The notes beneath the pieces are model-generated. The model ran no database searches. It had not been told where the DNA came from and saw only the letters and a program-made list of their open reading frames with translations. Below are positions 1-54,336 of a stretch of DNA of 54,336 bases, piece after piece. The position numbers and the translations under genes were made by a program. Location: the IMG/VR virus record IMGVR_UViG_3300005663_000054, positions 1 through 54,336 of that record; one strand, 5' to 3'. The stretch comes from a virus. Lineage: Duplodnaviria; Caudoviricetes. How positions within the stretch are numbered: the first letter of the stretch is position 1; the number at the start of each line of letters is the position of its first letter.

Positions 1-1466
1 TTCATAAAGTTAGGCTGGGTGGGCATACAGTTCCACTGCCTAACGAAGGGGGCCTCAAGGAAGTCGGTGGTCGCACCGGACCCACCATGAGCATGTTTGA
101 AGATGCCCTGGTAGCCACCGGACCCACCGATGGGAGCAATGAACTCAACTTCCGTACCGAACCGGGAGTCAACCTTCGCACCCGGAATGCTCGGGGGAAC
201 GTACCGGGTGATCCCGCCGTTCTTCAGCTTGCCCGCGTACAAGGTCCCACTGTTCGCGTAGGTGGACGTGTAAATCTCACACGGCCTGGAGGCGAACCGA
301 TACCGAAACGACTCCCAACCCGCGTCCACCTCAAGGGCACGCCCATTGCGGTCATACCGGTAACGTCCGGGCTGGTCGGCAACGGCCGAGTTGTAGGTGT
401 CCAGGTTGTCAATGAAACCGATGAGAACGCCCATCGTGGTAATCGCAGCATCCAGCTTCTTGCCGGGGAACGACTCATAGAACTTGGCGAAGTGCCGGTT
501 CAGAGTGCTCTCCGTCAGAGCAGCATTGATAGCAGACGGCACGTAGCTCTTGAACTGCGAGTTGTCTGCAATCGTAATACCGAAGAAGTCGGTGACGGTG
601 GACCCATCAGCAATCCACGACTCCAGAGAGTTCGGAGCTACCCCAACCGAGTCCTTGATAACAATGATGTCATTGTCACCACCGGAACCGGCCCAGGTAA
701 CGCCCCCACCCAGGGTCGTAGTCGTCTGAAGAGAACCACCATCAACACGACGGAGCGTAATCGTATCAGCCAAGGGGTCTACGTTGTCAACAGCAACGTA
801 GAAGTTGGTGTTACGCTTAGTCGCACCAGTTGAATCATACAAGTCTACGAGCATACCGGCACGGAACCGGTGGACTCGACCACTTGCGTTTGTACCAGAG
901 AGATCAACCTCGACCGCAGCCGTGTCTCCCGACTTATTTGAGACGTTAGACGCGGTTGTACCAAGATCGCCGAGAGCAAAGTTGGTCGTATCGGTGCTAT
1001 AGAACACCGCCGCTTCCTGCTGAGCCAGAAGGTCACCCACCCCCTTGAGGTTTTGGGCAACCACTGACCCGATGCTCGCGTTCAGGCGATCCGCCCTGAG
1101 AATCTGATGAGGCAGGTAGAAGTTACCTCGGTGCTCCACAAGCTGAATGGTAGTCTGGATGAAGGCCGGAGCCGACACCTCGTCTACCGCCTGGAAGGAC
1201 TGAGGGGTATCATACATGGTGAAGTTGTTCGTACCCGAGACGACGTTACCGCCGACCGGAGACGTAAACTTAGCACCACCAGCCAACCCAGCAACCCAGG
1301 TCTTGAGGACGTTCCAACCCCGACCAATACCTCTATTCCTGACAACATTAGTCGAAGACCTGGCTATCATAGGATAAATGGGATCGAGAGCCCAGAGACT
1401 TTCAAAGATAGTTGGGACTATCTTTTGCTCTAGTGTTAATTGTACACTATCACTAATGGAGGCCAT
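1..1466 (-). CDS. Major capsid protein, 5' part; continues across the window junction to a stop at 54306 (~498 aa total)
   Basis: Absent from the ORF track because it has no stop in the window. ATG at 1466 gives MASISDSVQLTLEQKIVPTIFESLWALDPIYPM..., and both ends read in one frame. Follows portal and scaffold; size fits an HK97-fold MCP. Confidence 0.8.
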   Translation of the reverse strand, partial: MASISDSVQLTLEQKIVPTIFESLWALDPIYPMIARSSTNVVRNRGIGRGWNVLKTWVAGLAGGAKFTSPVGGNVVSGTNNFTMYDTPQSFQAVDEVSAPAFIQTTIQLVEHRGNFYLPHQILRADRLNASIGSVVAQNLKGVGDLLAQQEAAVFYSTDTTNFALGDLGTTASNVSNKSGDTAAVEVDLSGTNASGRVHRFRAGMLVDLYDSTGATKRNTNFYVAVDNVDPLADTITLRRVDGGSLQTTTTLGGGVTWAGSGGDNDIIVIKDSVGVAPNSLESWIADGSTVTDFFGITIADNSQFKSYVPSAINAALTESTLNRHFAKFYESFPGKKLDAAITTMGVLIGFIDNLDTYNSAVADQPGRYRYDRNGRALEVDAGWESFRYRFASRPCEIYTSTYANSGTLYAGKLKNGGITRYVPPSIPGAKVDSRFGTEVEFIAPIGGSGGYQGIFKHAHGGSGATTDFLEAPFVRQWNCMPTQPNFM

Positions 1467-1468
1467 AC

Positions 1469-1930
1469 TTAACTACTTTCCTTTCCTAGTCCAACAACCT
1501 TTGCCTTCTTCAGTTGCTTGGATAGTTCCTCACGCCGTTGAAGGTTAGCCTCCTCCAGTCTTTTCCTTCCCGGCGTCCTCATCAATACCCCAAATTCCAT
1601 AGCAAGGTCGGCCTGTTCACCTTTAACTACTAAGTCCTGCCTGACTGCCCGAAGAACTCGACAAACTTCCTGTCCATTGACAGTCCACTGATACGCTTGT
1701 CGATGCCTCTCCGGATTTCTCGGCTTAGCCATACGTTTAATGTTTCCTCCCCACAACTCCTGTAAGCGAGCTAACATACGCATGTCTGTATTACCAACAG
1801 TCAAACGCAAGGACCAAACCTTGCCAGTGCCCCTGGGATCAAGACGTTTCTGACCATAAGCTGAGATACAGCCCTCGCCGTCAATGATCCCGGCAGTCCA
1901 GCCTATTTGTGCAATTGTTGGGGACACCAT
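1469..1930 (-). CDS. Free-standing single-motif LAGLIDADG homing endonuclease
   Basis: Motif WTAGIIDGEGCI, then LxVGNTD and YQWTV..V..VL..V...LVVKGEQA. Probable start MVSPTIAQ at 1930 (the track starts at 1972). Confidence 0.85.
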   Translation of the reverse strand: MVSPTIAQIGWTAGIIDGEGCISAYGQKRLDPRGTGKVWSLRLTVGNTDMRMLARLQELWGGNIKRMAKPRNPERHRQAYQWTVNGQEVCRVLRAVRQDLVVKGEQADLAMEFGVLMRTPGRKRLEEANLQRREELSKQLKKAKVVGLGKESS

Positions 1931-1983
1931 CTGCACTCCATTTCCCATCCTATGTAGGTATAAATACCACATAGGACCGGTTT

Positions 1984-3021
1984 TTACTGTCCGCTTTGCT
2001 GAGCCTTGAAGAGGTTGTGAGCTAGTGTCTCACCAATGTGCTCTTCAAATCCGGCCTCAGTGGACGGTATATGGTCAGGCTGCTTTCGCGGGTAGATGTC
2101 TGCTCCGCTTTGGCCACCTGGTGCAGGTCCGAGTCCCATTTGGGGTGTCGAACGGTTCGGGGTACCGAGTGCTTCGAGGTGTTCCTTCACTTCAGGAACG
2201 ATCTCTCTCATTATCCGGGTCCCATCACCAAATTTACCATCAGAAGCGTCAAGTCGCCCTCTGACTTTGTCGTCAATCATACTACGAATGGCCGTCTGGC
2301 CTTTCTTATCGTAGCTACTCATATAATAGGACAGTACATCATCAGAGTCAAGTACATTCTGAATAATTTTATCAACCCTGATCTGCTCAGCATCACCAAT
2401 GACCGTTTGCAGGTCCTCAGAAAGGTCCCCAAAGCCCGTCTGCTTCCCCGTCAACTGCCCCTGTAATTTCTGTACCTGGGCTGACAGAGCTGCGAGCTGC
2501 TGTCCCACATTCCCACTGGCTGGATTTCCACCACCCTGTGGCTGATTATCATACAGGTCATTCTCGTCAAATCCTTCAGAGCCGGGAGAGGGTTCCTCGT
2601 TGCTCTCGTAGACGATACGAGCAGCCTCTTCGATCTCGCTTCCACTGAGGTTCATGGCAGCACCGGCCCTACGGAAGGCACTGATGTCCCCAGTCTCGGC
2701 TAGGAGGTCCATGTCCGCCTTGAAGTTGATGGCAGACTCAGCCTCCTTAGACTTGTCAGAGGCCTCCCGATATCGGTTTTCTGACGATACTCCCATCTGA
2801 GCCCTACGAACTAGCTCCTCGTGAGTGACCTGTTCCTCCTTTCCATCTGTAACCAACGTGGTAAGCTGTTGAGTATACGGATGGGGAGCACTCGCAAGCT
2901 GTGGCGGTACCGCCGAAGCTGGAATGTTCTGTACCGGGTTAGAGTCCTGTGCGTCTTGCGGCATCGGATACGGATTTACGCTTCCTACCGGTGCGTTTCC
3001 TGCTGGATTTGGATTTGGCAT
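1984..3021 (-). CDS. Capsid scaffolding protein
   Basis: Pro/Gln-rich N-terminus, scaffold-like LVTDGKEEQVTHEELVRRAQMG segment, helical and acidic; lies between portal and MCP. Confidence 0.7.
   Translation of the reverse strand: MPNPNPAGNAPVGSVNPYPMPQDAQDSNPVQNIPASAVPPQLASAPHPYTQQLTTLVTDGKEEQVTHEELVRRAQMGVSSENRYREASDKSKEAESAINFKADMDLLAETGDISAFRRAGAAMNLSGSEIEEAARIVYESNEEPSPGSEGFDENDLYDNQPQGGGNPASGNVGQQLAALSAQVQKLQGQLTGKQTGFGDLSEDLQTVIGDAEQIRVDKIIQNVLDSDDVLSYYMSSYDKKGQTAIRSMIDDKVRGRLDASDGKFGDGTRIMREIVPEVKEHLEALGTPNRSTPQMGLGPAPGGQSGADIYPRKQPDHIPSTEAGFEEHIGETLAHNLFKAQQSGQ
2323..2351 (-). promoter_or_regulatory. Possible internal sigma70-type promoter for LAGLIDADG and MCP
   Basis: TTGACT-17-TATTAT with CC before the -10, as in several other family members. 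Confidence 0.35.
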
Positions 3022-3382
3022 TTTCTCGTTCCTTTCGTTTCTTGTCTAAATGTCTCTGGTACTCGAGACTTACCGGTTTGAGGAATTTCACACCCTTTGG
3101 GAATGGACCCATATATGATGTGAATTCCGCCCAAATGTGTTCATCCTTATCACGTCTCTCCTGAGCTAACTCGGATGGAAATTTATGTGGATTTGGAGTG
3201 TGCCATGATCGTTTACACTTATTACAAAACCAGCACAGGTCCCCGGGCAAGGGCTCAAGGAAGAGATCATCCCAACATATATGATCCTCTACGTGGTCTA
3301 CATCACAGACCTCTACTTTCACTTCAACTACTGGCTCTGCCCTACGAAACCAGCTACAAATCGTCCTCCACCACTTTGTCAT
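2939..3382 (-). CDS. Hypothetical protein (Cys/His motifs, basic tail overlapping the scaffold start)
   Basis: 147 aa ORF in operon orientation with AGGAG/AAGG upstream. Confidence 0.55.
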   Translation of the reverse strand: MTKWWRTICSWFRRAEPVVEVKVEVCDVDHVEDHICWDDLFLEPLPGDLCWFCNKCKRSWHTPNPHKFPSELAQERRDKDEHIWAEFTSYMGPFPKGVKFLKPVSLEYQRHLDKKRKERENAKSKSSRKRTGRKRKSVSDAARRTGL

Positions 3383-3394
3383 TTCCTTTCTCCT

Positions 3395-3592
3395 TTAGAT
3401 TCCTCGCAAAACATAGGTATCGGCTGCTGCCTTACCCGTTAACCACCACACCCCAAAAGGCCCAAAGTTAATAGCACTCCTTCGGAATAACCATCCCCAA
3501 TCAAGGATGTCAATTCCAATCTTCAGCCTCAATTTCCTACTACACAAGGTCACGTCTACATATGATCCTTGTCTCTTTGCTTCAATTCTCAT
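3395..3592 (-). CDS. Hypothetical protein
   Basis: 65 aa, AGGAG RBS, fills the gap after the portal. Confidence 0.5.
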   Translation of the reverse strand: MRIEAKRQGSYVDVTLCSRKLRLKIGIDILDWGWLFRRSAINFGPFGVWWLTGKAAADTYVLRGI

Positions 3593-3605
3593 CGCTCTTC
3601 TCCTA

Positions 3606-5657
3606 TTAAGTCATCATTCCTGGAGCGACTCCCGGCGGAACTCCTGCCCCCTCAATTCCGGGACGCTGTTCGGCACCCATAGCCTGGGCTGCAATCTCTT
3701 CAGGCGGTCCAAGGCCTACTGGGAATACTCCAGTGAGAGTTTCAAGCATCATCTTCCACTCCTCAAACCGTCTACGCACTGGCTCCGCTGCCAACGCGAA
3801 CTCGATCTTGTTCATAAACTGCTGGACTGCCATCAACTGAATCTGTGGGTTCTGAGTATGCTCCCCAACCACCAGGGGTCCCGGAGTCTTCCCATCACGG
3901 AACAGTACGATGATCTGCCAGATAACCTTACGCCACGTCTCCCAGATTTCCTTGTTGGCACCCGGGAAGTCCAAGTTCTCCTCCAGGGCCGCAATCCAGA
4001 ACCTAGTTGGATCAACTAGCTGCATTCCAAAGAGTTCCTTCAGCTCCTCTTTCCGGACGCTCCTGTCCCGTGGGGTACGGTCTTTGACATTAACGTCCAC
4101 CTCCCACGGGTTAGGAATAGGATTGTCTGATAATTTCATGAGACCAGTCGTTGGATCAATAATGACACCCGCCACTGCGGCATCAATAGTGGCAAGCTCA
4201 ATTGTGTCCCCTGGTCCCAGTCTGTCCTTCGCAACTTGAAGCATACGGGAATATGCACCAGCAAGGGCATCAGCCATCCCGTGAGTCGGTAGGCCCAGGG
4301 CGATGTTACCCGTATTGAATAGAAATCCGAGTCCGGCAGCAGAGTCAACACGTCCACTTGTTTCTCCTTGATAGTATGGACCCTGGTTGGCCAGACGCTG
4401 CATCTGTGCAAGAGCTATCTCCGCAATCTTTGCCGGCATCGTGCCAGTATTGTGGGGTCCGAGGGTAAACGGCTGTCCACCCGGGTTCAACGGATCGGGA
4501 TCAAACTTCTCTACCTTTGGCCTTATTCCAGTACGCCATCTTTTAAGATCAATACCCGATGCCCCGGGGATAAATAGGGTTCCGAATGTATCAAGCTCTC
4601 GGATGTTCTTGAAGAGGGACTGGAACATCTTCTCACACTGGTCGTTGAAGGGAATAAGGGGATGTACGAATCCGCGAGCAAACATGCGACCAATGTCAGT
4701 ATGGCGAGCAACATGAAGAGGGCATACGGCCTTAATACCCTTCTTCTCGAAGTCTTCGTCAACGAGGATAACGTCCCCGATCTTGACGATCCATCGGGAG
4801 ACGAACTCTTGGGAGTCATCGTAGACATAAATCTCCTCCAACCTAACGTAGGCCCTACCGTCCTTCTTAGAACTACTCTTCTTATCGTCGTACTGTGTAC
4901 CCAGCAGGTCCTCTCTCCGCACCTGTCCTGCACTGCCGGGGTCATACCCATGTGGAGAGATTCGATCGTAACTCTGCTGGCCGGGAGGAGTTGCTCCCCA
5001 CGGGACTGTCTCGGCACGGAGTCTAGTCCACGGGTCCTCCTTCAGCTTAACGTCGTGAACAGCCTTCATACGATCTATGGCCCAGTCCATGGGAACCCAC
5101 CGCACACGAGCGATACCCATCAGGTTGCCAATACCATCCACATACGCCGGGAACCCTCGCAGCTCGCGGGCCGGAACCACCTCGATCATGTCAGGCATGT
5201 CGGGATCGCCGGTCTCATAGTGGGAAATTCCCACCGTCCCATACTTGAGGAAAGGTATAATCACCCTCCTCTTGAACTTCTCTCTTGGAATCCGAGCGAA
5301 GAGGGAAGCAAGGGCCGCATTGGCTATAGACGCCTTACGAAGAGAGTCCAACGATTCACCCTTCTTCTCAGCCGTAGGCGAGATGTCCATCTTCATGTAC
5401 CGACCACACTCGGTAAGGAATTGACGAACGATCTCCTCAAACCGCATGTCAATCTCACCCTTACTGTTCTCCCACGCGATTGAGACGTGCCCACTCCATC
5501 GGTCCATCACCTTGAACTTCCGGACACCGGCCAGATAAGCGTCAATGATCTTCCACGTTACAAGATGGACGTTCATTTCAGTTTCGCCCGGTTGTAACTC
5601 TCTCTCGATCGCGTCAGTCAATTCATCTTTATCTGTAGGAAGCTGAAGTCTCGCCAT
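3606..5657 (-). CDS. Portal protein
   Basis: 683 aa, downstream of TerL. Portal-like segments (FLKYGTVGI, GRMFARGFVHPLIPFNDQ, GETSGRVDSAAGL) and a Gln/Pro/Gly tail. Confidence 0.8.
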   Translation of the reverse strand: MARLQLPTDKDELTDAIERELQPGETEMNVHLVTWKIIDAYLAGVRKFKVMDRWSGHVSIAWENSKGEIDMRFEEIVRQFLTECGRYMKMDISPTAEKKGESLDSLRKASIANAALASLFARIPREKFKRRVIIPFLKYGTVGISHYETGDPDMPDMIEVVPARELRGFPAYVDGIGNLMGIARVRWVPMDWAIDRMKAVHDVKLKEDPWTRLRAETVPWGATPPGQQSYDRISPHGYDPGSAGQVRREDLLGTQYDDKKSSSKKDGRAYVRLEEIYVYDDSQEFVSRWIVKIGDVILVDEDFEKKGIKAVCPLHVARHTDIGRMFARGFVHPLIPFNDQCEKMFQSLFKNIRELDTFGTLFIPGASGIDLKRWRTGIRPKVEKFDPDPLNPGGQPFTLGPHNTGTMPAKIAEIALAQMQRLANQGPYYQGETSGRVDSAAGLGFLFNTGNIALGLPTHGMADALAGAYSRMLQVAKDRLGPGDTIELATIDAAVAGVIIDPTTGLMKLSDNPIPNPWEVDVNVKDRTPRDRSVRKEELKELFGMQLVDPTRFWIAALEENLDFPGANKEIWETWRKVIWQIIVLFRDGKTPGPLVVGEHTQNPQIQLMAVQQFMNKIEFALAAEPVRRRFEEWKMMLETLTGVFPVGLGPPEEIAAQAMGAEQRPGIEGAGVPPGVAPGMMT

Positions 5658-5661
5658 ATTT

Positions 5662-6075
5662 CTACCCTCTCACATCCATCGCGTCGCATCCCGGTGGGGG
5701 CCAAACATCTTCCGGTGTCTCTTCCTCTTCCGTCCAGGAGTTCTGATCCGAGAAGTTACTCTCTATCCTAGCCTGGGACCTATGGATAACAGCATCTTGA
5801 GACTGCCCCCGGTTTACCATAGACATCTCAATCAACCGGTCTACCAGCTTACCAGAGTCCACCTGGGAAGCAGCCAATTTATCAAGCCGGGAGAGAACCC
5901 TGTCTTCCGACTCGTTAATATGCCCTTCTAACTGTACCATTTCTTTCATTAGGTGTAGTAGTTGATCCAACTGCTTGCCAAGCTCTAACTGCTTAACGGA
6001 CAGCACTCCCAGTGCTTCCATGTGACCCTTGTTCCAGTCACTCATTTCTTGAAGACGCAGGTCTAGTTTATTCAT
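5662..6075 (-). CDS. Hypothetical coiled-coil protein
   Basis: Start MNKLDLRL at 6075 with AGGAGG RBS; between TerL and portal. Confidence 0.6.
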   Translation of the reverse strand: MNKLDLRLQEMSDWNKGHMEALGVLSVKQLELGKQLDQLLHLMKEMVQLEGHINESEDRVLSRLDKLAASQVDSGKLVDRLIEMSMVNRGQSQDAVIHRSQARIESNFSDQNSWTEEEETPEDVWPPPGCDAMDVRG

Positions 6076-6085
6076 TGCTCTCCTC

Positions 6086-7975
6086 CTATCCGTAGTTAAT
6101 CCAATCTGGTTCCGGCTCATAATCCGGCTCGTTAGTCTCTTCCCACCGACGCTGGAACATCTCTTCCAAGACATCATCCGGTATGTCGGCCGCATTGATA
6201 CCACTCATCACACCGATGCCCGACTCATAATGATAGTCCCCCTCCTTCAGCATCTGAATAGGGTTCCTGGCCATGTGGGTATCCGGCCCAGCAGGCATGG
6301 AGTGCCCAAACAGACCCTTAGCATTGACCATAGCCAGAGTATCAATCGCGTCATCAAAACGCAGCAGAGCCAAGTCCTCAGTAAAGTTCTCAATCTGGTA
6401 CCACAGATCGCTGTAAGGCCTCTCCCGGCTTCGATCCAGTGGGAGTTTTAACCTAAACTGTACGAACCTCCAGTGCAGACCCGCAATCTTGTCCGTCTTC
6501 TTGTAGCTCGTAGGAAACTTCACCTCCAGAACTCGTGGAGGTACCTCGCCCTGGCCGTATAAAGCCGGGAGATCATGGGGTAGCCTCTTGGCCAACTCCA
6601 TCTGCACTGGGTATGCTTCTACTGCAACGAGCGGAACTTGCCACTTGATAGCCATAAGATACGCACGTCGGATCACCTCCTCTGTGGGTTTCTTGTCTAG
6701 CCAAAGATCGAGAGACCACAAGGTATCCCGATAGTGTTCAGAGTTCTCTATCGCCATTACGTGGATGCACGAAAAGTCCGAAGTCTCCGAAGTCGTAGGT
6801 GCCCAGTCGATTGTAATGAATCGTCGCATATTAGAGATAGCTTCCCCAAAAGGACGGACGATGGGTCGGGGGAGAGGCACAGGTTCGTCCAGCGTACTTT
6901 CCCAACCGGCCAATTGGTGCGAGACCATCTTGGCTTGGGAATTGAGGGGATCATTAGCGTAAGTACCATCTTTATCCTCTATCCAGTAGGTGTTGAGTTC
7001 CGGATGGATACGTAGGATACGCTCTGCCTCCGTTACCGGATTATTCTCGTACTGAGCTGCATAAGCGGCAGGACCCATACGACGCTTCTGGACTACTTGC
7101 CACTCCTGTCCCATCTTCTCAGGCCACTCGTCTACCGTCTTACCATCCTTATCTTGATATGTTACAGCGTGGAATATCTTCTTCCAATCATCAATTCGTG
7201 AGTCTTCGGTAGAGTGGAGCCAATAAATGAAAGTACGCCGGGAGAGGAGGGTTCCTATGATTCGTATCTTAACATCAAAGTTATCCGCCATCGGATATAT
7301 GACATTGAAGAAGAAGGACTGGAACCCCTTGATATTCTCAGAGGGTACCAGTATGAGGCTATCATCCTTCTCCACGTCATCGAAGTATATCTCATGGGGA
7401 CGCTTACCAAGAGCAGCTCCCATTATAGGCATACCCGTAATCATAGCCCCATTCCGGAGCTTTATCTGAGAGTGGTTCCAGATTCCACCTTGAGACTTAC
7501 TAGGCTTCAACTTTCCAAAGTCATCTATGATTAGTGAGTTGTCATCTATTTGTGACATGAAGTCATCGAAGGTGGTAGTGATAAAGTCCTGCTTAGCCAG
7601 GAACATCACCGACTCCCAGTGTGGTCGTGCTACCACCTTACGCAATATGTTTTCCTTCACCAAGGTGGACTTAGCCGCTGACCTCGGAGCCGCCGTCACT
7701 GAGAGCTGCGAGTTTTCCCAATGGTAGAGCCATCGGTAGTGCATATCTGGAGAACGGTGAGTTCCATGCTTGTAGAAGGGACCACGTCCAGACGTAGCCG
7801 TCGGAAAGAGGTAGTGCTCTCGGAAGAATGCCCATGAGGCTACTTCCAAGTCCGGCCGCCCCTCTAGACGCACCGCATTCACCCTAGCCAGCTTCATACC
7901 TCCACTGTCCAACGTAGGATAATCCGCCGGTAGAGGCCAGTAGGGGTTATTTCGTTTTGAAAAGGCTACGGCCAT
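6086..7975 (-). CDS. terL: Terminase large subunit
   Basis: Walker A APRSAAKST, Walker B IYFDDVE, coupling motif IIGT, AQYENNP, RNase H-like FITIDWA..SDFS, C-terminal DDAIDTLA. Start MAVAFSK at 7975 (TAATG overlap). Confidence 0.93.
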   Translation of the reverse strand: MAVAFSKRNNPYWPLPADYPTLDSGGMKLARVNAVRLEGRPDLEVASWAFFREHYLFPTATSGRGPFYKHGTHRSPDMHYRWLYHWENSQLSVTAAPRSAAKSTLVKENILRKVVARPHWESVMFLAKQDFITTTFDDFMSQIDDNSLIIDDFGKLKPSKSQGGIWNHSQIKLRNGAMITGMPIMGAALGKRPHEIYFDDVEKDDSLILVPSENIKGFQSFFFNVIYPMADNFDVKIRIIGTLLSRRTFIYWLHSTEDSRIDDWKKIFHAVTYQDKDGKTVDEWPEKMGQEWQVVQKRRMGPAAYAAQYENNPVTEAERILRIHPELNTYWIEDKDGTYANDPLNSQAKMVSHQLAGWESTLDEPVPLPRPIVRPFGEAISNMRRFITIDWAPTTSETSDFSCIHVMAIENSEHYRDTLWSLDLWLDKKPTEEVIRRAYLMAIKWQVPLVAVEAYPVQMELAKRLPHDLPALYGQGEVPPRVLEVKFPTSYKKTDKIAGLHWRFVQFRLKLPLDRSRERPYSDLWYQIENFTEDLALLRFDDAIDTLAMVNAKGLFGHSMPAGPDTHMARNPIQMLKEGDYHYESGIGVMSGINAADIPDDVLEEMFQRRWEETNEPDYEPEPDWINYG

Positions 7976-8133
7976 TATGTATTGGGTTGCGTACCAAAGT
8001 CTGCACACTCATTACATAAATGCAATACGCCAAACTTTATTTGCACAGAATCATTCTCACATCCTGTAATACACCACTCACATCCACCACATTCACAGAC
8101 GGGCTGCTCTTTTGTATTTTCTTCCGTGTCCAT
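7975..8133 (-). CDS. Small Cys-rich protein (52 aa)
   Basis: Read by hand: MDTEENTKEQPVCECGGCEWCITGC...LCNECADFGTQPNT; abuts both neighbours. Confidence 0.55.
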   Translation of the reverse strand: MDTEENTKEQPVCECGGCEWCITGCENDSVQIKFGVLHLCNECADFGTQPNT

Positions 8134-8379
8134 CTACTCAGCCTTCCTCCATACTAGGGCTACTGTCCCCGTTGGTAGATCACCTCGGGAACCTAACGGA
8201 ATAACTAGGTAATCCTTCTGTCCTATGGTCAGGATAACTTCTGCAACATCAAGGTCTTTGTTCTTAGCGATATCATCCCAACTCACCTTATCAATTCCAA
8301 TAGCAAACCTCTCGGGATCAACCTTACCGCTCTCTGCCCACAGGTAGTTTAGAGCCGACTTAATCGTGTCCTCAACCAT
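8134..8379 (-). CDS. Hypothetical protein
   Basis: Start MVEDTIKS with TGATG coupling to the upstream stop. Confidence 0.55.
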   Translation of the reverse strand: MVEDTIKSALNYLWAESGKVDPERFAIGIDKVSWDDIAKNKDLDVAEVILTIGQKDYLVIPLGSRGDLPTGTVALVWRKAE

Positions 8380-9587
8380 CAGACTTCTATAAGAGCAAGT
8401 GAGAGAAACCCAGCAGTCGCTACAATAAAGGCCCCCATTACATGGGCCGCCACTAAGTGACCATTCTGGAACTTGACAACCTTCCCGCATAAACTAGCAA
8501 TGAAGATCGGGTCCGTAATCATCGCTTGGAATCTCTCGTTGAACGGGTCCTGGAACTCCTTCGGCCAGGTATTGTAGCTTAGGTTCTTGTTGCAGGAACC
8601 GGCTATGAACTGTCTCCAGAACTTGTGGGGGTCCTTAGACTTCAGCCAGTCGGTCACCTGGTCCGTAAGAATCTGCTGACGCCCCAACCGCTTCTGATCT
8701 GCCGCGTCCTCCTGTGGCTCCTCCTCCTCTACAAGAACAGATACGTCCAAGCCGGGAGAGCTTTCTTCTGTGAGCCGGAACCGATCGAAGTTCTCCACTA
8801 CCGGGCCGGGCGTACCTACGGGGCCATAAGACATATTAGGGGTTGGGCAAGTCTTGCGTTCGGTGTAGACTATCTTCCCTTTGACCTCGATGGCATCATA
8901 GTACTTTTCCGGTATCTCGTTTAGGTCAGGTACGGTTCGATCCCTCTCAAGCTGTTCCATACTAGTCGGAATCAGGGGTTTCGTCTCCTGGGAAACCGGA
9001 GGCGGCGTCACTGGGGGAGAGGAATCGGGCACGGATTCTTGGGTCGGAAGTCCCTGTGTCGGAGGTCCCGTCGGGGGGTCTAGGAGTGCCAACTGTTGGA
9101 CATTCCTCTCCGCTGATATGGGGTTCTGGCCCAGAAGTAGAGGCTCTGCGACGGGCTTCACCGGGGGTGTAAGGAGTTGTCCTACGTTGCCCCGTGCGAA
9201 GGGTTCCATGGTTGGTTTCTGTTGACTCTGGATGAACTGAGACATCACTAATGCCAGTTGGCTGACATTGTCGCTGATCTGTGACACCTTCTGCTCCAGA
9301 CCCACTACTCTCCCGGCTTCCTCCAGATTTGATGGTAGTCCCTTGGCTTCGTTCATTCTCTGCTCCTCCAATTGTTGTTTGGTCATCATCTTGGCCTTTC
9401 CCCGGTGTATTGACTGGGTCGGGCCGTTCTGTGCCATGTACTGCATCCCGAGGGCGAGTCCATGGTTCACTTCTTCCACTCCCTGCTCCTCCACCATTGA
9501 GTCCACATGTCCCATTCTGTGAGAGGATATGTCCCCCGCTGTTGGGGCGTTCTGGATTCGAAACATCTGCTCTTGTTCTGGAGTCAC
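8379..9587 (-). CDS. Hypothetical protein, Pro-rich centre and hydrophobic C-terminus
   Basis: 402 aa, GGAGG RBS before GTG; C-terminal VMGAFIVATAGFLSLALI may be a membrane anchor. Confidence 0.65.
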   Translation of the reverse strand: MTPEQEQMFRIQNAPTAGDISSHRMGHVDSMVEEQGVEEVNHGLALGMQYMAQNGPTQSIHRGKAKMMTKQQLEEQRMNEAKGLPSNLEEAGRVVGLEQKVSQISDNVSQLALVMSQFIQSQQKPTMEPFARGNVGQLLTPPVKPVAEPLLLGQNPISAERNVQQLALLDPPTGPPTQGLPTQESVPDSSPPVTPPPVSQETKPLIPTSMEQLERDRTVPDLNEIPEKYYDAIEVKGKIVYTERKTCPTPNMSYGPVGTPGPVVENFDRFRLTEESSPGLDVSVLVEEEEPQEDAADQKRLGRQQILTDQVTDWLKSKDPHKFWRQFIAGSCNKNLSYNTWPKEFQDPFNERFQAMITDPIFIASLCGKVVKFQNGHLVAAHVMGAFIVATAGFLSLALIEV

Positions 9588-10029
9588 TTGTTACCTCCGT
9601 TGGGTCAACGTCTATGATCTCTGTCGTTCTGCTTCCTGCCTCTAGTAGCTCCAGAGTTGACAGTGTCCGGGCAGCACCATCCTTAATGAGCTGGAGGCCA
9701 TCTGCCGTCAGTGTCTTCTTGGTCTCTCCATCGTCCTGTACTGACTCAAGAGAGATACGACGGATGATACCATGAAGCTGTAGGGCCTTCTCTGACTTAT
9801 CGTCCAGCATACGGACGGCTTTCATCCGCTCACTGGCCGTATTGTTTACAGTATCTCGGGCTATCGTTGCGAGGATTTCTATCGCTTGAGACGAGTCCCA
9901 GCCATTATCATATAGGGCTTCCCCAATGCTGGTAGGATCAAAAAGCGACTCGGCATAGGCCTGCGGTCCAACGCCATCGGGGTCCTTTCTTATGATTGCC
10001 GTATTAGCCACGATTTTTTTACTTTCCAC
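8962..10029 (-). CDS. Putative terminase small subunit with a long C-terminal overlap
   Basis: First ~145 aa helical with ASERMKAVRML (TerS-like) and EIIDVDP, upstream of TerL. The frame stays open 626 nt into the next gene. Confidence 0.45.
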   Translation of the reverse strand: MESKKIVANTAIIRKDPDGVGPQAYAESLFDPTSIGEALYDNGWDSSQAIEILATIARDTVNNTASERMKAVRMLDDKSEKALQLHGIIRRISLESVQDDGETKKTLTADGLQLIKDGAARTLSTLELLEAGSRTTEIIDVDPTEVTSDSRTRADVSNPERPNSGGHILSQNGTCGLNGGGAGSGRSEPWTRPRDAVHGTERPDPVNTPGKGQDDDQTTIGGAENERSQGTTIKSGGSRESSGSGAEGVTDQRQCQPTGISDVSVHPESTETNHGTLRTGQRRTTPYTPGEARRRASTSGPEPHISGEECPTVGTPRPPDGTSDTGTSDPRIRARFLSPSDAASGFPGDETPDSD

Positions 10030-10187
10030 CCCCCTCCAATACCGAGACGTTTTTTACTTCTGAACGTATTGGCTAGGTTCTTGATGTCGTCCTTTGAGAG
10101 GTCAAGCAAAGGAGCGAAGACATAACTCTCTGGACTAGAAGCACGCACTAGTGCATGGTAGAAAGTAACTGCCTCATTGTTAACCAT
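9990..10187 (-). CDS. Hypothetical protein
   Basis: 65 aa, GGAG RBS, downstream of the promoter at 10247-10275. Confidence 0.55.
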   Translation of the reverse strand: MVNNEAVTFYHALVRASSPESYVFAPLLDLSKDDIKNLANTFRSKKRLGIGGGWKVKKSWLIRQS

Positions 10188-10620
10188 TTAGTATTCTCCC
10201 AGACCACGTACTATGTTCCTTGCGGGTCCTCTTCCTACGCTTTCCAATTATAGACTCGTCTCCGGACGAAGTCAAGGTCTTGGTCATCAGTAAGACCCGA
10301 TTTTTTAGGGCCTCCTTTGTCAGTGTCCCATATAGGACGCCGCTCAACTCTTGGTGGACTCGGAGCAGATCAGGGTTATCCTTGATCTTCTTGGGCATCC
10401 CAAGACCGAACAGTGCGGATTCAAACGCATACGTGAGTACATATCGGGACTCGGCCATGCCTGGGAAGTGGACTAGAGGAATCTCTAGGAGGCCCAGGAG
10501 GGACCGTATGCCCTTCTCTGTGGCCCCCATCAGGTTTGCAAGCACATCGAGACGGGTGTAATGAGCACCGGCCCCGAGCTTCATGTAGGGGGGAGGCGGC
10601 CTATCCGGCTGCACTTGCAT
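10180..10620 (-). CDS. Hypothetical, possibly HTH DNA-binding protein
   Basis: LDVLANLMGATEKGIRSLL resembles an HTH; basic C-terminus. Confidence 0.5.
   Translation of the reverse strand: MQVQPDRPPPPYMKLGAGAHYTRLDVLANLMGATEKGIRSLLGLLEIPLVHFPGMAESRYVLTYAFESALFGLGMPKKIKDNPDLLRVHQELSGVLYGTLTKEALKNRVLLMTKTLTSSGDESIIGKRRKRTRKEHSTWSGRILNG
10247..10275 (-). promoter_or_regulatory. Sigma70-type promoter for packaging/head genes
   Basis: TTGACT-17-TATAAT. Confidence 0.75.
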
Positions 10621-10984
10621 TTTTTAATTCCAAACGTAATTCGGTTGCATGGTTGCATAGAGTTGCACCCTTTTCCTTCCCTAACTCTACTACCCTTTTA
10701 TTTTGGTCAACAGTTAGATTGCATGGTGCAACGGGTACTTCATCTATGCTACCGGTTTTTTTCATCCACATCATTTTTCGATGGCAGTTGGAGCAAAGGA
10801 CATCACACTTCTTTATCTCTTGTTCTACCCACTCCCAGCTATATCCTACGGTTAGCTTGGATACGCTCTTGAATTTGGTGATTGGATCGCGGTGGTGGAA
10901 GTCCAGGCAGCACGGCTCTGATTCCCCACAAACTTGACATCCTCTTTCACGCTTAATAGCGTTTACTCTATCCTTATTGGACAT
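10601..10984 (-). CDS. HNH endonuclease
   Basis: CQVCG..CLDFHH..EIKKCDVLCSNCHR. Confidence 0.85.
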   Translation of the reverse strand: MSNKDRVNAIKRERGCQVCGESEPCCLDFHHRDPITKFKSVSKLTVGYSWEWVEQEIKKCDVLCSNCHRKMMWMKKTGSIDEVPVAPCNLTVDQNKRVVELGKEKGATLCNHATELRLELKNASAAG

Positions 10985-10986
10985 TT

Positions 10987-12339
10987 CTAGCTCCTTGGAA
11001 CAATAATCTGAAGTCCCACGTAGTGCATCTGTTGTTCATACCGCGATCCCATACGCTTCTTTTCCATTCCAGGTATCAGTTTACGCAGGGTACGTCCGAC
11101 TTGGGACGAATTCATAGCTTTCAGATTCATGCTATCACAAAAACAGATATACTCGTTCATAAACCTGCTCGTTGTTTCAGAGCAGCTGGGGTCTGGATTA
11201 CATCTCTCGTCCACGAACTGGGACAGGGAACAGTTCTCGTGCCTTACAGTGGTCTTGGCCTGCTCAAAGACCTGGGAGGTAGTAAACTTGCCCTGTCGCT
11301 TGAGACGCTTGAGGCCCTCGATCGCCCAGTTGAAGATACCCGGTAGTTCCCAGCGTAGGGGCCAGGACGTCTTCTCAGAGTTCAGGAGGGACAGGTCTAT
11401 CTCATGGTCCTGGATTCGGACGTTCATAGGAACGACGATGAATCGGTCCCATAGAGCCTCAGAGGGGTCCTTGACTTGGGGGAAGACATTAGTGGCCACG
11501 ATGATCTTGGCAGTCATCTTGAGGGAGACTGGGTCCTTATACTTCCTGTCCACAAGGATAGTATCCCCCCCAGTAAATCTCTTGATGACGCCCTCAGCCA
11601 GTCGGTCAATCTGGTTGCAGTCCCCACAGAAGTTGACTAGTTTCCCTACCATCTCGTGAGGGGAGAAGCGGTTCCAGAAACATTCCAGGGGTACTGCACT
11701 TCTGTTCTCAGGTCCGATTACAGCTTCCAGGATGTTAGAGAGGGTGGACTTGCCGGTACGTGCTTCCCCGAACAGGATCATTAGCTTACGGAAGCTGTTG
11801 TCCTTGGTAAGGCAGTACCCGAACCACTCCTGGAGCACGTCCTGAGAGGGCTTATCCGGTAGGACCTTATCAAGGAAGACGTGGAATTGTGGGCATGTGG
11901 CTTCGGGCTCGTAGTTGTAGCTCATAACCACGGCACTGAACCAGTTGGAATCTGGGCGAAGTCGGATGGGTCGGATCGGACCAGATGCAAGAACGTCCAA
12001 ATCAATTAGACAATCTTGAAAGGCCAGGAAGTTGCTTGTGTCGTCGTAGTGGTCCACGTTCACGTAGAGGGGCATGTCTACGGTACTGGCTACAGAGACG
12101 CAGTCCAGCACTCTGATATGGTTACGGAGTTCCCTAACGGCTGCTAGTCGAGAGTCCTCCTCCTCTTCGTGCAACCAGAGAACCATCATGCCCGTAAGGT
12201 CGTCTTCGGACTGTACCCGGTAACGACCTTGGGACCAAATCCACCATTCCTGTCGATAGTACCGGAGGGTTGATGGACTCCCAAACCGGTCCTTTACAAA
12301 TCTTGCCGCTAGTCCGAGATACTTGTCGCTTTTTGACAT
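10987..12339 (-). CDS. SF3 helicase, D5/P4-type C-terminal module with no visible primase domain
   Basis: D5_N-like YEPEATCPQFHVFL..LQEWFGYCL; Walker A GEARTGKST; IKRFTGGD; IVATN..P; ALWDRF; C-terminal winged helix. Confidence 0.88.
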   Translation of the reverse strand: MSKSDKYLGLAARFVKDRFGSPSTLRYYRQEWWIWSQGRYRVQSEDDLTGMMVLWLHEEEEDSRLAAVRELRNHIRVLDCVSVASTVDMPLYVNVDHYDDTSNFLAFQDCLIDLDVLASGPIRPIRLRPDSNWFSAVVMSYNYEPEATCPQFHVFLDKVLPDKPSQDVLQEWFGYCLTKDNSFRKLMILFGEARTGKSTLSNILEAVIGPENRSAVPLECFWNRFSPHEMVGKLVNFCGDCNQIDRLAEGVIKRFTGGDTILVDRKYKDPVSLKMTAKIIVATNVFPQVKDPSEALWDRFIVVPMNVRIQDHEIDLSLLNSEKTSWPLRWELPGIFNWAIEGLKRLKRQGKFTTSQVFEQAKTTVRHENCSLSQFVDERCNPDPSCSETTSRFMNEYICFCDSMNLKAMNSSQVGRTLRKLIPGMEKKRMGSRYEQQMHYVGLQIIVPRS

Positions 12340-12677
12340 TTGTCATCCTTTTGGGTCCTACGCGGATCAGCACAGGACCTACAGAGAATGACGCAACGTG
12401 CCAGAGCCTCATCTATTTCACAGTTTGTCACAGTCTTGGACCGAGAAAGCTGAGACACCGGCACATCCGACTCTCGGGGATCGGAGTACTTGAACACGAA
12501 ACGTCGTGCTTCGTATGGCGTGATTACTGAATCAAACCAGTACTGTTCAAATCCATCATCAGGAGTAAGATACCGTTCGTCCTCTATCTTACCCCGACCA
12601 CATTCTACGCAACCAAAGCACAAAACACTTTCTTTCTTTTCTCGTGCAATGTAAGCGTCTTTTTCTTTGCGGGTCAC
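12309..12677 (-). CDS. Degenerate HNH-like Zn-binding protein
   Basis: CVECG ... EIDEALARCVILCRSC parallels 10601..10984 but lacks the catalytic His residues. Confidence 0.55.
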   Translation of the reverse strand: MTRKEKDAYIAREKKESVLCFGCVECGRGKIEDERYLTPDDGFEQYWFDSVITPYEARRFVFKYSDPRESDVPVSQLSRSKTVTNCEIDEALARCVILCRSCADPRRTQKDDKCQKATSISD

Positions 12678-12697
12678 GCGGTTTTTTCCTCCTCATT

Positions 12698-12726
12698 ACT
12701 ATAGGTACGTCACGGCGACAAGTCAA
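12698..12726 (-). promoter_or_regulatory. Sigma70-type promoter
   Basis: TTGACT-17-TATAGT, followed by GGAGG RBS and GTG at 12677. Confidence 0.7.
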
Positions 12727-12786
12727 CCCCAAATTCAAAATGGGGGCGGCCGTGAAACGTCGGCGATTCGGCGATCCAAAGACGTA

Positions 12787-12969
12787 CTACCTTATCTTCT
12801 TTTTCATCGCCGCCCGCGAAACCGTCTCCCGGCTTTTCGACATCGCCGCTGCTACCGCCATCTGGTGCCGCTTCTTTCGACGCTTCCCCGGCCCGAACGA
12901 TGGGCTCTCCAGCGTCTCTTTTATGTTGTCGCTGATGGTCTCTTGACTGGTTCCGTCTTGAAGGGGCAA
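12787..12969 (-). CDS. Small basic phage protein
   Basis: MPLxxGxSxxxISxNI...QxAVAAAMS pattern, familiar from small basic phage proteins. Confidence 0.6.
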   Translation of the reverse strand: MPLQDGTSQETISDNIKETLESPSFGPGKRRKKRHQMAVAAAMSKSRETVSRAAMKKKIR

Positions 12970-12972
12970 TGA

Positions 12973-13284
12973 CTAATCCTTATTGCCTCGCCTGGCTACA
13001 GCAGATAGGGCGGCTGCTTTCCGGGCGGCCTCCGCAGCTTTCTCGAGTTCGGGAATAATTGCCTTCCCTCTCCTACGCTCTTTTTTAGCTTTCCCGGCTT
13101 TTGGAGCATCAGGGGTTATACCCAAGAACTTCTCAGTACGATAGATAATCCTCGTAGCGTGCCGAGCAGATTCAGAGTCTGACCTGTCAGCTTGTTCCTC
13201 GTTCCGTAGGATCATTCGAGCCCTGGAAAGCTGGCTTTGTAGCTTCTCCTTCGTAATGTGGCTATGGCCTTCTTTGTCGGGCAT
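12973..13284 (-). CDS. Hypothetical basic protein
   Basis: 103 aa, TAATG-coupled. Confidence 0.55.
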   Translation of the reverse strand: MPDKEGHSHITKEKLQSQLSRARMILRNEEQADRSDSESARHATRIIYRTEKFLGITPDAPKAGKAKKERRRGKAIIPELEKAAEAARKAAALSAVARRGNKD

Positions 13285-13715
13285 TAGTACTTCTCCGTTG
13301 GAGTCTCGTCCTTCTTGTGGAAATTAGCTTTCTGGGTCATGGCCGACTGAGTTACAGTAGTAGTAGCTTTCTTGGCCTTCTTCTTCTTTCGTTCCTTCTT
13401 GTACTCTCGGTAGGACTTCTCTAATTGGTGTCCCGCCGAAGCACCAGCAAGACCAGCTTTGAGAATCCGTCCGGCCGTACCACGACCTGACATAGCTGCG
13501 GATGCGGACGCAAGAGCCCCAGTAAGGCTAGTCTTATCTTTGGAGCTGTCTTCGGACTTCGTTTCCTTAGACGGGCCGGGCCGGTCTCTCGATTTTGGAA
13601 CTGGCTTGAGAGTGTCGGACAGTTGTGTTACCTTAGCAGCCTTCTGCTTTGCTCGGTTCCCAAGGTTAGACTTCTTGTTGGACTCCCAAGTCGATTCGTA
13701 TTGTCTTATGGCCAT
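13284..13715 (-). CDS. Hypothetical Lys-rich protein
   Basis: Start MAIRQY at 13715 (TAATG overlap). Confidence 0.55.
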   Translation of the reverse strand: MAIRQYESTWESNKKSNLGNRAKQKAAKVTQLSDTLKPVPKSRDRPGPSKETKSEDSSKDKTSLTGALASASAAMSGRGTAGRILKAGLAGASAGHQLEKSYREYKKERKKKKAKKATTTVTQSAMTQKANFHKKDETPTEKY

Positions 13716-13861
13716 TATGGTTTCTTCTTTAGACAACTCTTACAAGTAACATAGGTCCAGTATGTTCTGCAATTTTCCGGGAGTAGGCCTGATACATTCT
13801 TTCTACAAAAAGCTCGTATGTACTCCCAATCAAGAATCTTGTGGATTTTAACTTCTGCCAC
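13715..13861 (-). CDS. Small Zn-finger-like protein (48 aa)
   Basis: Read by hand: MAEVKIHKIL...FC...WTYVTCKSCLKKKP; GGGAG RBS supplied by an 11-mer copy. Confidence 0.5.
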   Translation of the reverse strand: MAEVKIHKILDWEYIRAFCRKNVSGLLPENCRTYWTYVTCKSCLKKKP

Positions 13862-13875
13862 TTTGCTCTCCCGGC

Positions 13876-14085
13876 TTAGACCATACTCGCGTAATTGGCA
13901 TGAGCTTGTGCTACGGCCATGAGGGCACGCTGCCTGTTATTCATGCCCTGCTGTAGGGTCCCCATAACCTTGTTCAGACGACGGTTTTTTGGCCGGGCTG
14001 CCTGCCGCCTTTTTGACTCTTCTCTTGAAGCGAGAGCTTCCGTACCCGCTCCAGCGATAGCACCTGCGATCATTCCAATTGCCAT
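13876..14085 (-). CDS. Hypothetical protein (possible virion/pilot peptide)
   Basis: Gly/Ala-rich N-terminus followed by a basic helix; GGAG RBS. Confidence 0.5.
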   Translation of the reverse strand: MAIGMIAGAIAGAGTEALASREESKRRQAARPKNRRLNKVMGTLQQGMNNRQRALMAVAQAHANYASMV

Positions 14086-14088
14086 AAG

Positions 14089-14550
14089 TTACTCCTGTAC
14101 TATACCACGCCTTCGAGTCCTCATGTCGGCCATGGGCTCAGCGAAATTTCCACCAATTTGACGTCCTTGGGGATTGAAAGGTTCGGTGAATCTACCCATA
14201 CCCCCGGGGGTAGCCTGCCTATTTACTATGGAATTTAGGGCCGAGTTAGAAGAACGTCCTACTTGAGTTGGTGCTTGCTGTCCTCTCTGACCTTGCTGTC
14301 GTTGGGACATGAGTTGTTGCATAATGCCTTGTTGGGTCATGGCGTTCTGTTGCCCTGCCATTTTTTTCTTCTTGGCTAGTCCCTGGGACAGTCGTTCGGA
14401 GATCATACCGAGGGCTCCGGTTTGGCCGGTACGTCGTTGTTCTTGGGAGGCTTGTAGGGACTTTTGTTGGAAACCTTTGCTGTAGTCTACCTTATTACCC
14501 TTGCCTGCGGCTATCTGCATCTTGGCTCGCATTTGTGCTCTACTAGCCAT
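14089..14550 (-). CDS. Hypothetical Gln/Arg-rich protein
   Basis: 153 aa low-complexity ORF in operon. Confidence 0.55.
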   Translation of the reverse strand: MASRAQMRAKMQIAAGKGNKVDYSKGFQQKSLQASQEQRRTGQTGALGMISERLSQGLAKKKKMAGQQNAMTQQGIMQQLMSQRQQGQRGQQAPTQVGRSSNSALNSIVNRQATPGGMGRFTEPFNPQGRQIGGNFAEPMADMRTRRRGIVQE

Positions 14551-14553
14551 TGG

Positions 14554-14820
14554 TTATACCTTGTGCCTTTCCTTTTCAAGTTCCTTTTTGAGGGGGGGAA
14601 CCTCTTTTGGTTTGGGGTGAAGAATCATGTTCCGATATTGGTGCATAGCGTCTAGGGTAGTTTGTCCAATAAGCATTTTCATTTCCTTCTTGGTTTCGGG
14701 ATGCCACTCGGATTGATGAGAGCCGGGAGAGGTACACCCTGTGATCCAGATGAGGCCGTAGCAGACCATGGCGGCAATGAATCCCAGGAGGGTTACTTGT
14801 CGAGTGGTCCGGTCGTTCAT
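14554..14820 (-). CDS. Putative lipoprotein
   Basis: Basic N-terminus, hydrophobic core and lipobox-like WITG^C. Confidence 0.5.
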   Translation of the reverse strand: MNDRTTRQVTLLGFIAAMVCYGLIWITGCTSPGSHQSEWHPETKKEMKMLIGQTTLDAMHQYRNMILHPKPKEVPPLKKELEKERHKV

Positions 14821-14845
14821 CGGTCTCGTGCCTGGGAAGTAGAAA

Positions 14846-15103
14846 TTAGCATTGTGCCTCCGGCATTTGGGCGGTAGTCACGTAGACGTTTGGTCGGTAG
14901 GGTGGGCAGTAAGGAAAGATACGATAAGGGTCCACGGGGTATACCGGGTACGGTGGTTCGTTGTTTCGTTTGGATTGTCCACAGTGGGGACAGTAGCCGC
15001 AGTGGGGGCATCGGTGGTCTTGGGTTGGGACTGGTGTTTGTGCAGCCAGGTCCATTTTGGAGCTGATTCGTTGTAGATCAGCGTCATTAACGATGTCACT
15101 CAT
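14846..15103 (-). CDS. Small Zn-ribbon, Pro/Tyr-rich protein
   Basis: CPHCGYCPHCG followed by a PYPVYPVDPY tract. Confidence 0.5.
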   Translation of the reverse strand: MSDIVNDADLQRISSKMDLAAQTPVPTQDHRCPHCGYCPHCGQSKRNNEPPYPVYPVDPYRIFPYCPPYRPNVYVTTAQMPEAQC

Positions 15104-15260
15104 ATCGGTTCCTTGCTTCTTGGCAGAGGCGGTCTAGTTTAGCTGAGAACTCGGGGGTGAAGACTTCGTCTAGGAGGTCCTCCCTTTCATACTCATCCAT
15201 ACCCTCAAAAATTTCCTCCAAGTACTCGTCATCCCGGTCGTTATCATCTACTAGTAGCAT
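15096..15260 (-). CDS. Very acidic 54-aa protein
   Basis: Read by hand: MLLVDDNDRDDEYLEEIFEGMDEYEREDLLDEVF...; 20 of 54 residues D/E; AGGAG RBS and its own promoter. Confidence 0.6.
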   Translation of the reverse strand: MLLVDDNDRDDEYLEEIFEGMDEYEREDLLDEVFTPEFSAKLDRLCQEARNRYE

Positions 15261-15280
15261 ATCAGTTCTCCTGTCGCTGT

Positions 15281-15309
15281 AGTATAGGCAGGTGGGAGGG
15301 GAAAGTCAA
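15281..15309 (-). promoter_or_regulatory. Sigma70-type promoter
   Basis: TTGACT-17-TATACT. Confidence 0.7.
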
Positions 15310-15530
15310 GTGGAAAGTGAGATTGAGTTCCAGAGTTTGATGGCTTGGGCCTCGATCTTGTGTTCGTTATTGGATGGTCCTTTGTCGTGGGCGACAGGTC
15401 CTTCAAGACCGCAGTCATAGTCAAGGCAGTAGACTTGGGCTCTCCAGCCTTCGGTATAGTGGCTGGTTAGATTAACAACGGCATCATATCCACAGGCGGG
15501 GCAGGGTTTGGGTTTTGGGTCGGTAGGCAT
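15306..15530 (-). CDS. Lar-family (restriction alleviation-like) Zn-ribbon protein
   Basis: KPCPACG ... VYC...CG..GP ... AIKLWN matches the Lar-family signature. Confidence 0.65.
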   Translation of the reverse strand: MPTDPKPKPCPACGYDAVVNLTSHYTEGWRAQVYCLDYDCGLEGPVAHDKGPSNNEHKIEAQAIKLWNSISLST

Positions 15531-15552
15531 TAGGGTCCCCTTGGCGATTGAA

Positions 15553-15684
15553 TGGATGTTCCGGAATCGAACCGGAGTGCAGCTTGCTCACCACGACCTT
15601 TCGCTCTCCGTACTACACTTACGGTCCAGCTCCCCGGATTACCCAGGGATCGACTATCAGGACGACCAACGTCCTTTACACCCA
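15553..15684 (-). ncRNA. tRNA-like structured ncRNA (~130 nt)
   Basis: Acceptor-like stem TGGGTGT/ACATCCA stacked on T-arm TCCGG-TTCGATT-CCGGA, with several internal hairpins; begins just after a promoter. Confidence 0.6.
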
Positions 15685-15688
15685 CGGG

Positions 15689-15718
15689 ATTATATGGCAG
15701 AAAAGGGGGGAAAGTCAA
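15689..15718 (-). promoter_or_regulatory. Sigma70-type promoter for the ncRNA
   Basis: TTGACT-18-TATAAT; expected +1 coincides with the 5' strand of the acceptor-like stem. Confidence 0.7.
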
Positions 15719-15725
15719 GGGAAAT

Positions 15726-15932
15726 CTAGGAAATCTTCAGGTTGAGGGCTGCTACTAGGTTCTTAACATCCGCTTTGATGATTTCCTGTACCTGGTAAGA
15801 ACCAAACTCTACGACAAGCTTGTGGGGTAGGAGGATACTAAGGTTGACTTCGAGGAAGTTTTCGAGGGCCGTGTTGGGGTCACATCTGAATATGCGATCT
15901 AATGACGGGCTGGTAAAGCTGTGGGTAATCAT
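15726..15932 (-). CDS. Hypothetical protein
   Basis: 68 aa, AGGAG RBS, own promoter. Confidence 0.55.
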   Translation of the reverse strand: MITHSFTSPSLDRIFRCDPNTALENFLEVNLSILLPHKLVVEFGSYQVQEIIKADVKNLVAALNLKIS

Positions 15933-15964
15933 GAGGGTCTCCTGTTAATGACGGCGAGCACGGG

Positions 15965-15993
15965 ATTATAGTCGGTGGGAGGTAGGAAGTCAA
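15965..15993 (-). promoter_or_regulatory. Sigma70-type promoter
   Basis: TTGACT-17-TATAAT. Confidence 0.75.
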
Positions 15994-16303
15994 GTTTCAA
16001 CGGGCGTTGAAAGGGGGGAATTTAGTGAAATTTTGGTGAAAACGGGAGGTTCTATTCCGCTACATGACCGGACTTTCCTGGGGGCCGATGGGGGTCCGAT
16101 AATAAGGCAAGCTATGGGTGTGTGTTTGGCGTCCGATAGCTCAACGTCTGATAGTATGATGCCCCCTACCCCCTCTAAGTGCGTGGTTATGGGACGCTTT
16201 GGCCTGCCGGTGGTAGGGTTTGTGAGGATTATAGGGCTATGAGGTGTGAAAACCACGCGATGTGGCGTTTGTGCATCATCAAGGGGCCGATAATACCGCC
16301 CAC

Positions 16304-16334
16304 CTGCCAAAATGACAGACTGCCATAATGGCAG
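16304..16334. repeat. Two adjacent 15-bp near-palindromes (operator-like)
   Basis: CTGCCAAAATGACAG (16304-16318) and CTGCCATAATGGCAG (16320-16334) in a long intergenic region. Confidence 0.6.
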
Positions 16335-16355
16335 CCTAAACTTGTATTACGAGGA

Positions 16356-16393
16356 AAGCCCACCAGCCGACCCCAACGTCAGCTAGTGAGCTC
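16356..16393 (-). terminator. 16-bp RNA hairpin (terminator or processing site)
   Basis: GAGCTCACTAGCTGAC/GTCGGCTGGTGGGCTT, with G.U pairs only on the minus strand. Confidence 0.45.
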
Positions 16394-16603
16394 CGGGTTT
16401 GTTTATGCCCGGTCGCGGCGACTCGAACACCGATCACGTGAGTTAGGTCCCGCGATGCACCATGCCGAATCCATTTGTTAGACTAACCTCTTGTGCTACT
16501 AGTCCTCTCGACTACCTGCCAGCTCGACAACACTTATAGTTATCAGGACTGCAATCATGCATTCAACGAATCCCATTGTCCTGTCCCCATCGTCTCAACC
16601 GTC

Positions 16604-16828
16604 TCAATTCTTCAACGCTACATCGTCTTCGCACGGATACTCATAGACTGGTACTGGTTTACCGACTAGTTTTCTTCCTACCACTTTACGTTCGGTAAGA
16701 TAGTGCTCGTCATAGAGGGCGTCAGTCCCGGTTGCCGCGTCGCAGGCCTCTTCTGGAGTATCCCCTTCAACAAAGTATCGCATACGCTGGGTAATTGATT
16801 CAACCACTACTACGCTCCAGAGTTTCAC
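16604..16828 (-). CDS. Hypothetical early protein
   Basis: V.V.E......VEGDTPEEA...A pattern common in small phage proteins. Confidence 0.6.
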   Translation of the reverse strand: MKLWSVVVVESITQRMRYFVEGDTPEEACDAATGTDALYDEHYLTERKVVGRKLVGKPVPVYEYPCEDDVALKN

Positions 16829-16829
16829 T

Positions 16830-17529
16830 TCAATTCCCCCTATCTACCTTGCTCCGTGCTGGCCGTTCGTATTCCCGATCTGTCGCTTCAGTAGCCCTAC
16901 TCCGATCTACCACCTCATCGGCCACAGGCTCCAGGTTGACGTTGCACCTCATAATCCGACACTCCGATAACAATCGTCCACATCGGTTACACTTCAAGGA
17001 TCTCTCATCTCTCATAGCACACCTCACATTCCCCACACTGGCACATCGGCTCTCCCAGCTCATCCCGCAGGTCCGAGAACAACGCACTAATCGTCCGATC
17101 TGCCGCGTCCGATCCTAGGTCAATTCGGACGTTGTCGATGATCCGATCCAATCCCGCAAGGTCAGATACCTTCATCGATCCGTTCCTCCAACCTGTCAAG
17201 TAGGTTTTTCTTGACCACATTCAAGTGCTCCTGAGCCTCATTCCATGCCTCACTCGCCTCCGCCTGCACCTTACTCGCCTCTAAGCATAACTGTACGGCA
17301 TTGTCATAATCATCTAAGAGCGTTTTTCCCATTAGTCACCTACCTTTTCCGTGTTATGCCCACCACACTTGGGGCACATCTTACGGCAACCAAGTACGGT
17401 AGTCCACACCGACCAGACCCCCCACGACTTACAATCGTTGCACATAACATTAAGATCGATGGTGCCCCCATTTATTATAGCACAATCCACAACGTGTGGC
17501 AAGACGAACCATGGCAGTGTTACGTTCAT
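16830..17529 (-). CDS. Cluster of four small coupled early ORFs (16830-17015, 17005-17175, 17162-17332, 17332-17529), three with CxxC
   Basis: Overlapping start/stop codons; Zn-ribbon motifs CNRC, CQCGECEVC, CNDC..CPKCG. Confidence 0.5.
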
Positions 17530-17694
17530 ACTGGTTTTCCGTCCAACGTCATCGGATGGTGGGGGAATGCCTGTCGTATTAGCATCACCCTAAACCATGC
17601 CTCACCGCAGGTCTTGCATTTGAGTACCATCGGCTTTGACGTTCTAGTGTGTTTCCACCTAAGTACGTTCACAGTTATTGCCCCCTACATCAGG

Positions 17695-17749
17695 GCCACG
17701 TACACGATAGACCCAAGTAACAGTAGCTTTAGTCCATCGTATACGTGGC
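17695..17749 (-). other. 19-bp RNA hairpin, RNase III-like processing site candidate
   Basis: GCCACGTATACGATGGACT/GGTCTATCGTGTACGTGGC with 3 G.U pairs and no U-tract. Confidence 0.5.
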
Positions 17750-17762
17750 ACATCGGTCCACC

Positions 17763-18017
17763 CTAACCTTCTCTGGTTACGTTGACGCTCACCTTACAGT
17801 CCCCGACCGTCTGAAACCCACCACTAGTGGCTACCAAATCAACAATCCGAATCTTGTCCGGGTCTGATTTGGTCGGATTCGGACTCCCCGCAAGACAAGG
17901 ATTCCCACTGGCATTGTGGGAGATTCCCTTCGAGTCTAGTCGCATGACAATCTCGCCATTTTCCAGTGTGATCGAAAGGTTTTTCTTGCCATACTTCGCT
18001 GCTTCCTCTTTCGCCAT
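17763..18017 (-). CDS. Hypothetical early protein, first gene behind the strongest promoter
   Basis: 84 aa, GGGAG RBS. Confidence 0.65.
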   Translation of the reverse strand: MAKEEAAKYGKKNLSITLENGEIVMRLDSKGISHNASGNPCLAGSPNPTKSDPDKIRIVDLVATSGGFQTVGDCKVSVNVTREG

Positions 18018-18079
18018 CGTCCATTCTCCCTTATAGGAACCAAAAAACCGTGCGGTCTCATTCGCCGCGTTACACCCTA

Positions 18080-18130
18080 AGTATACCGCCCGCTCGACCG
18101 CTTGTCAACCGCCCACCTAACTTTTTTTCC
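18080..18130 (-). promoter_or_regulatory. Strong sigma70 promoter with A-tract
   Basis: TTGACA (18103-18108)-17-TATACT (18080-18085); A-run upstream. Confidence 0.85.
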
Positions 18131-18352
18131 CTTGGTTGCATATCGTCATCACATGACACATTATTACTAGATTTGTTACAATCACCACACCACACGTAAA
18201 GCATATAATCACCACAGGCCATCCAGTCATTACAATCCTCCTCTAGTTATAAGACAAGGCCGGGAGAGTCTGATAACCCACCCAGCCTAGTCTCAGTCTG
18301 ATAACCTAGCCAATCTCACTATTCAAGGCTATGAACCGGAAATTAGCTTTAC

Positions 18353-19291
18353 TTAGCCTCGATCCAGTAGATCAAGTAAACTCTTTCCAACTCTCTTCTT
18401 GGCACTATAAAGGTGGTCAAGGGACTTTACAGCTTCGTTGTACAACCTTGCCAACCTTTCGTATTCTTTCTTGATTTTATTAAACGTCATTCCTGCTCCT
18501 CCAGCTCTCCCTTTTTCCACTTGTCTGTCCTTATCATGGCCGCTATGGACTCCCGTACAGTTGGAAGGGAGTCCTCCCGGTTGGCCTCATGCAGCCTAAG
18601 ACCTCTCCCGGCTACGGAATCTCTACATATCCACCCCGAACCCGGATGCTCATGCCTGGCATGTGAGTCCAACCAGTCCAACAGTTCTGTATCAGTTAGC
18701 ATTAGTCTTTCCACGCTTCAATGGCACCCACTAGCCCCTCCCCAAACTCTTGTACCACTTTTACCTGGGCTTCGGCCTTAATTCTAGCCGTTTCTAACTT
18801 TACATATCCAACGGCCCCCACCAAAAAGAATAGCCCCCCTAGGATACTACACACAAGCCAACATACTTCCTCTCTGTCACTCATCTCTTGTCCTTTCCAA
18901 AATAACCATGTGGTAACTCACCCTTACTTCTCTTTACTTGATCCTCCGGGTCTTCCAGGTCCGGGTTATCATCATACCTACTCTCCCACCTCACAAACAG
19001 TACAAAGATGACCGCTATGACTAACAGTCCCCACCATACCATTATTTACTTCCCCTTAATCTTCTTTACTGTACCTAACTGAATTTGGTAGTAAGACCTT
19101 AGAGTCGCTACACAATCATTAAGTGCCTTATTGTATTCCCCCTGAGCCTTATCGTCCGCAGCCTCTAGTCTATCAAACCCCGCATTAGAATCCTCAACGT
19201 CCTGCCTGGTCTTTTGATAGGTCTTCAGAGTCTCCGTACAACGCTTCTGGGCCTGTTTGTAAGCCTTTTCACTACTCGCCTTAGTCTTCAT
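18353..19291 (-). CDS. Cluster of small ORFs (18353-18490, 18487-18714, 18702-18884 TM, 18881-19042 TM, 19046-19291 coiled-coil)
   Basis: Coupled ORFs at the 3' end of the Ubl operon; two have single hydrophobic helices. Confidence 0.5.
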
Positions 19292-19679
19292 CCTTACTCT
19301 CCTCTATAGACTCAAACAATCCACGCATCCAAGGCGGACACTCCTTGGACGGATACACATTCAATAGTCCTTCCTTATCCAGCACAGCCCTACCCCCGGC
19401 CATTAGGGCAAAGGCCTTACACAAGATACTGATGACTGGACACAGTGCATGTATGTCCTCTCCCATCTGCTTGGCCAATCCAGTAGCTACCCTATCTATG
19501 AAGTCATCCGTTACACCCCCCTTGATTACCACAGTAGCAGAGTAAATACTACCCTTGAGCTGCAACGTAGTAGCAATCTCGCCAAGACCAACGTCTATCT
19601 GCTGCCCACCACTTATGGCCAAACTAGCGGTCAGCACCCTAGCGTCATCCTCTGGGCATCTCTGGTAGTTAAGGTTCAT
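19281..19679 (-). CDS. Hypothetical protein in the Ubl operon
   Basis: 132 aa; overlaps the stop of the E2 candidate. Confidence 0.6.
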   Translation of the reverse strand: MNLNYQRCPEDDARVLTASLAISGGQQIDVGLGEIATTLQLKGSIYSATVVIKGGVTDDFIDRVATGLAKQMGEDIHALCPVISILCKAFALMAGGRAVLDKEGLLNVYPSKECPPWMRGLFESIEESKDED

Positions 19680-21156
19680 TATCTACCCCCTCATTACAAG
19701 CAATATAGTCGTGGGCCTCAGCACATTCTCGGCATAAATCCCCATTACATCCATTACAGTAATCATCCGGACTATCACTATTGTCCAGTGCAGAATCACA
19801 ATCAGTACAAGTAGCAACGGCAGGGGGGTCTTCCTTGGTAGGATCACTCGCAACATCTGGGACTAGTTGACCAGACTCATTACACGGTTCAGTTTCAACT
19901 GACGATATTTGATTGTCCCCAGAAAATTCCAACTTAGTTAATAGAGCAAACTTAGGGGTATTATGGTCTTGGCAAAAGAAGATAGGAATCTGTCTAGCCT
20001 CTGATAACGCAAAGTCCCCTCTACTTACTACGTCAAGCGGCATCCCTTTACTTTGTATAGCCTTTGCACACTCTACCACCTTAGCACGCCATGCTGGTGG
20101 AGGATTTACATCAAAAGGCCAATAAGATACCCTTCCCGGGGAGTCCAGATTAAATCTGTTTACTACACCTGCAAGAATCTTCCTCCCTACGCCGTTTATG
20201 TGTAAAACTCCGTTTATGCTTGTACACGGTTCTGAAGCCCGGTCGTTGAACATCCAGGTGTCCGGCAAGGCATACTGAGGAACCAGTGGTGGAATACCCA
20301 ACTCGAGACTTCGTCCTGCTGACTCAAATAATTCTTCAGGCATGACAACATTGTAATATACAGGCCACACATGAGAACTAAGCCACTTATCATCTGTGAG
20401 TCCCAAGAATGAAGTAAATAATAGGAGAGAATTCGCATCGTAAGGCTTGAAAAGATGGGGGTAAGCACAAGCTACTGCAAGGGTTGCCAGACGACGGTAT
20501 GTCGGATCACGATCTTCTAATATATTCTGGTAGCCCTCACTATCTGTATAGAGACATCTCAGTATGTCTTCAAGAAAGTCTGACACCCGAGTACCCCCTA
20601 GCAACTTCCTAAAGTCACAAGCAGCCGGAGTAGTGTTTCCAGGTTGGGCTAATGATACTATAGCTACAGTTATCTTGTCCATCCGACACAGACTCGTTAC
20701 TCCCGATTGGATATACAAATTTGACAAGGAAGATATTCCCTTGGGGAATTCTTCCTCTATTGACTTGGTTAGATGATCCGCTCGTAGTGGACAAAATCCA
20801 AACTGCACCTCCGCATCAGGAGGGGATGGACACAGTCTCAAATACGCACTGGACGGAGTACCAGAAGTGCCACGCACTAGAATAATCCAAGCACCTCCTC
20901 CTTCTTCTAGCCAACAATCCTCTACATGTGGTACTCCAATCCACATGACGCCCCTAAGGTGCTCACCCCCCTGAGGCCAAGGAAAGTGTCTCCCTAGGCC
21001 ACGTTCACTTCTTCGTGGTGCCTGAAGTTCGGCCATGCACTTATTCACAACGGTCGATATATTCGTAGGTTGTGGACGAAACTCCTTATTAGCTATAATC
21101 CATGCTTCTTTCGTAAGAGTACGAGGCCTTACATTATCTGGTTCTATCATAATCAC
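19669..21156 (-). CDS. Candidate E2-like conjugating enzyme with C-terminal Cys/His Zn finger
   Basis: LSNLYIQSGVTSLC(157) resembles the E2 (H/P)N-x-Y..G..C active site; C-terminal CTDC..CNGC..CREC..H; ATGA-coupled to the JAB gene. Confidence 0.5.
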   Translation of the reverse strand: MIMIEPDNVRPRTLTKEAWIIANKEFRPQPTNISTVVNKCMAELQAPRRSERGLGRHFPWPQGGEHLRGVMWIGVPHVEDCWLEEGGGAWIILVRGTSGTPSSAYLRLCPSPPDAEVQFGFCPLRADHLTKSIEEEFPKGISSLSNLYIQSGVTSLCRMDKITVAIVSLAQPGNTTPAACDFRKLLGGTRVSDFLEDILRCLYTDSEGYQNILEDRDPTYRRLATLAVACAYPHLFKPYDANSLLLFTSFLGLTDDKWLSSHVWPVYYNVVMPEELFESAGRSLELGIPPLVPQYALPDTWMFNDRASEPCTSINGVLHINGVGRKILAGVVNRFNLDSPGRVSYWPFDVNPPPAWRAKVVECAKAIQSKGMPLDVVSRGDFALSEARQIPIFFCQDHNTPKFALLTKLEFSGDNQISSVETEPCNESGQLVPDVASDPTKEDPPAVATCTDCDSALDNSDSPDDYCNGCNGDLCRECAEAHDYIACNEGVDNEP

Positions 21157-22301
21157 TCCCCTTTCCTAGGCCTAATCCTTAATCTGCTTCCAGTTGGGGT
21201 AGAACATACCCGGTCACACCACGCAGAGAGCTGCCCATACTGGACTGCCGTCATAATGTACCAATTGTCATTGTAGAATACGATACGCAAGTCCCCCAAA
21301 CTCTGTGGATTCACCTTAAAGGCCTCAATAATTCCCATTGTACTTTCAACAAAGTCCAGACCCTCTTCTTTACCCTCAACGGACTTCGCCTTTTTAAGCT
21401 CCTCAAAGCCCTCAATACGCTTGTGCAAGTCTGCTCTCACTTGAACTGACCTAGTCTTACGTACCACTATCCGTTTGGGAATAGTCAGCAAGTCCTCCAA
21501 GGATCGTCCACCACTAGTTACAAAGTCAACCTTAGTCCGATCAACTTCCTCTAAAGACCCCTCTTCTAGTTGAAATGTCTTACCTGCTATGGCCCCATTG
21601 ATCGTATACGAGCCATCCCGTCCAAAGATCAAATGGAGTCCAGACTTCTCTGGCTCAGCCCAGTCCTCCACGTCAGTACTACTGGGACTACAACTGTTGC
21701 TCGGATGTACATGAATAGTGCCAATCCACCTAGCCAAGTCCCCAAACTCTCCCATCTCCTCATCCGAGGCCTTCCAGGTAACCTGGCCAGCTGTCCCCTC
21801 TTGCAAGGGCACATAGTACAGCCACGTTGGAGAAGTACGGTGGAAGCCCACCAACATGACAACTTCCCGATCATACTTGGAAAAGAAGTTATCATATAGC
21901 CAAGCCAACTCTTCCATTGGAGGAAACGAATTCCAGTCAATTTTATCCACATAGACCTTTGGAGAATCCTTTCCTACCTTGGCGGGGGCTAGGCACTCAA
22001 TAAGCCCAAATCTCCTATCATAGACCTGCTTGTCTTCCCCAACTACAAGTGACGTGGTCTTCAGGTCAATCTTTACAAGGTCATCAAGTTTGAGCATGTC
22101 CTGCATTCCGCCTAGTGAGGAGAGACCCCATCTAGTTGGTACCCAGTCTTCGATCTCATCCAATAATCCAGCCCCAAACGGATCGTGATCCTCTAGCCAA
22201 TCCTGATACCGACTATCCTCATTCTCCTCTACCGCCTCCCCATACTCGTCCAAGTCCATCTGACCCACTCGATTACCTTGATACCGCACAGGCAGAGTCA
22301 T
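21153..22301 (-). CDS. JAB/MPN+ (JAMM) metalloprotease
   Basis: REVVMLV ... VPLQ ... IGTIHVHP..SPSSTD..D gives the E..HxH.....S..D JAMM motif, then GLHLIFG. Start at 22301 by ATGA overlap. Confidence 0.88.
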   Translation of the reverse strand: MTLPVRYQGNRVGQMDLDEYGEAVEENEDSRYQDWLEDHDPFGAGLLDEIEDWVPTRWGLSSLGGMQDMLKLDDLVKIDLKTTSLVVGEDKQVYDRRFGLIECLAPAKVGKDSPKVYVDKIDWNSFPPMEELAWLYDNFFSKYDREVVMLVGFHRTSPTWLYYVPLQEGTAGQVTWKASDEEMGEFGDLARWIGTIHVHPSNSCSPSSTDVEDWAEPEKSGLHLIFGRDGSYTINGAIAGKTFQLEEGSLEEVDRTKVDFVTSGGRSLEDLLTIPKRIVVRKTRSVQVRADLHKRIEGFEELKKAKSVEGKEEGLDFVESTMGIIEAFKVNPQSLGDLRIVFYNDNWYIMTAVQYGQLSAWCDRVCSTPTGSRLRIRPRKGE

Positions 22302-22996
22302 GTCATTACCGCCTTTATAAGAGGAACATACGTATGCCACACGCTAGTAGTTCTTGGGCCTGTTTCCCACCAGAACTCTTTAGCACTTCCAATAAGTCCG
22401 CCCTCAAGTAGGCCAGCCACGTCCTCGATGCACATACCCACACACACGCCAGTCAAGGCATTGGCTCGAACATCCTGTGGATTACACCGATGACCAGTAT
22501 CATCCTCTTCTCCCACATCCTCATGGTACTTACGCCAATCCAGTATGGCTTTTCCATCCTGCCATATACCCGAGTAGCACTGGCCATTAAGTCTTTCACA
22601 TCCCGATACCACCATAATCCCAGGACTAACTCTCCCGGCCAACCACTCTGCCACCTGCAATCGAGTATCATCATTATCCACGTTCACAATGGCCAGTACA
22701 GGCTTACCCGATGTCTCCGTCCCTAGGAAAGGATCACTCGGCGAGAATCGTGCCATTATTTCAAGACCCTCTTCCTCTCCCAGTATTTCTGCTGCTATAC
22801 TGACCTTGGTCACTCCTGGAGCACAAAGGGGCCACTGACGCTCTTTGTTATCCGGGGCTAGACTATCTGGATCAATGAAGATAGTCGAATGCTTCCCCCC
22901 ATATCTCCTCCTCAGAACAGCCAGGTAAGGACTCGCCGCATAGAATGTCCCACCACACCCCACAAACACCCATATATAGTCATTAAGAGTCGTCAT
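22298..22996 (-). CDS. ThiF/E1-like adenylyltransferase
   Basis: VGCGGT, IDPD..DNxxRQ, K, VNVDN..TR, SG..NGQ, and C171 in HRCNPQ...N. Confidence 0.88.
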   Translation of the reverse strand: MTTLNDYIWVFVGCGGTFYAASPYLAVLRRRYGGKHSTIFIDPDSLAPDNKERQWPLCAPGVTKVSIAAEILGEEEGLEIMARFSPSDPFLGTETSGKPVLAIVNVDNDDTRLQVAEWLAGRVSPGIMVVSGCERLNGQCYSGIWQDGKAILDWRKYHEDVGEEDDTGHRCNPQDVRANALTGVCVGMCIEDVAGLLEGGLIGSAKEFWWETGPRTTSVWHTYVPLIKAVMT

Positions 22997-23189
22997 TACC
23001 TGCCTCCCTCCACCCCCCGTAACCGAACTCGTCTATGTCTTCAACGAATCCCTCATACTCCTCCGGCTCATGCACATCGACTACCGCCCCATAGCCATCC
23101 ATGTAATCCTCATCACTCGCTTCAAGATTACTAACACGCCTCTCCAGCTCCTCTACCCTCTCTAGGAGAGCAGCAAACTTTCTTGTCAT
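22983..23189 (-). CDS. Small coiled-coil/acidic protein between Ubl and E1
   Basis: 68 aa; LLERVEELERRVSNLE then a D/E/Y-rich tail. Confidence 0.6.
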   Translation of the reverse strand: MTRKFAALLERVEELERRVSNLEASDEDYMDGYGAVVDVHEPEEYEGFVEDIDEFGYGGWREAGNDDS

Positions 23190-23214
23190 CGCCCTTTCCT
23201 TTCAAAAGCCGGGA

Positions 23215-23264
23215 GAAACAAACCATGAACAGGGGAAGGTCCGACCCTTTCCCCTGTTCATGGT
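23215..23264 (-). terminator. Rho-independent terminator/attenuator after the Ubl gene
   Basis: ACCATGAACAGGGGAAAGG-GTCGGA-CCTTCCCCTGTTCATGGT followed by TTGTTTCT. Confidence 0.7.
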
Positions 23265-23321
23265 CCATCTGCTCTCTCCTAGCGGCTGTCTTGGTCCCCT
23301 ATGCAGCCAGTCTTAGACTTC

Positions 23322-23558
23322 CTACCCCTGCTTGCCAGACCTCGGGATCTGGGAAACCTGGTCCCCATTCTGGAGAGGCGTATTGGGAGTAGCGGGACTC
23401 CCATTGACCCGCGTGGTGCAGGCCTTAATGCCCCTCAGATGTCCATCCTCAATCAATGCCTGGACAGTGCTATTCTCCGGCACCTGGGTATCCACAACCT
23501 CTCCACCCCTCCCGATCCTCACGTTGATCATACCATCGAGAACGTCCTCATCGTACAT
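23322..23558 (-). CDS. Ubiquitin-like (ThiS/MoaD beta-grasp) protein ending in Gly
   Basis: INVRI..V..NSTVQALI..RVNG..TPLQNGDQV..GKQG*; GGAGG RBS. Confidence 0.88.
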   Translation of the reverse strand: MYDEDVLDGMINVRIGRGGEVVDTQVPENSTVQALIEDGHLRGIKACTTRVNGSPATPNTPLQNGDQVSQIPRSGKQG

Positions 23559-23835
23559 CTAATCCTCCCGTTTCTGCCACCGTGTGGCCATGTTCCCCTA
23601 GTCTAATCATTGTCTTTATGTCCCTGACTAGGGAACCTGGAAATTCCATGTAGACCAAGTAGACCACGCTTTGGTGCCAGAAAGCAACGTGCTGTCGACC
23701 GACACAAAGGGTGTTTCCATCCGTATACACTGAACCATCCAGGCTTGCTCTGGAGCGTCGTGCGAGGAACCATTCCACCGCTTTTCTTCGACTCTCCTCC
23801 GTCTCTCTCGCTCGTGCCATAGAATGTCCCTCCAT
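23548..23835 (-). CDS. Hypothetical protein, first gene of the Ubl operon
   Basis: 95 aa (alternative start 23820); SVYTDGNTL..G..VAFW. Confidence 0.6.
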   Translation of the reverse strand: MEGHSMARARETEESRRKAVEWFLARRSRASLDGSVYTDGNTLCVGRQHVAFWHQSVVYLVYMEFPGSLVRDIKTMIRLGEHGHTVAETGGLDVR

Positions 23836-23923
23836 GAACTATTCTCATGGCTGCCTCCTAAGAACCAAGACTGCCTTACGTCCTTCCCCAGGCCCAGTGC
23901 ATGAGGCGTTCAGCGGTCGCTCG

Positions 23924-23973
23924 ATTCTATGCCGCCGGATCGCCCGGAAGCAACCCTTTTTATTTTATTTTTT
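23924..23973 (-). promoter_or_regulatory. Sigma70-type promoter with UP-like A-tract driving the Ubl operon
   Basis: A-tract (23957-23973), then TTGCTT-18-TAGAAT. Confidence 0.7.
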
Positions 23974-24053
23974 GCATCCGATAACCCCCCATCGGTGGAG
24001 GAGGTGTGAATAGATATGGATTGGTAGTAGTCTACAGCGCGGGCAAGCGGTAA

Positions 24054-24353
24054 TTAACTTTGCTTACCGATTAGACTCATAAACTCAGGATTGGCTCTAG
24101 CAAACTCAGGTATGGCTTCACACAGCACCTCCACAATCGCCTCCTCACCCTTGGCGTGGTATCCATCTAACATGCCGTGTAGGGCCTCGTGAAGTACTAT
24201 CTCTACCTTTCTAGTGTGGGGAAGTCGCTTGTAGACAGATATGGTAAGGTGGTCAATATCAATCAGACCAATAGTGTCCTCAGACAGGTCCCTCGCGTTG
24301 ACTTGTTTGACCTTGAACGTCCTCCCCCTAATCTTGAGAGTACGTGGGATCAT
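24054..24353 (-). CDS. Small HExxH zincin-like protein
   Basis: G.ID....I.V....EIVLHEALHG....EE.IV. Confidence 0.7.
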   Translation of the reverse strand: MIPRTLKIRGRTFKVKQVNARDLSEDTIGLIDIDHLTISVYKRLPHTRKVEIVLHEALHGMLDGYHAKGEEAIVEVLCEAIPEFARANPEFMSLIGKQS

Positions 24354-24369
24354 TTCCTCCTCCTCCCCT

Positions 24370-24612
24370 TTACCTCTCCCGGCTTAGAACCGCCTCCACT
24401 GCCGCTAGTCTCTGAGCCACCTCATCCAACGACTCATCCACGTTACGTATGTCCTCCCTGAGTAGTCGCAGATGTTCAATAGCGGTCGCTTCAACATAGG
24501 ACACCATCTCAGCCCGTGAGACGTTATCAGGAGCCACAGTCAACCAGAGAACCGCCAGGCCCACCAGCACGCCTACAATGACCCCAGCAACAATCTCTCC
24601 CGGCTTCGTCAT
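24370..24612 (-). CDS. Single-TM coiled-coil protein (possibly lysis-related)
   Basis: N-terminal hydrophobic helix followed by a leucine heptad. Confidence 0.5.
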   Translation of the reverse strand: MTKPGEIVAGVIVGVLVGLAVLWLTVAPDNVSRAEMVSYVEATAIEHLRLLREDIRNVDESLDEVAQRLAAVEAVLSRER

Positions 24613-24992
24613 CAGGGTTGGAATCCAACAACGCTCACGTCGTCCAGGTCATCACTCCCATTGCCGGTCGTAAACGATACAGAATGCACCGCCACTTGTC
24701 CACCACAGCTTACATCTACCGAGTGAACCCCGCCCACTCCAGTAGCTGCTCTCGGAGAAAGCAGGAAGTGACCCAATCCATTGGCCGTGGTAAAGGTCTC
24801 AGATACAGTACCACTGAGTTCGGTATTGATCTTGACCCGGACCTCTTCATTTACGCAGTGATTGGTTACGATACACGGTCGTACCGGGGGATCAAATAGA
24901 ATGATCCTCGGTAGGGTTTGGTCGTTATCAGTTCCGTCCGCAGCCTGGGTCCCCGTTGTCGGAGCCCCAGCCCGCACAGTTCCTCTACCCAT
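24612..24992 (-). CDS. Putative virion structural protein
   Basis: Beta-rich, Thr/Gly/Val-rich; GGAGG RBS. Confidence 0.5.
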   Translation of the reverse strand: MGRGTVRAGAPTTGTQAADGTDNDQTLPRIILFDPPVRPCIVTNHCVNEEVRVKINTELSGTVSETFTTANGLGHFLLSPRAATGVGGVHSVDVSCGGQVAVHSVSFTTGNGSDDLDDVSVVGFQP

Positions 24993-25007
24993 GATTTTCC
25001 TCCACTA

Positions 25008-25715
25008 TTAGGCGGATAGTTTCCGACTTATGGCCAATGACCTCACGTGAAGATCCAGAGGATTCGTACTGCCTTCTTGGATACCCACCACCGGCAGGAG
25101 GTCCACGTCGGCCGCATGGGCCAAGGAAGTATGTACCAGATTACCATTGATGTAGTACCGGCATCGCCGATTAGCATCAAACTCCACCTGGAAGAGATAG
25201 ACCGAGGATGCAACTACTGCAACTCCGGTATCTGCTGTGGTATCCGTAGAACTAATGCTGTTGTTGACCTGCCAGTTGGTGTCGGTTCCATTAAGCCACC
25301 TGAACACGGCTTGGTCGGCCTTATCCCCAACAACGAAGGGAGACGAAAGGCCTAGCGACATGCCGATCATAATCACGCCCGTGACTTCCAGGACATCCGT
25401 CCGGACAAGAGCCTCAAACTTCACCTCGTCCTTCGTACTCCACGTAATCCCCCGCCACAGGCTTCTATTGTCCGCGTCGGCTGCTGGCTCCATAATTACC
25501 TGGTCCGCAGCCGCACTCTGAGTGGTAAATTTCAGACCATGATCGGGATCATAGGCACAGTTGCCATCAACCACGTTTGTACCACTAATCTCAAAGTCTT
25601 TGTCTTCCAGCAAAATGGCAGTGGCGTCCACGCCGACCAATCCATGTTCCCCGGCCCGCCAGATCAGTTGAATCCTGTCGGGATCACCTAGTACACTCGT
25701 AACGATCTGACTCAT
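25008..25715 (-). CDS. Putative virion protein with ConA/LamG-like beta-sandwich
   Basis: DTGVAV...Y.FQVEFD....RYYINGNLVHT pattern. Confidence 0.6.
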   Translation of the reverse strand: MSQIVTSVLGDPDRIQLIWRAGEHGLVGVDATAILLEDKDFEISGTNVVDGNCAYDPDHGLKFTTQSAAADQVIMEPAADADNRSLWRGITWSTKDEVKFEALVRTDVLEVTGVIMIGMSLGLSSPFVVGDKADQAVFRWLNGTDTNWQVNNSISSTDTTADTGVAVVASSVYLFQVEFDANRRCRYYINGNLVHTSLAHAADVDLLPVVGIQEGSTNPLDLHVRSLAISRKLSA

Positions 25716-25727
25716 CTTCGTTGCTCC

Positions 25728-26285
25728 TTAGCTTACTCTCAGTCCCTGTACTTCAACAAGAAACTTTACAGTTGGATTGTTCCCAATACTATCCGCTTTT
25801 GATTCAAACTTGCACCGTAGGCCTTCATTCTCTGAGACCGTCGCGGGCACCTGATTTAGAACTTCCAGTTCCCGAACGTCACCCGACTCCATATCACCTA
25901 CATGTGACCACGGCAGGATGTCCGTCCACGCACCACTACCATCCCCATCTTCAACAACAACCCGGATACTTCCGAATCCGGTCTTGAAATCTCTTGACAG
26001 ACTGGAGATACATCGTACTTTTATCCCCAACACCCTAAACTTGAATGGGGCATCAGTTGACATTGGCGTGGTCGTTGTAGTCTGTACCGCAGCAGTCGTA
26101 CTGTGGGTAAAGTAGAACAAGATTGAAAAGGGCACTCCAAATGCCACATTTCCATCGGCCAAAGTAAGAGCATCAGGCCCCATACTGTGCAGCATACTCT
26201 CAGGGTCCTGCGTGACTACGCCAAGTACCCCATCAGCCGTCAGATTTACCTGTGCTCCGGTTCTCCCGGTTTCATTTAGACTCAT
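25728..26285 (-). CDS. Putative capsid decoration protein (paralogue of 26833..27417)
   Basis: Shares FGVPF, APFKFRV and NEGL..LRV motifs. Confidence 0.55.
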   Translation of the reverse strand: MSLNETGRTGAQVNLTADGVLGVVTQDPESMLHSMGPDALTLADGNVAFGVPFSILFYFTHSTTAAVQTTTTTPMSTDAPFKFRVLGIKVRCISSLSRDFKTGFGSIRVVVEDGDGSGAWTDILPWSHVGDMESGDVRELEVLNQVPATVSENEGLRCKFESKADSIGNNPTVKFLVEVQGLRVS

Positions 26286-26833
26286 TACAGGTTCTCCGTT
26301 ACAGTGCGAGGCACCACTACGTACTCACACATAACCAGGAACTTACCTCCACCGTCCCCCGCTGTTCCTGACTCGTTCCCCGCCGTAGTGAGGGCCACTT
26401 CAATCCCGAAACCCGCCGGAACATGGTAGAGCGTCCGGTCCTCGGTATTTGCTCGGTTATCCCAGTTGATAAGAATATCCGCATCTACTGCGTGCCACTC
26501 TCCCACTGTCGCGTTGTCAGTTGAAGTGATCACGGCAAGAGACGCAGGAGACGAGCCCTTGGTCCTGACAGTAATAACTGCCGCCGTATTCGCGTGGGTA
26601 ACCGCTTGGGTCGTAAAGGTCCCCAGACTCAGAATGATAATGCCGGTTCCGGCCGTATCATCCTCATGTACTAGAGTGTGATACTTGTCCAGAATCTGGT
26701 TATCATTCTCATCCCCGTCAATCTCAAGCATAGCGATCTTGACCGGTACAGACATGCCCCGATTGGGAACCTTGTCCTGGGAATGAGTACGAGCCTGCAA
26801 CGAGCTATGAATAGTAAAGTCAGTACCTGCCAT
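26285..26833 (-). CDS. Putative capsid decoration/jelly-roll protein
   Basis: Start MAGTDF (TAATG overlap); beta-rich; TAG...KFLVMCEY. Confidence 0.55.
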   Translation of the reverse strand: MAGTDFTIHSSLQARTHSQDKVPNRGMSVPVKIAMLEIDGDENDNQILDKYHTLVHEDDTAGTGIIILSLGTFTTQAVTHANTAAVITVRTKGSSPASLAVITSTDNATVGEWHAVDADILINWDNRANTEDRTLYHVPAGFGIEVALTTAGNESGTAGDGGGKFLVMCEYVVVPRTVTENL

Positions 26834-27417
26834 TACACCACCACCCTCATGCACATGAAGTAGATTGTAAAGTCCGCCTGCTCAGTAGAACCCAGCAAGA
26901 CCGAGAGCTGAAGACCCTCGTCCTCATCTACCAGGTCGTAGGGGGCAATGAGCTTACCGGCCCCATCAGCCGAGAATCCCACATCATTCTGGTCTAGGTT
27001 CAAGTCATACGCCTCGCTCATAGCGTTCGCAGCCGAGGCCGAATCAAGGTGGTTAATCGTCAGAGTTCCTTCCGGAGCTGTGGCCGACGCACCAGCCGTG
27101 ACCCACCACTTGATTACCCTGAACAGGAAGGGTGAAGGGCCGTTTGGCGTCCCAGCCGTACCTGCCGGATCGAGCACGTCTAGAGTAGACGTTCGACCCC
27201 CAGTCAGATCATCCATTACGACCGTAAATGCCATAATAAACGGTTGACCATACTGGGTTGATACAATCGACTCAGCATCATCAGCAGCAATGGCCGTACT
27301 CTGAAGGGTTACGCCACTCTGTACCATTCCCTCGGGGTTTTGCAAGAGCAGGCCGGTTACCGCATCAATCGACTCGGTTACGTTACGTCCCGTTGCTCCA
27401 CTTTCTTGTAGTCCCAT
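26833..27417 (-). CDS. Putative capsid decoration protein
   Basis: YGQPF, SPFLFRV and DEGL..MRV motifs. Confidence 0.55.
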   Translation of the reverse strand: MGLQESGATGRNVTESIDAVTGLLLQNPEGMVQSGVTLQSTAIAADDAESIVSTQYGQPFIMAFTVVMDDLTGGRTSTLDVLDPAGTAGTPNGPSPFLFRVIKWWVTAGASATAPEGTLTINHLDSASAANAMSEAYDLNLDQNDVGFSADGAGKLIAPYDLVDEDEGLQLSVLLGSTEQADFTIYFMCMRVVV

Positions 27418-27544
27418 TCTGTTTCCTCTCGTGCCAAAAAATGAGGGGGAGGACGGAAATAAATCCCGTTGCCTCCCCCACTCTCCCGGCTTCAGTCGTT
27501 ATCCACCATGCTCTTTACGGTGGCAATTTGCGTCATCTACCTTT

Positions 27545-27573
27545 ACTATAGGCCCCGCGATCGCCGAAGTCAA
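27545..27573 (-). promoter_or_regulatory. Leftward promoter of a divergent pair
   Basis: TTGACT-17-TATAGT. Confidence 0.7.
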
Positions 27574-27620
27574 GTTAAAAAACCGACAAAACTACAGAAT
27601 TTTTCATTTTGGTTTTTCGC

Positions 27621-27649
27621 TTGACTCGACGTAAAACGCTGCCTATAAG
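27621..27649 (+). promoter_or_regulatory. Rightward promoter of the replication module
   Basis: TTGACT-17-TATAAG; A/T tracts between the two promoters. Confidence 0.65.
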
Positions 27650-27691
27650 AAAGGTGCCGCGACGCCGAACGCCGCCCGGAACCGAACGAAA

Positions 27692-27880
27692 ATGTTGGAC
27701 GAAGAGGCACAAAACGCAGTAGACGAAGCCCGTAAAGAGGGTTACAATGAGGGTTATGAGAAGGGACATAATGAGGGTTATGAGAAGGGTGAAGAAGACA
27801 ATCAGGGTCGGATAGTTGAACTAGGACAGGATCTAGACGACCTCCAAAACCGAATAACGGACGTGTACAACTCGTATTAA
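27692..27880 (+). CDS. Small protein with EGYxxG repeats
   Basis: 24-nt-period repeat AATGAGGGTTATGAGAAGGG at 27746 and 27770. Confidence 0.6.
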   Translation: MLDEEAQNAVDEARKEGYNEGYEKGHNEGYEKGEEDNQGRIVELGQDLDDLQNRITDVYNSY

Positions 27881-27903
27881 CTACCACTTAAAGGAGAACG
27901 AAA

Positions 27904-28203
27904 ATGTCAGATAAAGGACCCTATGAATGTCAACCGCCGCTACCAAACAAGGAAAAAACTAAGCCGGAAGAGGGCGAGCTCCAAAAACTAGCCTCTCGCG
28001 TGAGCCAGTTGGAAGGGTTAACAGAGTCTCTTGCTATTGTCGTTCAATCCCTAAACGAGTATAGACAGATCAATGATACCAACGTGAATGAACTCCGGAC
28101 CAAACTCAAAGAGACCATCGTCTCGGTAGAGAGGCTGGCCAAGGGACATTCTTTCGGAAACCTAGGACTTCCCTCACTCGAAGCATGGAACAACCAAGAA
28201 TAG
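27904..28203 (+). CDS. Hypothetical coiled-coil protein
   Basis: AAGGAG RBS, 99 aa. Confidence 0.6.
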   Translation: MSDKGPYECQPPLPNKEKTKPEEGELQKLASRVSQLEGLTESLAIVVQSLNEYRQINDTNVNELRTKLKETIVSVERLAKGHSFGNLGLPSLEAWNNQE

Positions 28204-28225
28204 TTCTTGTAGGATGAGGTGTTAA

Positions 28226-28795
28226 ATGAGTACTTGGATTACATCATTACTTCGTTCCTTCACTAAGCCCCTCCAGTGGTGGATTGTTATTGCCATTTGG
28301 GAGCAGGGACTGAGAGTGAGGCTTGGCAAAACAGCCACAGTGTTAAGTCCTGGAGTTCACCTTAGAATTCCTTATTTAGACCGGGTGTACGTACAGAGCA
28401 CCAGGCATAGAACTTTGGTTCAGATGCATACAACAGTTACTACCTTGGATAAAAGGACCTTAACCTTTGGCTTGGCGGTGAGCTTCTCTATTAAGGACAT
28501 TAAAAACCTCTTCAACTCCCTATCCACTCCAGAAGCTACGATTCTAGCTAAAGCCGGGGGAGGTGCAGCCGATTTCATTTCTGCCCACGACAGGATAGAC
28601 GTAAGTCTACAGTCTATAAGTACGGCTGCATGTAAAGCTCTAGACTTAGAGGCTGAAAAGTGGGGAATCAACAAAGTCGAAGTGTGTATAGTTTCATTTT
28701 CGGAGGCACGAACATACCGACTACTGGGCGATGGATATACTGTTACAAGAGGGCTTTCTGATTTAGAGGATAATCGGTATAATGGGTCTCGTTAA
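28226..28795 (+). CDS. SPFH/band-7 family protein (short)
   Basis: WEQGLRVRLGK...LSPGVHLRIPYLDRV..R; TTLD; AEKWGI.V. Confidence 0.8.
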   Translation: MSTWITSLLRSFTKPLQWWIVIAIWEQGLRVRLGKTATVLSPGVHLRIPYLDRVYVQSTRHRTLVQMHTTVTTLDKRTLTFGLAVSFSIKDIKNLFNSLSTPEATILAKAGGGAADFISAHDRIDVSLQSISTAACKALDLEAEKWGINKVEVCIVSFSEARTYRLLGDGYTVTRGLSDLEDNRYNGSR

Positions 28796-31514
28796 AACTT
28801 TGATGGCAGCTTGTCATCCTAACTGCACTGCCTGCACACTGCACGTACAGTGCAAAACCACCTGCATCCCAGCAACGTGGTATGGCCGGGAGAGCGGTGC
28901 TTGGCCCCAATCTCGCCTCTGCCCCGACCACGAGCGAGCCCTCTACGTCATAGGAGAGGCTCCCGGCTGGAACGAGGACCAAAAAGGCGAGTGCTGGGTT
29001 GGTAAAGCCGGACAACTCCTCAAGACCGCCTACATCGACTACTTCAAGTTCTCCAACCGCCTCGACATCTTCCTTTCCAACGCCGTCCGATGTCACCCGC
29101 CAGGTAACAAGAACCCCACACGCACCCAACTAAAAATGTGCCAGGGGTTCTACCTGGCCGACATCGTCTATCTCCAATCCCTCTACGATCAGGTTATTAT
29201 CCTGTGCTGTGGAGCACCTGCGACTCAATCTGTCCTTGCCCTTTCCCTCAAGAAGTCATTCTCTCGCCAAGGTGACTTCACCGACTTTCGTGCGTTGACC
29301 GCCCCAACGCCGAAGGCCATCGTCCGCTTGGGGGAGGTGGTCGGACCATTCCTTTCCGATCCGACCCTTCCCCCTTTCCCCCGCCCATGTCCAGTCTTCA
29401 CCACCTACCACCCAGCCGCCCTCGGACGCGACAAGAACTACGCTCCCTACGTCAGCTCCCACCTCAAGATGCTGAGCGACTACATCGACGGAGACCTTAC
29501 CTACGAGATCAAGGGTGGCAGCCTGAAAATCCAAATGGCCCCCATGCCGCCCACCTATCCCCTCTCCCGGCTTAGTCTTGACATCGAGTCCTATGGAATT
29601 CTCAAGGGCCAGAACCAAACTCAGTTCCACCCCCTTAAGTCCATGGTCCACGACGGGATCAAGAAGGAAGACCTCGTAGTCACGGTTGGACTTAGCTGGC
29701 CCAATGAGAAGGATGAATTGGAACACGCGATATTTATTATGAGCCGGGAGAGTCACCGGAGGAGACTATGGTCATGGATCAAGAAATGTCGAAAGAGCGT
29801 TGGAGAACCTGGTGGATGCAATACCCACCAGACCCAGCCAAATACCGTATTCGAGTACTTGATAGGGCAAAACCTGAAGTTCGATCTGATGTACCTGCGT
29901 CACGCATATCCGGAGTGCAAGACATGGCTGAATTACCCCCTGCCGATAGTAGACCTGATGATCACGAACTACCTCCTCAACGAAGGGAGACCCGAAAAGA
30001 GTCTGAAAGCCCTTGCCCCCCTTCTGAGGGTCACTCAGTACAAGGATGGTTTCACGCAGTACAGAGCGGATACCGACCTGGTACTTCACCAGTACAACTG
30101 CCAAGACACCGCTGCAACCCTGCTTTCGCAGGAGAAACTAGAGGGGCTTATTGGGACTTTGTACGGAGATTCGACGCCCAAACTGAGTTCCTTCAACCGG
30201 GAGTGGTACACGAAACTCCTGTGGCTGACCGTGTGGATGGAGGAAGCCGGGATATCCATGAATCAGCAGGCCTTAGAAGGGCTCTTGAAATCCTACGAGG
30301 CAAGGATGGTCAAGCTGGAGAGGGGAATCAAGAACCGGTGGGACATCAGCCTCCGGGGGAAGGGGAGTTCATTAAGCAAGAGAGGGATTATGGACGAGGC
30401 CTGTCGTACCTTACTAACTATGAACTTACTCGTGCCCAAGCTGGAGAAGACAGCCACGACGAGGGACATATCGTTCAAGGAAGAAAACCGGAATGCACTC
30501 TTAGATGTTTTGCCTGCGACAAGCTCTTCCGCACGCCAGCTTCGTGCTATCTCAACTGCCCACACTGTGGGTGGGACCCTGGATAGGTATCTGTATCCAT
30601 TGCTGGTGGGCAGGGGCAAAGGTCACATCGATCCAACTACTCGCCTAATTGAAGGCAAGATTTACCCCCGGTGGTATCCCGTCCCGTCCGAATGGGAGGA
30701 TGGGAGTACTGGGGGAACTAAACAATGTCGAATAGTGGCCAAAGGCCCCGCCTGCCAGACCTTTCCTCCGGCAATCAAGAAGTGCATTACGTCTAGGTAT
30801 GACTACCTCCTATGGTTCGACTACTCTCAGATAGAACTTCGGATCGCAGCCCTCCTGAGCAACGATCCGTGGATGATGAAAGAATTTAGCAGGCCGGGTT
30901 GTGACTTCCACCTGGGTACTGCCGCCAAACTGTTTGGAGAGAAGGATGCAAAAAAAATGCGTCCGGTTGGTAAAGAACTTAATTTTCTAGTGATTTACCT
31001 TGGGGGGGCTGCCCGGTACCAGACTGTCCTTCTTCGTAAGAAAAGAATCGTCCGATCCCGGGGGCAGTGCCAGCAGGACATCGACGCTTGGTGGCTGCAA
31101 GCCAAGGGCTTGAAGAAGTGGCAGGAAGAACTCTATGAGTCTGCCTGCACCAACGGATACATTCAGCTTCCCCTCGCTGGCCAGTCCCGCACCTTCCTCG
31201 GTAACCGCTGGGAGGTACGCGAACAGATGAAAGAGATCGTGAACATCCCGGTGCAGGCTACCGCAGCCAACGTCATGCTCTCGGCACAGTTCGAGTTACA
31301 GTGGGCCTTTATGCAAAAGAGAATGAAGGCCGTCCTACCCATAAACGTATACGATGCGGCCTCAATCGAGTTTCCTAAACAGGAGCTGTACGCGGTACAG
31401 CATGAGATGAAAAGAATCCTGCCCGATCCGCCCTACTATCAGGCATTGTGCAAGGTTCTCGGACGCAGGCTCCCGCTTGAGTACGATGTTGAGATTCAGA
31501 GAATTACAGCTTGA
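28782..31514 (+). CDS. polA: Family A DNA polymerase with N-terminal family-4 uracil-DNA glycosylase domain and 3'-5' exonuclease
   Basis: UDG: CTACTL..IGEAPG..E..VGKAG..NAVRCHPP..TYHPAA. Exo: LDIES, QNLKFD, YNCQD. Pol motif A DYSQIELR, motif B RPVGKELNFLVIY, motif C NVYDA. Confidence 0.92.
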   Translation: MGLVKTLMAACHPNCTACTLHVQCKTTCIPATWYGRESGAWPQSRLCPDHERALYVIGEAPGWNEDQKGECWVGKAGQLLKTAYIDYFKFSNRLDIFLSNAVRCHPPGNKNPTRTQLKMCQGFYLADIVYLQSLYDQVIILCCGAPATQSVLALSLKKSFSRQGDFTDFRALTAPTPKAIVRLGEVVGPFLSDPTLPPFPRPCPVFTTYHPAALGRDKNYAPYVSSHLKMLSDYIDGDLTYEIKGGSLKIQMAPMPPTYPLSRLSLDIESYGILKGQNQTQFHPLKSMVHDGIKKEDLVVTVGLSWPNEKDELEHAIFIMSRESHRRRLWSWIKKCRKSVGEPGGCNTHQTQPNTVFEYLIGQNLKFDLMYLRHAYPECKTWLNYPLPIVDLMITNYLLNEGRPEKSLKALAPLLRVTQYKDGFTQYRADTDLVLHQYNCQDTAATLLSQEKLEGLIGTLYGDSTPKLSSFNREWYTKLLWLTVWMEEAGISMNQQALEGLLKSYEARMVKLERGIKNRWDISLRGKGSSLSKRGIMDEACRTLLTMNLLVPKLEKTATTRDISFKEENRNALLDVLPATSSSARQLRAISTAHTVGGTLDRYLYPLLVGRGKGHIDPTTRLIEGKIYPRWYPVPSEWEDGSTGGTKQCRIVAKGPACQTFPPAIKKCITSRYDYLLWFDYSQIELRIAALLSNDPWMMKEFSRPGCDFHLGTAAKLFGEKDAKKMRPVGKELNFLVIYLGGAARYQTVLLRKKRIVRSRGQCQQDIDAWWLQAKGLKKWQEELYESACTNGYIQLPLAGQSRTFLGNRWEVREQMKEIVNIPVQATAANVMLSAQFELQWAFMQKRMKAVLPINVYDAASIEFPKQELYAVQHEMKRILPDPPYYQALCKVLGRRLPLEYDVEIQRITA

Positions 31515-31539
31515 CTTCGGTACCGGCCGAGCCTAAAAT
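31511..31539 (+). promoter_or_regulatory. Sigma70-type promoter
   Basis: TTGACT-17-TAAAAT overlapping the polA stop. Confidence 0.65.
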
Positions 31540-31551
31540 GGAGAAGAACAC

Positions 31552-31926
31552 ATGGATGAACGACGACGAATCAGAGTGTACATCGCAGGGACCATGACGA
31601 ATGGTGGCAAGGGCTATGACATGAAGTCCATAACCGATGCCATTAAGGTCTACATTAAGCTCATTGAAATGGGCTTCGTTCCCCACTGTCCTCAGTTGAC
31701 AATGTTCTGTGACTTCGTAGACCCCGGTCGTATTACTCATGCCCAGTGGCTTGAGTTGGATAAGAATTACATTGATGACTGTGACGTGGTCCTTAGAATG
31801 CCGGGAGAGTCGGTGGGGGCCGACATAGAATGTGCGTATGCCATCAGTCGTGTTATTTCCATTTCGTGGGGGATTGATGAATTCCTGGCTGGATACGAAG
31901 ACTGTTACGGAAAGGTACCAGAATGA
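31552..31926 (+). CDS. Nucleoside 2-deoxyribosyltransferase-like / DUF4406-type protein
   Basis: VYIAGTMT ... CDVVLRMPGESVGADIE. Confidence 0.75.
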   Translation: MDERRRIRVYIAGTMTNGGKGYDMKSITDAIKVYIKLIEMGFVPHCPQLTMFCDFVDPGRITHAQWLELDKNYIDDCDVVLRMPGESVGADIECAYAISRVISISWGIDEFLAGYEDCYGKVPE

Positions 31927-32681
31927 AACGACTTGTCCGAATCGCCTTGCCCGATGTCCACTTTCCATTCGAGGATGAGGGGCTTCTAGGAGTCTGGTTG
32001 AGTCACATGCAAGACTTGAATCCAGACGGAATTGACATTCTCGGGGACTTAATTGACTGCTACTCCCTGTCCAGGTTTGACCGTAATCCGAACCGTAAAG
32101 GTACCTTCCAGGAGGAGATCGACCTTGCTTCAGGTTTTCTAAAGGACATGCGTGCGTTAGTCGGTAACGACTGTGACATACGAATGTCTGAAGGTAACCA
32201 TGAGCATCGCCTAACTAAGATGCTCTGGAGTAAGGCTCCAGCTTTGGCAACCATTTGGAACTTTACCATCCCGGAACTCCTAGGACTAAAAAAACTAGGA
32301 ATCGAGTGGCACAGCATTCAAAATCCATACCGGATTCGTGATCTCTGGTACACGCACGGTGATGTCCTCCGCAAGCACGCTGGCATGTCGGCCCGTGCCA
32401 AGTCCGACTCCATTCATAGCTCAGTAATGGTTGGTCACTCTCACCGATTGGGTTGGTCCCCCTATACTACGTGGGAGGGAATTGAGCAGGCCTATGATGC
32501 TGGACACGTAAACGACTACACCCAACTTGATTACGTTCACACTACTCCCAACTGGCAGCAAGGCTGGCCCGTGGTAGAGTTCCTATCCGAAGGGGTACAC
32601 GATGTCAGCTTCGCTCGGGTCCACAGCGTAGGTAAGAAACGAATCGTGGTCTACAAAGGGGAGGTCATCGCAAAGCTATGA
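31923..32681 (+). CDS. Calcineurin-like metallophosphoesterase
   Basis: DVH, GDLID, GNHE, HGD and GHSH motifs. Confidence 0.88.
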   Translation: MKRLVRIALPDVHFPFEDEGLLGVWLSHMQDLNPDGIDILGDLIDCYSLSRFDRNPNRKGTFQEEIDLASGFLKDMRALVGNDCDIRMSEGNHEHRLTKMLWSKAPALATIWNFTIPELLGLKKLGIEWHSIQNPYRIRDLWYTHGDVLRKHAGMSARAKSDSIHSSVMVGHSHRLGWSPYTTWEGIEQAYDAGHVNDYTQLDYVHTTPNWQQGWPVVEFLSEGVHDVSFARVHSVGKKRIVVYKGEVIAKL

Positions 32682-33029
32682 GTACCTCAACAGTAATCAT
32701 CAAAATACTAGACGATCTCATTTCAGACGAAGGCTGGAGAGAGCAGGAACGTGTTCTCGCTGAGGTACAGGTAGAAATTGAGAAGAGACTTGAACCAGGT
32801 TATGATTGGACAGACGATGAGTAAGGGAGACACCCCACGACCGATGAACAAGGAGAAGTACGATGAGTCGTTCGAGTCAGTATTTGGCCGGAAAGAAATC
32901 AAGACATGGAACCCAGACGGAGAAGAAGAGGATGCGAACGGCCTTTATTCTCACGAAGAGGACGGAAGCAGTAGCCAAACTAGTAGCGGACAAACTCAAG
33001 GCTCTAGTACGGGAGGAAGTATCCAATGA
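32678..33029 (+). CDS. Two small coupled ORFs (32678-32824, 32817-33029)
   Basis: MSTSTVIIKILDDL... and MSKGDTPRPMNKEKYDESFESVFG; overlapping starts and stops. Confidence 0.5.
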
Positions 33030-33294
33030 ACTCGACCGTAGAGGAATTGACAATAGCCCTGTGGAAGGTGGAGAATCAGATCAGCAAGCTGGTGGACAAG
33101 TACCTGTCAACGGAGATGCCAGCGAAGTCGTTTATGACCAGGCAGACACCTCTCCTAATGCAGAGGAGCGTCCTAGTGGCCAAGCTGAAAGTCCTGGGTG
33201 CCCGGTCTGTGGGGACGGACTCTTCTTCGCAGCAGCCGAGCGCGGAGTACCCGAGTACTACTACTGTGGATGTGGATACGACAGAAAGACATGA
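32932..33294 (+). CDS. Zn-ribbon protein overlapping 33026..33376
   Basis: GAGG RBS; CPVCG...YCGCGY. Confidence 0.45.
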   Translation: MRTAFILTKRTEAVAKLVADKLKALVREEVSNELDRRGIDNSPVEGGESDQQAGGQVPVNGDASEVVYDQADTSPNAEERPSGQAESPGCPVCGDGLFFAAAERGVPEYYYCGCGYDRKT

Positions 33295-33376
33295 TACCAA
33301 ACCAGATAACAGTACTGAGAGGTGCCTAGACTGTGGAGCAATCCTCTTCTTCTGTAACTGTAGAAAAAGACTATGA
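33026..33376 (+). CDS. Hypothetical protein with C-terminal CLDCG..CNC
   Basis: GGAGG RBS; ATGA coupling at both ends. Confidence 0.5.
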   Translation: MNSTVEELTIALWKVENQISKLVDKYLSTEMPAKSFMTRQTPLLMQRSVLVAKLKVLGARSVGTDSSSQQPSAEYPSTTTVDVDTTERHDTKPDNSTERCLDCGAILFFCNCRKRL

Positions 33377-33903
33377 TACCAGATCAGATAACAGTACTGA
33401 TTGATAGCCGGGAGAGGCGTCCTTTATTCTTCCCCTCCTGGATCGAGTGGCACGGTGACCGGACCATTACGTCCAGACAGACTCAGATCATCACCAAGGT
33501 CTCCCGGATGGAGTCTGGGGACTATACAATCGAGGGATACGACAAGGTCTGTATCATTGAGACTAAGAGGTCACTCCGCGAACTCCACGGCAACGTCTGC
33601 ACCGAGTGGCCCCGAGTAGCTAAGGCCCTCAAGAAACTATCCGTAGCGTGCAAGTATCCTTACGTGGTGTGGGAAATGAGTACGTCAGAACTGTTGCGTC
33701 CGACCAAGCACGTTCCTGATCCTACCCTCGTCATAGACAGGTGGATGCAGGCTCTTACCCGCCTTGACCTACGACTCATGTGGGTGGGTAGGCACGACGA
33801 ACCTGGTCCCCGACGTAAGCTAGGAGAACAACTGGTCCGGCTCATGCTGGCCCACATAGAAACAGAGGAAGGAAAGAATGACGTACCAACTGAAGCAGGG
33901 TAA
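33373..33903 (+). CDS. ERCC4/XPF-type nuclease (probable junction resolvase)
   Basis: VLIDSRE, GDY and IETKRS..EL motifs. Confidence 0.85.
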   Translation: MIPDQITVLIDSRERRPLFFPSWIEWHGDRTITSRQTQIITKVSRMESGDYTIEGYDKVCIIETKRSLRELHGNVCTEWPRVAKALKKLSVACKYPYVVWEMSTSELLRPTKHVPDPTLVIDRWMQALTRLDLRLMWVGRHDEPGPRRKLGEQLVRLMLAHIETEEGKNDVPTEAG

Positions 33904-34372
33904 AGAAAAGCAGACCTTTGAGACCGGTGCCCAACGTGACACCCAGGAGTCCAAGCCACGCCTTGATCTTATCAGCCCCATATTCCTAGAGCGTCTGGGC
34001 ATGATCCTTACCAAGGGAGCCGAGCATTACGGTGAGAGGAACTGGGAAAAGGGAATGCCCCTCTCCCGGCTTCTATCCTCTGCTGCTAGGCACCTCAACC
34101 AAACCATCGACGGACTAGAAGACGAGGACCACCCAGCACAGGCTGCCTGGAACCTCATGGCCTACATCCACACGGAGCACAGGATCAAAGCAGGATCTCT
34201 CCCGGCTGAGCTGGATGATTTGCCACGAGAAAAAAATCTGTCTTCAGACTTGACTTTCAGCAAAAAGGAACCTACAGTTGATCAGTCGGCTGTGTGCTGT
34301 GGGGTTAAGTATCCACTACGAGGTGGTTACTTTAAGTGTCCCAACTGTAGAAAGGACTTAGACTATGCGTAG
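33878..34372 (+). CDS. dATP/dGTP diphosphohydrolase-like (DUF5664) protein
   Basis: FETGAQRD..KPRLDLI..GAEHYGERNWEKG..RHL..EDH..AAWN; C-terminal Zn ribbon. Confidence 0.85.
   Translation: MTYQLKQGKEKQTFETGAQRDTQESKPRLDLISPIFLERLGMILTKGAEHYGERNWEKGMPLSRLLSSAARHLNQTIDGLEDEDHPAQAAWNLMAYIHTEHRIKAGSLPAELDDLPREKNLSSDLTFSKKEPTVDQSAVCCGVKYPLRGGYFKCPNCRKDLDYA
34250..34278 (+). promoter_or_regulatory. Internal promoter for recombination genes
   Basis: A-run upstream; TTGACT-17-TACAGT. Confidence 0.5.
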
Positions 34373-35555
34373 TGCAGAATTCAAACCTCCAAAACATGAC
34401 TCGTCCATCCGTCTTGGGGTACGAGATCATAAGGATGCTCACCCCCACGCCGACAGTAAGTTCGGGTGCAACATGCCTCGGTGTCTTGACGAGTTTTTCA
34501 AGGATGTTAGGATAGCTCCCATCAGATCGTCGGCTATCCACGACTTCGAGCATTGCCCCCGTAAGTTTCTCTACCGAAACAAGTTGGGCATAGTTCCACT
34601 AAAATACCAGCCCGCTCTTCACATTGGTACCGTCTTCCACCTGATTCTACAGGCTCTGTTCATGGGCAAGCCCCAAGACGAGGCTCTCGATGCGGCCAAG
34701 CAGTACTTCCACCGCTTCTGTAACAAGCTGCTTGCCTCTGCTGACGAGGTAGGGTTCACCCCGGGAGGGAAGTCGGTCGAGGGTGTAATCAAGTCCGCCA
34801 ACGATGACTACCATAAAGCAAGGGCCATGGCAATATCCTTCATGTCCTTCAAACCATTCGATTGGAGTAAGTGGGAACTTCTCTACACTCCAGACGGTAC
34901 TCCCTGCGTTGAACTTCTCCTAGAGGCCAAGGTCAGTGGTATTCCTGTCCCAATCATTGCACCTTGTGACCTGGCCCTACTCAAGAAGGGCACCAAAGAC
35001 GTCTTCATTGTAGACCACAAGACAACCAGTTCTGACACCCTGGCTCGTGCTCGGGCCGTCAAGATCAGCTCACAGATTGCCTTATACCGTCTTGTCCTCC
35101 AGTGCCACCTAGATGTGTGGGCAGAGGAGAGCGAGAAGTACAAGGGACTCCGAGTTCGTGGGTCTATCCATAACATTATCAAGAAGACCACCATCAAGTA
35201 TTGTAAAAAGGACCCCACCTTCAAGGACTACATCAATCGGGTCACGGCGTGGTACAAGGAGAAGCATGAGGAGGACCCAGAACACTCCCCTATCCTACAG
35301 CCAGAGACGATGTTCACCGAGCCTACTCTTACGAAGGAACTGTTCATGCGTCTCCGTCAACAGGCCCGTGCATCAAGGGCTGCCCCCAGCCTGGACAGAT
35401 TCTATCGGGCCGGTGACTACGCCTGCTACCAGTTCAACTCAGTCTGTGCCTACGCGGACCTGTGTGACAGCGACCCAGTAATGTGGCCCGACATTGTGCG
35501 TACTAGATTTGACATTGAATTTAGAGAAGACTCAGAGGAAGAAAGAAATGACTAA
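34365..35555 (+). CDS. PD-(D/E)XK exonuclease (RecB/Cas4-like)
   Basis: CPRK, GTVFH, E..DL..IVDHKT, QIALY; 1+3 Cys arrangement (C..C....C). Confidence 0.85.
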   Translation: MRSAEFKPPKHDSSIRLGVRDHKDAHPHADSKFGCNMPRCLDEFFKDVRIAPIRSSAIHDFEHCPRKFLYRNKLGIVPLKYQPALHIGTVFHLILQALFMGKPQDEALDAAKQYFHRFCNKLLASADEVGFTPGGKSVEGVIKSANDDYHKARAMAISFMSFKPFDWSKWELLYTPDGTPCVELLLEAKVSGIPVPIIAPCDLALLKKGTKDVFIVDHKTTSSDTLARARAVKISSQIALYRLVLQCHLDVWAEESEKYKGLRVRGSIHNIIKKTTIKYCKKDPTFKDYINRVTAWYKEKHEEDPEHSPILQPETMFTEPTLTKELFMRLRQQARASRAAPSLDRFYRAGDYACYQFNSVCAYADLCDSDPVMWPDIVRTRFDIEFREDSEEERND

Positions 35556-35829
35556 TACACTTCTTAGATGTCACACTTGCGGAGTTCCAGGAATAGAATG
35601 CTTGAGGACCCTTACACCTTATGCGTCGTTTCTTACTGACGGACAGTATGGAAATCTTTACCAGTGTTACGATTGCCAAAAGGAATCTAGTATTTTCTGC
35701 TCTCACTGTAGTGAACCCTTTCCAAACAATAAGCCTTTGCCAGAGCCACTAGATGATGGATCATTTCTTTGCGTAACGTGTGACCACAAACTATTGGAGG
35801 AGTTAGATGACTTCACAAGTAATAACTAG
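35548..35829 (+). CDS. Multi-CxxC Zn-finger protein
   Basis: CHTC, CYDC, CSHC, CVTC. Confidence 0.6.
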   Translation: MTNTLLRCHTCGVPGIECLRTLTPYASFLTDGQYGNLYQCYDCQKESSIFCSHCSEPFPNNKPLPEPLDDGSFLCVTCDHKLLEELDDFTSNN

Positions 35830-36709
35830 TCCCATCCCAAGTGACCTGGCAGACGTACCAGGGATTGCTACGGGATTCCGTCCCGTCGGCGTAAACCGTG
35901 GTCGCTATGTCATCTGTGGGAGACCTGGGTGTGGTAAGAGCACCCTAGCTCACAGCAATCCCAAGGCCTTCATACTTGACCCAGAAATGGGGGGCAACAC
36001 CGTAGATGATCCCAAGGCTATCTGTTTCACGCCTGATCCCGAGTTGGTTCCCGAAGGGGACTCGGCCGAATCCTATATGAATATGATGGAGAAAATCATA
36101 GCCAGACGCAAAGCCGGGAAGAGAGAGTTCGATATGATTGTCATCGACACCATAGACGAGCTGATCGAAATCTTTCTCCAGGACTTCTGCCTCAAGCACA
36201 AACTGGAAGACCCTCTCGACTACAAGAGCGGGGAAGGTAACGCCTACAGCATCGTTCGTAGAGACATCTTCCGGATGTTAGACCGTGCCTATCGTGCTGG
36301 CTTTGGGTGGACCCTCTTAGCTCACGTTACGCCCAAGACCATTCGACATGCGGGGGAGGAAAAGATTGTTCAATCCCTCTCGGTCTCCGACTCGTTCCGC
36401 AATGCTCTCTTCCGAAAGTGTGAGCACATGATGTTCATGGACTTCTACACAAAGACCATCAAGGGAGAGCCCACTACCCGAGTCGTCAAGGGTAAGAAGA
36501 TTTCTATTCCTGGAGAATCGCACCAGGAGATATGGCGAGTGCTGAAGATCAAACCGGGCGGTCTCTGGAAAGGCGAGACGACTAGTGATGTAAAAGTTCG
36601 GGTCCCGTTTCCCGATTCCACTGAAATCCCACGCCTCGGGGGATGGGACGTGGTAACTACAGTGTATAACGAGGCAGTCAAGACACTTACTCAAGGAGTA
36701 ACGACATGA
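35807..36709 (+). CDS. Sak4-like (AAA_24) ssDNA-annealing ATPase
   Basis: GRPGCGKST, ILDPE.G, IVIDTIDEL, LLAH; next to the exonuclease and SSB. Confidence 0.8.
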   Translation: MTSQVITSPIPSDLADVPGIATGFRPVGVNRGRYVICGRPGCGKSTLAHSNPKAFILDPEMGGNTVDDPKAICFTPDPELVPEGDSAESYMNMMEKIIARRKAGKREFDMIVIDTIDELIEIFLQDFCLKHKLEDPLDYKSGEGNAYSIVRRDIFRMLDRAYRAGFGWTLLAHVTPKTIRHAGEEKIVQSLSVSDSFRNALFRKCEHMMFMDFYTKTIKGEPTTRVVKGKKISIPGESHQEIWRVLKIKPGGLWKGETTSDVKVRVPFPDSTEIPRLGGWDVVTTVYNEAVKTLTQGVTT

Positions 36710-37224
36710 GTGATTTGGATGCTGGATTTCTGGAAGTCCTTGCAAGTTGTGAGGCTGCTGAGGGTGAGGTGGACTACACCGATGATGGGTGGATGCCCAA
36801 AGACGGTGAGTACACTGTACTCTTGGAGAAGTTTACCTTTGGTACTACGGATAAGGACGGGATTACCAACGCCCGTGCCAAGGCTATATTCCGCATTATT
36901 GGTACTGAGGAATTTGATGGTCGATCGTTTGGTGAATTCTTCTGGATGCCTGGACAAGCGAAGACCACCAGTATGGGTCAAGCCAACCTGCTGCGTCTAG
37001 GTACGTGCCTCTGCGGGCGTGACCTCTCGGTATCCGAAACGAGGGAAGCCGCCCAGCACATTGCCGATGCGGCAGCCTTTAAGGATGGTACCATCCTCAA
37101 CGTGCGTGTATTCACCACCACGTCGAAGAAAGACGGGAAGACCTACACTAATACCAGGTTCCTGGGCCTGGTAGATGACGCCGGTACCGATGCCGCCGTG
37201 GAAACTGAGGAGGCAACTGCGTAA
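36706..37224 (+). CDS. ssDNA-binding protein (DUF669-like)
   Basis: PKDGEY.V..; FDGR..; G..Y.N; acidic tail; follows the Sak4-like gene. Confidence 0.6.
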   Translation: MSDLDAGFLEVLASCEAAEGEVDYTDDGWMPKDGEYTVLLEKFTFGTTDKDGITNARAKAIFRIIGTEEFDGRSFGEFFWMPGQAKTTSMGQANLLRLGTCLCGRDLSVSETREAAQHIADAAAFKDGTILNVRVFTTTSKKDGKTYTNTRFLGLVDDAGTDAAVETEEATA

Positions 37225-37231
37225 GCAGTAA

Positions 37232-37277
37232 AGGATCGTATGGGAAACTGTGCCCGGTTCAACTCCGGGGCGATCCT
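37232..37277 (+). ncRNA. tRNA-like minihelix (acceptor + T-arm) in an intergenic spacer
   Basis: AGGATCGT/GCGATCCT stem, ATGG-GAAA-CTGT hairpin and CCCGG-TTCAACT-CCGGG T-arm. Confidence 0.5.
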
Positions 37278-37290
37278 GTGGAGGTAATGT

Positions 37291-37761
37291 ATGAAACCTG
37301 AACAAACAGTGTGCACCGCAAGCGTATGGCCTCACCGCCACACCGATGAGCTGACCGGCCCCCTGGACGTAGTAATCAGGTGCAAGAACCAGCCACCGGT
37401 AGTCCGTGACTGGCCTAAAGGCAAAGAGGTCCGAGTTAATTTGACACAGCCAGACGAACGCACTAACCTTACCGTACTCAATGTATCATTCAGGGCCGAC
37501 ATTTATCCGTGGTCCATCGTCAACCAGTGTCGTATCAAGAAAGACGGCAGCTTGAAGTTCTATCTAAAGTCCAGGATTACTCGACGCATGGAACACCCCA
37601 TCCCACGAGGTAGGTGGCAAGGAACCTGCCAGTACACAGACAAGTGGTGCATGTTTACCTTCCAAGCCATGACCATGAGCGTGACGCCCAAGGACGAACC
37701 TAAGATTGTGTTGCCGGACGAACCTCTCCCGGCTTCTAAGAGGAGGATTGTAATACCATGA
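37291..37761 (+). CDS. Hypothetical protein
   Basis: GGAGG RBS, 156 aa. Confidence 0.6.
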   Translation: MKPEQTVCTASVWPHRHTDELTGPLDVVIRCKNQPPVVRDWPKGKEVRVNLTQPDERTNLTVLNVSFRADIYPWSIVNQCRIKKDGSLKFYLKSRITRRMEHPIPRGRWQGTCQYTDKWCMFTFQAMTMSVTPKDEPKIVLPDEPLPASKRRIVIP

Positions 37762-37849
37762 ATATGATTTTGGTTGTAATGATAACCTTTGTAATTGTCC
37801 TATACGCGATCTTCCTAACCTACATTATTACAACAAGGAATGACTGACC

Positions 37850-38032
37850 ATGAGTCTAGTACCTACCATTCAAGAAGAGCCCAGGTATGATGACTTGTGC
37901 TGGCAGTGTGGATGTGAAGCGAGTAACTGTATCTGCCGGGAGAGCTTACCAGATGACTTCGATCCACTAGACGAAGATGGATATGACCCAGACTGGGATG
38001 ACTATGTAGATGACCTTTCTAACACAACGTGA
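37850..38032 (+). CDS. Small Cys-rich acidic protein
   Basis: CWQCGC..C.C followed by a D-rich tail. Confidence 0.5.
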   Translation: MSLVPTIQEEPRYDDLCWQCGCEASNCICRESLPDDFDPLDEDGYDPDWDDYVDDLSNTT

Positions 38033-38390
38033 AGCTATAGAACGAGGTATGTTTTTTACCACCTTAGATGTGGCATTAGCATGGGAGAAAGCAATGAGTA
38101 CCGAACGAGTTCAGGAAATGAGGCCGGTGGGCAAAAGAGTCCTACTAGAAAAGGACGATGCCCCTGAGACAAGTGAAGGGGGCATCCTACTCCCCTCCGA
38201 TTCACGAGAGCAACCCCTAGAGGCACGAGTACTTGCTATTGGAGATGCGGTAACCCTGGTATCTAAAGATGACATGGTAATCTTCCCGTCTTTTGCTGGC
38301 ACCACATTCTCCATAAGTAACCGAGAAGTCATTGTCCTAGATGAAGATGACATCATGCTAGTCCTACGAGAGGTGGTAGATGACGACTAA
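38010..38390 (+). CDS. groES: GroES co-chaperonin (probable start 38094)
   Basis: RPVGKRVL, mobile loop TSEGGILLP, VLAIG, AGT, LDEDDI. Confidence 0.9.
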   Translation: MTFLTQREAIERGMFFTTLDVALAWEKAMSTERVQEMRPVGKRVLLEKDDAPETSEGGILLPSDSREQPLEARVLAIGDAVTLVSKDDMVIFPSFAGTTFSISNREVIVLDEDDIMLVLREVVDDD

Positions 38391-38949
38391 GGAAATTATC
38401 TATAATCTCATTGGTGATTCCGGGAAGCATGGAATAACAGTACCAGAGTTCTTAGACCTCTTCCCAAACAGACTACCCCAGACGGTGTATCCTTGCTTCA
38501 CTCAGTTGTGTAAAGCAAAAAAGATTCTGGATAGCCGGGAGCGTCGTAAATCAAAAAACAACCGACGCTCTATAGTCTGGGTTGACGCTAAGTACGGGGG
38601 CACCATTCCGGTGTGGGGTAGTGGGCAGCCCAGCTACAGCTACAAGAACCGGGCGAAGGTCATCATGGACCTTCTGTCAGAGTATGGACCTCTTAGTGTA
38701 TCGGAAATGATGACTTCCTCTGATACCCTAAAACCTATGAGTACATCATCGTTGGTGTCCCGACTGGTCAAGCAGCAGTGGCTTCGGAAGACAAACCGAA
38801 CAAGGCTAAATAGAATCAACCAAACGTGCTGCCTGTATGACTTGACACCCAGAGGTAAGCAAGTAAGGGATAGTTCCCCCAAGAAGGACAAGGACCTACA
38901 CCTTCTTAGAGCCTCCTTGCGAACTGATACGGAGAAGACCCGTGGCTAG
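38380..38949 (+). CDS. Tandem winged-helix DNA-binding protein
   Basis: Two wHTH-like repeats (GITVPE..TVY..LCK; GPLSVSE..SSLVSRLVKQQWL..YDLTPRG). Confidence 0.6.
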   Translation: MTTKEIIYNLIGDSGKHGITVPEFLDLFPNRLPQTVYPCFTQLCKAKKILDSRERRKSKNNRRSIVWVDAKYGGTIPVWGSGQPSYSYKNRAKVIMDLLSEYGPLSVSEMMTSSDTLKPMSTSSLVSRLVKQQWLRKTNRTRLNRINQTCCLYDLTPRGKQVRDSSPKKDKDLHLLRASLRTDTEKTRG

Positions 38950-41900
38950 AAACCGAACTTGGAGTTGCTTGGTAAAGCCTGACGCCCCACCCGTTGAGGG
39001 TCAACTGTGTCAAACGGACCAGTCCGATAGCTCTGGCGAGCCGATGATTGCGGTCCGGGTCCACCAGAACGGAATTGTTCACGTACAGGCTTTGGTTCCC
39101 CAAGCAATGCTGGATCAATTCCTAGCAATGCTGGGCCGGACGCTCCCAGAGTTGCTGCAATCAACTGTACATATTGATCTCGTACCGGTCCAGGTGGAAG
39201 GGTCCGGACCAATTGCTCCAGCCTAGAGACTCGACGGCGTACCTGCATAGCCTCAACGTCCTGCTCGCTGACTGGTAGGGGAAACCCAAACTGTATCTGG
39301 AACCTCTCTGCAATGGAGTTGGCATCGGCCGCGTTATTATTTAGCCGGGCGTCCAGCCAGTCCTTTCTAATCCCCCTGATCTGGTCTCGCCCCTTAACGA
39401 GCATGGTCATCAGCTCTTCTTCGGCCAGTCGGTCACCGGACCTCACACCGAGGCCCATCTTCACCAGCTCCCACCGGCTAAAGTATCCCTTCAACGTACC
39501 CTGCCTGGTGTACACGGGTATGCGGCCGTCCGGGGCAGGATTCTTATAGTCGGCGTAAGACCGCCCCAGAGCCTTAGCGGCTCTCGCCCCCATATCACCC
39601 ACAACTCCCGGTGGGAGGAGCCCAGCGGTCCTTAGAATGCCTGTGCCACCCGGCACTAGAAGGGGTGTAGACCGCACCAGGGAAGAGAAGTCCCCCGTCG
39701 TAGCCCCCTGGAGGAGGCTCCCCACTATGCCAACGGCGGGCGGAACTATTGGGAACCCTCCGAAGGGACCCTCTGTCCGATTTTGGAACGTCGGTAGAGC
39801 ACCCCCCACTAGAGCATCCGAAGCGTCCACCCCCAGGTACCTGCCCAGCTCCAATGCCAGGATAGACCCAGCTATCATACGAGCAAAGGTTCCGGGGTTC
39901 TTTCCCATCACGTTCATCTTCTTGCCAGTCAACGGGTCCACGTCATTCACGCCCAGGTTAAAAGCGGTATGTGTAGCAAACTCCAAGAACCGGAGGGGGA
40001 ACTGTCCAAGCTGACGGACTAGCGGATTTGCACCCAACAAAAAGTAGGGAGTGTTCTGTGGACCTGTGAGGAACTGAGTCTCCTCTACTACCCGAGCCGC
40101 AAACTCACGGGCCTTATCTGCGGGCATCTTAGCCCGTCGTGCATGTATCAGAGCCCCCTCCCAGGTTGTGAGCCTCACCGCCGTCTCCGAGGCAGTGAAC
40201 AGGGACATCATGGACGCACTGATCTTCTTCTGGAAATTCATCACCTTGCCGGGAGCCAGTGACTGCACGTTGACTATGTTCTGAAGAGAACTCTCCAAGG
40301 CCTCATCTGTCAAAGGAGCTGACGCCACCCCGGACTTACCAAAGGACGGATAGGCAAATCGTATAGCATCCGAGTGGCTCATCTTCTTAGGCCCAAAGCG
40401 ACCTGCAAAGTACTTGTGAGACTTCCTCATAGCTACAACCATACCCTGAGCTGTCGTCACTTCTCCCAAGACAGAGGCTGTCGTAAGTTGCAACTGGAAC
40501 ATATTTTTAAGGGCAGACGCAGGGTTTAACCCAAGAGTAGAGAGATAGAAGTAGCCAGCCGCCTTCTGACTTACATTAACATAGGAAAATGCACCACGGG
40601 TATTGACAAGATGCTTATGCAGAGTATTTGTCATACTCGCACCAAGAACACTTACCACCTTGGGAGTTTTTACCCACTCCGCAAGCTGGTACATATTCTG
40701 CTCCCAGGCCTGGGCCTTCAGAGCATTCTTAAATGTACCACGACCCAGGGCCAGGGGGATGTAGGTGTTCTCCAACATCTCCGCACGCATCTTTGCGTAG
40801 GGGGCACCCATACGGCCCGCTTTGCCAAGCTCTTTCAGGCTACGAAGGTGATCCATCATTTTCGCACCCCCACCTTTGATGGTCCACCCATAAGTACTAC
40901 CCATAGTCTGAGCGTAGCTATTCATTGTAGTCATTAGCTTTAGGGTGTACTGCTTGGGAGCAGCCTCGGCGAGAGTACTCTGAAACGCCAGCCCCTCCTT
41001 ATGGCTCATTATAGCTGGGTAGCGTTCCTTAATCTGGTCAAACGTAGCAGACTCCAACTTCCTAAGTACCGGCTGACTAAGGGTGCCTTCCGCTCTTGCC
41101 ACAGCCAACACCTTAAACTTCGATGCCTCCTTGAGTTTATTCAAAGAGGCTGTATCCACCAGCCCATGCTTGGCAAGCTCATCTAGCTCGGGAAGACTGG
41201 GCATCATAGCATTGTGACGACGGTAGGCCTCGGGACCCAACCACCTCTCCGCTTTTCTCCCGGCTTGCCTAGCAAATGCCTTTCCACTAGAGGAGTCCGT
41301 CATGGCCTTCATCATAGCCTGAAAGTCTTCCTCTGTCCGGAGCAATCTATGGGGATAGTAGAACTCTATCCTCTTTGGATCATTCAAGTACTCAGCCCAT
41401 GTCTCCGTAAGTTCATCCATCTGTCCGGACCCACGAAGCCGTGCCATTGTCTTCATAATCTGCTTGCGGTTCTTTTGATCCCCAAAGGACTCATTGTACA
41501 TGTCATTCAGGACGCCCCTCATTCCCTCCCCAAATCGTTTAAGCTGAGGGGTCATCTTAGCCTCAAGGGTAGGCATCAACGTCCCTACGCTGGGTAGTTC
41601 TACACGAGACGCCCCCTTACCCAGCATAATTACCCCATTCTTTCCCTCCCATCCTCGGAGAGGACGATGCAACCCATCAAGCCAAGCCGACACCATGAGC
41701 TGTTCTTTGTGGGTAGGCAGTGCCCCCGTACTAGCTCGGTACTGCCTAAGAAGCGTCGACATCTTTCCATTATACCGATCGCGGAAGTCTCGTATGTCAT
41801 GTATGACCCTACCATAGTCTTCAAACACCCCCGTACCCCGGTAGATAGCAGGCATTGAAGCCAGCCTCCCCATGATCGGGAACCTCTTAACCATAGCCTC

Positions 41901-42194
41901 AACCGCATTCGTTACCTTAAACATGTTCTTGGCATTAGGAACTGGAAACTTGTAACTTAGAGCCAGAGTAATTATGAGAGCAGGATTTGTTAGAAGCCGA
42001 AAGACGTTGGCCCAGGGTCCTTTGTCCAGACCATACTCTTTAAGAAAAGCATCCCTCTGTTTGATGGACAGGTCTTGGGGCGTAAACATAGCCTGGAATG
42101 CTCCAGGCAAATCGCCCATGATCGTATTCTGTAGAGCCTGACCGGGGCGTTCTAGTGCCCCGATCTGTGAGGTAAGCGGACGTGTTTCAGGCAT
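38946..42194 (-). CDS. Large internal virion / DNA ejection protein
   Basis: 1082 aa, helical; LGLNPASALKN and A..V.ETQF..G..P..GQF motifs typical of podoviral inner-core proteins. Confidence 0.65.
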   Translation of the reverse strand: MPETRPLTSQIGALERPGQALQNTIMGDLPGAFQAMFTPQDLSIKQRDAFLKEYGLDKGPWANVFRLLTNPALIITLALSYKFPVPNAKNMFKVTNAVEAMVKRFPIMGRLASMPAIYRGTGVFEDYGRVIHDIRDFRDRYNGKMSTLLRQYRASTGALPTHKEQLMVSAWLDGLHRPLRGWEGKNGVIMLGKGASRVELPSVGTLMPTLEAKMTPQLKRFGEGMRGVLNDMYNESFGDQKNRKQIMKTMARLRGSGQMDELTETWAEYLNDPKRIEFYYPHRLLRTEEDFQAMMKAMTDSSSGKAFARQAGRKAERWLGPEAYRRHNAMMPSLPELDELAKHGLVDTASLNKLKEASKFKVLAVARAEGTLSQPVLRKLESATFDQIKERYPAIMSHKEGLAFQSTLAEAAPKQYTLKLMTTMNSYAQTMGSTYGWTIKGGGAKMMDHLRSLKELGKAGRMGAPYAKMRAEMLENTYIPLALGRGTFKNALKAQAWEQNMYQLAEWVKTPKVVSVLGASMTNTLHKHLVNTRGAFSYVNVSQKAAGYFYLSTLGLNPASALKNMFQLQLTTASVLGEVTTAQGMVVAMRKSHKYFAGRFGPKKMSHSDAIRFAYPSFGKSGVASAPLTDEALESSLQNIVNVQSLAPGKVMNFQKKISASMMSLFTASETAVRLTTWEGALIHARRAKMPADKAREFAARVVEETQFLTGPQNTPYFLLGANPLVRQLGQFPLRFLEFATHTAFNLGVNDVDPLTGKKMNVMGKNPGTFARMIAGSILALELGRYLGVDASDALVGGALPTFQNRTEGPFGGFPIVPPAVGIVGSLLQGATTGDFSSLVRSTPLLVPGGTGILRTAGLLPPGVVGDMGARAAKALGRSYADYKNPAPDGRIPVYTRQGTLKGYFSRWELVKMGLGVRSGDRLAEEELMTMLVKGRDQIRGIRKDWLDARLNNNAADANSIAERFQIQFGFPLPVSEQDVEAMQVRRRVSRLEQLVRTLPPGPVRDQYVQLIAATLGASGPALLGIDPALLGEPKPVREQFRSGGPGPQSSARQSYRTGPFDTVDPQRVGRQALPSNSKFGF

Positions 42195-42203
42195 GTCTCC
42201 CCC

Positions 42204-43400
42204 TTACGTGCCACGCATTTGACCGAGCAACCGATCCAACATCTCCGACATCTCTTCATCAGATGGGCCTTGCTGGCCCACATTCATACCAAATCCAGCC
42301 TCACTATTAGTAAGTGCCTTGTTAGGTGAACCCCCCAACGCCTTAATAATCTGTTGCATTAGCTCAGGCTCGGAACCTAACGCGGCACGCCTCGCCTTCA
42401 GGTCCGCTCTCCTATCTAGCATGTCATACATAAGTTCATGGGATACCGACGCCGTACCCCCACGCCTACTAGCTTCTAATGCGGCTCGTGCTCTCTTGGA
42501 CTTACCATACAGAGCGTCATACGCCTCGTGGGCTAGAAGGCCCCCGCCCGCCACAACTCCCAGCCCGCCCAAACCACGGGCCAGCTTAGCACCACGTCCC
42601 AAACCTTTGGCCCCGGCCTTGGTTAGCTTCCCCAGAGTTCCCTCCTCGGCCACAGTCAACCCCTTGGTTGCACTCACCGCAGACTCTTTAACACTAAGTG
42701 CCGCCGCCTTGCCCTTACCAACTACCCCCTTGGCATCACCCATCCTCTCAGAGAGTTTGTTGCGGGCCATACCCTCCAGCTCGTCTATCTGAGCACGTAC
42801 ACCCTTGTCAAGATTTTGTGTTGGTCCCCCAGCAAGAAGTTTACTTAGTCCAGGATCACCCTTAGTAGCCCACCTCAGCAGCCGACGAGCCCCCGATTCC
42901 TTCGTCGCTATGTCATACACCCGAGCCACACTCGTGGGTCCTGCCTTGAAGAGACCTTCTGGACCCATCCTCTTCATCGCATCTTGCATAGAAGCCGGGA
43001 GAGATTGTGCGGCCCTCAAAGTAGTCCTATACGCACTCTTTATCTCCTCGGGGGTAGCCCCACCAGGTTTAATTTTTCGCAGACTCTTCAAGAGATTCGT
43101 GAAGTGTGCCTGCTTCCTCGATCCGCCCGCTGCCTTTAGGATGGCCTTGGGAATTCGATTAGGGGACATACTAAGTACCTTCTCCCCCATCTCTCCCTCC
43201 AGCATACGCAATAGAGACTTAGAGGCACCACCCTGCTTCAACAAAATACGTAATGTCTCTGCCCTCTCCGCAGCCGTAGCTCCCACTCTCCACTGCTGTG
43301 ACATGCGGTGCATGATTTCAATGGGAGATAGTTCGGCGACGGCACCTGCTTCGGCACCCAACTCTGCCACTCCCCCTATCAGTTTCAAGTCTGGCGGCAT
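42204..43400 (-). CDS. Internal virion protein (Gly/Ala-rich)
   Basis: Gly-rich amphipathic segment; position in the ejection module. Confidence 0.55.
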   Translation of the reverse strand: MPPDLKLIGGVAELGAEAGAVAELSPIEIMHRMSQQWRVGATAAERAETLRILLKQGGASKSLLRMLEGEMGEKVLSMSPNRIPKAILKAAGGSRKQAHFTNLLKSLRKIKPGGATPEEIKSAYRTTLRAAQSLPASMQDAMKRMGPEGLFKAGPTSVARVYDIATKESGARRLLRWATKGDPGLSKLLAGGPTQNLDKGVRAQIDELEGMARNKLSERMGDAKGVVGKGKAAALSVKESAVSATKGLTVAEEGTLGKLTKAGAKGLGRGAKLARGLGGLGVVAGGGLLAHEAYDALYGKSKRARAALEASRRGGTASVSHELMYDMLDRRADLKARRAALGSEPELMQQIIKALGGSPNKALTNSEAGFGMNVGQQGPSDEEMSEMLDRLLGQMRGT

Positions 43401-43401
43401 A

Positions 43402-43815
43402 TTACTGTTTCATCCTTTTTGGTGAACGACCGAAGGCCACCTGGCTGACAGACGAATAGTCCCCCGCATTAGTTGGACTCAGCCTACGCCCCAAGTCCTC
43501 CGGGGTAGTACCAAGCTGGTCAGATACGGACTGCAACAGGTCTCGTCCCGTAGTAACCCTCCGTCCCAGATTGACCTCTCCCATCTCAGAGTTTATGTCG
43601 GACAGTTCACGCTTCAAGAAACCCTGTGACTCCTCGGCCATAGACAACCTCTGCCCGGCCCTGTTCATGGGCATCTGCTGCTGAAGACCGCTAAGTGATT
43701 GGTGCTTGGCAACCGAGTCGGCCACATCCCCTTCGGGGTCCCCGCCCAGTTGGCCAATAAGATTAGACACCGCCAAGTATGCCACATAAGAAAGTACAAA
43801 TGTTGCTATTGCCAT
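43402..43815 (-). CDS. Internal virion/pilot protein with N-terminal hydrophobic helix
   Basis: 137 aa; in operon. Confidence 0.5.
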   Translation of the reverse strand: MAIATFVLSYVAYLAVSNLIGQLGGDPEGDVADSVAKHQSLSGLQQQMPMNRAGQRLSMAEESQGFLKRELSDINSEMGEVNLGRRVTTGRDLLQSVSDQLGTTPEDLGRRLSPTNAGDYSSVSQVAFGRSPKRMKQ

Positions 43816-43818
43816 AAC

Positions 43819-45984
43819 TTAACCTCCAAGGGATGGAGCAGCACTGCCTGCTGGACCTTCATCCCCCACTGGTGCCGGGCGAGCCGGTGCCCCTTGCTGT
43901 GGTACAGCCCCATTTGCTCGTCCTTCTCTATCCCGTTTCATTTTAGCTGCCAACTTTTCACGATTGCTTCGAGAGTCCCCTATGTAACCATCCAAAATCG
44001 GTTGATAACCACCAAAATTAGAACCAGACACCGGGGGTAGTGTTCTCTCCCGTAAGGCAAGATCGGCTGAGTATATAGCCGCTATAAACTCAGGATTAGT
44101 AGATACACCCGCCCCCAGTTCCCCAATAGCCTGATAGGGAGTAAGTCGTCGGGCCATCTTCATACTTTCCCTTGGCATACTAAATTCGTCCTCGTCCGGC
44201 AGTGCATCCTCTTTATCTAAGTAGTCCCCATACCCCTTTGCGTCGGTGGCAGAGATACCCTTGGCCCTCGCATCGAATGACCGCCCTTCTTCCTTTTCCA
44301 ACTCGTCAGACATGAGTGCCGCAACAGAACCGTCTACGTACCGATTAGTATAGCCCCCCGTCATCGTATGTGTTTCCATGATGGGCTGACTCTCAACCAC
44401 ATCCAGATACTTCATAGCCTTCTGCTTGACCAATTTAAGAAGCCTGTTTACACCGTCGTGCATTTCAGCTTGTGACTTTACGTCCAGACGACCACCTCTG
44501 GTAGTAATAGGCTGCAACAGCTCCCCCCTCTGAACATCCCCCGGCACCATTGCTAATGCTCGAAGAAGGTTTGTCTTGCCGGGAGACTCGGGCATATCGT
44601 AGATGGTCTTAGCAAGACTCATTGACATGGGTACCCCGCCCTTTGTTGCAGCCAGAGTCATCCCCAAAGCCTGGTCTTCAATGTGTCGTAGTGCAGCACG
44701 CATGTGAAGACCCCGGTAGGCTTCAACCGGCACGTCCAGTTTACTATCAGGACCATCGCCTCCGAGTAACTCATTCAAAACCTTCAAGGAATCCTCACTA
44801 CCCGGACCCACCATAGAAAGCCACATAGACTCAAATATCTTAGTGGCCATAACATCCATCATATCACCGGACTTTACTCCATATTTTAAGATGGTAGATT
44901 CTGCTAGGGTATCGGGACTTAATTTCCCGGTACCAAGATCATTGATGAATCCAGTAAGACCATAGTAGGCACCCTCGGTAGCGGACGGTGCCATATTATC
45001 ATAAGCCTTAGTGGAAAACTCAACCATCTTATCGTGCTCTTCCTTCATGTCCTTGAAGTTCTCTAGCCTTGCATACTGATAATCGTCTCGGAATTTCTTG
45101 TGCTTGACCACAGCAAGGAACTGTTCGTCTTCCAAGAAGGCCATGGTACTCATAAGATCAATCGGATTGAAACCACGATACTTTTGCAAGGCTGGATCAT
45201 CTGGGTCTCGGCCATAGAGCCCTCCCGGCGGATAACCCCCCGTGTGATATAGCTCCTCCACTTCCTCTTTAGTCCAAGACATCCCAGCCATTGCCTTAGC
45301 AGGACTTAGTCCCGCCAGTTCACGAAGATCAGCATGGGGCTCTCCACGTTCAATCTGCTCCAACACTCGGGACAGCTTCTCAGTCACTTCCCCTGAAATG
45401 GTAGCCCGGTAATCTTGTTCGTGAAACAGTTCTGCTACACGTAACTGGCTAGTCATTTCCTCAAGCCTATCCATGCCCCCCGGAGTATTGGTCCAGTAGT
45501 CAACCAATCGTGGGTCATGGAGCATCTGCCTCATCCCCCGGATACGATCTCCAAACTCTACTCGGTTTGTGTCCATACGCTTCAAAAAGTCTCGTGTGGC
45601 ATTCGTCTGCTCCGCTACACGAGTCTGAGTAGCCGTAAAGTCTTTGGCCATGTCTTTCTGGAGGTTGGCAGTCCATTTTTGGTGCCTCTCTCCATACTCA
45701 CGATCCTTCATCTTCTCCTGCATGTTCTCTTCACGAACTTGCTTTTCATCCTCACGTGCCACGACCTGATTCATAGACTGAGTCATCTGTGCAGCGTTCA
45801 TGGAAGATTCTTGTGCTTGAGCCTCAGACAGCTTTGTAAAGTTGTCCATCATCTTCTTCTGGGCCTGGTTCTGGTCGGTAATGAAGTTACCAATAGCAAT
45901 ACTGGCTGCAGACGCACCACCACCGCCGCCCCCTCTGGACCTATTGGACTGCATAACCGGAATTGGTGTTGGTTGTCGTGGCAT
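43819..45984 (-). CDS. Internal virion protein
   Basis: 721 aa, helical, Met/Gln-rich N-terminus. Confidence 0.55.
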   Translation of the reverse strand: MPRQPTPIPVMQSNRSRGGGGGGASAASIAIGNFITDQNQAQKKMMDNFTKLSEAQAQESSMNAAQMTQSMNQVVAREDEKQVREENMQEKMKDREYGERHQKWTANLQKDMAKDFTATQTRVAEQTNATRDFLKRMDTNRVEFGDRIRGMRQMLHDPRLVDYWTNTPGGMDRLEEMTSQLRVAELFHEQDYRATISGEVTEKLSRVLEQIERGEPHADLRELAGLSPAKAMAGMSWTKEEVEELYHTGGYPPGGLYGRDPDDPALQKYRGFNPIDLMSTMAFLEDEQFLAVVKHKKFRDDYQYARLENFKDMKEEHDKMVEFSTKAYDNMAPSATEGAYYGLTGFINDLGTGKLSPDTLAESTILKYGVKSGDMMDVMATKIFESMWLSMVGPGSEDSLKVLNELLGGDGPDSKLDVPVEAYRGLHMRAALRHIEDQALGMTLAATKGGVPMSMSLAKTIYDMPESPGKTNLLRALAMVPGDVQRGELLQPITTRGGRLDVKSQAEMHDGVNRLLKLVKQKAMKYLDVVESQPIMETHTMTGGYTNRYVDGSVAALMSDELEKEEGRSFDARAKGISATDAKGYGDYLDKEDALPDEDEFSMPRESMKMARRLTPYQAIGELGAGVSTNPEFIAAIYSADLALRERTLPPVSGSNFGGYQPILDGYIGDSRSNREKLAAKMKRDREGRANGAVPQQGAPARPAPVGDEGPAGSAAPSLGG

Positions 45985-45999
45985 AATTTAGTACCTCTA

Positions 46000-47139
46000 T
46001 TACCCTAAGACTACCCCTAAAACGGTACCCATCATATTGATGAAGTTGTCTCTTTCAACCTGTTCCATGTTCTCCATCAATATCCCCATTTGCTGCTTGA
46101 ACTCATCACTCTGGATGTACATTCGTGCTAGGTCCGTCCGGGCCGTAAGATCATTCATGGCATAGCCATAATCAGATATATGTGTATCCTGCGTGTACTC
46201 CATCATGGCAAGGTTGTTTTGAGCCCCAGAATTCACGAATGCCCCCCGAGCAGCAGCATTTGCGGATAGTATAGCATTCCTATCGGCTGTTGCAGTGGCC
46301 CCGATCTTAGTCAATTCTGCATTTATGCCAGCCTTAGCCACATTGGCCTGACCAAAGGCCCCAGCAGCCGCTTCTCCGAAACTCCCCTTCGTCGAAGCAA
46401 ACTGATTCTCCATTGAGGTAAACATATTCCCGAAAGCCGTACCTACATCAGCCTGAGTCTTCGTAAACAGATGGGCCGTCTGCCCCACTGCCGCACTGAG
46501 CTGCATGGATGCACCCATCTTGATCTTTGCCTTCATGGCCGTAGCCTGCGATGGACTAAGAATCCCCTGCTGAACCTGGGCATCAATGTCTGACATCTGC
46601 TGCCGAGTTGCTCCATGTATACTAGACACGGCCGCATCCATGGCCCCAGCTCGGCCGTCCATGACTTTAGAGAGTGCGTCCTCACGCTGACCAGAGAGCC
46701 CAGTTCGGGCCGAATCCATAACGGCATCTAACTTTACCTCCTGCTCGGCAAACTCGGCCTTAACATCCCCAGGGAGATCATCAGCCTTATCCCGGTCAAG
46801 TACAATCTGCTTCTCGGTATTCTCAAGACCCTCTTGTGCAGCATAGTCAGATATGTCAAACTTGAGCCCCGCCTTGACCTGTGTCGTCCGCTGATCGGTC
46901 TCTTGAAGCCTAGCCCTATCCAGGTTCTCCTCCTGAACAGTTTCCTCGCCCTCAAAGTTCTCCTCACCGGACGTTTCAAGCTCGTCGGTGGCGACCGCTA
47001 CCTCATCAATTCTATCTTCAGGAGTAGGCCCTTCCTCGTCCTCGGGAGCAGGGTCTCTAGCAGCCGGGTCCCACTGATCGCCCGTTACCTTATCCCACCA
47101 CTCAAGTCCTGGAGCTTTTCCACTTGGATTGTATGCCAT
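46000..47139 (-). CDS. Internal virion/DNA injection protein
   Basis: Ala/Gln-rich coiled coil with a hydrophobic C-terminal end. Confidence 0.55.
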   Translation of the reverse strand: MAYNPSGKAPGLEWWDKVTGDQWDPAARDPAPEDEEGPTPEDRIDEVAVATDELETSGEENFEGEETVQEENLDRARLQETDQRTTQVKAGLKFDISDYAAQEGLENTEKQIVLDRDKADDLPGDVKAEFAEQEVKLDAVMDSARTGLSGQREDALSKVMDGRAGAMDAAVSSIHGATRQQMSDIDAQVQQGILSPSQATAMKAKIKMGASMQLSAAVGQTAHLFTKTQADVGTAFGNMFTSMENQFASTKGSFGEAAAGAFGQANVAKAGINAELTKIGATATADRNAILSANAAARGAFVNSGAQNNLAMMEYTQDTHISDYGYAMNDLTARTDLARMYIQSDEFKQQMGILMENMEQVERDNFINMMGTVLGVVLG

Positions 47140-47156
47140 AGATATTCTCTCAGCCT

Positions 47157-47185
47157 ATTATAGGCCCTCACCAGGCCCAAGTCAA
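47157..47185 (-). promoter_or_regulatory. Sigma70-type promoter for ejection-protein genes
   Basis: TTGACT-17-TATAAT; an 11-mer copy lies 2 nt upstream of the -35. Confidence 0.75.
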
Positions 47186-47198
47186 GTCTCTCCCGGCT

Positions 47199-50027
47199 TT
47201 AAGATTGTCGGCTCTGGGCCTCAGATGGTCCCAGTATACCATGTATCAATACAGCCTGTAGCTCAAAGTCTAAATTCCCACCAAGAAATCTCAAGCTGGG
47301 GTACACACGTACATCATGGGCAATCACTTTCGCTACACATTGGTCAGGAATGATATTGATCCCCGTCTCCACTTCCAACAATCGTTGGCGGTTTCTCCAC
47401 ACACCAAACCGAATGAATGCGTTGGTATCGGTTGTATCGGTCTCACCTCCCAGGTCCGAGAACGCTGCCGACATTGACACGACAATCTTCCGTGAGAACG
47501 GATCAATGACACCTCTCGTATCTCCATTACCCTCCGCGTCAAGCTGCTGGAATACCAACTCGGTCACTACGGGAGCTACGGAGTATCTGGTAGCCGTAGT
47601 TGTAGCTTCAGATAGCCCAGACACAGTCACAACAGTCGCACTATTACGTGTCGTTATCTCTACCGAATCTCCTTCCATGTTCCCATTCTGTATATAGACC
47701 TGGTGTCCAACACAGTTGACCGGAAACGTAGCGGCTGTATCAATGATCTGGGTAGCTGACGCAGTCGTACACGTGCCATTAACTGTTTCAGATGCTCCTG
47801 TTCCGCACATGGACCTTTTGCCCATCTCACGGGCACCATCTATAGCATGAACTGTTCCATCCGTAAGAATGAAGTAGGCCCTCTGAGCACCATTAGTCAG
47901 TACATCATTTCCACCAGCCAGAAACGCCCACGGACAATCAACCAACCTCGTTACAGCCCCGGTTGCCTCCCAAAGAAGGAAGCACTCCTTCTTAGTAGTG
48001 TTGAGAAAAACCAGTAATCCCATAGTTGCATCGTACTGAAGATGCACTGTGCCAAGAGACTGTGCCCATTCACTATCGTCCATAATTATACGGTCCATGG
48101 CCGAGATAGACTTTATGGCCCCCGTATTTCCATCCACTGATTTAACACCAGATGGAGTAACTATAAATAACACATTGCCAACGCCAGTCGCCCCGTATCG
48201 TGAAACTCCTCCAAGCCGGGAGAGGATTCGGTTCATGGCCACAGTTGATCCGGAACGAGTAACTTTGTAGACGGACGCATTGGAAATTGCAAAGCAGTGA
48301 TCCCCCGCCACCTCAAGGGATAGAAACTTCTCTCCTGGATCATCAGGAGGGTATCTATTCTCGGGTGGAAAGTTCTCGGGTTCTAGCTTGCCAGTGTGTG
48401 AGAAGAACAGCTCCTCCGTTCTCCTATCAGCGTCGTCCCAGTCATCCTCAAGAGTACTAGGCTCAGCGATGTCTGTCACTCCGATCAGTAGTCCAGCGTA
48501 GTTGGATAGTAGTTTTGCCCGGGGCATAACACCAAAGGATTCATCAAGGGCATCAAATGGAGTCTGAGTAATCAGCCCGTCGTCGGTGTAGTAGGTTGTA
48601 TCTGGACCATTCTGGGAACTAAGGGAGCCCACAGGAGCGTGGTCGAACTTCAACTGGAGGAGAGCACTAGTTGGAGCATAGGTCTCTTTAGGGATATACT
48701 CATCTAGAAGGTAGAGGGGATTAACGAGAGTGTATTTATCTTCTCCAAGGTCACTGGCAGACCCATCCCCCTGGGACCTCCAGAACCGGAATCCGTCACA
48801 GTGTGGAATACCCCAATGCAGAATACACGTAGCGTCGATATTGTCTCCCCGGAGCTGGTTAGTTTGTCCAGATGACCCTTCCGTTGTGGGTATCTTGATC
48901 TCGTCAACAAAGAACCTAAACGCCGAGTTCGTTGTTCCAAGAGCAAACTTTGAGCGGTACCTAATGTAGGATCGTAGGTTATGCTTACGGCTTACCAGTT
49001 CAACAGCCCCGGTGTATACCCCTTTTGGCATAAACCACCCGTCGTGCCCTCCGTGTACCTGTAGGTCCATACTATCAGAGGATTCTGCTATGGTAGCAAC
49101 GGCGTGTATGGACCAAATAACATTAGTTGCTTCATACGGAGAAGTGCCCTCCATGACAACAGTATCGGCTTCATCATTAGCTGACACAACGTCTCTCTGG
49201 AAGGTAAATGTAGTATTTGCTCCTCCAATAGTACCCGAGCCACTAAACTTGATTATGTCCCCGGCTATTACAGCACTTAAATTGGGGGTGTCCCCACTAA
49301 CATCAAATGTAGCTGAAGATTCAGTCAGGGCTCCCAAGGTTCCGGAGGCCCGACTTGGGAAAGGGTCCTCATTGATTGGTGTCAAGAGAAACCGAGTGGG
49401 CATGAGACCCATAAAGCGTCCCTCGAATCCGGTACTGTTTCGATCAAAAGCATCCCAGTCGTTGATCTTCCAATCGTAGAAATAGGCCTTGTTGTATGGT
49501 GGTTCCTTCGTATTGTAGTCTGTGAGGGGCGTTGAGCTAGTTGTACCCGAACACACAAAGTAGATGTACTTACCGTTGGAGGTAATATCATACTCGGCTA
49601 GGGAGTCCAGAGTAAAGTCTGTCCAACTCTTGAAGTCCTCTAACATAACTACATCATTTGATCCATCCTCCGAGTCTCGATACGCGAAATAGATAGCCGA
49701 CCCAGTAGCGGCCTGGTTGTCTGCAATGTAGGCAATGCCCTTGAGGGTGTATCTAGTGGCCCCCTTCTGGATAGCAACGTATTTAGCATAGACAATGTTG
49801 CTGATGCTGGTAATAGTCTGACCGGCTTCTGGCTTAGGTACCCCGTGTACAGTTGAATCGGCCATACCAGGGAAGGGACGAATGGCCCCGAGGAATCTTC
49901 CATCAACTCCAGTGGACTCTACAAGCTGGGGATGTAGCACTCCGATCTGGTTCTGCTTATAATCAGCACCAGGATACTGCATCCGGTAAGTCCAGAAAGC
50001 ATTTTCATTGCCTTGTCTTTCAGGCAT
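47199..50027 (-). CDS. Tail nozzle / stabilization protein (P22 gp10 / T7 gp12-like)
   Basis: ~940 aa, beta-rich; LFFS....PENFP, G.VS....VGN.LF....GV propeller-like motifs; follows the adaptor. Confidence 0.65.
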   Translation of the reverse strand: MPERQGNENAFWTYRMQYPGADYKQNQIGVLHPQLVESTGVDGRFLGAIRPFPGMADSTVHGVPKPEAGQTITSISNIVYAKYVAIQKGATRYTLKGIAYIADNQAATGSAIYFAYRDSEDGSNDVVMLEDFKSWTDFTLDSLAEYDITSNGKYIYFVCSGTTSSTPLTDYNTKEPPYNKAYFYDWKINDWDAFDRNSTGFEGRFMGLMPTRFLLTPINEDPFPSRASGTLGALTESSATFDVSGDTPNLSAVIAGDIIKFSGSGTIGGANTTFTFQRDVVSANDEADTVVMEGTSPYEATNVIWSIHAVATIAESSDSMDLQVHGGHDGWFMPKGVYTGAVELVSRKHNLRSYIRYRSKFALGTTNSAFRFFVDEIKIPTTEGSSGQTNQLRGDNIDATCILHWGIPHCDGFRFWRSQGDGSASDLGEDKYTLVNPLYLLDEYIPKETYAPTSALLQLKFDHAPVGSLSSQNGPDTTYYTDDGLITQTPFDALDESFGVMPRAKLLSNYAGLLIGVTDIAEPSTLEDDWDDADRRTEELFFSHTGKLEPENFPPENRYPPDDPGEKFLSLEVAGDHCFAISNASVYKVTRSGSTVAMNRILSRLGGVSRYGATGVGNVLFIVTPSGVKSVDGNTGAIKSISAMDRIIMDDSEWAQSLGTVHLQYDATMGLLVFLNTTKKECFLLWEATGAVTRLVDCPWAFLAGGNDVLTNGAQRAYFILTDGTVHAIDGAREMGKRSMCGTGASETVNGTCTTASATQIIDTAATFPVNCVGHQVYIQNGNMEGDSVEITTRNSATVVTVSGLSEATTTATRYSVAPVVTELVFQQLDAEGNGDTRGVIDPFSRKIVVSMSAAFSDLGGETDTTDTNAFIRFGVWRNRQRLLEVETGINIIPDQCVAKVIAHDVRVYPSLRFLGGNLDFELQAVLIHGILGPSEAQSRQS

Positions 50028-50244
50028 CGCTTCCCCCAAGTGACTTGTCGGTCGGAGATACTTCCTTGACGTTCATTAGTTCCACCAGCCGTTGATCAAA
50101 TCTACTCTCAAAAGACTTATCGTCTAAGGGGTCACTGAATAGTGCCCGAGCACCAGCCCCCTCAGAAATCTGGGTGCTTGACCCAATAAGAGTACCACGA
50201 ACCCAGTTGGGCGGTGTAGCAGTAGTCTTATTAAAGAACTTCAT
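50020..50244 (-). CDS. Hypothetical virion-module protein
   Basis: TAATG-coupled start MKFFNK. Confidence 0.5.
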   Translation of the reverse strand: MKFFNKTTATPPNWVRGTLIGSSTQISEGAGARALFSDPLDDKSFESRFDQRLVELMNVKEVSPTDKSLGGSDA

Positions 50245-52367
50245 TACACCAACCACCCGTAGTAGTCCCCCCGGGTATCGTTATCACTTGTGTCACCGAT
50301 CATGTGCCCACCAAACCGGGAACTCTTCTTGGTAATCATCTGACGCAAGGCCCTAATCTTCACCAGGTACCTACGCTCGATAGCCTGCATTCTCTTAGTC
50401 TTATTCTCATTGCCAAGAACATCCATGGCTGCCTGCATACAGGCACAGTGCTTGATGATGTTGCTGAAGGACGGGAGTACCTCGTATACGATAGTGCCGG
50501 TTGGAGTCGGGTCCCAGTCAGTAGTAAGAGTCGCTACCCGCGTGGTATTAACATATGAGTTGATAGTCCGTTCTTGAACATACCCACCGGTATCGGACAG
50601 GAGACGGCAGAGATACCCAGCATAGGCATTGGCCCGAGTATCCAATGTCCCATCTGTAACCGAGGATGGGAACGTGATGGTTCCAGCAGCAGCGGAGTCG
50701 GCCGTTGCCTTGTGCATGAAGCTTTCACCATTAGGTACATACAGAATCTCTAGCGTATCAGTGCTTCTCCAGTCGGTAAGAAGACGGAACTCGTTACCTT
50801 CAATCACGAATCCCGACTGGTGGGACGACCAATGGTTATCAGACCACACTTCATAGATCGGAATGACGGGAGCCGTAGCACTCATCTTCCTCACGGCCCA
50901 GACTTCCCCCACGTTCGGTGGTAGGATGTACGATTGTGTTCCTGACACCAAGTCTACATCAAATCGACAGATGATGTTGTGGTCCGTATTATTGTGGATT
51001 TCTGACATGATGACAGTCATTGCAGAAGTTAGCTGCTCCACCATATCGGAATCAGTATACTTTGGAACTATCCCGGGCTCGTCTGTCATTCTACGTATGA
51101 GTGTAACACAGTCAGACAGAAACCCGCTGCCTGATAGAGCGGAAGCACTGACCACAGATGGAGCAACAAGGGTATCAATTGCATCACGAATTTCCTTTAA
51201 GCTATCAGTTCCAGTAGCAAATCCCGCCCCCTCAATCAAGGCCACTCTCTCCCCTATGTACTCTAGACTATCCGTTGCTGGGTCATACGTTCCAGCGTTG
51301 GCAGGAGCCGTGGCCCCCTTGGACATGATGGCACGAAGATAAGCCTCTAGAGTATCCGGAGCGGCTGACCCAAACCCAGTGGTCAGCTTGGATAGGGACG
51401 CCAAGGCACCGGCGTCGGCTACGTAGACTTCCACAAGATCGTTGGCCTGGGGAGTGAAGCCCAGAGCCGAGTCCAGAGTGAAGGATGGGTCCGAGTCATC
51501 GTAATCCGTTACCACCCGAATGTTTACCCTGGCAGTACTCTTGTCTGTACCCCTCCAAACGGCAAGCAGAGTATCATTGTAATCGTCATCGGCTCCACCG
51601 GTAGGTGGATCGCCCGACTGTACAAAGACCTTAGTAGTTGTAGAAGACCCAGTGCTAGTTCCACTAAAGAATAGCAGTCGAGCCGTGGTCGCTGCCTCTA
51701 GAGACATCGTACCATCATCATAATCGCTGGTGTTACCGTCATTGGTCAACAGGTATGCCAGAACCGTATTGTCTGCCACCTCTGCTGTAAGGTCAGTTGC
51801 AGATGCCGTAGCCGTCTTCATCAGGTGGTCCAGGTTGAGGTCGGACAAAGCCGTGTCAGCCTCAAAGTTCACGTCCAACTTCTGCTGGGCCGTCAAAGCG
51901 ATGTTGTCACTGCTCTGGATATTCACATCGGGGGCACTTGCACTCAGAGTCACGGCGGTTCCTAGCCACGTGCCTACATCTACACGACCACTACCGTCTA
52001 TCGCGTCACTGACCACGTTATCCACCAAGGTGATTTCTTCAACCGCCGGAGCAAACCCTGTTTGAGTAACCACTAAGATAACACTCTCAACTCCTGTGGC
52101 AAAGGCAGCATCGGGCCAATCAACGCGATATAAGCCGGGAGAGGACGTGGAGTCGATCTCGATCATAATAGCCCCAGAGGCCCTCCAAGCACTATTAGTA
52201 GCAGCCAAGGCAGTAGCGTCCTCTTTGGCAGCAGGAGTCGCTCCCTGCCTTGTATACTGTAGGTCAAAGCTGGTAATGGTGGCACCGGTCTCAGGAGACC
52301 CATCGGTAGAGTCCACAACCATGATGTATCGGATAACGCTCGTAGTGTCTTTCTTGATCTCGGGCAT
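50244..52367 (-). CDS. Fibre-like N-terminus fused to a head-tail adaptor-like C-terminus
   Basis: From ~aa 418, LSDCVTLIRRMTDEP..YTDSD..LTSA..LVSGTQSYILP is adaptor-like; N-terminal ~410 aa are Thr/Ala/Asp-rich. Confidence 0.55.
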   Translation of the reverse strand: MPEIKKDTTSVIRYIMVVDSTDGSPETGATITSFDLQYTRQGATPAAKEDATALAATNSAWRASGAIMIEIDSTSSPGLYRVDWPDAAFATGVESVILVVTQTGFAPAVEEITLVDNVVSDAIDGSGRVDVGTWLGTAVTLSASAPDVNIQSSDNIALTAQQKLDVNFEADTALSDLNLDHLMKTATASATDLTAEVADNTVLAYLLTNDGNTSDYDDGTMSLEAATTARLLFFSGTSTGSSTTTKVFVQSGDPPTGGADDDYNDTLLAVWRGTDKSTARVNIRVVTDYDDSDPSFTLDSALGFTPQANDLVEVYVADAGALASLSKLTTGFGSAAPDTLEAYLRAIMSKGATAPANAGTYDPATDSLEYIGERVALIEGAGFATGTDSLKEIRDAIDTLVAPSVVSASALSGSGFLSDCVTLIRRMTDEPGIVPKYTDSDMVEQLTSAMTVIMSEIHNNTDHNIICRFDVDLVSGTQSYILPPNVGEVWAVRKMSATAPVIPIYEVWSDNHWSSHQSGFVIEGNEFRLLTDWRSTDTLEILYVPNGESFMHKATADSAAAGTITFPSSVTDGTLDTRANAYAGYLCRLLSDTGGYVQERTINSYVNTTRVATLTTDWDPTPTGTIVYEVLPSFSNIIKHCACMQAAMDVLGNENKTKRMQAIERRYLVKIRALRQMITKKSSRFGGHMIGDTSDNDTRGDYYGWLV

Positions 52368-53689
52368 TATTGCTTATTTCCCCTCTTATTCGCCATCAAG
52401 AGACCACCACCACCGGCACCCGCACCAACCTGAAGTGCCCCTATGTCAGCAGCCTGGGTACTACCCTCCGTTTCGTAGGCATCAAACCCCGCCGCACGGG
52501 CCGGACTACTAGCCCCTAAAGTGTAATCTTCACTTCCCTCGTCAGTAAATTGTGGGGCTGTGGTCACCTCTCCCGGCTCAGTACGATAACCAGTGTTTCC
52601 GTAGTCCGTAGTGTTAGCATTTAAGAGGTTGTTACGACCGATGAAACGGTGGTTGCCGTTGTTATGTCCATCTATCCCCGTGAGACAGTCATAGATGATA
52701 TTATTTATAGCGGCAAAGGGTCCCCAAGAGGCACTCGGGAACTGGATGCCCACTGTGGTGTTCTCCTCAACCCCATCAATGGTACAACCGTACACTACAC
52801 ATGGAAATCCATTAGATCCTATGAACTCGACTGCTCTAACACCAATGTTGATAAAGACACAATTTACTACCAGACCCCAGGTTATTTCAATTGCGTCGGC
52901 TATGCAATCCTCGAAAGTACAACCGAAGAACATACAACTTGTCCCCGCATCGCAGCCACCGACAACATCAAAAAATATGCATGATTCACACACCATCCCA
53001 TTACCGGACGAAGAGATCCCATCCACCGCCGCCCCGGTGAACTCACAGTTTCTCCAGTGCATAGCATTCAGAGAGATGTTGACATTGTCCCCCGTACCAT
53101 CAGTAAACTTGAGGTTCTCGAACGTGTAGTAGCCCCCTACAGAACCCAGGGAATCCGCCACACAGTTGGTACGGGTGTCGGCTGCTGCAATTGTTGCTTG
53201 CCCGTCGTCGTCAAGAGTGGTAGTGTACCCGACAAAGCGGATAGCAGAAGTGGTTGTACCCGGCGTGTCAATCGTAAGAGTTTCTGAATAGGTCTTATCG
53301 CTGCGGAGGTAAACGGTGTCACCGGCTACAACTGCGTTCATGGCCGCGTCGCCCGTAAGCAGTGCCCCCGTAGAGGAAGTAATATCCCCAGTGGCAAGGT
53401 CGCCCGCCGCGAAGTCCGACGCATTACCCACATCAAGGAGGGTAGAAGTCTCCACGAGCACTATGTTATTGGCTGTAGAGGACGCAACCTCATACAGACC
53501 TACAGTCACCCCAGTACCAGCGTCTACGTAGATGACATCCCCCGCCGAGAAGGTATATCCGTGTCCTGCCGCCTCTGAAATGGTGAAGGTAGATTCTGTC
53601 CAAATGACAGTTCCCGCCAGAGTAACCCCAATGTTATCAAGGCCGTCGTTTGCGTCGTTACCACCAGCGTCTACGAATCGGATAGCCAC
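52367..53689 (-). CDS. Right-handed beta-helix (pectin lyase-like) tailspike
   Basis: VD..GNDANDG; AGDTVY; repeated xNCxF turns; P.F....DY.L...SPA...G....DIGA. Confidence 0.75.
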   Translation of the reverse strand: MAIRFVDAGGNDANDGLDNIGVTLAGTVIWTESTFTISEAAGHGYTFSAGDVIYVDAGTGVTVGLYEVASSTANNIVLVETSTLLDVGNASDFAAGDLATGDITSSTGALLTGDAAMNAVVAGDTVYLRSDKTYSETLTIDTPGTTTSAIRFVGYTTTLDDDGQATIAAADTRTNCVADSLGSVGGYYTFENLKFTDGTGDNVNISLNAMHWRNCEFTGAAVDGISSSGNGMVCESCIFFDVVGGCDAGTSCMFFGCTFEDCIADAIEITWGLVVNCVFINIGVRAVEFIGSNGFPCVVYGCTIDGVEENTTVGIQFPSASWGPFAAINNIIYDCLTGIDGHNNGNHRFIGRNNLLNANTTDYGNTGYRTEPGEVTTAPQFTDEGSEDYTLGASSPARAAGFDAYETEGSTQAADIGALQVGAGAGGGGLLMANKRGNKQ

Positions 53690-54132
53690 TAACCAACCCT
53701 CCGAGGAGTGCCAATCTTACCCCCACTGATGGGAGTACTGTAAGCGTAGGGAATTGGTAGCTTGTCCTTGGTCTTCTTCTTCAACCAGTCCCACCTCTCC
53801 TGATCCTCCGCAATGTTCTCATTCTGCTTGCGGATGGTGTCTCTGTTCTTGGACAGGATACGCTTCTTCTTCTGCTTGAAGTCCACTGAGCCATACCCAG
53901 AAACAATCATGTTGACGAAGCCGGGAGAGACTGCCTCAAAGTTGGGACCAAGATCCTCGATCTCCTCAACGATGCGACGACCTTTGTGAACCCACAGAGC
54001 CAATATCCACTGACCCGTCTCGGCGTGCCAGAACGTCAATACATCCGGCTCACCCAGTTTACGACGAAAGAATTTAGCTGTACCCGTATCCTTAACGAGG
54101 TGGATACGAGAATTCAGGACTGTTACTGACAT
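53689..54132 (-). CDS. Hypothetical protein after the MCP
   Basis: 147 aa, GGAGG-like RBS. Confidence 0.6.
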   Translation of the reverse strand: MSVTVLNSRIHLVKDTGTAKFFRRKLGEPDVLTFWHAETGQWILALWVHKGRRIVEEIEDLGPNFEAVSPGFVNMIVSGYGSVDFKQKKKRILSKNRDTIRKQNENIAEDQERWDWLKKKTKDKLPIPYAYSTPISGGKIGTPRRVG

Positions 54133-54152
54133 TCTAATCCCTCCCCTCCCCC

Positions 54153-54204
54153 AAAAAATCGGGGCTGCCGAGCCGTACCTCGCAGCACTTCCGCTCGACA
54201 GCCC
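54153..54204 (-). terminator. Rho-independent terminator after the MCP
   Basis: GGGCTGTCGAGC/GCTCGGCAGCCC stem followed by GATTTTTT. Confidence 0.7.
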
Positions 54205-54305
54205 ACAGGAGGAGGAATCTTTCTTACTTACTCGTTACCCCGTGATTACCTGGCTCACGGGGTCAGAGGCCAAGTCCCAAGCCATGAGGCTGGGGCCAAC
54301 GCTCC

Positions 54306-54336
54306 TTACCCCAGGACTTCCGTGATGGTCCCAAGT
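54306..54336 (-). CDS. Major capsid protein, last 10 codons (...FM-K-LGTITEVLG*)
   Basis: ATG AA| at the window start joins |A CTT GGG ACC ATC ACG GAA GTC CTG GGG TAA from the window end in frame; followed by terminator-like hairpins. Confidence 0.75.
   Translation of the reverse strand, partial: LGTITEVLG

What the first reader, a model, noticed from the sequence alone, without database searches (positions are those of the whole stretch)
2580..53929. Genome-wide asymmetric 11-mer AGCCGGGAGAG, hundreds-fold over-represented
Seen: I count 23 exact copies by eye (10 plus, 13 minus) and about a dozen 1-mismatch copies (e.g. 6563, 7236, 12824, 18258, 22630, 23207, 28884, 31799, 37934, 38533, 41255). 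Uniform-composition expectation is ~0.03 exact copies. Most lie inside CDSs in different frames (LSRL, SRE, SPG, LPA), so codon or peptide bias does not explain them. Orientation is unrelated to transcription (8 vs 9 in minus-strand regions), unlike Chi sites or mycobacteriophage stoperators. Inference: a DNA-level signal, such as a site for a phage or host DNA-binding protein, a self-mark against a defence nuclease, a modification target, or a host uptake/HIP1-like motif that could identify the host.
Basis: seen in the sequence. Interest (0 to 1): 0.82.

Follow-up and report, generated by a model that had tools for sequence, protein, structure and literature searches.

The report
Evolving 12-letter self-mark in phages
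An uncultured marine-sediment phage keeps dozens of copies of one 11-12-base DNA word on both strands, and each related phage carries its own variant of the word, often at the same places, so a still unidentified reader, most simply a phage protein, probably recognises the phage's own DNA.

Summary
AGCCGGGAGAG occurs 23 times exactly (10 plus, 13 minus) and 15 times with one mismatch. Dinucleotide shuffles give 0.04 copies, synonymous-codon shuffles 3.0, and a 5th-order Markov model 0.9.

The window is a complete 54-kb phage from marine-sediment metagenomes. The main new result is that the word is lineage-specific. Eleven related phage records or contigs carry their own dialects:
- AACCGGGAGAG
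- ATCGGGAGAGAG
- ACGGGAACGAGT
- GCGGGAGCGAGT
- AATGGGAATGAGT
- TTGTGGGTGAGATT
- GCAGAGACAGG

Cross-occurrence between dialects is almost nil.

17 of 32 mappable sites coincide with a site in the closest relative. At shared sites the G has switched to A in concert.

Sites lie on both strands, ignore gene direction, and are spaced more evenly on each strand than chance predicts. No prokaryotic genome or unrelated phage that I searched is enriched for the word.

Best reading: a co-evolving signal that works in one direction per strand and is read by a phage protein. The best candidate is a winged-helix protein encoded next to the terminase genes. Its function (packaging mark, nick site, or protection) is not settled.

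Earlier follow-ups of this scan reported similar dialect words in other, unrelated phages.

The parts
2580..2590 (+). exact site; conserved in G001, G002, G003
5885..5895 (+). exact site; conserved in G001
6420..6430 (-). exact site inside TerL; G001 keeps AGCC here
6563..6573 (+). one-mismatch site
7236..7246 (+). one-mismatch site (exact 10-mer core); conserved in G001-G003
8750..8760 (+). exact site; conserved in G001-G003
9308..9318 (-). exact site; G001 keeps AGCC here
12824..12834 (-). one-mismatch site
13089..13099 (-). one-mismatch site
13866..13876 (-). exact site, intergenic; G001 has AACC at the same place
14721..14731 (+). exact site
17050..17060 (-). one-mismatch site
18258..18268 (+). 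one-mismatch site (exact 10-mer core)
18603..18613 (-). exact site
22630..22640 (-). one-mismatch site (exact 10-mer core)
23207..23217 (+). one-mismatch site
24374..24384 (-). exact site; conserved in G003
24595..24605 (-). exact site; conserved in G001
27481..27491 (-). exact site; G001 has AACC at the same place
27962..27972 (+). one-mismatch site
28552..28562 (+). one-mismatch site
28884..28894 (+). one-mismatch site (exact 10-mer core); conserved in G001
29562..29572 (-). exact site in the polymerase gene
29742..29752 (+). exact site in the polymerase gene; conserved in G001, G003
31799..31809 (+). one-mismatch site (exact 10-mer core); conserved in G001
33406..33416 (+). exact site
34061..34071 (-). 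exact site; conserved in G001
34197..34207 (-). exact site; conserved in G001-G003
37724..37734 (-). exact site; conserved in G001
37934..37944 (+). one-mismatch site (exact 10-mer core)
38533..38543 (+). one-mismatch site
41255..41265 (-). one-mismatch site
42993..43003 (+). exact site
47188..47198 (-). exact site, intergenic; conserved in G001
48214..48224 (+). exact site; conserved in G001-G003
52133..52143 (+). exact site; conserved in G002
52568..52578 (-). exact site
53919..53929 (+). exact site; conserved in G001
10180..10620 (-). candidate reader 1: 146-aa winged-helix protein (Xis/Nu1-like fold by weak structural matches), encoded upstream of TerL; present in every relative whose contig covers this region
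38380..38949 (+). candidate reader 2: 189-aa tandem winged-helix protein at the end of the replication module; no orthologue detected in G014-G016
6086..8008 (-). large terminase, used to find relatives

Best explanation
The word is the recognition site of a sequence-specific reader whose specificity co-evolves with about 10-56 sites (up to one mismatch) spread over the phage's own genome. I read it as a phage-encoded self-mark.

Shown:
- The word is selected at the DNA level.
- Every related phage has its own variant.
- Sites persist at homologous positions between close relatives while one letter switches in concert.
- Sites turn over completely between distant relatives, but their number and spread are kept.
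- Sites sit on both strands regardless of gene direction.
- Sites are spaced more evenly on each strand than chance predicts.

Inferred:
- The per-strand spacing suggests the signal works in one direction, so each orientation has to cover the genome. A machine that travels along or processes DNA would behave this way (packaging, nicking, or end-protection).
- The most likely reader is the 146-aa winged-helix protein at 10180-10620. It is encoded with the terminase genes in every relative and its recognition helix is variable. It would bind the asymmetric 12-bp site as a monomer and guide terminase or a nuclease to phage DNA rather than host or rival DNA.

My odds: phage-encoded reader about 0.6; this particular protein about 0.3; packaging or terminase-linked function about 0.25.
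For: Selection on DNA: 23 copies against 2.97 in synonymous shuffles and 0.86 under a 5th-order Markov model. All six frames are used. Amino-acid identity to orthologues without a site is 0.350 at motif codons against 0.474 expected, over 75 site-by-target pairs.

Dialects: G001 ACCGGGAGAG x31; G002 x15; G003 TCGGGAGAGA x18; G004 and G013 GTGGGTGAGA x10 and x12; G006 GCAGAGACAG x38; G014 CGGGAACGAG x20; L053 x5 in 20 kb; L054 CGGGAGCGAG x6 in 18 kb; G015 ATGGGAATGA x7; G016 AGAGGAGTAG x6. Cross-counts are 0-3.

Positional conservation of G000 sites: 17 of 32 mappable sites coincide with G001, 6 of 23 with G002, 7 of 24 with G003 (random mean 0.08-0.09), 0 of 9 with G004 and 0 of 21 with G006. 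At 18 sites in aligned DNA the motif is 0.889 identical against 0.743 in the flanks, while letter 2 is identical in only 0.22.

Strands: 93 plus of 169 sites. Summed over the seven genomes, 52 sites lie on the gene's strand, 75 on the opposite strand and 24 at gene edges or between genes. Per-strand spacing is more even than random in 7 of 7 genomes, Fisher p = 0.00035.

Reader: the 146-aa protein has an orthologue in G001, G003-G006, G014, G016, L053, L054, L335, L339, L050 and L051, always upstream of TerL where the contig shows both. Its model has a winged helix whose best structural matches include BldC, an excisionase and entries titled as phage packaging proteins, at Z 4.8-5.3. Its recognition helix is more variable than the protein average (entropy 1.38 against 1.10, 55 sequences).

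No host or unrelated-phage enrichment was found.
Against: No experiment or read-level data links any protein to the word.
- Dialects follow phage phylogeny, so every core gene co-varies with them equally. The choice of reader rests on domain type, core status and helix variability only.
- L053 and G014 share nearly the same dialect but differ at 4 positions of the helix.
- Structural matches for the 146-aa protein are weak: Foldseek gave none at E <= 0.001 and the best VIA Z was 5.3, a range the tool says can reflect a common arrangement. Pfam and PHROGs give no family.
- It is two genes away from TerL, not adjacent, and known small terminases use one pac or cos region, not dozens of sites.
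- The spacing statistic counts G000-G003 as separate although they share sites. G006 and G014 alone are not significant (p 0.17 and 0.28).
- The host is unknown, so a host-encoded reader is not excluded.
- A second DNA-binding candidate (tandem winged helix) exists. An unrelated single winged-helix gene sits at its place in G014 and G015.
Confidence: 0.4

Rival explanations
1. The sites are localized single-strand nicks made by a phage nickase, as in T5, phiKMV-like and tf/LUZ24-like phages, but here on both strands. The nicks could prime strand-displacement or recombination-dependent replication, since no primase domain was recognised among the proteins I scanned. This overlaps with the best explanation if terminase or another core nuclease is guided by the winged-helix protein.
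For: The evolutionary pattern is the same as that described for phage tf and its relatives. There, a 9-bp consensus sits at similar genome positions in four phages, with a one-base difference between tf (TACTGTGAC) and LUZ24/PaP3/MR299-2 (TACTATGAC), and the authors propose co-evolution of nickase and sites (passages of PMC3517423). Even spacing on each strand suits strand-specific events. Several nuclease-type genes are core: PD-(D/E)XK, a metallophosphoesterase and TerL. No primase domain was found in the proteins scanned.
Against: In T5, phiKMV-like and tf-like phages all sites lie on one strand. Here the split is 10 plus and 13 minus, and about 50/50 in all relatives. No nick can be seen, because only contigs are held for the runs. 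The HNH-like ORF 10601-10984 is patchy among relatives, so it is not the universal enzyme.
Confidence: 0.2
2. The word is read by a host machine. It could be a Chi-like signal that stops a host helicase-nuclease, or a mark that spares the DNA from a host defence system. In that case the dialects track different hosts.
For: The density is like that of Chi-rich lambdoid phages: LLS has 23 Chi sites, one per 1.86 kb (passages of PMC12315714). Here there are 23-29 sites in 54 kb. Direction-dependent function would explain the even spacing on each strand. Both orientations would be needed if DNA ends can arise anywhere, as in a circularly permuted genome. Relatives differ in G+C content (0.50-0.59), so they may have different hosts.
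Against: Known Chi sites, as I recall them, are 5-8 nt, while this word has 11-13 informative positions. Chi-rich phages show a strong orientation bias (20 of 23) and terminal clustering, and they lack a Rec module. Here there is no such bias, and PD-(D/E)XK, AAA_24 and an SSB-like gene are present. A one-letter switch between phages with 88% identical TerL would require matching host changes. No enrichment was found in the genomes searched: 5 hold 6-30 copies of the 11-mer, and 401 genomes of one phylum hold at most 90 copies of the 10-mer per 2.9 Mb, close to the reversed-word control. The 14-mer gave only single hits in 120 genome stretches and 118 viral stretches.
Confidence: 0.17
3. The sites bind a phage transcription or chromosome-organising protein that acts regardless of orientation, for example the tandem winged-helix protein at 38380-38949. 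This would be a stoperator-like global silencer or a compaction/anchoring factor.
For: The tandem winged-helix model is confident (pLDDT 88.6). It resembles monomeric tandem winged-helix DNA readers such as TFIIIC tauB, Pol III C34 and ScpB (Foldseek E from 2.7e-4). Such a protein could read an asymmetric 11-12-bp site. Stoperator motifs and repressors also diverge together among related phages (passages of PMC6550527). Site counts are highest in genomes with this gene (29-38 exact 10-mers in the complete genomes G000, G001, G006), lower in G014 and G015, which carry an unrelated single winged-helix gene there (20 and 7), and low in G016, which has none (6).
Against: Its two recognition helices are almost invariant in 40 homologues (entropy 0.14 and 0.38 against 1.13 for the whole protein), although the dialects differ. 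No orthologue is detectable in G014-G016, which still have word arrays. Stoperators face one way relative to transcription, unlike here. By recall they also lie mostly between genes. Even spacing on each strand is not expected for an orientation-blind binder. No integrase or repressor module was seen in the proteins scanned.
Confidence: 0.13
4. The sites are start signals for lagging-strand priming, that is, recognition sites of a primase or helicase loader.
For: Per-strand spacing of about 3.6-4 kb and evenness. The D5-like SF3 helicase carries a C-terminal RFX-type winged helix (Pfam E = 5.5e-11). A Cys-rich 122-aa protein is encoded just upstream of it.
Against: No orthologue of the helicase is detectable in G014, G015 or G016, nor in the 6 kb upstream of TerL in L053, yet these carry word arrays. 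No primase catalytic domain was found. By recall, known primases read 3-5 nt.
Confidence: 0.05
5. The word is a compositional, codon-usage or assembly artefact.
For: None found.
Against: (null models). (independent assemblies from 2 studies). (conserved homologous sites in other records).
Confidence: 0.01

Closest known systems
Stoperators of Cluster A mycobacteriophages (L5 gp71, Bxb1 gp69 repressor sites)
   Same: Both are asymmetric sites of about 13 bp, present in tens of copies over the whole phage genome. In both, the motif differs between related phages together with its reader, and sites occur at syntenic positions (passages of PMC6550527; abstract of PMC9283540).
   Different: Stoperators predominantly face one way relative to transcription, and the phages are temperate. 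Here 21 of 23 sites lie inside ORFs, orientation ignores gene direction, and no integrase or repressor module was seen.
Localized nick sites of Pseudomonas phage tf and LUZ24-like phages (also T5 and phiKMV-like phages)
   Same: A short consensus is repeated 9-14 times at similar positions in related phages. There is a one-base difference between relatives, and the authors propose co-evolution of enzyme and sites (passages of PMC3517423).
   Different: All those sites lie on one DNA strand, whereas here they are on both strands in equal numbers. Those consensuses are 7-9 bp (longer and gapped in phiKMV-like phages) against 11-13 bp here. No nick has been shown here.
Chi-rich lambdoid phages (LLS, MD8)
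   Same: A similar density of one asymmetric word, about one per 1.9 kb, accumulated by selection in a phage genome (passages of PMC12315714; abstract of PMC3784561).
   Different: Chi is the host's 8-mer, is strongly oriented (20 of 23; 32 of 32) and clusters near one end, and those phages lack a Rec module. Here the word is 11-13 bp, lineage-specific, unbiased in orientation and spread evenly, and a Rec-type module is present.
DNA uptake sequences and their dialects (Neisseriaceae DUS, Pasteurellaceae USS); recalled, no call
   Same: A 10-12-bp asymmetric word in both orientations, inside genes, with lineage-specific one- or two-letter dialects.
   Different: Those are chromosomal words of competent bacteria read by a pilus protein. 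Here the array is in phage genomes and was not found enriched in any cellular genome searched.
Dialect words reported by earlier follow-ups of this scan in other phages (e1-1044339, e1-3298160, e1-6062594)
   Same: Asymmetric words in both orientations and all frames, with variants in relatives and an unknown reader. One case is also evenly spaced on each strand.
   Different: Different phage groups and different words. Those notes are unchecked AI notes. The positional conservation with a concerted one-letter switch and the list of candidate readers are specific to this report.

Membership tests
Stoperator/repressor system (Cluster A mycobacteriophages) | Asymmetric site of about 13 bp in tens of dispersed copies | tested here: met
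   23 exact plus 15 one-mismatch copies; 11-13 informative positions
Stoperator/repressor system (Cluster A mycobacteriophages) | Motif differs among related phages; sites at syntenic positions | tested here: met
Stoperator/repressor system (Cluster A mycobacteriophages) | One predominant orientation relative to transcription | tested here: not met
   8 same strand, 13 opposite in G000; 52 same, 75 opposite summed over the 7 genomes
Stoperator/repressor system (Cluster A mycobacteriophages) | Read by the immunity repressor of a temperate phage | tested here: inconclusive
   No integrase, partition or repressor family was found among the 50 ORFs scanned against Pfam; the small ORFs were not all scanned
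Localized nick sites (T5, phiKMV-like, tf/LUZ24-like) | Short consensus at similar positions in relatives, with variant letters | tested here: met
   compared
Localized nick sites (T5, phiKMV-like, tf/LUZ24-like) | All sites on one DNA strand | tested here: not met
   10 plus, 13 minus; 93 plus of 169 over 7 genomes
Localized nick sites (T5, phiKMV-like, tf/LUZ24-like) | Physical single-strand interruption in virion DNA | not testable with these tools
   Only contigs are held for the 4 runs; no read starts available
Chi sites | Word over-represented in the host chromosome and read by host RecBCD/AddAB | tested here: inconclusive
   Host unknown.
Chi sites | Strong orientation bias and end clustering in Chi-rich phages; no phage Rec module | tested here: not met
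   No orientation bias; spread evenly; PD-(D/E)XK and AAA_24 present
Host genome words (DUS/USS, HIP1) | Hyper-abundant in the cellular genome and shared by unrelated elements of that host | tested here: inconclusive
   Not found in those searched. Of the 80 viral stretches fetched from 118 hits, 2 hold two copies of the 11-mer and none holds more
Small terminase (TerS) with pac/cos recognition | Gene next to TerL, conserved in synteny | tested here: met
   The 146-aa gene lies upstream of TerL, with one core gene (402 aa) and small non-core ORFs between, wherever the contig covers the region
Small terminase (TerS) with pac/cos recognition | N-terminal winged-helix DNA-binding domain of the Nu1/Xis type plus a helical oligomerisation part | tested here: inconclusive
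   Model pLDDT 75; best matches Z 4.8-5.3 (entries titled as phage packaging proteins, BldC, Xis); no Foldseek hit at E <= 0.001; no Pfam or PHROG family
Small terminase (TerS) with pac/cos recognition | One recognition region per genome | tested here: not met
   23-56 dispersed sites per complete genome
Small terminase (TerS) with pac/cos recognition | Binds the large terminase | not testable with these tools
   see Tried and rejected

The most novel reading that the evidence does not exclude
These phages carry a fast-evolving genomic password. A 12-bp word is written every few kb on each strand and read by a terminase-linked winged-helix protein. The phage's DNA-processing or packaging machinery would then accept only its own chromosome and reject host DNA and the DNA of co-infecting relatives. 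A one-letter change in reader and sites would isolate a lineage, acting as a speciation mechanism for phages. Similar dialect words noted in unrelated phages by this scan suggest a widespread, undescribed class of phage self-recognition systems.
Probability: 0.2. Interest if true: 0.9.

Novelty: new variant of a known kind. Interest (0 to 1): 0.72.

Why it matters
Dispersed recognition words with a co-evolving reader have been described for only a few phage groups: stoperators and nick sites. The purpose of the nick sites is still unknown (introduction of PMC3517423).

This uncultured family offers an unusually clean natural experiment. There are at least eight dialects of one word, about half of the mappable sites are kept in place between the closest pair, and one letter has been rewritten at more than a dozen sites.

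That makes the question of who reads such words, and why, directly testable with two small proteins and a handful of oligonucleotides.

If the word is a self-mark for packaging or processing, it would bear on three things:
- how phages avoid packaging foreign DNA;
- how related phages become genetically isolated;
- how to recognise fragments of one phage lineage in metagenomes.

Tried and rejected
Host identification
- A scan of genome contigs with the TerL alignment found no relative.
Of the 80 loci fetched, one held 2 copies of the 11-mer.
- Five whole genomes behind these hits hold 6-30 copies.
- A local group of 4 copies on contig G318:C32 has no protein similarity to the phage and no enrichment.
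- I searched only one phylum sample, 401 genomes. I did not search other phyla.

Isolated relatives
- The best TerL match among deposited phages is 23.5% identical over 35% of the protein. The polymerase is about 24% identical.

Reads
- All 4 runs are kept as contigs, so nicks, termini and modifications could not be examined. No RNA holder is listed.

- Viral scans with the tandem winged-helix alignment and with the 146-aa alignment returned only members of the same phage family. No mosaic cases were available.
The long contigs behind P0015, P0045, P0004 and others could therefore not be fetched, and the 48 and 39 homologues could not be paired with dialects.
- The complex prediction of TerL with the 146-aa protein gave no verdict, score 0.00.
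- The ESM Atlas search of the 156-aa core protein gave nothing usable.

Other candidates rejected
- The 402-aa neighbour is a proline-rich protein with a hydrophobic C-terminus, not an enzyme or DNA binder by sequence.
- The lead from earlier notes was a SprT-like reader. The 99-aa HExxH protein at 24054-24353 is a core gene but has no Pfam match even at E = 5, so the lead is not supported.
- The single winged-helix gene of G014 has no profile similarity to the tandem winged-helix family (probability 0.09).
- ORF 8134-8490 is conserved only in G001, so it is not a core small terminase.

Supplementary files of the papers were closed. Table S and figure S data on stoperator orientation and on Chi counts were not seen.

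Full report
OBSERVATION

The window is one complete IMG/VR phage record of 54,336 bp, classed as linear, with a CheckV completeness of 100%.

In 100 dinucleotide-preserving shuffles the mean was 0.04 and the largest count 1. The same word read backwards occurs 0 times.

There are 15 further copies with one mismatch.

Word counts define the core: GCCGGGAG x40, GCCGGGAGA x34, GCCGGGAGAG x29. An A is preferred in front: AAGCCGGGAGAG x16.

With a crude ORF map of 80 ORFs covering 96% of the window, 21 of 23 exact copies lie inside ORFs, in all six combinations of frame and orientation. Eight are on the gene's strand and 13 on the opposite strand. Two are intergenic.

The enrichment survives every null model I ran. 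Against the 23 copies observed:
- 200 within-gene synonymous-codon shuffles give 2.97 copies (max 5);
- Markov order 3 gives 0.06 (max 1);
- Markov order 5, trained on the window itself, gives 0.86 (max 4).

Contigs assembled separately from 4 runs in 2 studies, labelled marine sediment metagenome, hold the stretch, and some match it without a difference. The word is therefore real and is selected at the DNA level.

WHAT THE GENOME IS

The family searches recognise these genes:
- a large terminase, 6086-8008;
- a D5-like SF3 helicase with a C-terminal RFX-type winged helix, 10987-12339;
- a family-A polymerase fused to a UDG-like domain, 28782-31514;
- a metallophosphoesterase;
- a MazZ-like domain, a PD-(D/E)XK nuclease, an AAA_24 ATPase and GroES;
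- an SPFH protein.

Most other proteins match no family. No deposited phage is close: TerL is at best 23.5% identical over 35% of its length.

THE KEY RESULT: DIALECTS

I found relatives through TerL, through the most conserved structural protein (3-1466) and through the 146-aa protein, in viral and metagenome collections.

The exact 11-mer is nearly absent from them: 2 copies in G001 and 0 in G002-G005. Yet each relative has its own hyper-abundant word of the same kind:

| Record | Word and count |
|---|---|
| G001 (TerL 88% identical) | ACCGGGAGAG x31, usually AAACCGGGAGAGT |
| G002 | ACCGGGAGAG x15 |
| G003 | TCGGGAGAGA x18 (AATCGGGAGAGAGT) |
| G004, G013, L050, L051 | TTGTGGGTGAGATT (x10, x12, x3, x6) |
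| G005, G006 | GCAGAGACAGG (the 10-mer x38 in G006) |
| G014 | ACGGGAACGAGT (the 10-mer x20) |
| L053 | ATCGGGAACGAGT |
| L054 | GCGGGAGCGAGT |
| G015 | AATGGGAATGAGT (x7) |
| L335 | GTAGGAATGAGTC (x3 in 9 kb) |
| G016 | GTAGAGGAGTAGAGT (x6) |

Cross-counts are 0-3. For example G000 has 29 GCCGGGAGAG and 0 ACCGGGAGAG, while G001 has 3 and 31.

By eye, the dialects share a frame: two or three variable letters, then GGGA, then 0-2 letters, then GAG, often followed by T.

Two short records, G007 and G017, gave no clear word.

SITES ARE KEPT IN PLACE WHILE THE WORD CHANGES

G000 and G001 are collinear and about 75% identical in DNA.

I mapped the 42 G000 sites that match the 10-mer with up to one mismatch. 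Coincidences with a site of the relative's own dialect, in the same orientation and within 4 nt, were:
- G001: 17 of 32 mappable sites;
- G002: 6 of 23;
- G003: 7 of 24;
- G004: 0 of 9;
- G006: 0 of 21.

The random mean was 0.08-0.09 for the first three.

At the 18 exact sites in aligned DNA, motif letters are 0.889 identical against 0.743 in the flanks. Letter 2 is identical in only 0.22. The G has become A, or the reverse, at site after site. Two G001 sites keep AGCC; both lie in coding sequence.

Over short distances, then, the sites are conserved and rewritten in concert. Over long distances they turn over completely, while the array itself is maintained.

Motif codons fall where proteins are less conserved: identity to orthologues without a site is 0.350 against 0.474 expected, over 75 site-by-target pairs.

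GEOMETRY

In every genome the two strands carry similar numbers, 93 plus of 169 in total.

There is no link to gene direction beyond a mild excess on the non-coding strand. Summed over the seven genomes, 52 sites are on the gene's strand, 75 on the opposite strand, and 24 at gene edges or between genes. Sites shared by relatives are counted more than once.

The largest gap between sites is 4.5-5.1 kb in six genomes. It is larger in G013 and G014.

On each strand taken alone, spacing is more even than random in 7 of 7 genomes (Fisher p = 0.00035). G000-G003 share sites, so they are not independent. G006 and G014 alone are not significant.

IS IT A HOST WORD?

I could not identify the host.
- A TerL scan of one genome per species found nothing.
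- A 14-mer built on the word gave only single, taxonomically scattered hits in 120 genome stretches and 118 viral stretches.
- Of the 80 loci fetched from each scan, one genome locus and two viral loci hold two copies of the 11-mer. None holds more.
- Five whole genomes hold 6-30 copies in 2.8-8.2 Mb.
- In 401 genomes of one phylum the 10-mer reaches at most 90 copies in 2.9 Mb, similar to the reversed control word. The phage has 29 in 54 kb.

This is a small sample, so a host reader is not excluded. The one-letter switch between close relatives is more simply explained by a reader encoded in the same genome as the sites.

WHO READS IT?

Dialects follow phylogeny, so co-variation cannot single out one gene. 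I therefore asked which DNA-binding proteins are present wherever an array is present.

SF3 helicase with winged helix. No orthologue is detectable in G014-G016. Of these, G014 and G016 are near-complete, and G014 has a strong array. The helicase is also absent from the 6 kb upstream of TerL in L053.

Tandem winged-helix protein (38380-38949).
- It too has no detectable orthologue in G014-G016.
- Its model is confident (pLDDT 88.6) and resembles TFIIIC tauB, Pol III C34 and ScpB.
- Its two recognition helices are almost invariant in 40 homologues (entropy 0.14 and 0.38 against 1.13 for the whole protein), which fits poorly with changing dialects.
- G014 and G015 carry an unrelated single winged-helix gene at the same position, so displacement by a non-homologous gene cannot be excluded.

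146-aa protein (10180-10620).
- It is present in all relatives that cover the region, always upstream of TerL. One core gene (402 aa) and small non-core ORFs lie between them.
- Its model (pLDDT 75) shows a winged helix followed by long helices and a basic tail.
- The best structural matches are weak, Z 4.8-5.3. They are two entries whose titles concern phage DNA packaging, plus BldC, a mycobacteriophage Xis and a plasmid centromere binder.
- By recall, such domains bind asymmetric sites as monomers.
- Its recognition helix is more variable than the rest of the protein (entropy 1.38 against 1.10).

I therefore rank the 146-aa protein first, at about 0.3. This is an inference from domain type, core status and variability, not a demonstrated link.

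HOW IT MOST LIKELY WORKS

The data call for three things: a reader with about 20 bits of specificity; sites needed in both orientations; and each orientation spread over the whole genome.

This fits a signal met by machinery that moves along or processes DNA in one direction. The candidates are:
- terminase guided to phage DNA, for packaging starts or cuts;
- a nickase;
- protection of DNA ends.

My committed reading is a phage-encoded self-mark read by the terminase-linked winged-helix protein, with confidence 0.4 for the general statement.

The nick-site reading (0.2) is the closest documented parallel. Phage tf and its relatives show the same positional conservation with a one-base switch, but all their sites are on one strand.

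A host Chi-like or defence-related reading (0.17) fits the density and the directionality. It does not fit the length of the word, the lack of orientation bias, or the presence of a recombination module.

An orientation-blind regulator of the stoperator kind (0.13) fails on orientation. By recall it also fails on site placement, and the per-strand spacing does not suit it.

NOVELTY

I ran three paper searches, on nick sites, stoperators and Chi in phages. None of them was aimed at dispersed both-strand words, so I cannot say that such arrays are not in print.

The array fails a defining feature of each known class: orientation for stoperators, one strand for nick sites, and host origin and orientation bias for Chi.

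Earlier follow-ups of this scan reported comparable dialect words in other, unrelated phages. The phenomenon may therefore be general. Those notes are unchecked.

Noticed in passing
window 1469-1972 (-): A 167-aa ORF with a weak LAGLIDADG match (E = 0.0017, below the Pfam cut-off) sits between the conserved structural gene 3-1466 and gene 1984-3021. No relative has an orthologue. It is probably an inserted homing-endonuclease gene.
   Followed up: partly
window 10601-10984 (-): A 127-aa Cys/His-rich ORF that looks like an HNH nuclease by eye (Pfam HNH only E = 2.5). Homologues occur only in G002 and G006, at other genome positions, so it may be mobile.
   Followed up: partly
window 28782-31514 (+): The family-A DNA polymerase carries an N-terminal UDG-superfamily domain (Pfam E = 1.1e-14).
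   Followed up: no
window 31552-34372 (+): A MazZ-like dATP/dGTP diphosphohydrolase N-terminal domain (E = 7.5e-19) and DUF4406 lie in the replication module. This may point to non-standard nucleotide metabolism. None of the proteins I scanned gave an adenylosuccinate-synthetase (PurZ-type) Pfam match.
   Followed up: no
window 33373-33903 (+): A 176-aa core protein with motifs that look like an ERCC4/XPF-type nuclease by eye (recalled signature). It has no Pfam match even at E = 5.
   Followed up: partly
window 8379-9587 (-): A 402-aa core protein between the winged-helix gene and TerL. It has conserved N- and C-terminal parts, a long proline-rich variable linker and a hydrophobic C-terminal segment. 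It evolves fast: 48% identical in G001 where TerL is 88%.
   Followed up: partly
window 25008-27417 (-): A mosaic block. Three of its four genes (25008-26285 and 26833-27417) are 85-87% identical to G002 but only 34-41% to G001, which is otherwise the closest relative. The gene between them (26285-26854) shows the opposite pattern, 51% against 69%. This suggests exchange of a cassette, perhaps tail or host-range genes.
   Followed up: no
I saw only a weak Prok-JAB match (E = 0.0013). These genes are core in the family.
   Followed up: no
G001 (L016-L018), record ends: The record's direct terminal repeat falls inside the polymerase gene when aligned to the window. It is probably the overlap of a circular or permuted assembly, not a physical genome end.
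   Followed up: partly
L206:2850-3116 (G014) and G015 18949-19407: A single winged-helix gene, unrelated in sequence, occupies the position that the tandem winged-helix gene has in the window's clade. G016 has none there.
   Followed up: partly
window 38010-38390 (+) and 28226-28795 (+): The phage encodes GroES (Cpn10, E = 7.1e-18) and an SPFH/Band 7 protein (E = 7.3e-11).
   Followed up: no

What the first reader, a model, noticed from the sequence alone, without database searches (positions are those of the whole stretch)
19281..23973. Phage-encoded ubiquitin-like conjugation operon (Ubl, E1, JAB, candidate E2)
Seen: behind a promoter with an A-tract, a tightly coupled minus-strand operon encodes a 78-aa beta-grasp protein ending ...SGKQG*, a ThiF/E1 with nucleotide-binding motifs and a free Cys171, an intact JAMM protease (HVHP..SSTD) and a 495-aa protein with an E2-like N-x-Y..G..C157. 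Known: Ubl+E1+E2+JAB sets occur in bacterial PRTRC/Bub-type operons and in anti-phage systems (Bil; CBASS Cap2/Cap3), usually on chromosomes, plasmids or ICEs. No thiamine, Moco or cysteine synthesis genes are nearby, so sulfur transfer is unlikely. Inference: a phage with no recognisable integrase carries its own reversible protein-tagging system in its early region, perhaps to modify host proteins, counter host Ubl-based defence, or attack co-infecting phages.
Basis: partly seen in the sequence, partly recalled or inferred. Interest (0 to 1): 0.93.

Follow-up and report, generated by a model that had tools for sequence, protein, structure and literature searches.

The report
Phage ubiquitin-like tagging module, no E2
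A group of uncultured marine-sediment phages carries its own small ubiquitin-like tag, an activating enzyme and a removing protease, but the supposed E2 carrier is instead a protein of unrecognised fold with one invariant cysteine.

Summary

The module is a conserved block: p95, Ubl, hairpin, coiled-coil ORF, E1, JAB, X495, p132. It recurs in 12 related metagenomic or viral loci and diverges faster than the terminase.

Best reading: a reversible Ubl conjugation system whose recognisable core resembles the E2-less archaeal SAMP/UbaA/JAMM type, with X495 as a possible new kind of transfer or specificity factor. Sulfur transfer is less likely, because no partner families are present in the genome.

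This scan's notes list other phage Ubl cassettes on other DNA. I found no paper on this module.

The parts
23924..23973 (-). A-tract (23957-23973) followed by TTGCTT-18-TAGAAT: possible promoter with UP-like element
   Evidence: Read. Not flagged by the consensus scan, which needs 4 of 6 in each hexamer. Unverified.
23548..23820 (-). p95 (probably 90 aa from MARARE...): conserved small protein of unknown fold, overlaps the Ubl start by 11 nt
   Evidence: Present before the Ubl in 8 of 9 loci with upstream DNA. Alignment A6. No Pfam, PHROG or PDB match.
23322..23558 (-). Ubl, 78 aa, ThiS/MoaD/SAMP2-type beta-grasp ending in Gly78
   Evidence: Pfam ThiS 23.3 bits against a cut-off of 22.5. 7 of 8 family members hit ThiS at E<=0.1. 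Best PDB profile hit is SAMP2, E 0.0067. G78 is invariant: 6 of 8 end at it and 2 of 8 carry one extra residue.
23210..23264 (-). 43-nt palindrome (about 20 pairs in the fold) followed by UUUGUUUCU: terminator- or attenuator-like, or a 3' stabiliser, after the Ubl gene
   Evidence: Fold of the 131-nt stretch 23195-23325 (which holds other stems too) -59 kcal/mol, z -5.4. A strong hairpin lies within 140 nt after the Ubl stop in 6 of 10 loci. Not flagged by the simple terminator scan.
22983..23189 (-). 68-aa coiled-coil/acidic ORF, variable among relatives, overlaps the E1 start by 14 nt
   Evidence: Only the N-terminal ~25-58 residues are conserved in L003, L004 and L008.
22298..22996 (-). Minimal E1 (ThiF/MoeB-type adenylation domain), 232 aa, invariant C133 and C171
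   Evidence: 35 homologues. The A1 profile hits UBA5 (5e-5), MoeB (1.3e-4) and MccB (2e-3). 18 of 34 members hit Pfam ThiF. Invariant residues.
21153..22301 (-). JAMM/JAB metalloprotease, 382 aa from ATG (ATGA overlap with the E1 stop): disordered N-terminus, JAB core about 97-270, small C-terminal beta-beta-alpha-beta domain
19669..21156 (-). X495: protein of unrecognised fold with invariant Cys311 (F303-N304-x6-C311-x-G313) and a C-terminal binuclear zinc finger (about 446-490)
19281..19679 (-). p132: conserved 132-aa protein with invariant C8, H77 and C80, overlaps the X495 stop by 11 nt
   Evidence: Follows X495 in 5 of 6 loci. 77% identical in G001. No Pfam, PDB or Atlas match.

Best explanation
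This is a genuine, phage-encoded ubiquitin-like activation, conjugation and deconjugation module. It is not a canonical E1-E2 cascade.

Proposed mechanism. The 78-aa ThiS/SAMP-type Ubl is made with (or trimmed to) a free C-terminal Gly. The 232-aa ThiF/MoeB-type E1 adenylates that Gly; this is inferred from the complete set of invariant ATP/Mg residues. The E1 probably then forms a thioester on its invariant C171. The activated Ubl is passed to protein targets in one of two ways: directly, as in the E2-less SAMP/UbaA, TtuB/TtuC and Urm1 systems, or through the invariant Cys311 of the 495-aa partner. That partner's fast-evolving surface and RING/B-box-like zinc finger would then supply target choice. 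The JAMM protease removes the one-residue tail seen in some relatives and reverses conjugates. The hairpin after the Ubl gene would let the tag be made in excess over the enzymes.

Status of each step. Shown: the identities of the Ubl, E1 and JAB, and the conserved synteny. Inferred: thioester chemistry, any role of X495, p95 and p132, and the targets.
For: Ubl: Pfam ThiS above its cut-off. 7 of 8 relatives hit ThiS, and the best PDB profile hits are SAMP2, PF1061 and MoaD. The C-terminal Gly is invariant; 6 of 8 end at it and 2 of 8 have one extra residue, as described for BilA before processing (PMC10557695 passages).

E1: the profile hits UBA5, MoeB and MccB. 18 of 34 members hit Pfam ThiF. 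G13/G15/G16, D42, R53, Q54, K64, D107, C133 and C171 are each in 34 of 34.

Synteny: E1 is followed by JAB in 10 of 10 loci, the Ubl lies upstream in 9 of 9, and X495 follows JAB in 6 of 6.

X495: C311 in 23 of 23, N304 in 22 of 23, K326 in 22 of 23, and no His conserved at 70% or more. That pattern fits a thioester carrier rather than a Cys-His hydrolase.

Divergence between two complete genomes: X495 41%, JAB 55%, E1 58% and Ubl 67%, against terminase 88% and portal-sized protein 86%. This fits a host-interaction module.

Sulfur partners: 0 of 4 families found in the genome.
Against: No biochemical data exist. No recognisable E2 is present: 0 of 6 E2 Pfam families in the genome, and no UBC match for X495. 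Conjugation therefore rests on analogy with E2-less systems or on an untested role for X495. The Ubl ends in a single Gly (KQG), not the Gly-Gly of SAMPs, ThiS and MoaD. ThiS/MoaD-type Ubls with minimal MoeB-like E1s are classically sulfur carriers, and a host could supply the sulfur partners. X495 could equally be a substrate or a scaffold. The host and the time of expression are unknown.
Confidence: 0.55

Rival explanations
1. One reading: a canonical Ubl-E1-E2-JAB cascade in which the 495-aa protein is a UBC-fold E2 using C157.
For: The window protein does contain N-x-Y..G..C157. Gene order next to the E1 and JAB is conserved.
Confidence: 0.03
2. X495 contains a very divergent, insertion-laden E2-like catalytic core around P289-P290 ... 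F303-N304 ... C311. The spacing is like the UBC 'PP...HPN...C' signature as I recall it. On this reading the system is an E1-E2 cascade with an E2 fused to a zinc finger.
For: Conservation: P290 in 21 of 23, P293 in 23 of 23, F303 in 22 of 23, N304 in 22 of 23, C311 in 23 of 23 and W356 in 23 of 23. A strand at 292-296 precedes the loop and helices follow it. The zinc finger resembles RING/B-box domains.
Against: The resemblance to the UBC motif is recalled, not computed. The Cys loop lies between a two-strand element and helices, not after a four-stranded meander. No E2 appears among the structural matches. The search tools warn that a single domain in a 495-residue model can be missed.
Confidence: 0.1
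3. Sulfur-carrier system: the E1 adenylates the Ubl, which is converted to a thiocarboxylate and donates sulfur (for example for tRNA, DNA or cofactor thiolation), with the JAB only maturing the Ubl.
For: The Ubl is of ThiS/MoaD type and the E1 of MoeB/ThiF type. SAMPs, TtuB and Urm1 are dual-function (PMC9574740, abstract seen in the listing).
Against: MoaE, ThiG, PP-loop ATP_bind_3 and rhodanese are all absent from the genome. In 6 of 8 relatives the Ubl needs no maturation, yet the JAB is kept with an intact active site in 29 of 29. The C-terminus is KQG rather than GG. An invariant-Cys protein with a zinc finger is always attached (6 of 6).
Confidence: 0.12
4. Counter-defence only: the JAB strips host Ubl-type marks (Bil Ubl on phage tails, or Cap2-primed CD-NTase as Cap3 does), and the Ubl/E1 act as decoys or competitors rather than conjugating to targets.
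Against: A decoy role does not explain a fully conserved adenylation site in the E1 (34 of 34) or an invariant terminal Gly in the Ubl. No host is known in which to look for Bil or CBASS.
Confidence: 0.1

Closest known systems
Archaeal SAMP / UbaA / HvJAMM1 sampylation (and Thermus TtuB/TtuC with a JAMM peptidase; eukaryotic Urm1/Uba4)
   Different: Encoded by a phage. The C-terminus is a single Gly (KQG), not Gly-Gly. The E1 lacks the CxxC zinc motifs and any rhodanese domain. The module is always linked to three extra conserved proteins (p95, X495 with invariant Cys311 and a zinc finger, p132).
Bil (BilABCD, 'ISG15-like') anti-phage systems (PMC10557695; PMC11601596 section 5)
   Different: The Bil E1 has tandem IAD-AAD domains plus a mobile CYS domain; this one is a single 232-aa domain. 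Bil has a UBC-fold E2 (BilB, CEHH motif); none was found here. Bil is a host defence, whereas this module is kept across a whole phage group.
Type II CBASS Cap2/Cap3
   Same: The JAB is closest by Foldseek to Cap3. Weak NCBIfam and PADLOC JAB/Cap3 hits.
   Different: No CD-NTase, no E1-E2 fusion, and a free Ubl instead of a CD-NTase C-terminus.
Lambda/T1 tail-assembly Ubl (TAPI) with the JAB of TAPK (Iyer et al. 2006, PMC1779556, passages read)
   Same: A phage-encoded Ubl with a conserved C-terminal Gly next to a JAB peptidase.
   Different: Those have no E1 and lie in the tail gene cluster. This module has an E1 and lies between the replication genes and a run of small ORFs.
E1-like genes of Asgard-archaeal Nidhogg viruses (bioRxiv 10.1101/2021.07.29.454249, passages read)
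   Same: Uncultured marine-sediment viruses encoding ThiF/E1-like proteins, proposed to engage Ubl systems.
   Different: In the passages I read, that paper reports E1 homologues proposed to use host Ubl and E2. Here the virus brings its own Ubl and JAB. Relatedness of the two E1 families was not tested.

Membership tests
UBC/E2 superfamily (for the 495-aa protein) | Catalytic Cys conserved across the family at the proposed site (C157) | tested here: not met
   C in 2 of 22 sequences covering the column; Phe in 11.
UBC/E2 superfamily (for the 495-aa protein) | UBC fold (helix, four-stranded meander, Cys loop, helices) | tested here: inconclusive
UBC/E2 superfamily (anywhere in the phage) | Match to UQ_con or Prok-E2_A to Prok-E2_E profiles | tested here: not met
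   0 of 6 families at E<=1 in the six-frame search of the 54-kb genome. No E2 family among 23 X495 relatives.
ThiF/MoeB/E1 adenylation superfamily (232-aa protein) | Rossmann GxGxxG, Asp for ribose, Arg/Gln and Lys for phosphates, Mg-binding Asp; profile match to solved E1s | tested here: met
   All are in 34 of 34. Profile hits: UBA5 5e-5, MoeB 1.3e-4. Pfam ThiF in 18 of 34 members. The window protein alone gives no Pfam hit. The role assigned to each residue is from my knowledge of the family.
JAMM/MPN+ metalloproteases (382-aa protein) | E ... HxH-x7-S-xx-D motif and MPN fold | tested here: met
ThiS/MoaD/SAMP beta-grasp Ubls (78-aa protein) | Family profile match and a C-terminal Gly at the end of the domain | tested here: met
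   ThiS 23.3 bits against a cut-off of 22.5. 7 of 8 relatives match. G78 is invariant. The fold itself was not predicted.
ThiS/MoaD/SAMP beta-grasp Ubls (78-aa protein) | C-terminal Gly-Gly | tested here: not met
   8 of 8 have K/Q-Q/L-G, a single Gly.
Bil (BilABCD) | [quoted passage not shown] | tested here: not met
   The E1 family is 216-260 aa with one adenylation domain. No longer forms were found, which is weak evidence. The Bil architecture is taken from PMC10557695 and PMC11601596.
Type II CBASS (Cap2/Cap3/CD-NTase) | E1-E2 fusion acting on a CD-NTase | tested here: not met
   PADLOC gave only JAB-level hits for 1 of 7 module proteins. No CD-NTase or fusion among the module ORFs.
PRTRC cassette | Matches to the NCBIfam PRTRC protein models | tested here: not met
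   No PRTRC model hit for 8 module proteins at E<=1.
ThiS-ThiF / MoaD-MoeB sulfur-carrier pathways | Partner enzymes or sulfurtransferase (ThiG, MoaE, PP-loop thiolase, rhodanese) encoded alongside | tested here: not met
   0 of 4 families in the whole genome; controls ring in 12-14 of 14 genomes. Host-supplied partners cannot be excluded.
SAMP/UbaA-type E2-less conjugation | Isopeptide conjugates formed with the E1 alone | not testable with these tools
   Needs biochemistry.

The most novel reading that the evidence does not exclude
X495 is a new, non-UBC class of Ubl-transfer enzyme. It would be a Cys311 thioester carrier of unrecognised fold with a built-in RING/B-box-like zinc finger, an 'E2/E3 in one'. 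It would receive the tag from a minimal E1 and let a whole group of sediment phages tag host or phage proteins as a fixed part of their infection programme.
Probability: 0.3. Interest if true: 0.85.

Novelty: new variant of a known kind. Interest (0 to 1): 0.62.

Why it matters
Characterised prokaryotic Ubl conjugation systems (Bil, type II CBASS, Bub) are host defences against phages. Here the virus carries the tag, the activator and the eraser as a conserved, fast-evolving part of its genome. That would put ubiquitin-like tagging on the phage side of the conflict, as it is in eukaryotic viruses. The system also lacks any recognisable E2. Instead it keeps a confidently modelled protein of no known fold with one invariant cysteine. 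If that protein carries the tag, it widens the known chemistry and evolution of E2/E3-like enzymes. If not, the module is a compact E2-less system that can be reconstituted from three small proteins.

Tried and rejected
- Complex prediction of E1 + Ubl + X495(1-435): no verdict, score 0.19 against a mark of 0.32. This is not evidence either way.
- No RNA holder is listed for the stretch. The DNA sits in marine-sediment metagenome runs that may be its own source. I did not lay reads.
- ESM Atlas gave nothing usable for X495 (its own model is poor, pTM 0.26) or for p132.
- Sequence and profile searches of X495 against PDB found only the zinc finger.
- BFVD gave no match.
- The p95 and p132 profiles against PDB gave nothing credible.
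- The E1 'longer' search for fusions found none, which is weak evidence.
- A single E1 relative (P0035) against PDB gave no hit. The placement of C171 in the crossover-loop region therefore rests on the MoeB hit ending at profile position 153 plus my recall of MoeB/ThiF.
- GenBank phages: no DNA match to 19000-24000 and no tblastn match to the E1. The terminase is only 23.5% identical to Leptospira phages, so the host is unknown.
- A pattern scan with the E1 family found no relative in 185,579 species genomes.
- Papers: four full-text searches found no description of this module. Supplementary tables, for example Table S1 of PMC11601596 and the data files of the Asgard-virus preprint, were closed and may list phage-borne operons.


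Full report
WHAT THE WINDOW IS

The window is a whole IMG/VR virus record of 54,336 bp, estimated complete. It encodes a large terminase, a primase/helicase, a DNA polymerase and an exonuclease.

It is far from any deposited phage:
- There is no DNA match to 19000-24000.
- The terminase is 23.5% identical to Leptospira phages over 35% of its length.
- No tyrosine integrase was found.
- Its DNA occurs in marine-sediment metagenome runs that may be its own source.

THE OBSERVATION

- p95 (23548-23835, probably starting at 23820)
- the 78-aa Ubl (23322-23558)
- a 68-aa ORF (22983-23189)
- the 232-aa E1 (22298-22996)
- the JAB protein (21153-22340; gene callers and an ATGA overlap favour the ATG at 22301, giving 382 aa)
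- the 495-aa protein (19669-21156)
- a 132-aa ORF (19281-19679)

Neighbouring genes overlap by 4-14 nt, with one exception. Between the Ubl and the 68-aa ORF lies a 132-nt gap holding a 43-nt palindrome (about 20 pairs in the fold) followed by UUUGUUUCU. The 131-nt stretch around it folds at -59 kcal/mol, z -5.4.

A comparably strong hairpin lies within 140 nt after the Ubl stop in 6 of 10 loci examined. The simple scan flagged neither this hairpin nor a promoter upstream of p95. The A-tract and a TTGCTT-18-TAGAAT pair can be read in the sequence, but the promoter remains unverified.

UBL

- Pfam ThiS scores 23.3 bits against a cut-off of 22.5.
- Seven homologues came from related loci. 7 of the 8 sequences hit ThiS at E<=0.1 and 2 hit the SAMP2 family.
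- The profile's best solved relatives are SAMP2 (E 0.0067), PF1061 and MoaD.
- Gly78 is invariant. 6 of 8 proteins end there and 2 of 8 carry one further residue. BilA is described the same way before its peptidase trims it (PMC10557695, passages).
- The terminus is K/Q-Q/L-G, a single glycine.

E1

- Alone, the protein matches nothing in Pfam, PADLOC, NCBIfam or PDB.
- It has 35 relatives of 216-260 aa, all metagenomic.
- Their profile hits UBA5 (5e-5), MoeB (1.3e-4) and MccB (2e-3).
- 18 of 34 members hit Pfam ThiF.
- G13, G15, G16, D42, R53, Q54, K64, D107, C133 and C171 are each in 34 of 34 members.
- From my knowledge of ThiF/MoeB, these are the nucleotide, phosphate and Mg ligands. C171 lies where the crossover-loop cysteine sits, but that placement was not computed residue by residue (one search gave nothing).
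- There are no CxxC zinc pairs and no second domain. No longer fused forms were found, which is weak evidence.

JAB

- The family has 33 relatives.
- E146, H197, H199, S207 and D210 (382-aa numbering) are each in 29 of 29.
- The model (pLDDT 73; core above 90) matches Cap3 and AMSH/Sst2 by Foldseek (4e-5 to 1e-4).

THE 495-AA PROTEIN

- It has 25 relatives among 1.84 billion representatives.
- The only invariant Cys is C311, in W-x-F303-N304-x6-C311-x-G313. It is preceded by P289-P290...P293 and followed by K326, D338 and W356.
- No His is conserved at 70% or more.
- The AlphaFold model is confident (pLDDT 86, pTM 0.80), yet it finds nothing:
  - Foldseek: 0 hits at E<=1e-3 in PDB and in BFVD.
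  - The second look found nothing.
- No Pfam E2 family matches any of the 23 relatives or any frame of the genome (0 of 6 families).
- The C-terminal 45 residues form a binuclear zinc finger resembling FYVE/RING/B-box domains (E 7e-4). It is missing from several relatives.
- The spacing PP...FN...C recalls the UBC signature, but that is my recollection, not a test.

CONTEXT

In 12 related loci the order is kept:
- JAB follows the E1 in 10 of 10 loci.
- The Ubl precedes the E1 in 9 of 9.
- X495 follows the JAB in 6 of 6.
- p132 follows X495 in 5 of 6.
- p95 precedes the Ubl in 8 of 9.

Loci that end too early are left out of each count.

One locus (L009) lies on a 522-kb contig. It has only Ubl-E1-JAB-X431, flanked by PARP/WGR, histidine-phosphatase and PP2C genes. 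What that contig is could not be tested.

I compared the window with the complete 55-kb relative G001:
- terminase 88%, portal-sized protein 86%, polymerase 81%
- Ubl 67%, E1 58%, JAB 55%, X495 41%
- p95 79%, p132 77%

So the module is fixed in this phage group, but its enzymes, and X495 above all, diverge quickly.

SULFUR TRANSFER

MoaE, ThiG, PP-loop ATP_bind_3 and rhodanese are all absent from the genome. The active JAB and the Cys/zinc-finger partner are always kept.

COMPARISON WITH KNOWN SYSTEMS

- The recognisable core is closest to the E2-less archaeal SAMP/UbaA/JAMM type.
- It differs from Bil (tandem-domain E1, UBC E2), from type II CBASS (E1-E2 fusion, CD-NTase), from Bub (fusions, DUF6527; PMC11601596 section 5) and from PRTRC (no NCBIfam hit).
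- Prior print on viruses that I could find covers the lambda/T1 tail Ubl-JAB pair (PMC1779556, passages) and the E1-like genes of Asgard-archaeal Nidhogg viruses (10.1101/2021.07.29.454249, passages).
- Four full-text searches found no description of this module. Supplements were closed.
- This scan's own unchecked notes list other phage Ubl cassettes on other DNA, so the general theme is not unique to this window.

VERDICT

- The Ubl, E1 and JAB are real and conserved.
- The E2 call is wrong as written and unsupported in general.
- The module is a new variant of prokaryotic Ubl systems. It is phage-borne, has a minimal E1, and has an unrecognised Cys311 protein in the place where an E2 would be expected.

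Noticed in passing
window 21153-21350 (C-terminal about 65 residues of the JAB protein) and relatives P0065-P0093: The JAB proteins carry a small C-terminal beta-beta-alpha-beta domain. Its last strand reads like ubiquitin's tail (..LRI..K/RGG + 1-3 residues). 20 of 29 family members have GG within the last 8 residues, but the window's copy ends RKGE. This may be a second, fused Ubl-like handle.
   Followed up: partly
One copy abuts the hairpin after the Ubl gene, and an exact copy sits in the same place in L004.
   Followed up: partly
L009 (522-kb metagenome contig), 49-1545, 4057-4797, 10767-11585: A reduced Ubl-E1-JAB-X431 set (no zinc finger, no p95 or p132) sits beside a PARP/WGR protein, a histidine phosphatase and a PP2C phosphatase. 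Whether the contig is cellular or a huge phage could not be tested.
   Followed up: partly
window 25008-27417 (-): Four tandem, beta-rich proteins lie upstream of the module. One has a SO2946-like C-terminal domain. L018 and L019 show three tandem homologues of p235. These proteins are among the most divergent between G000 and G001 (34-41%, one at 69%).
   Followed up: no
L020 5803-7792 (84.5-kb viral contig): A different phage carries a 416-aa JAB protein (28% identical) directly followed by a 254-aa ORF starting with a GAGGIGG nucleotide-binding motif. This is a separate JAB-E1-like pair without the other module genes.
   Followed up: no
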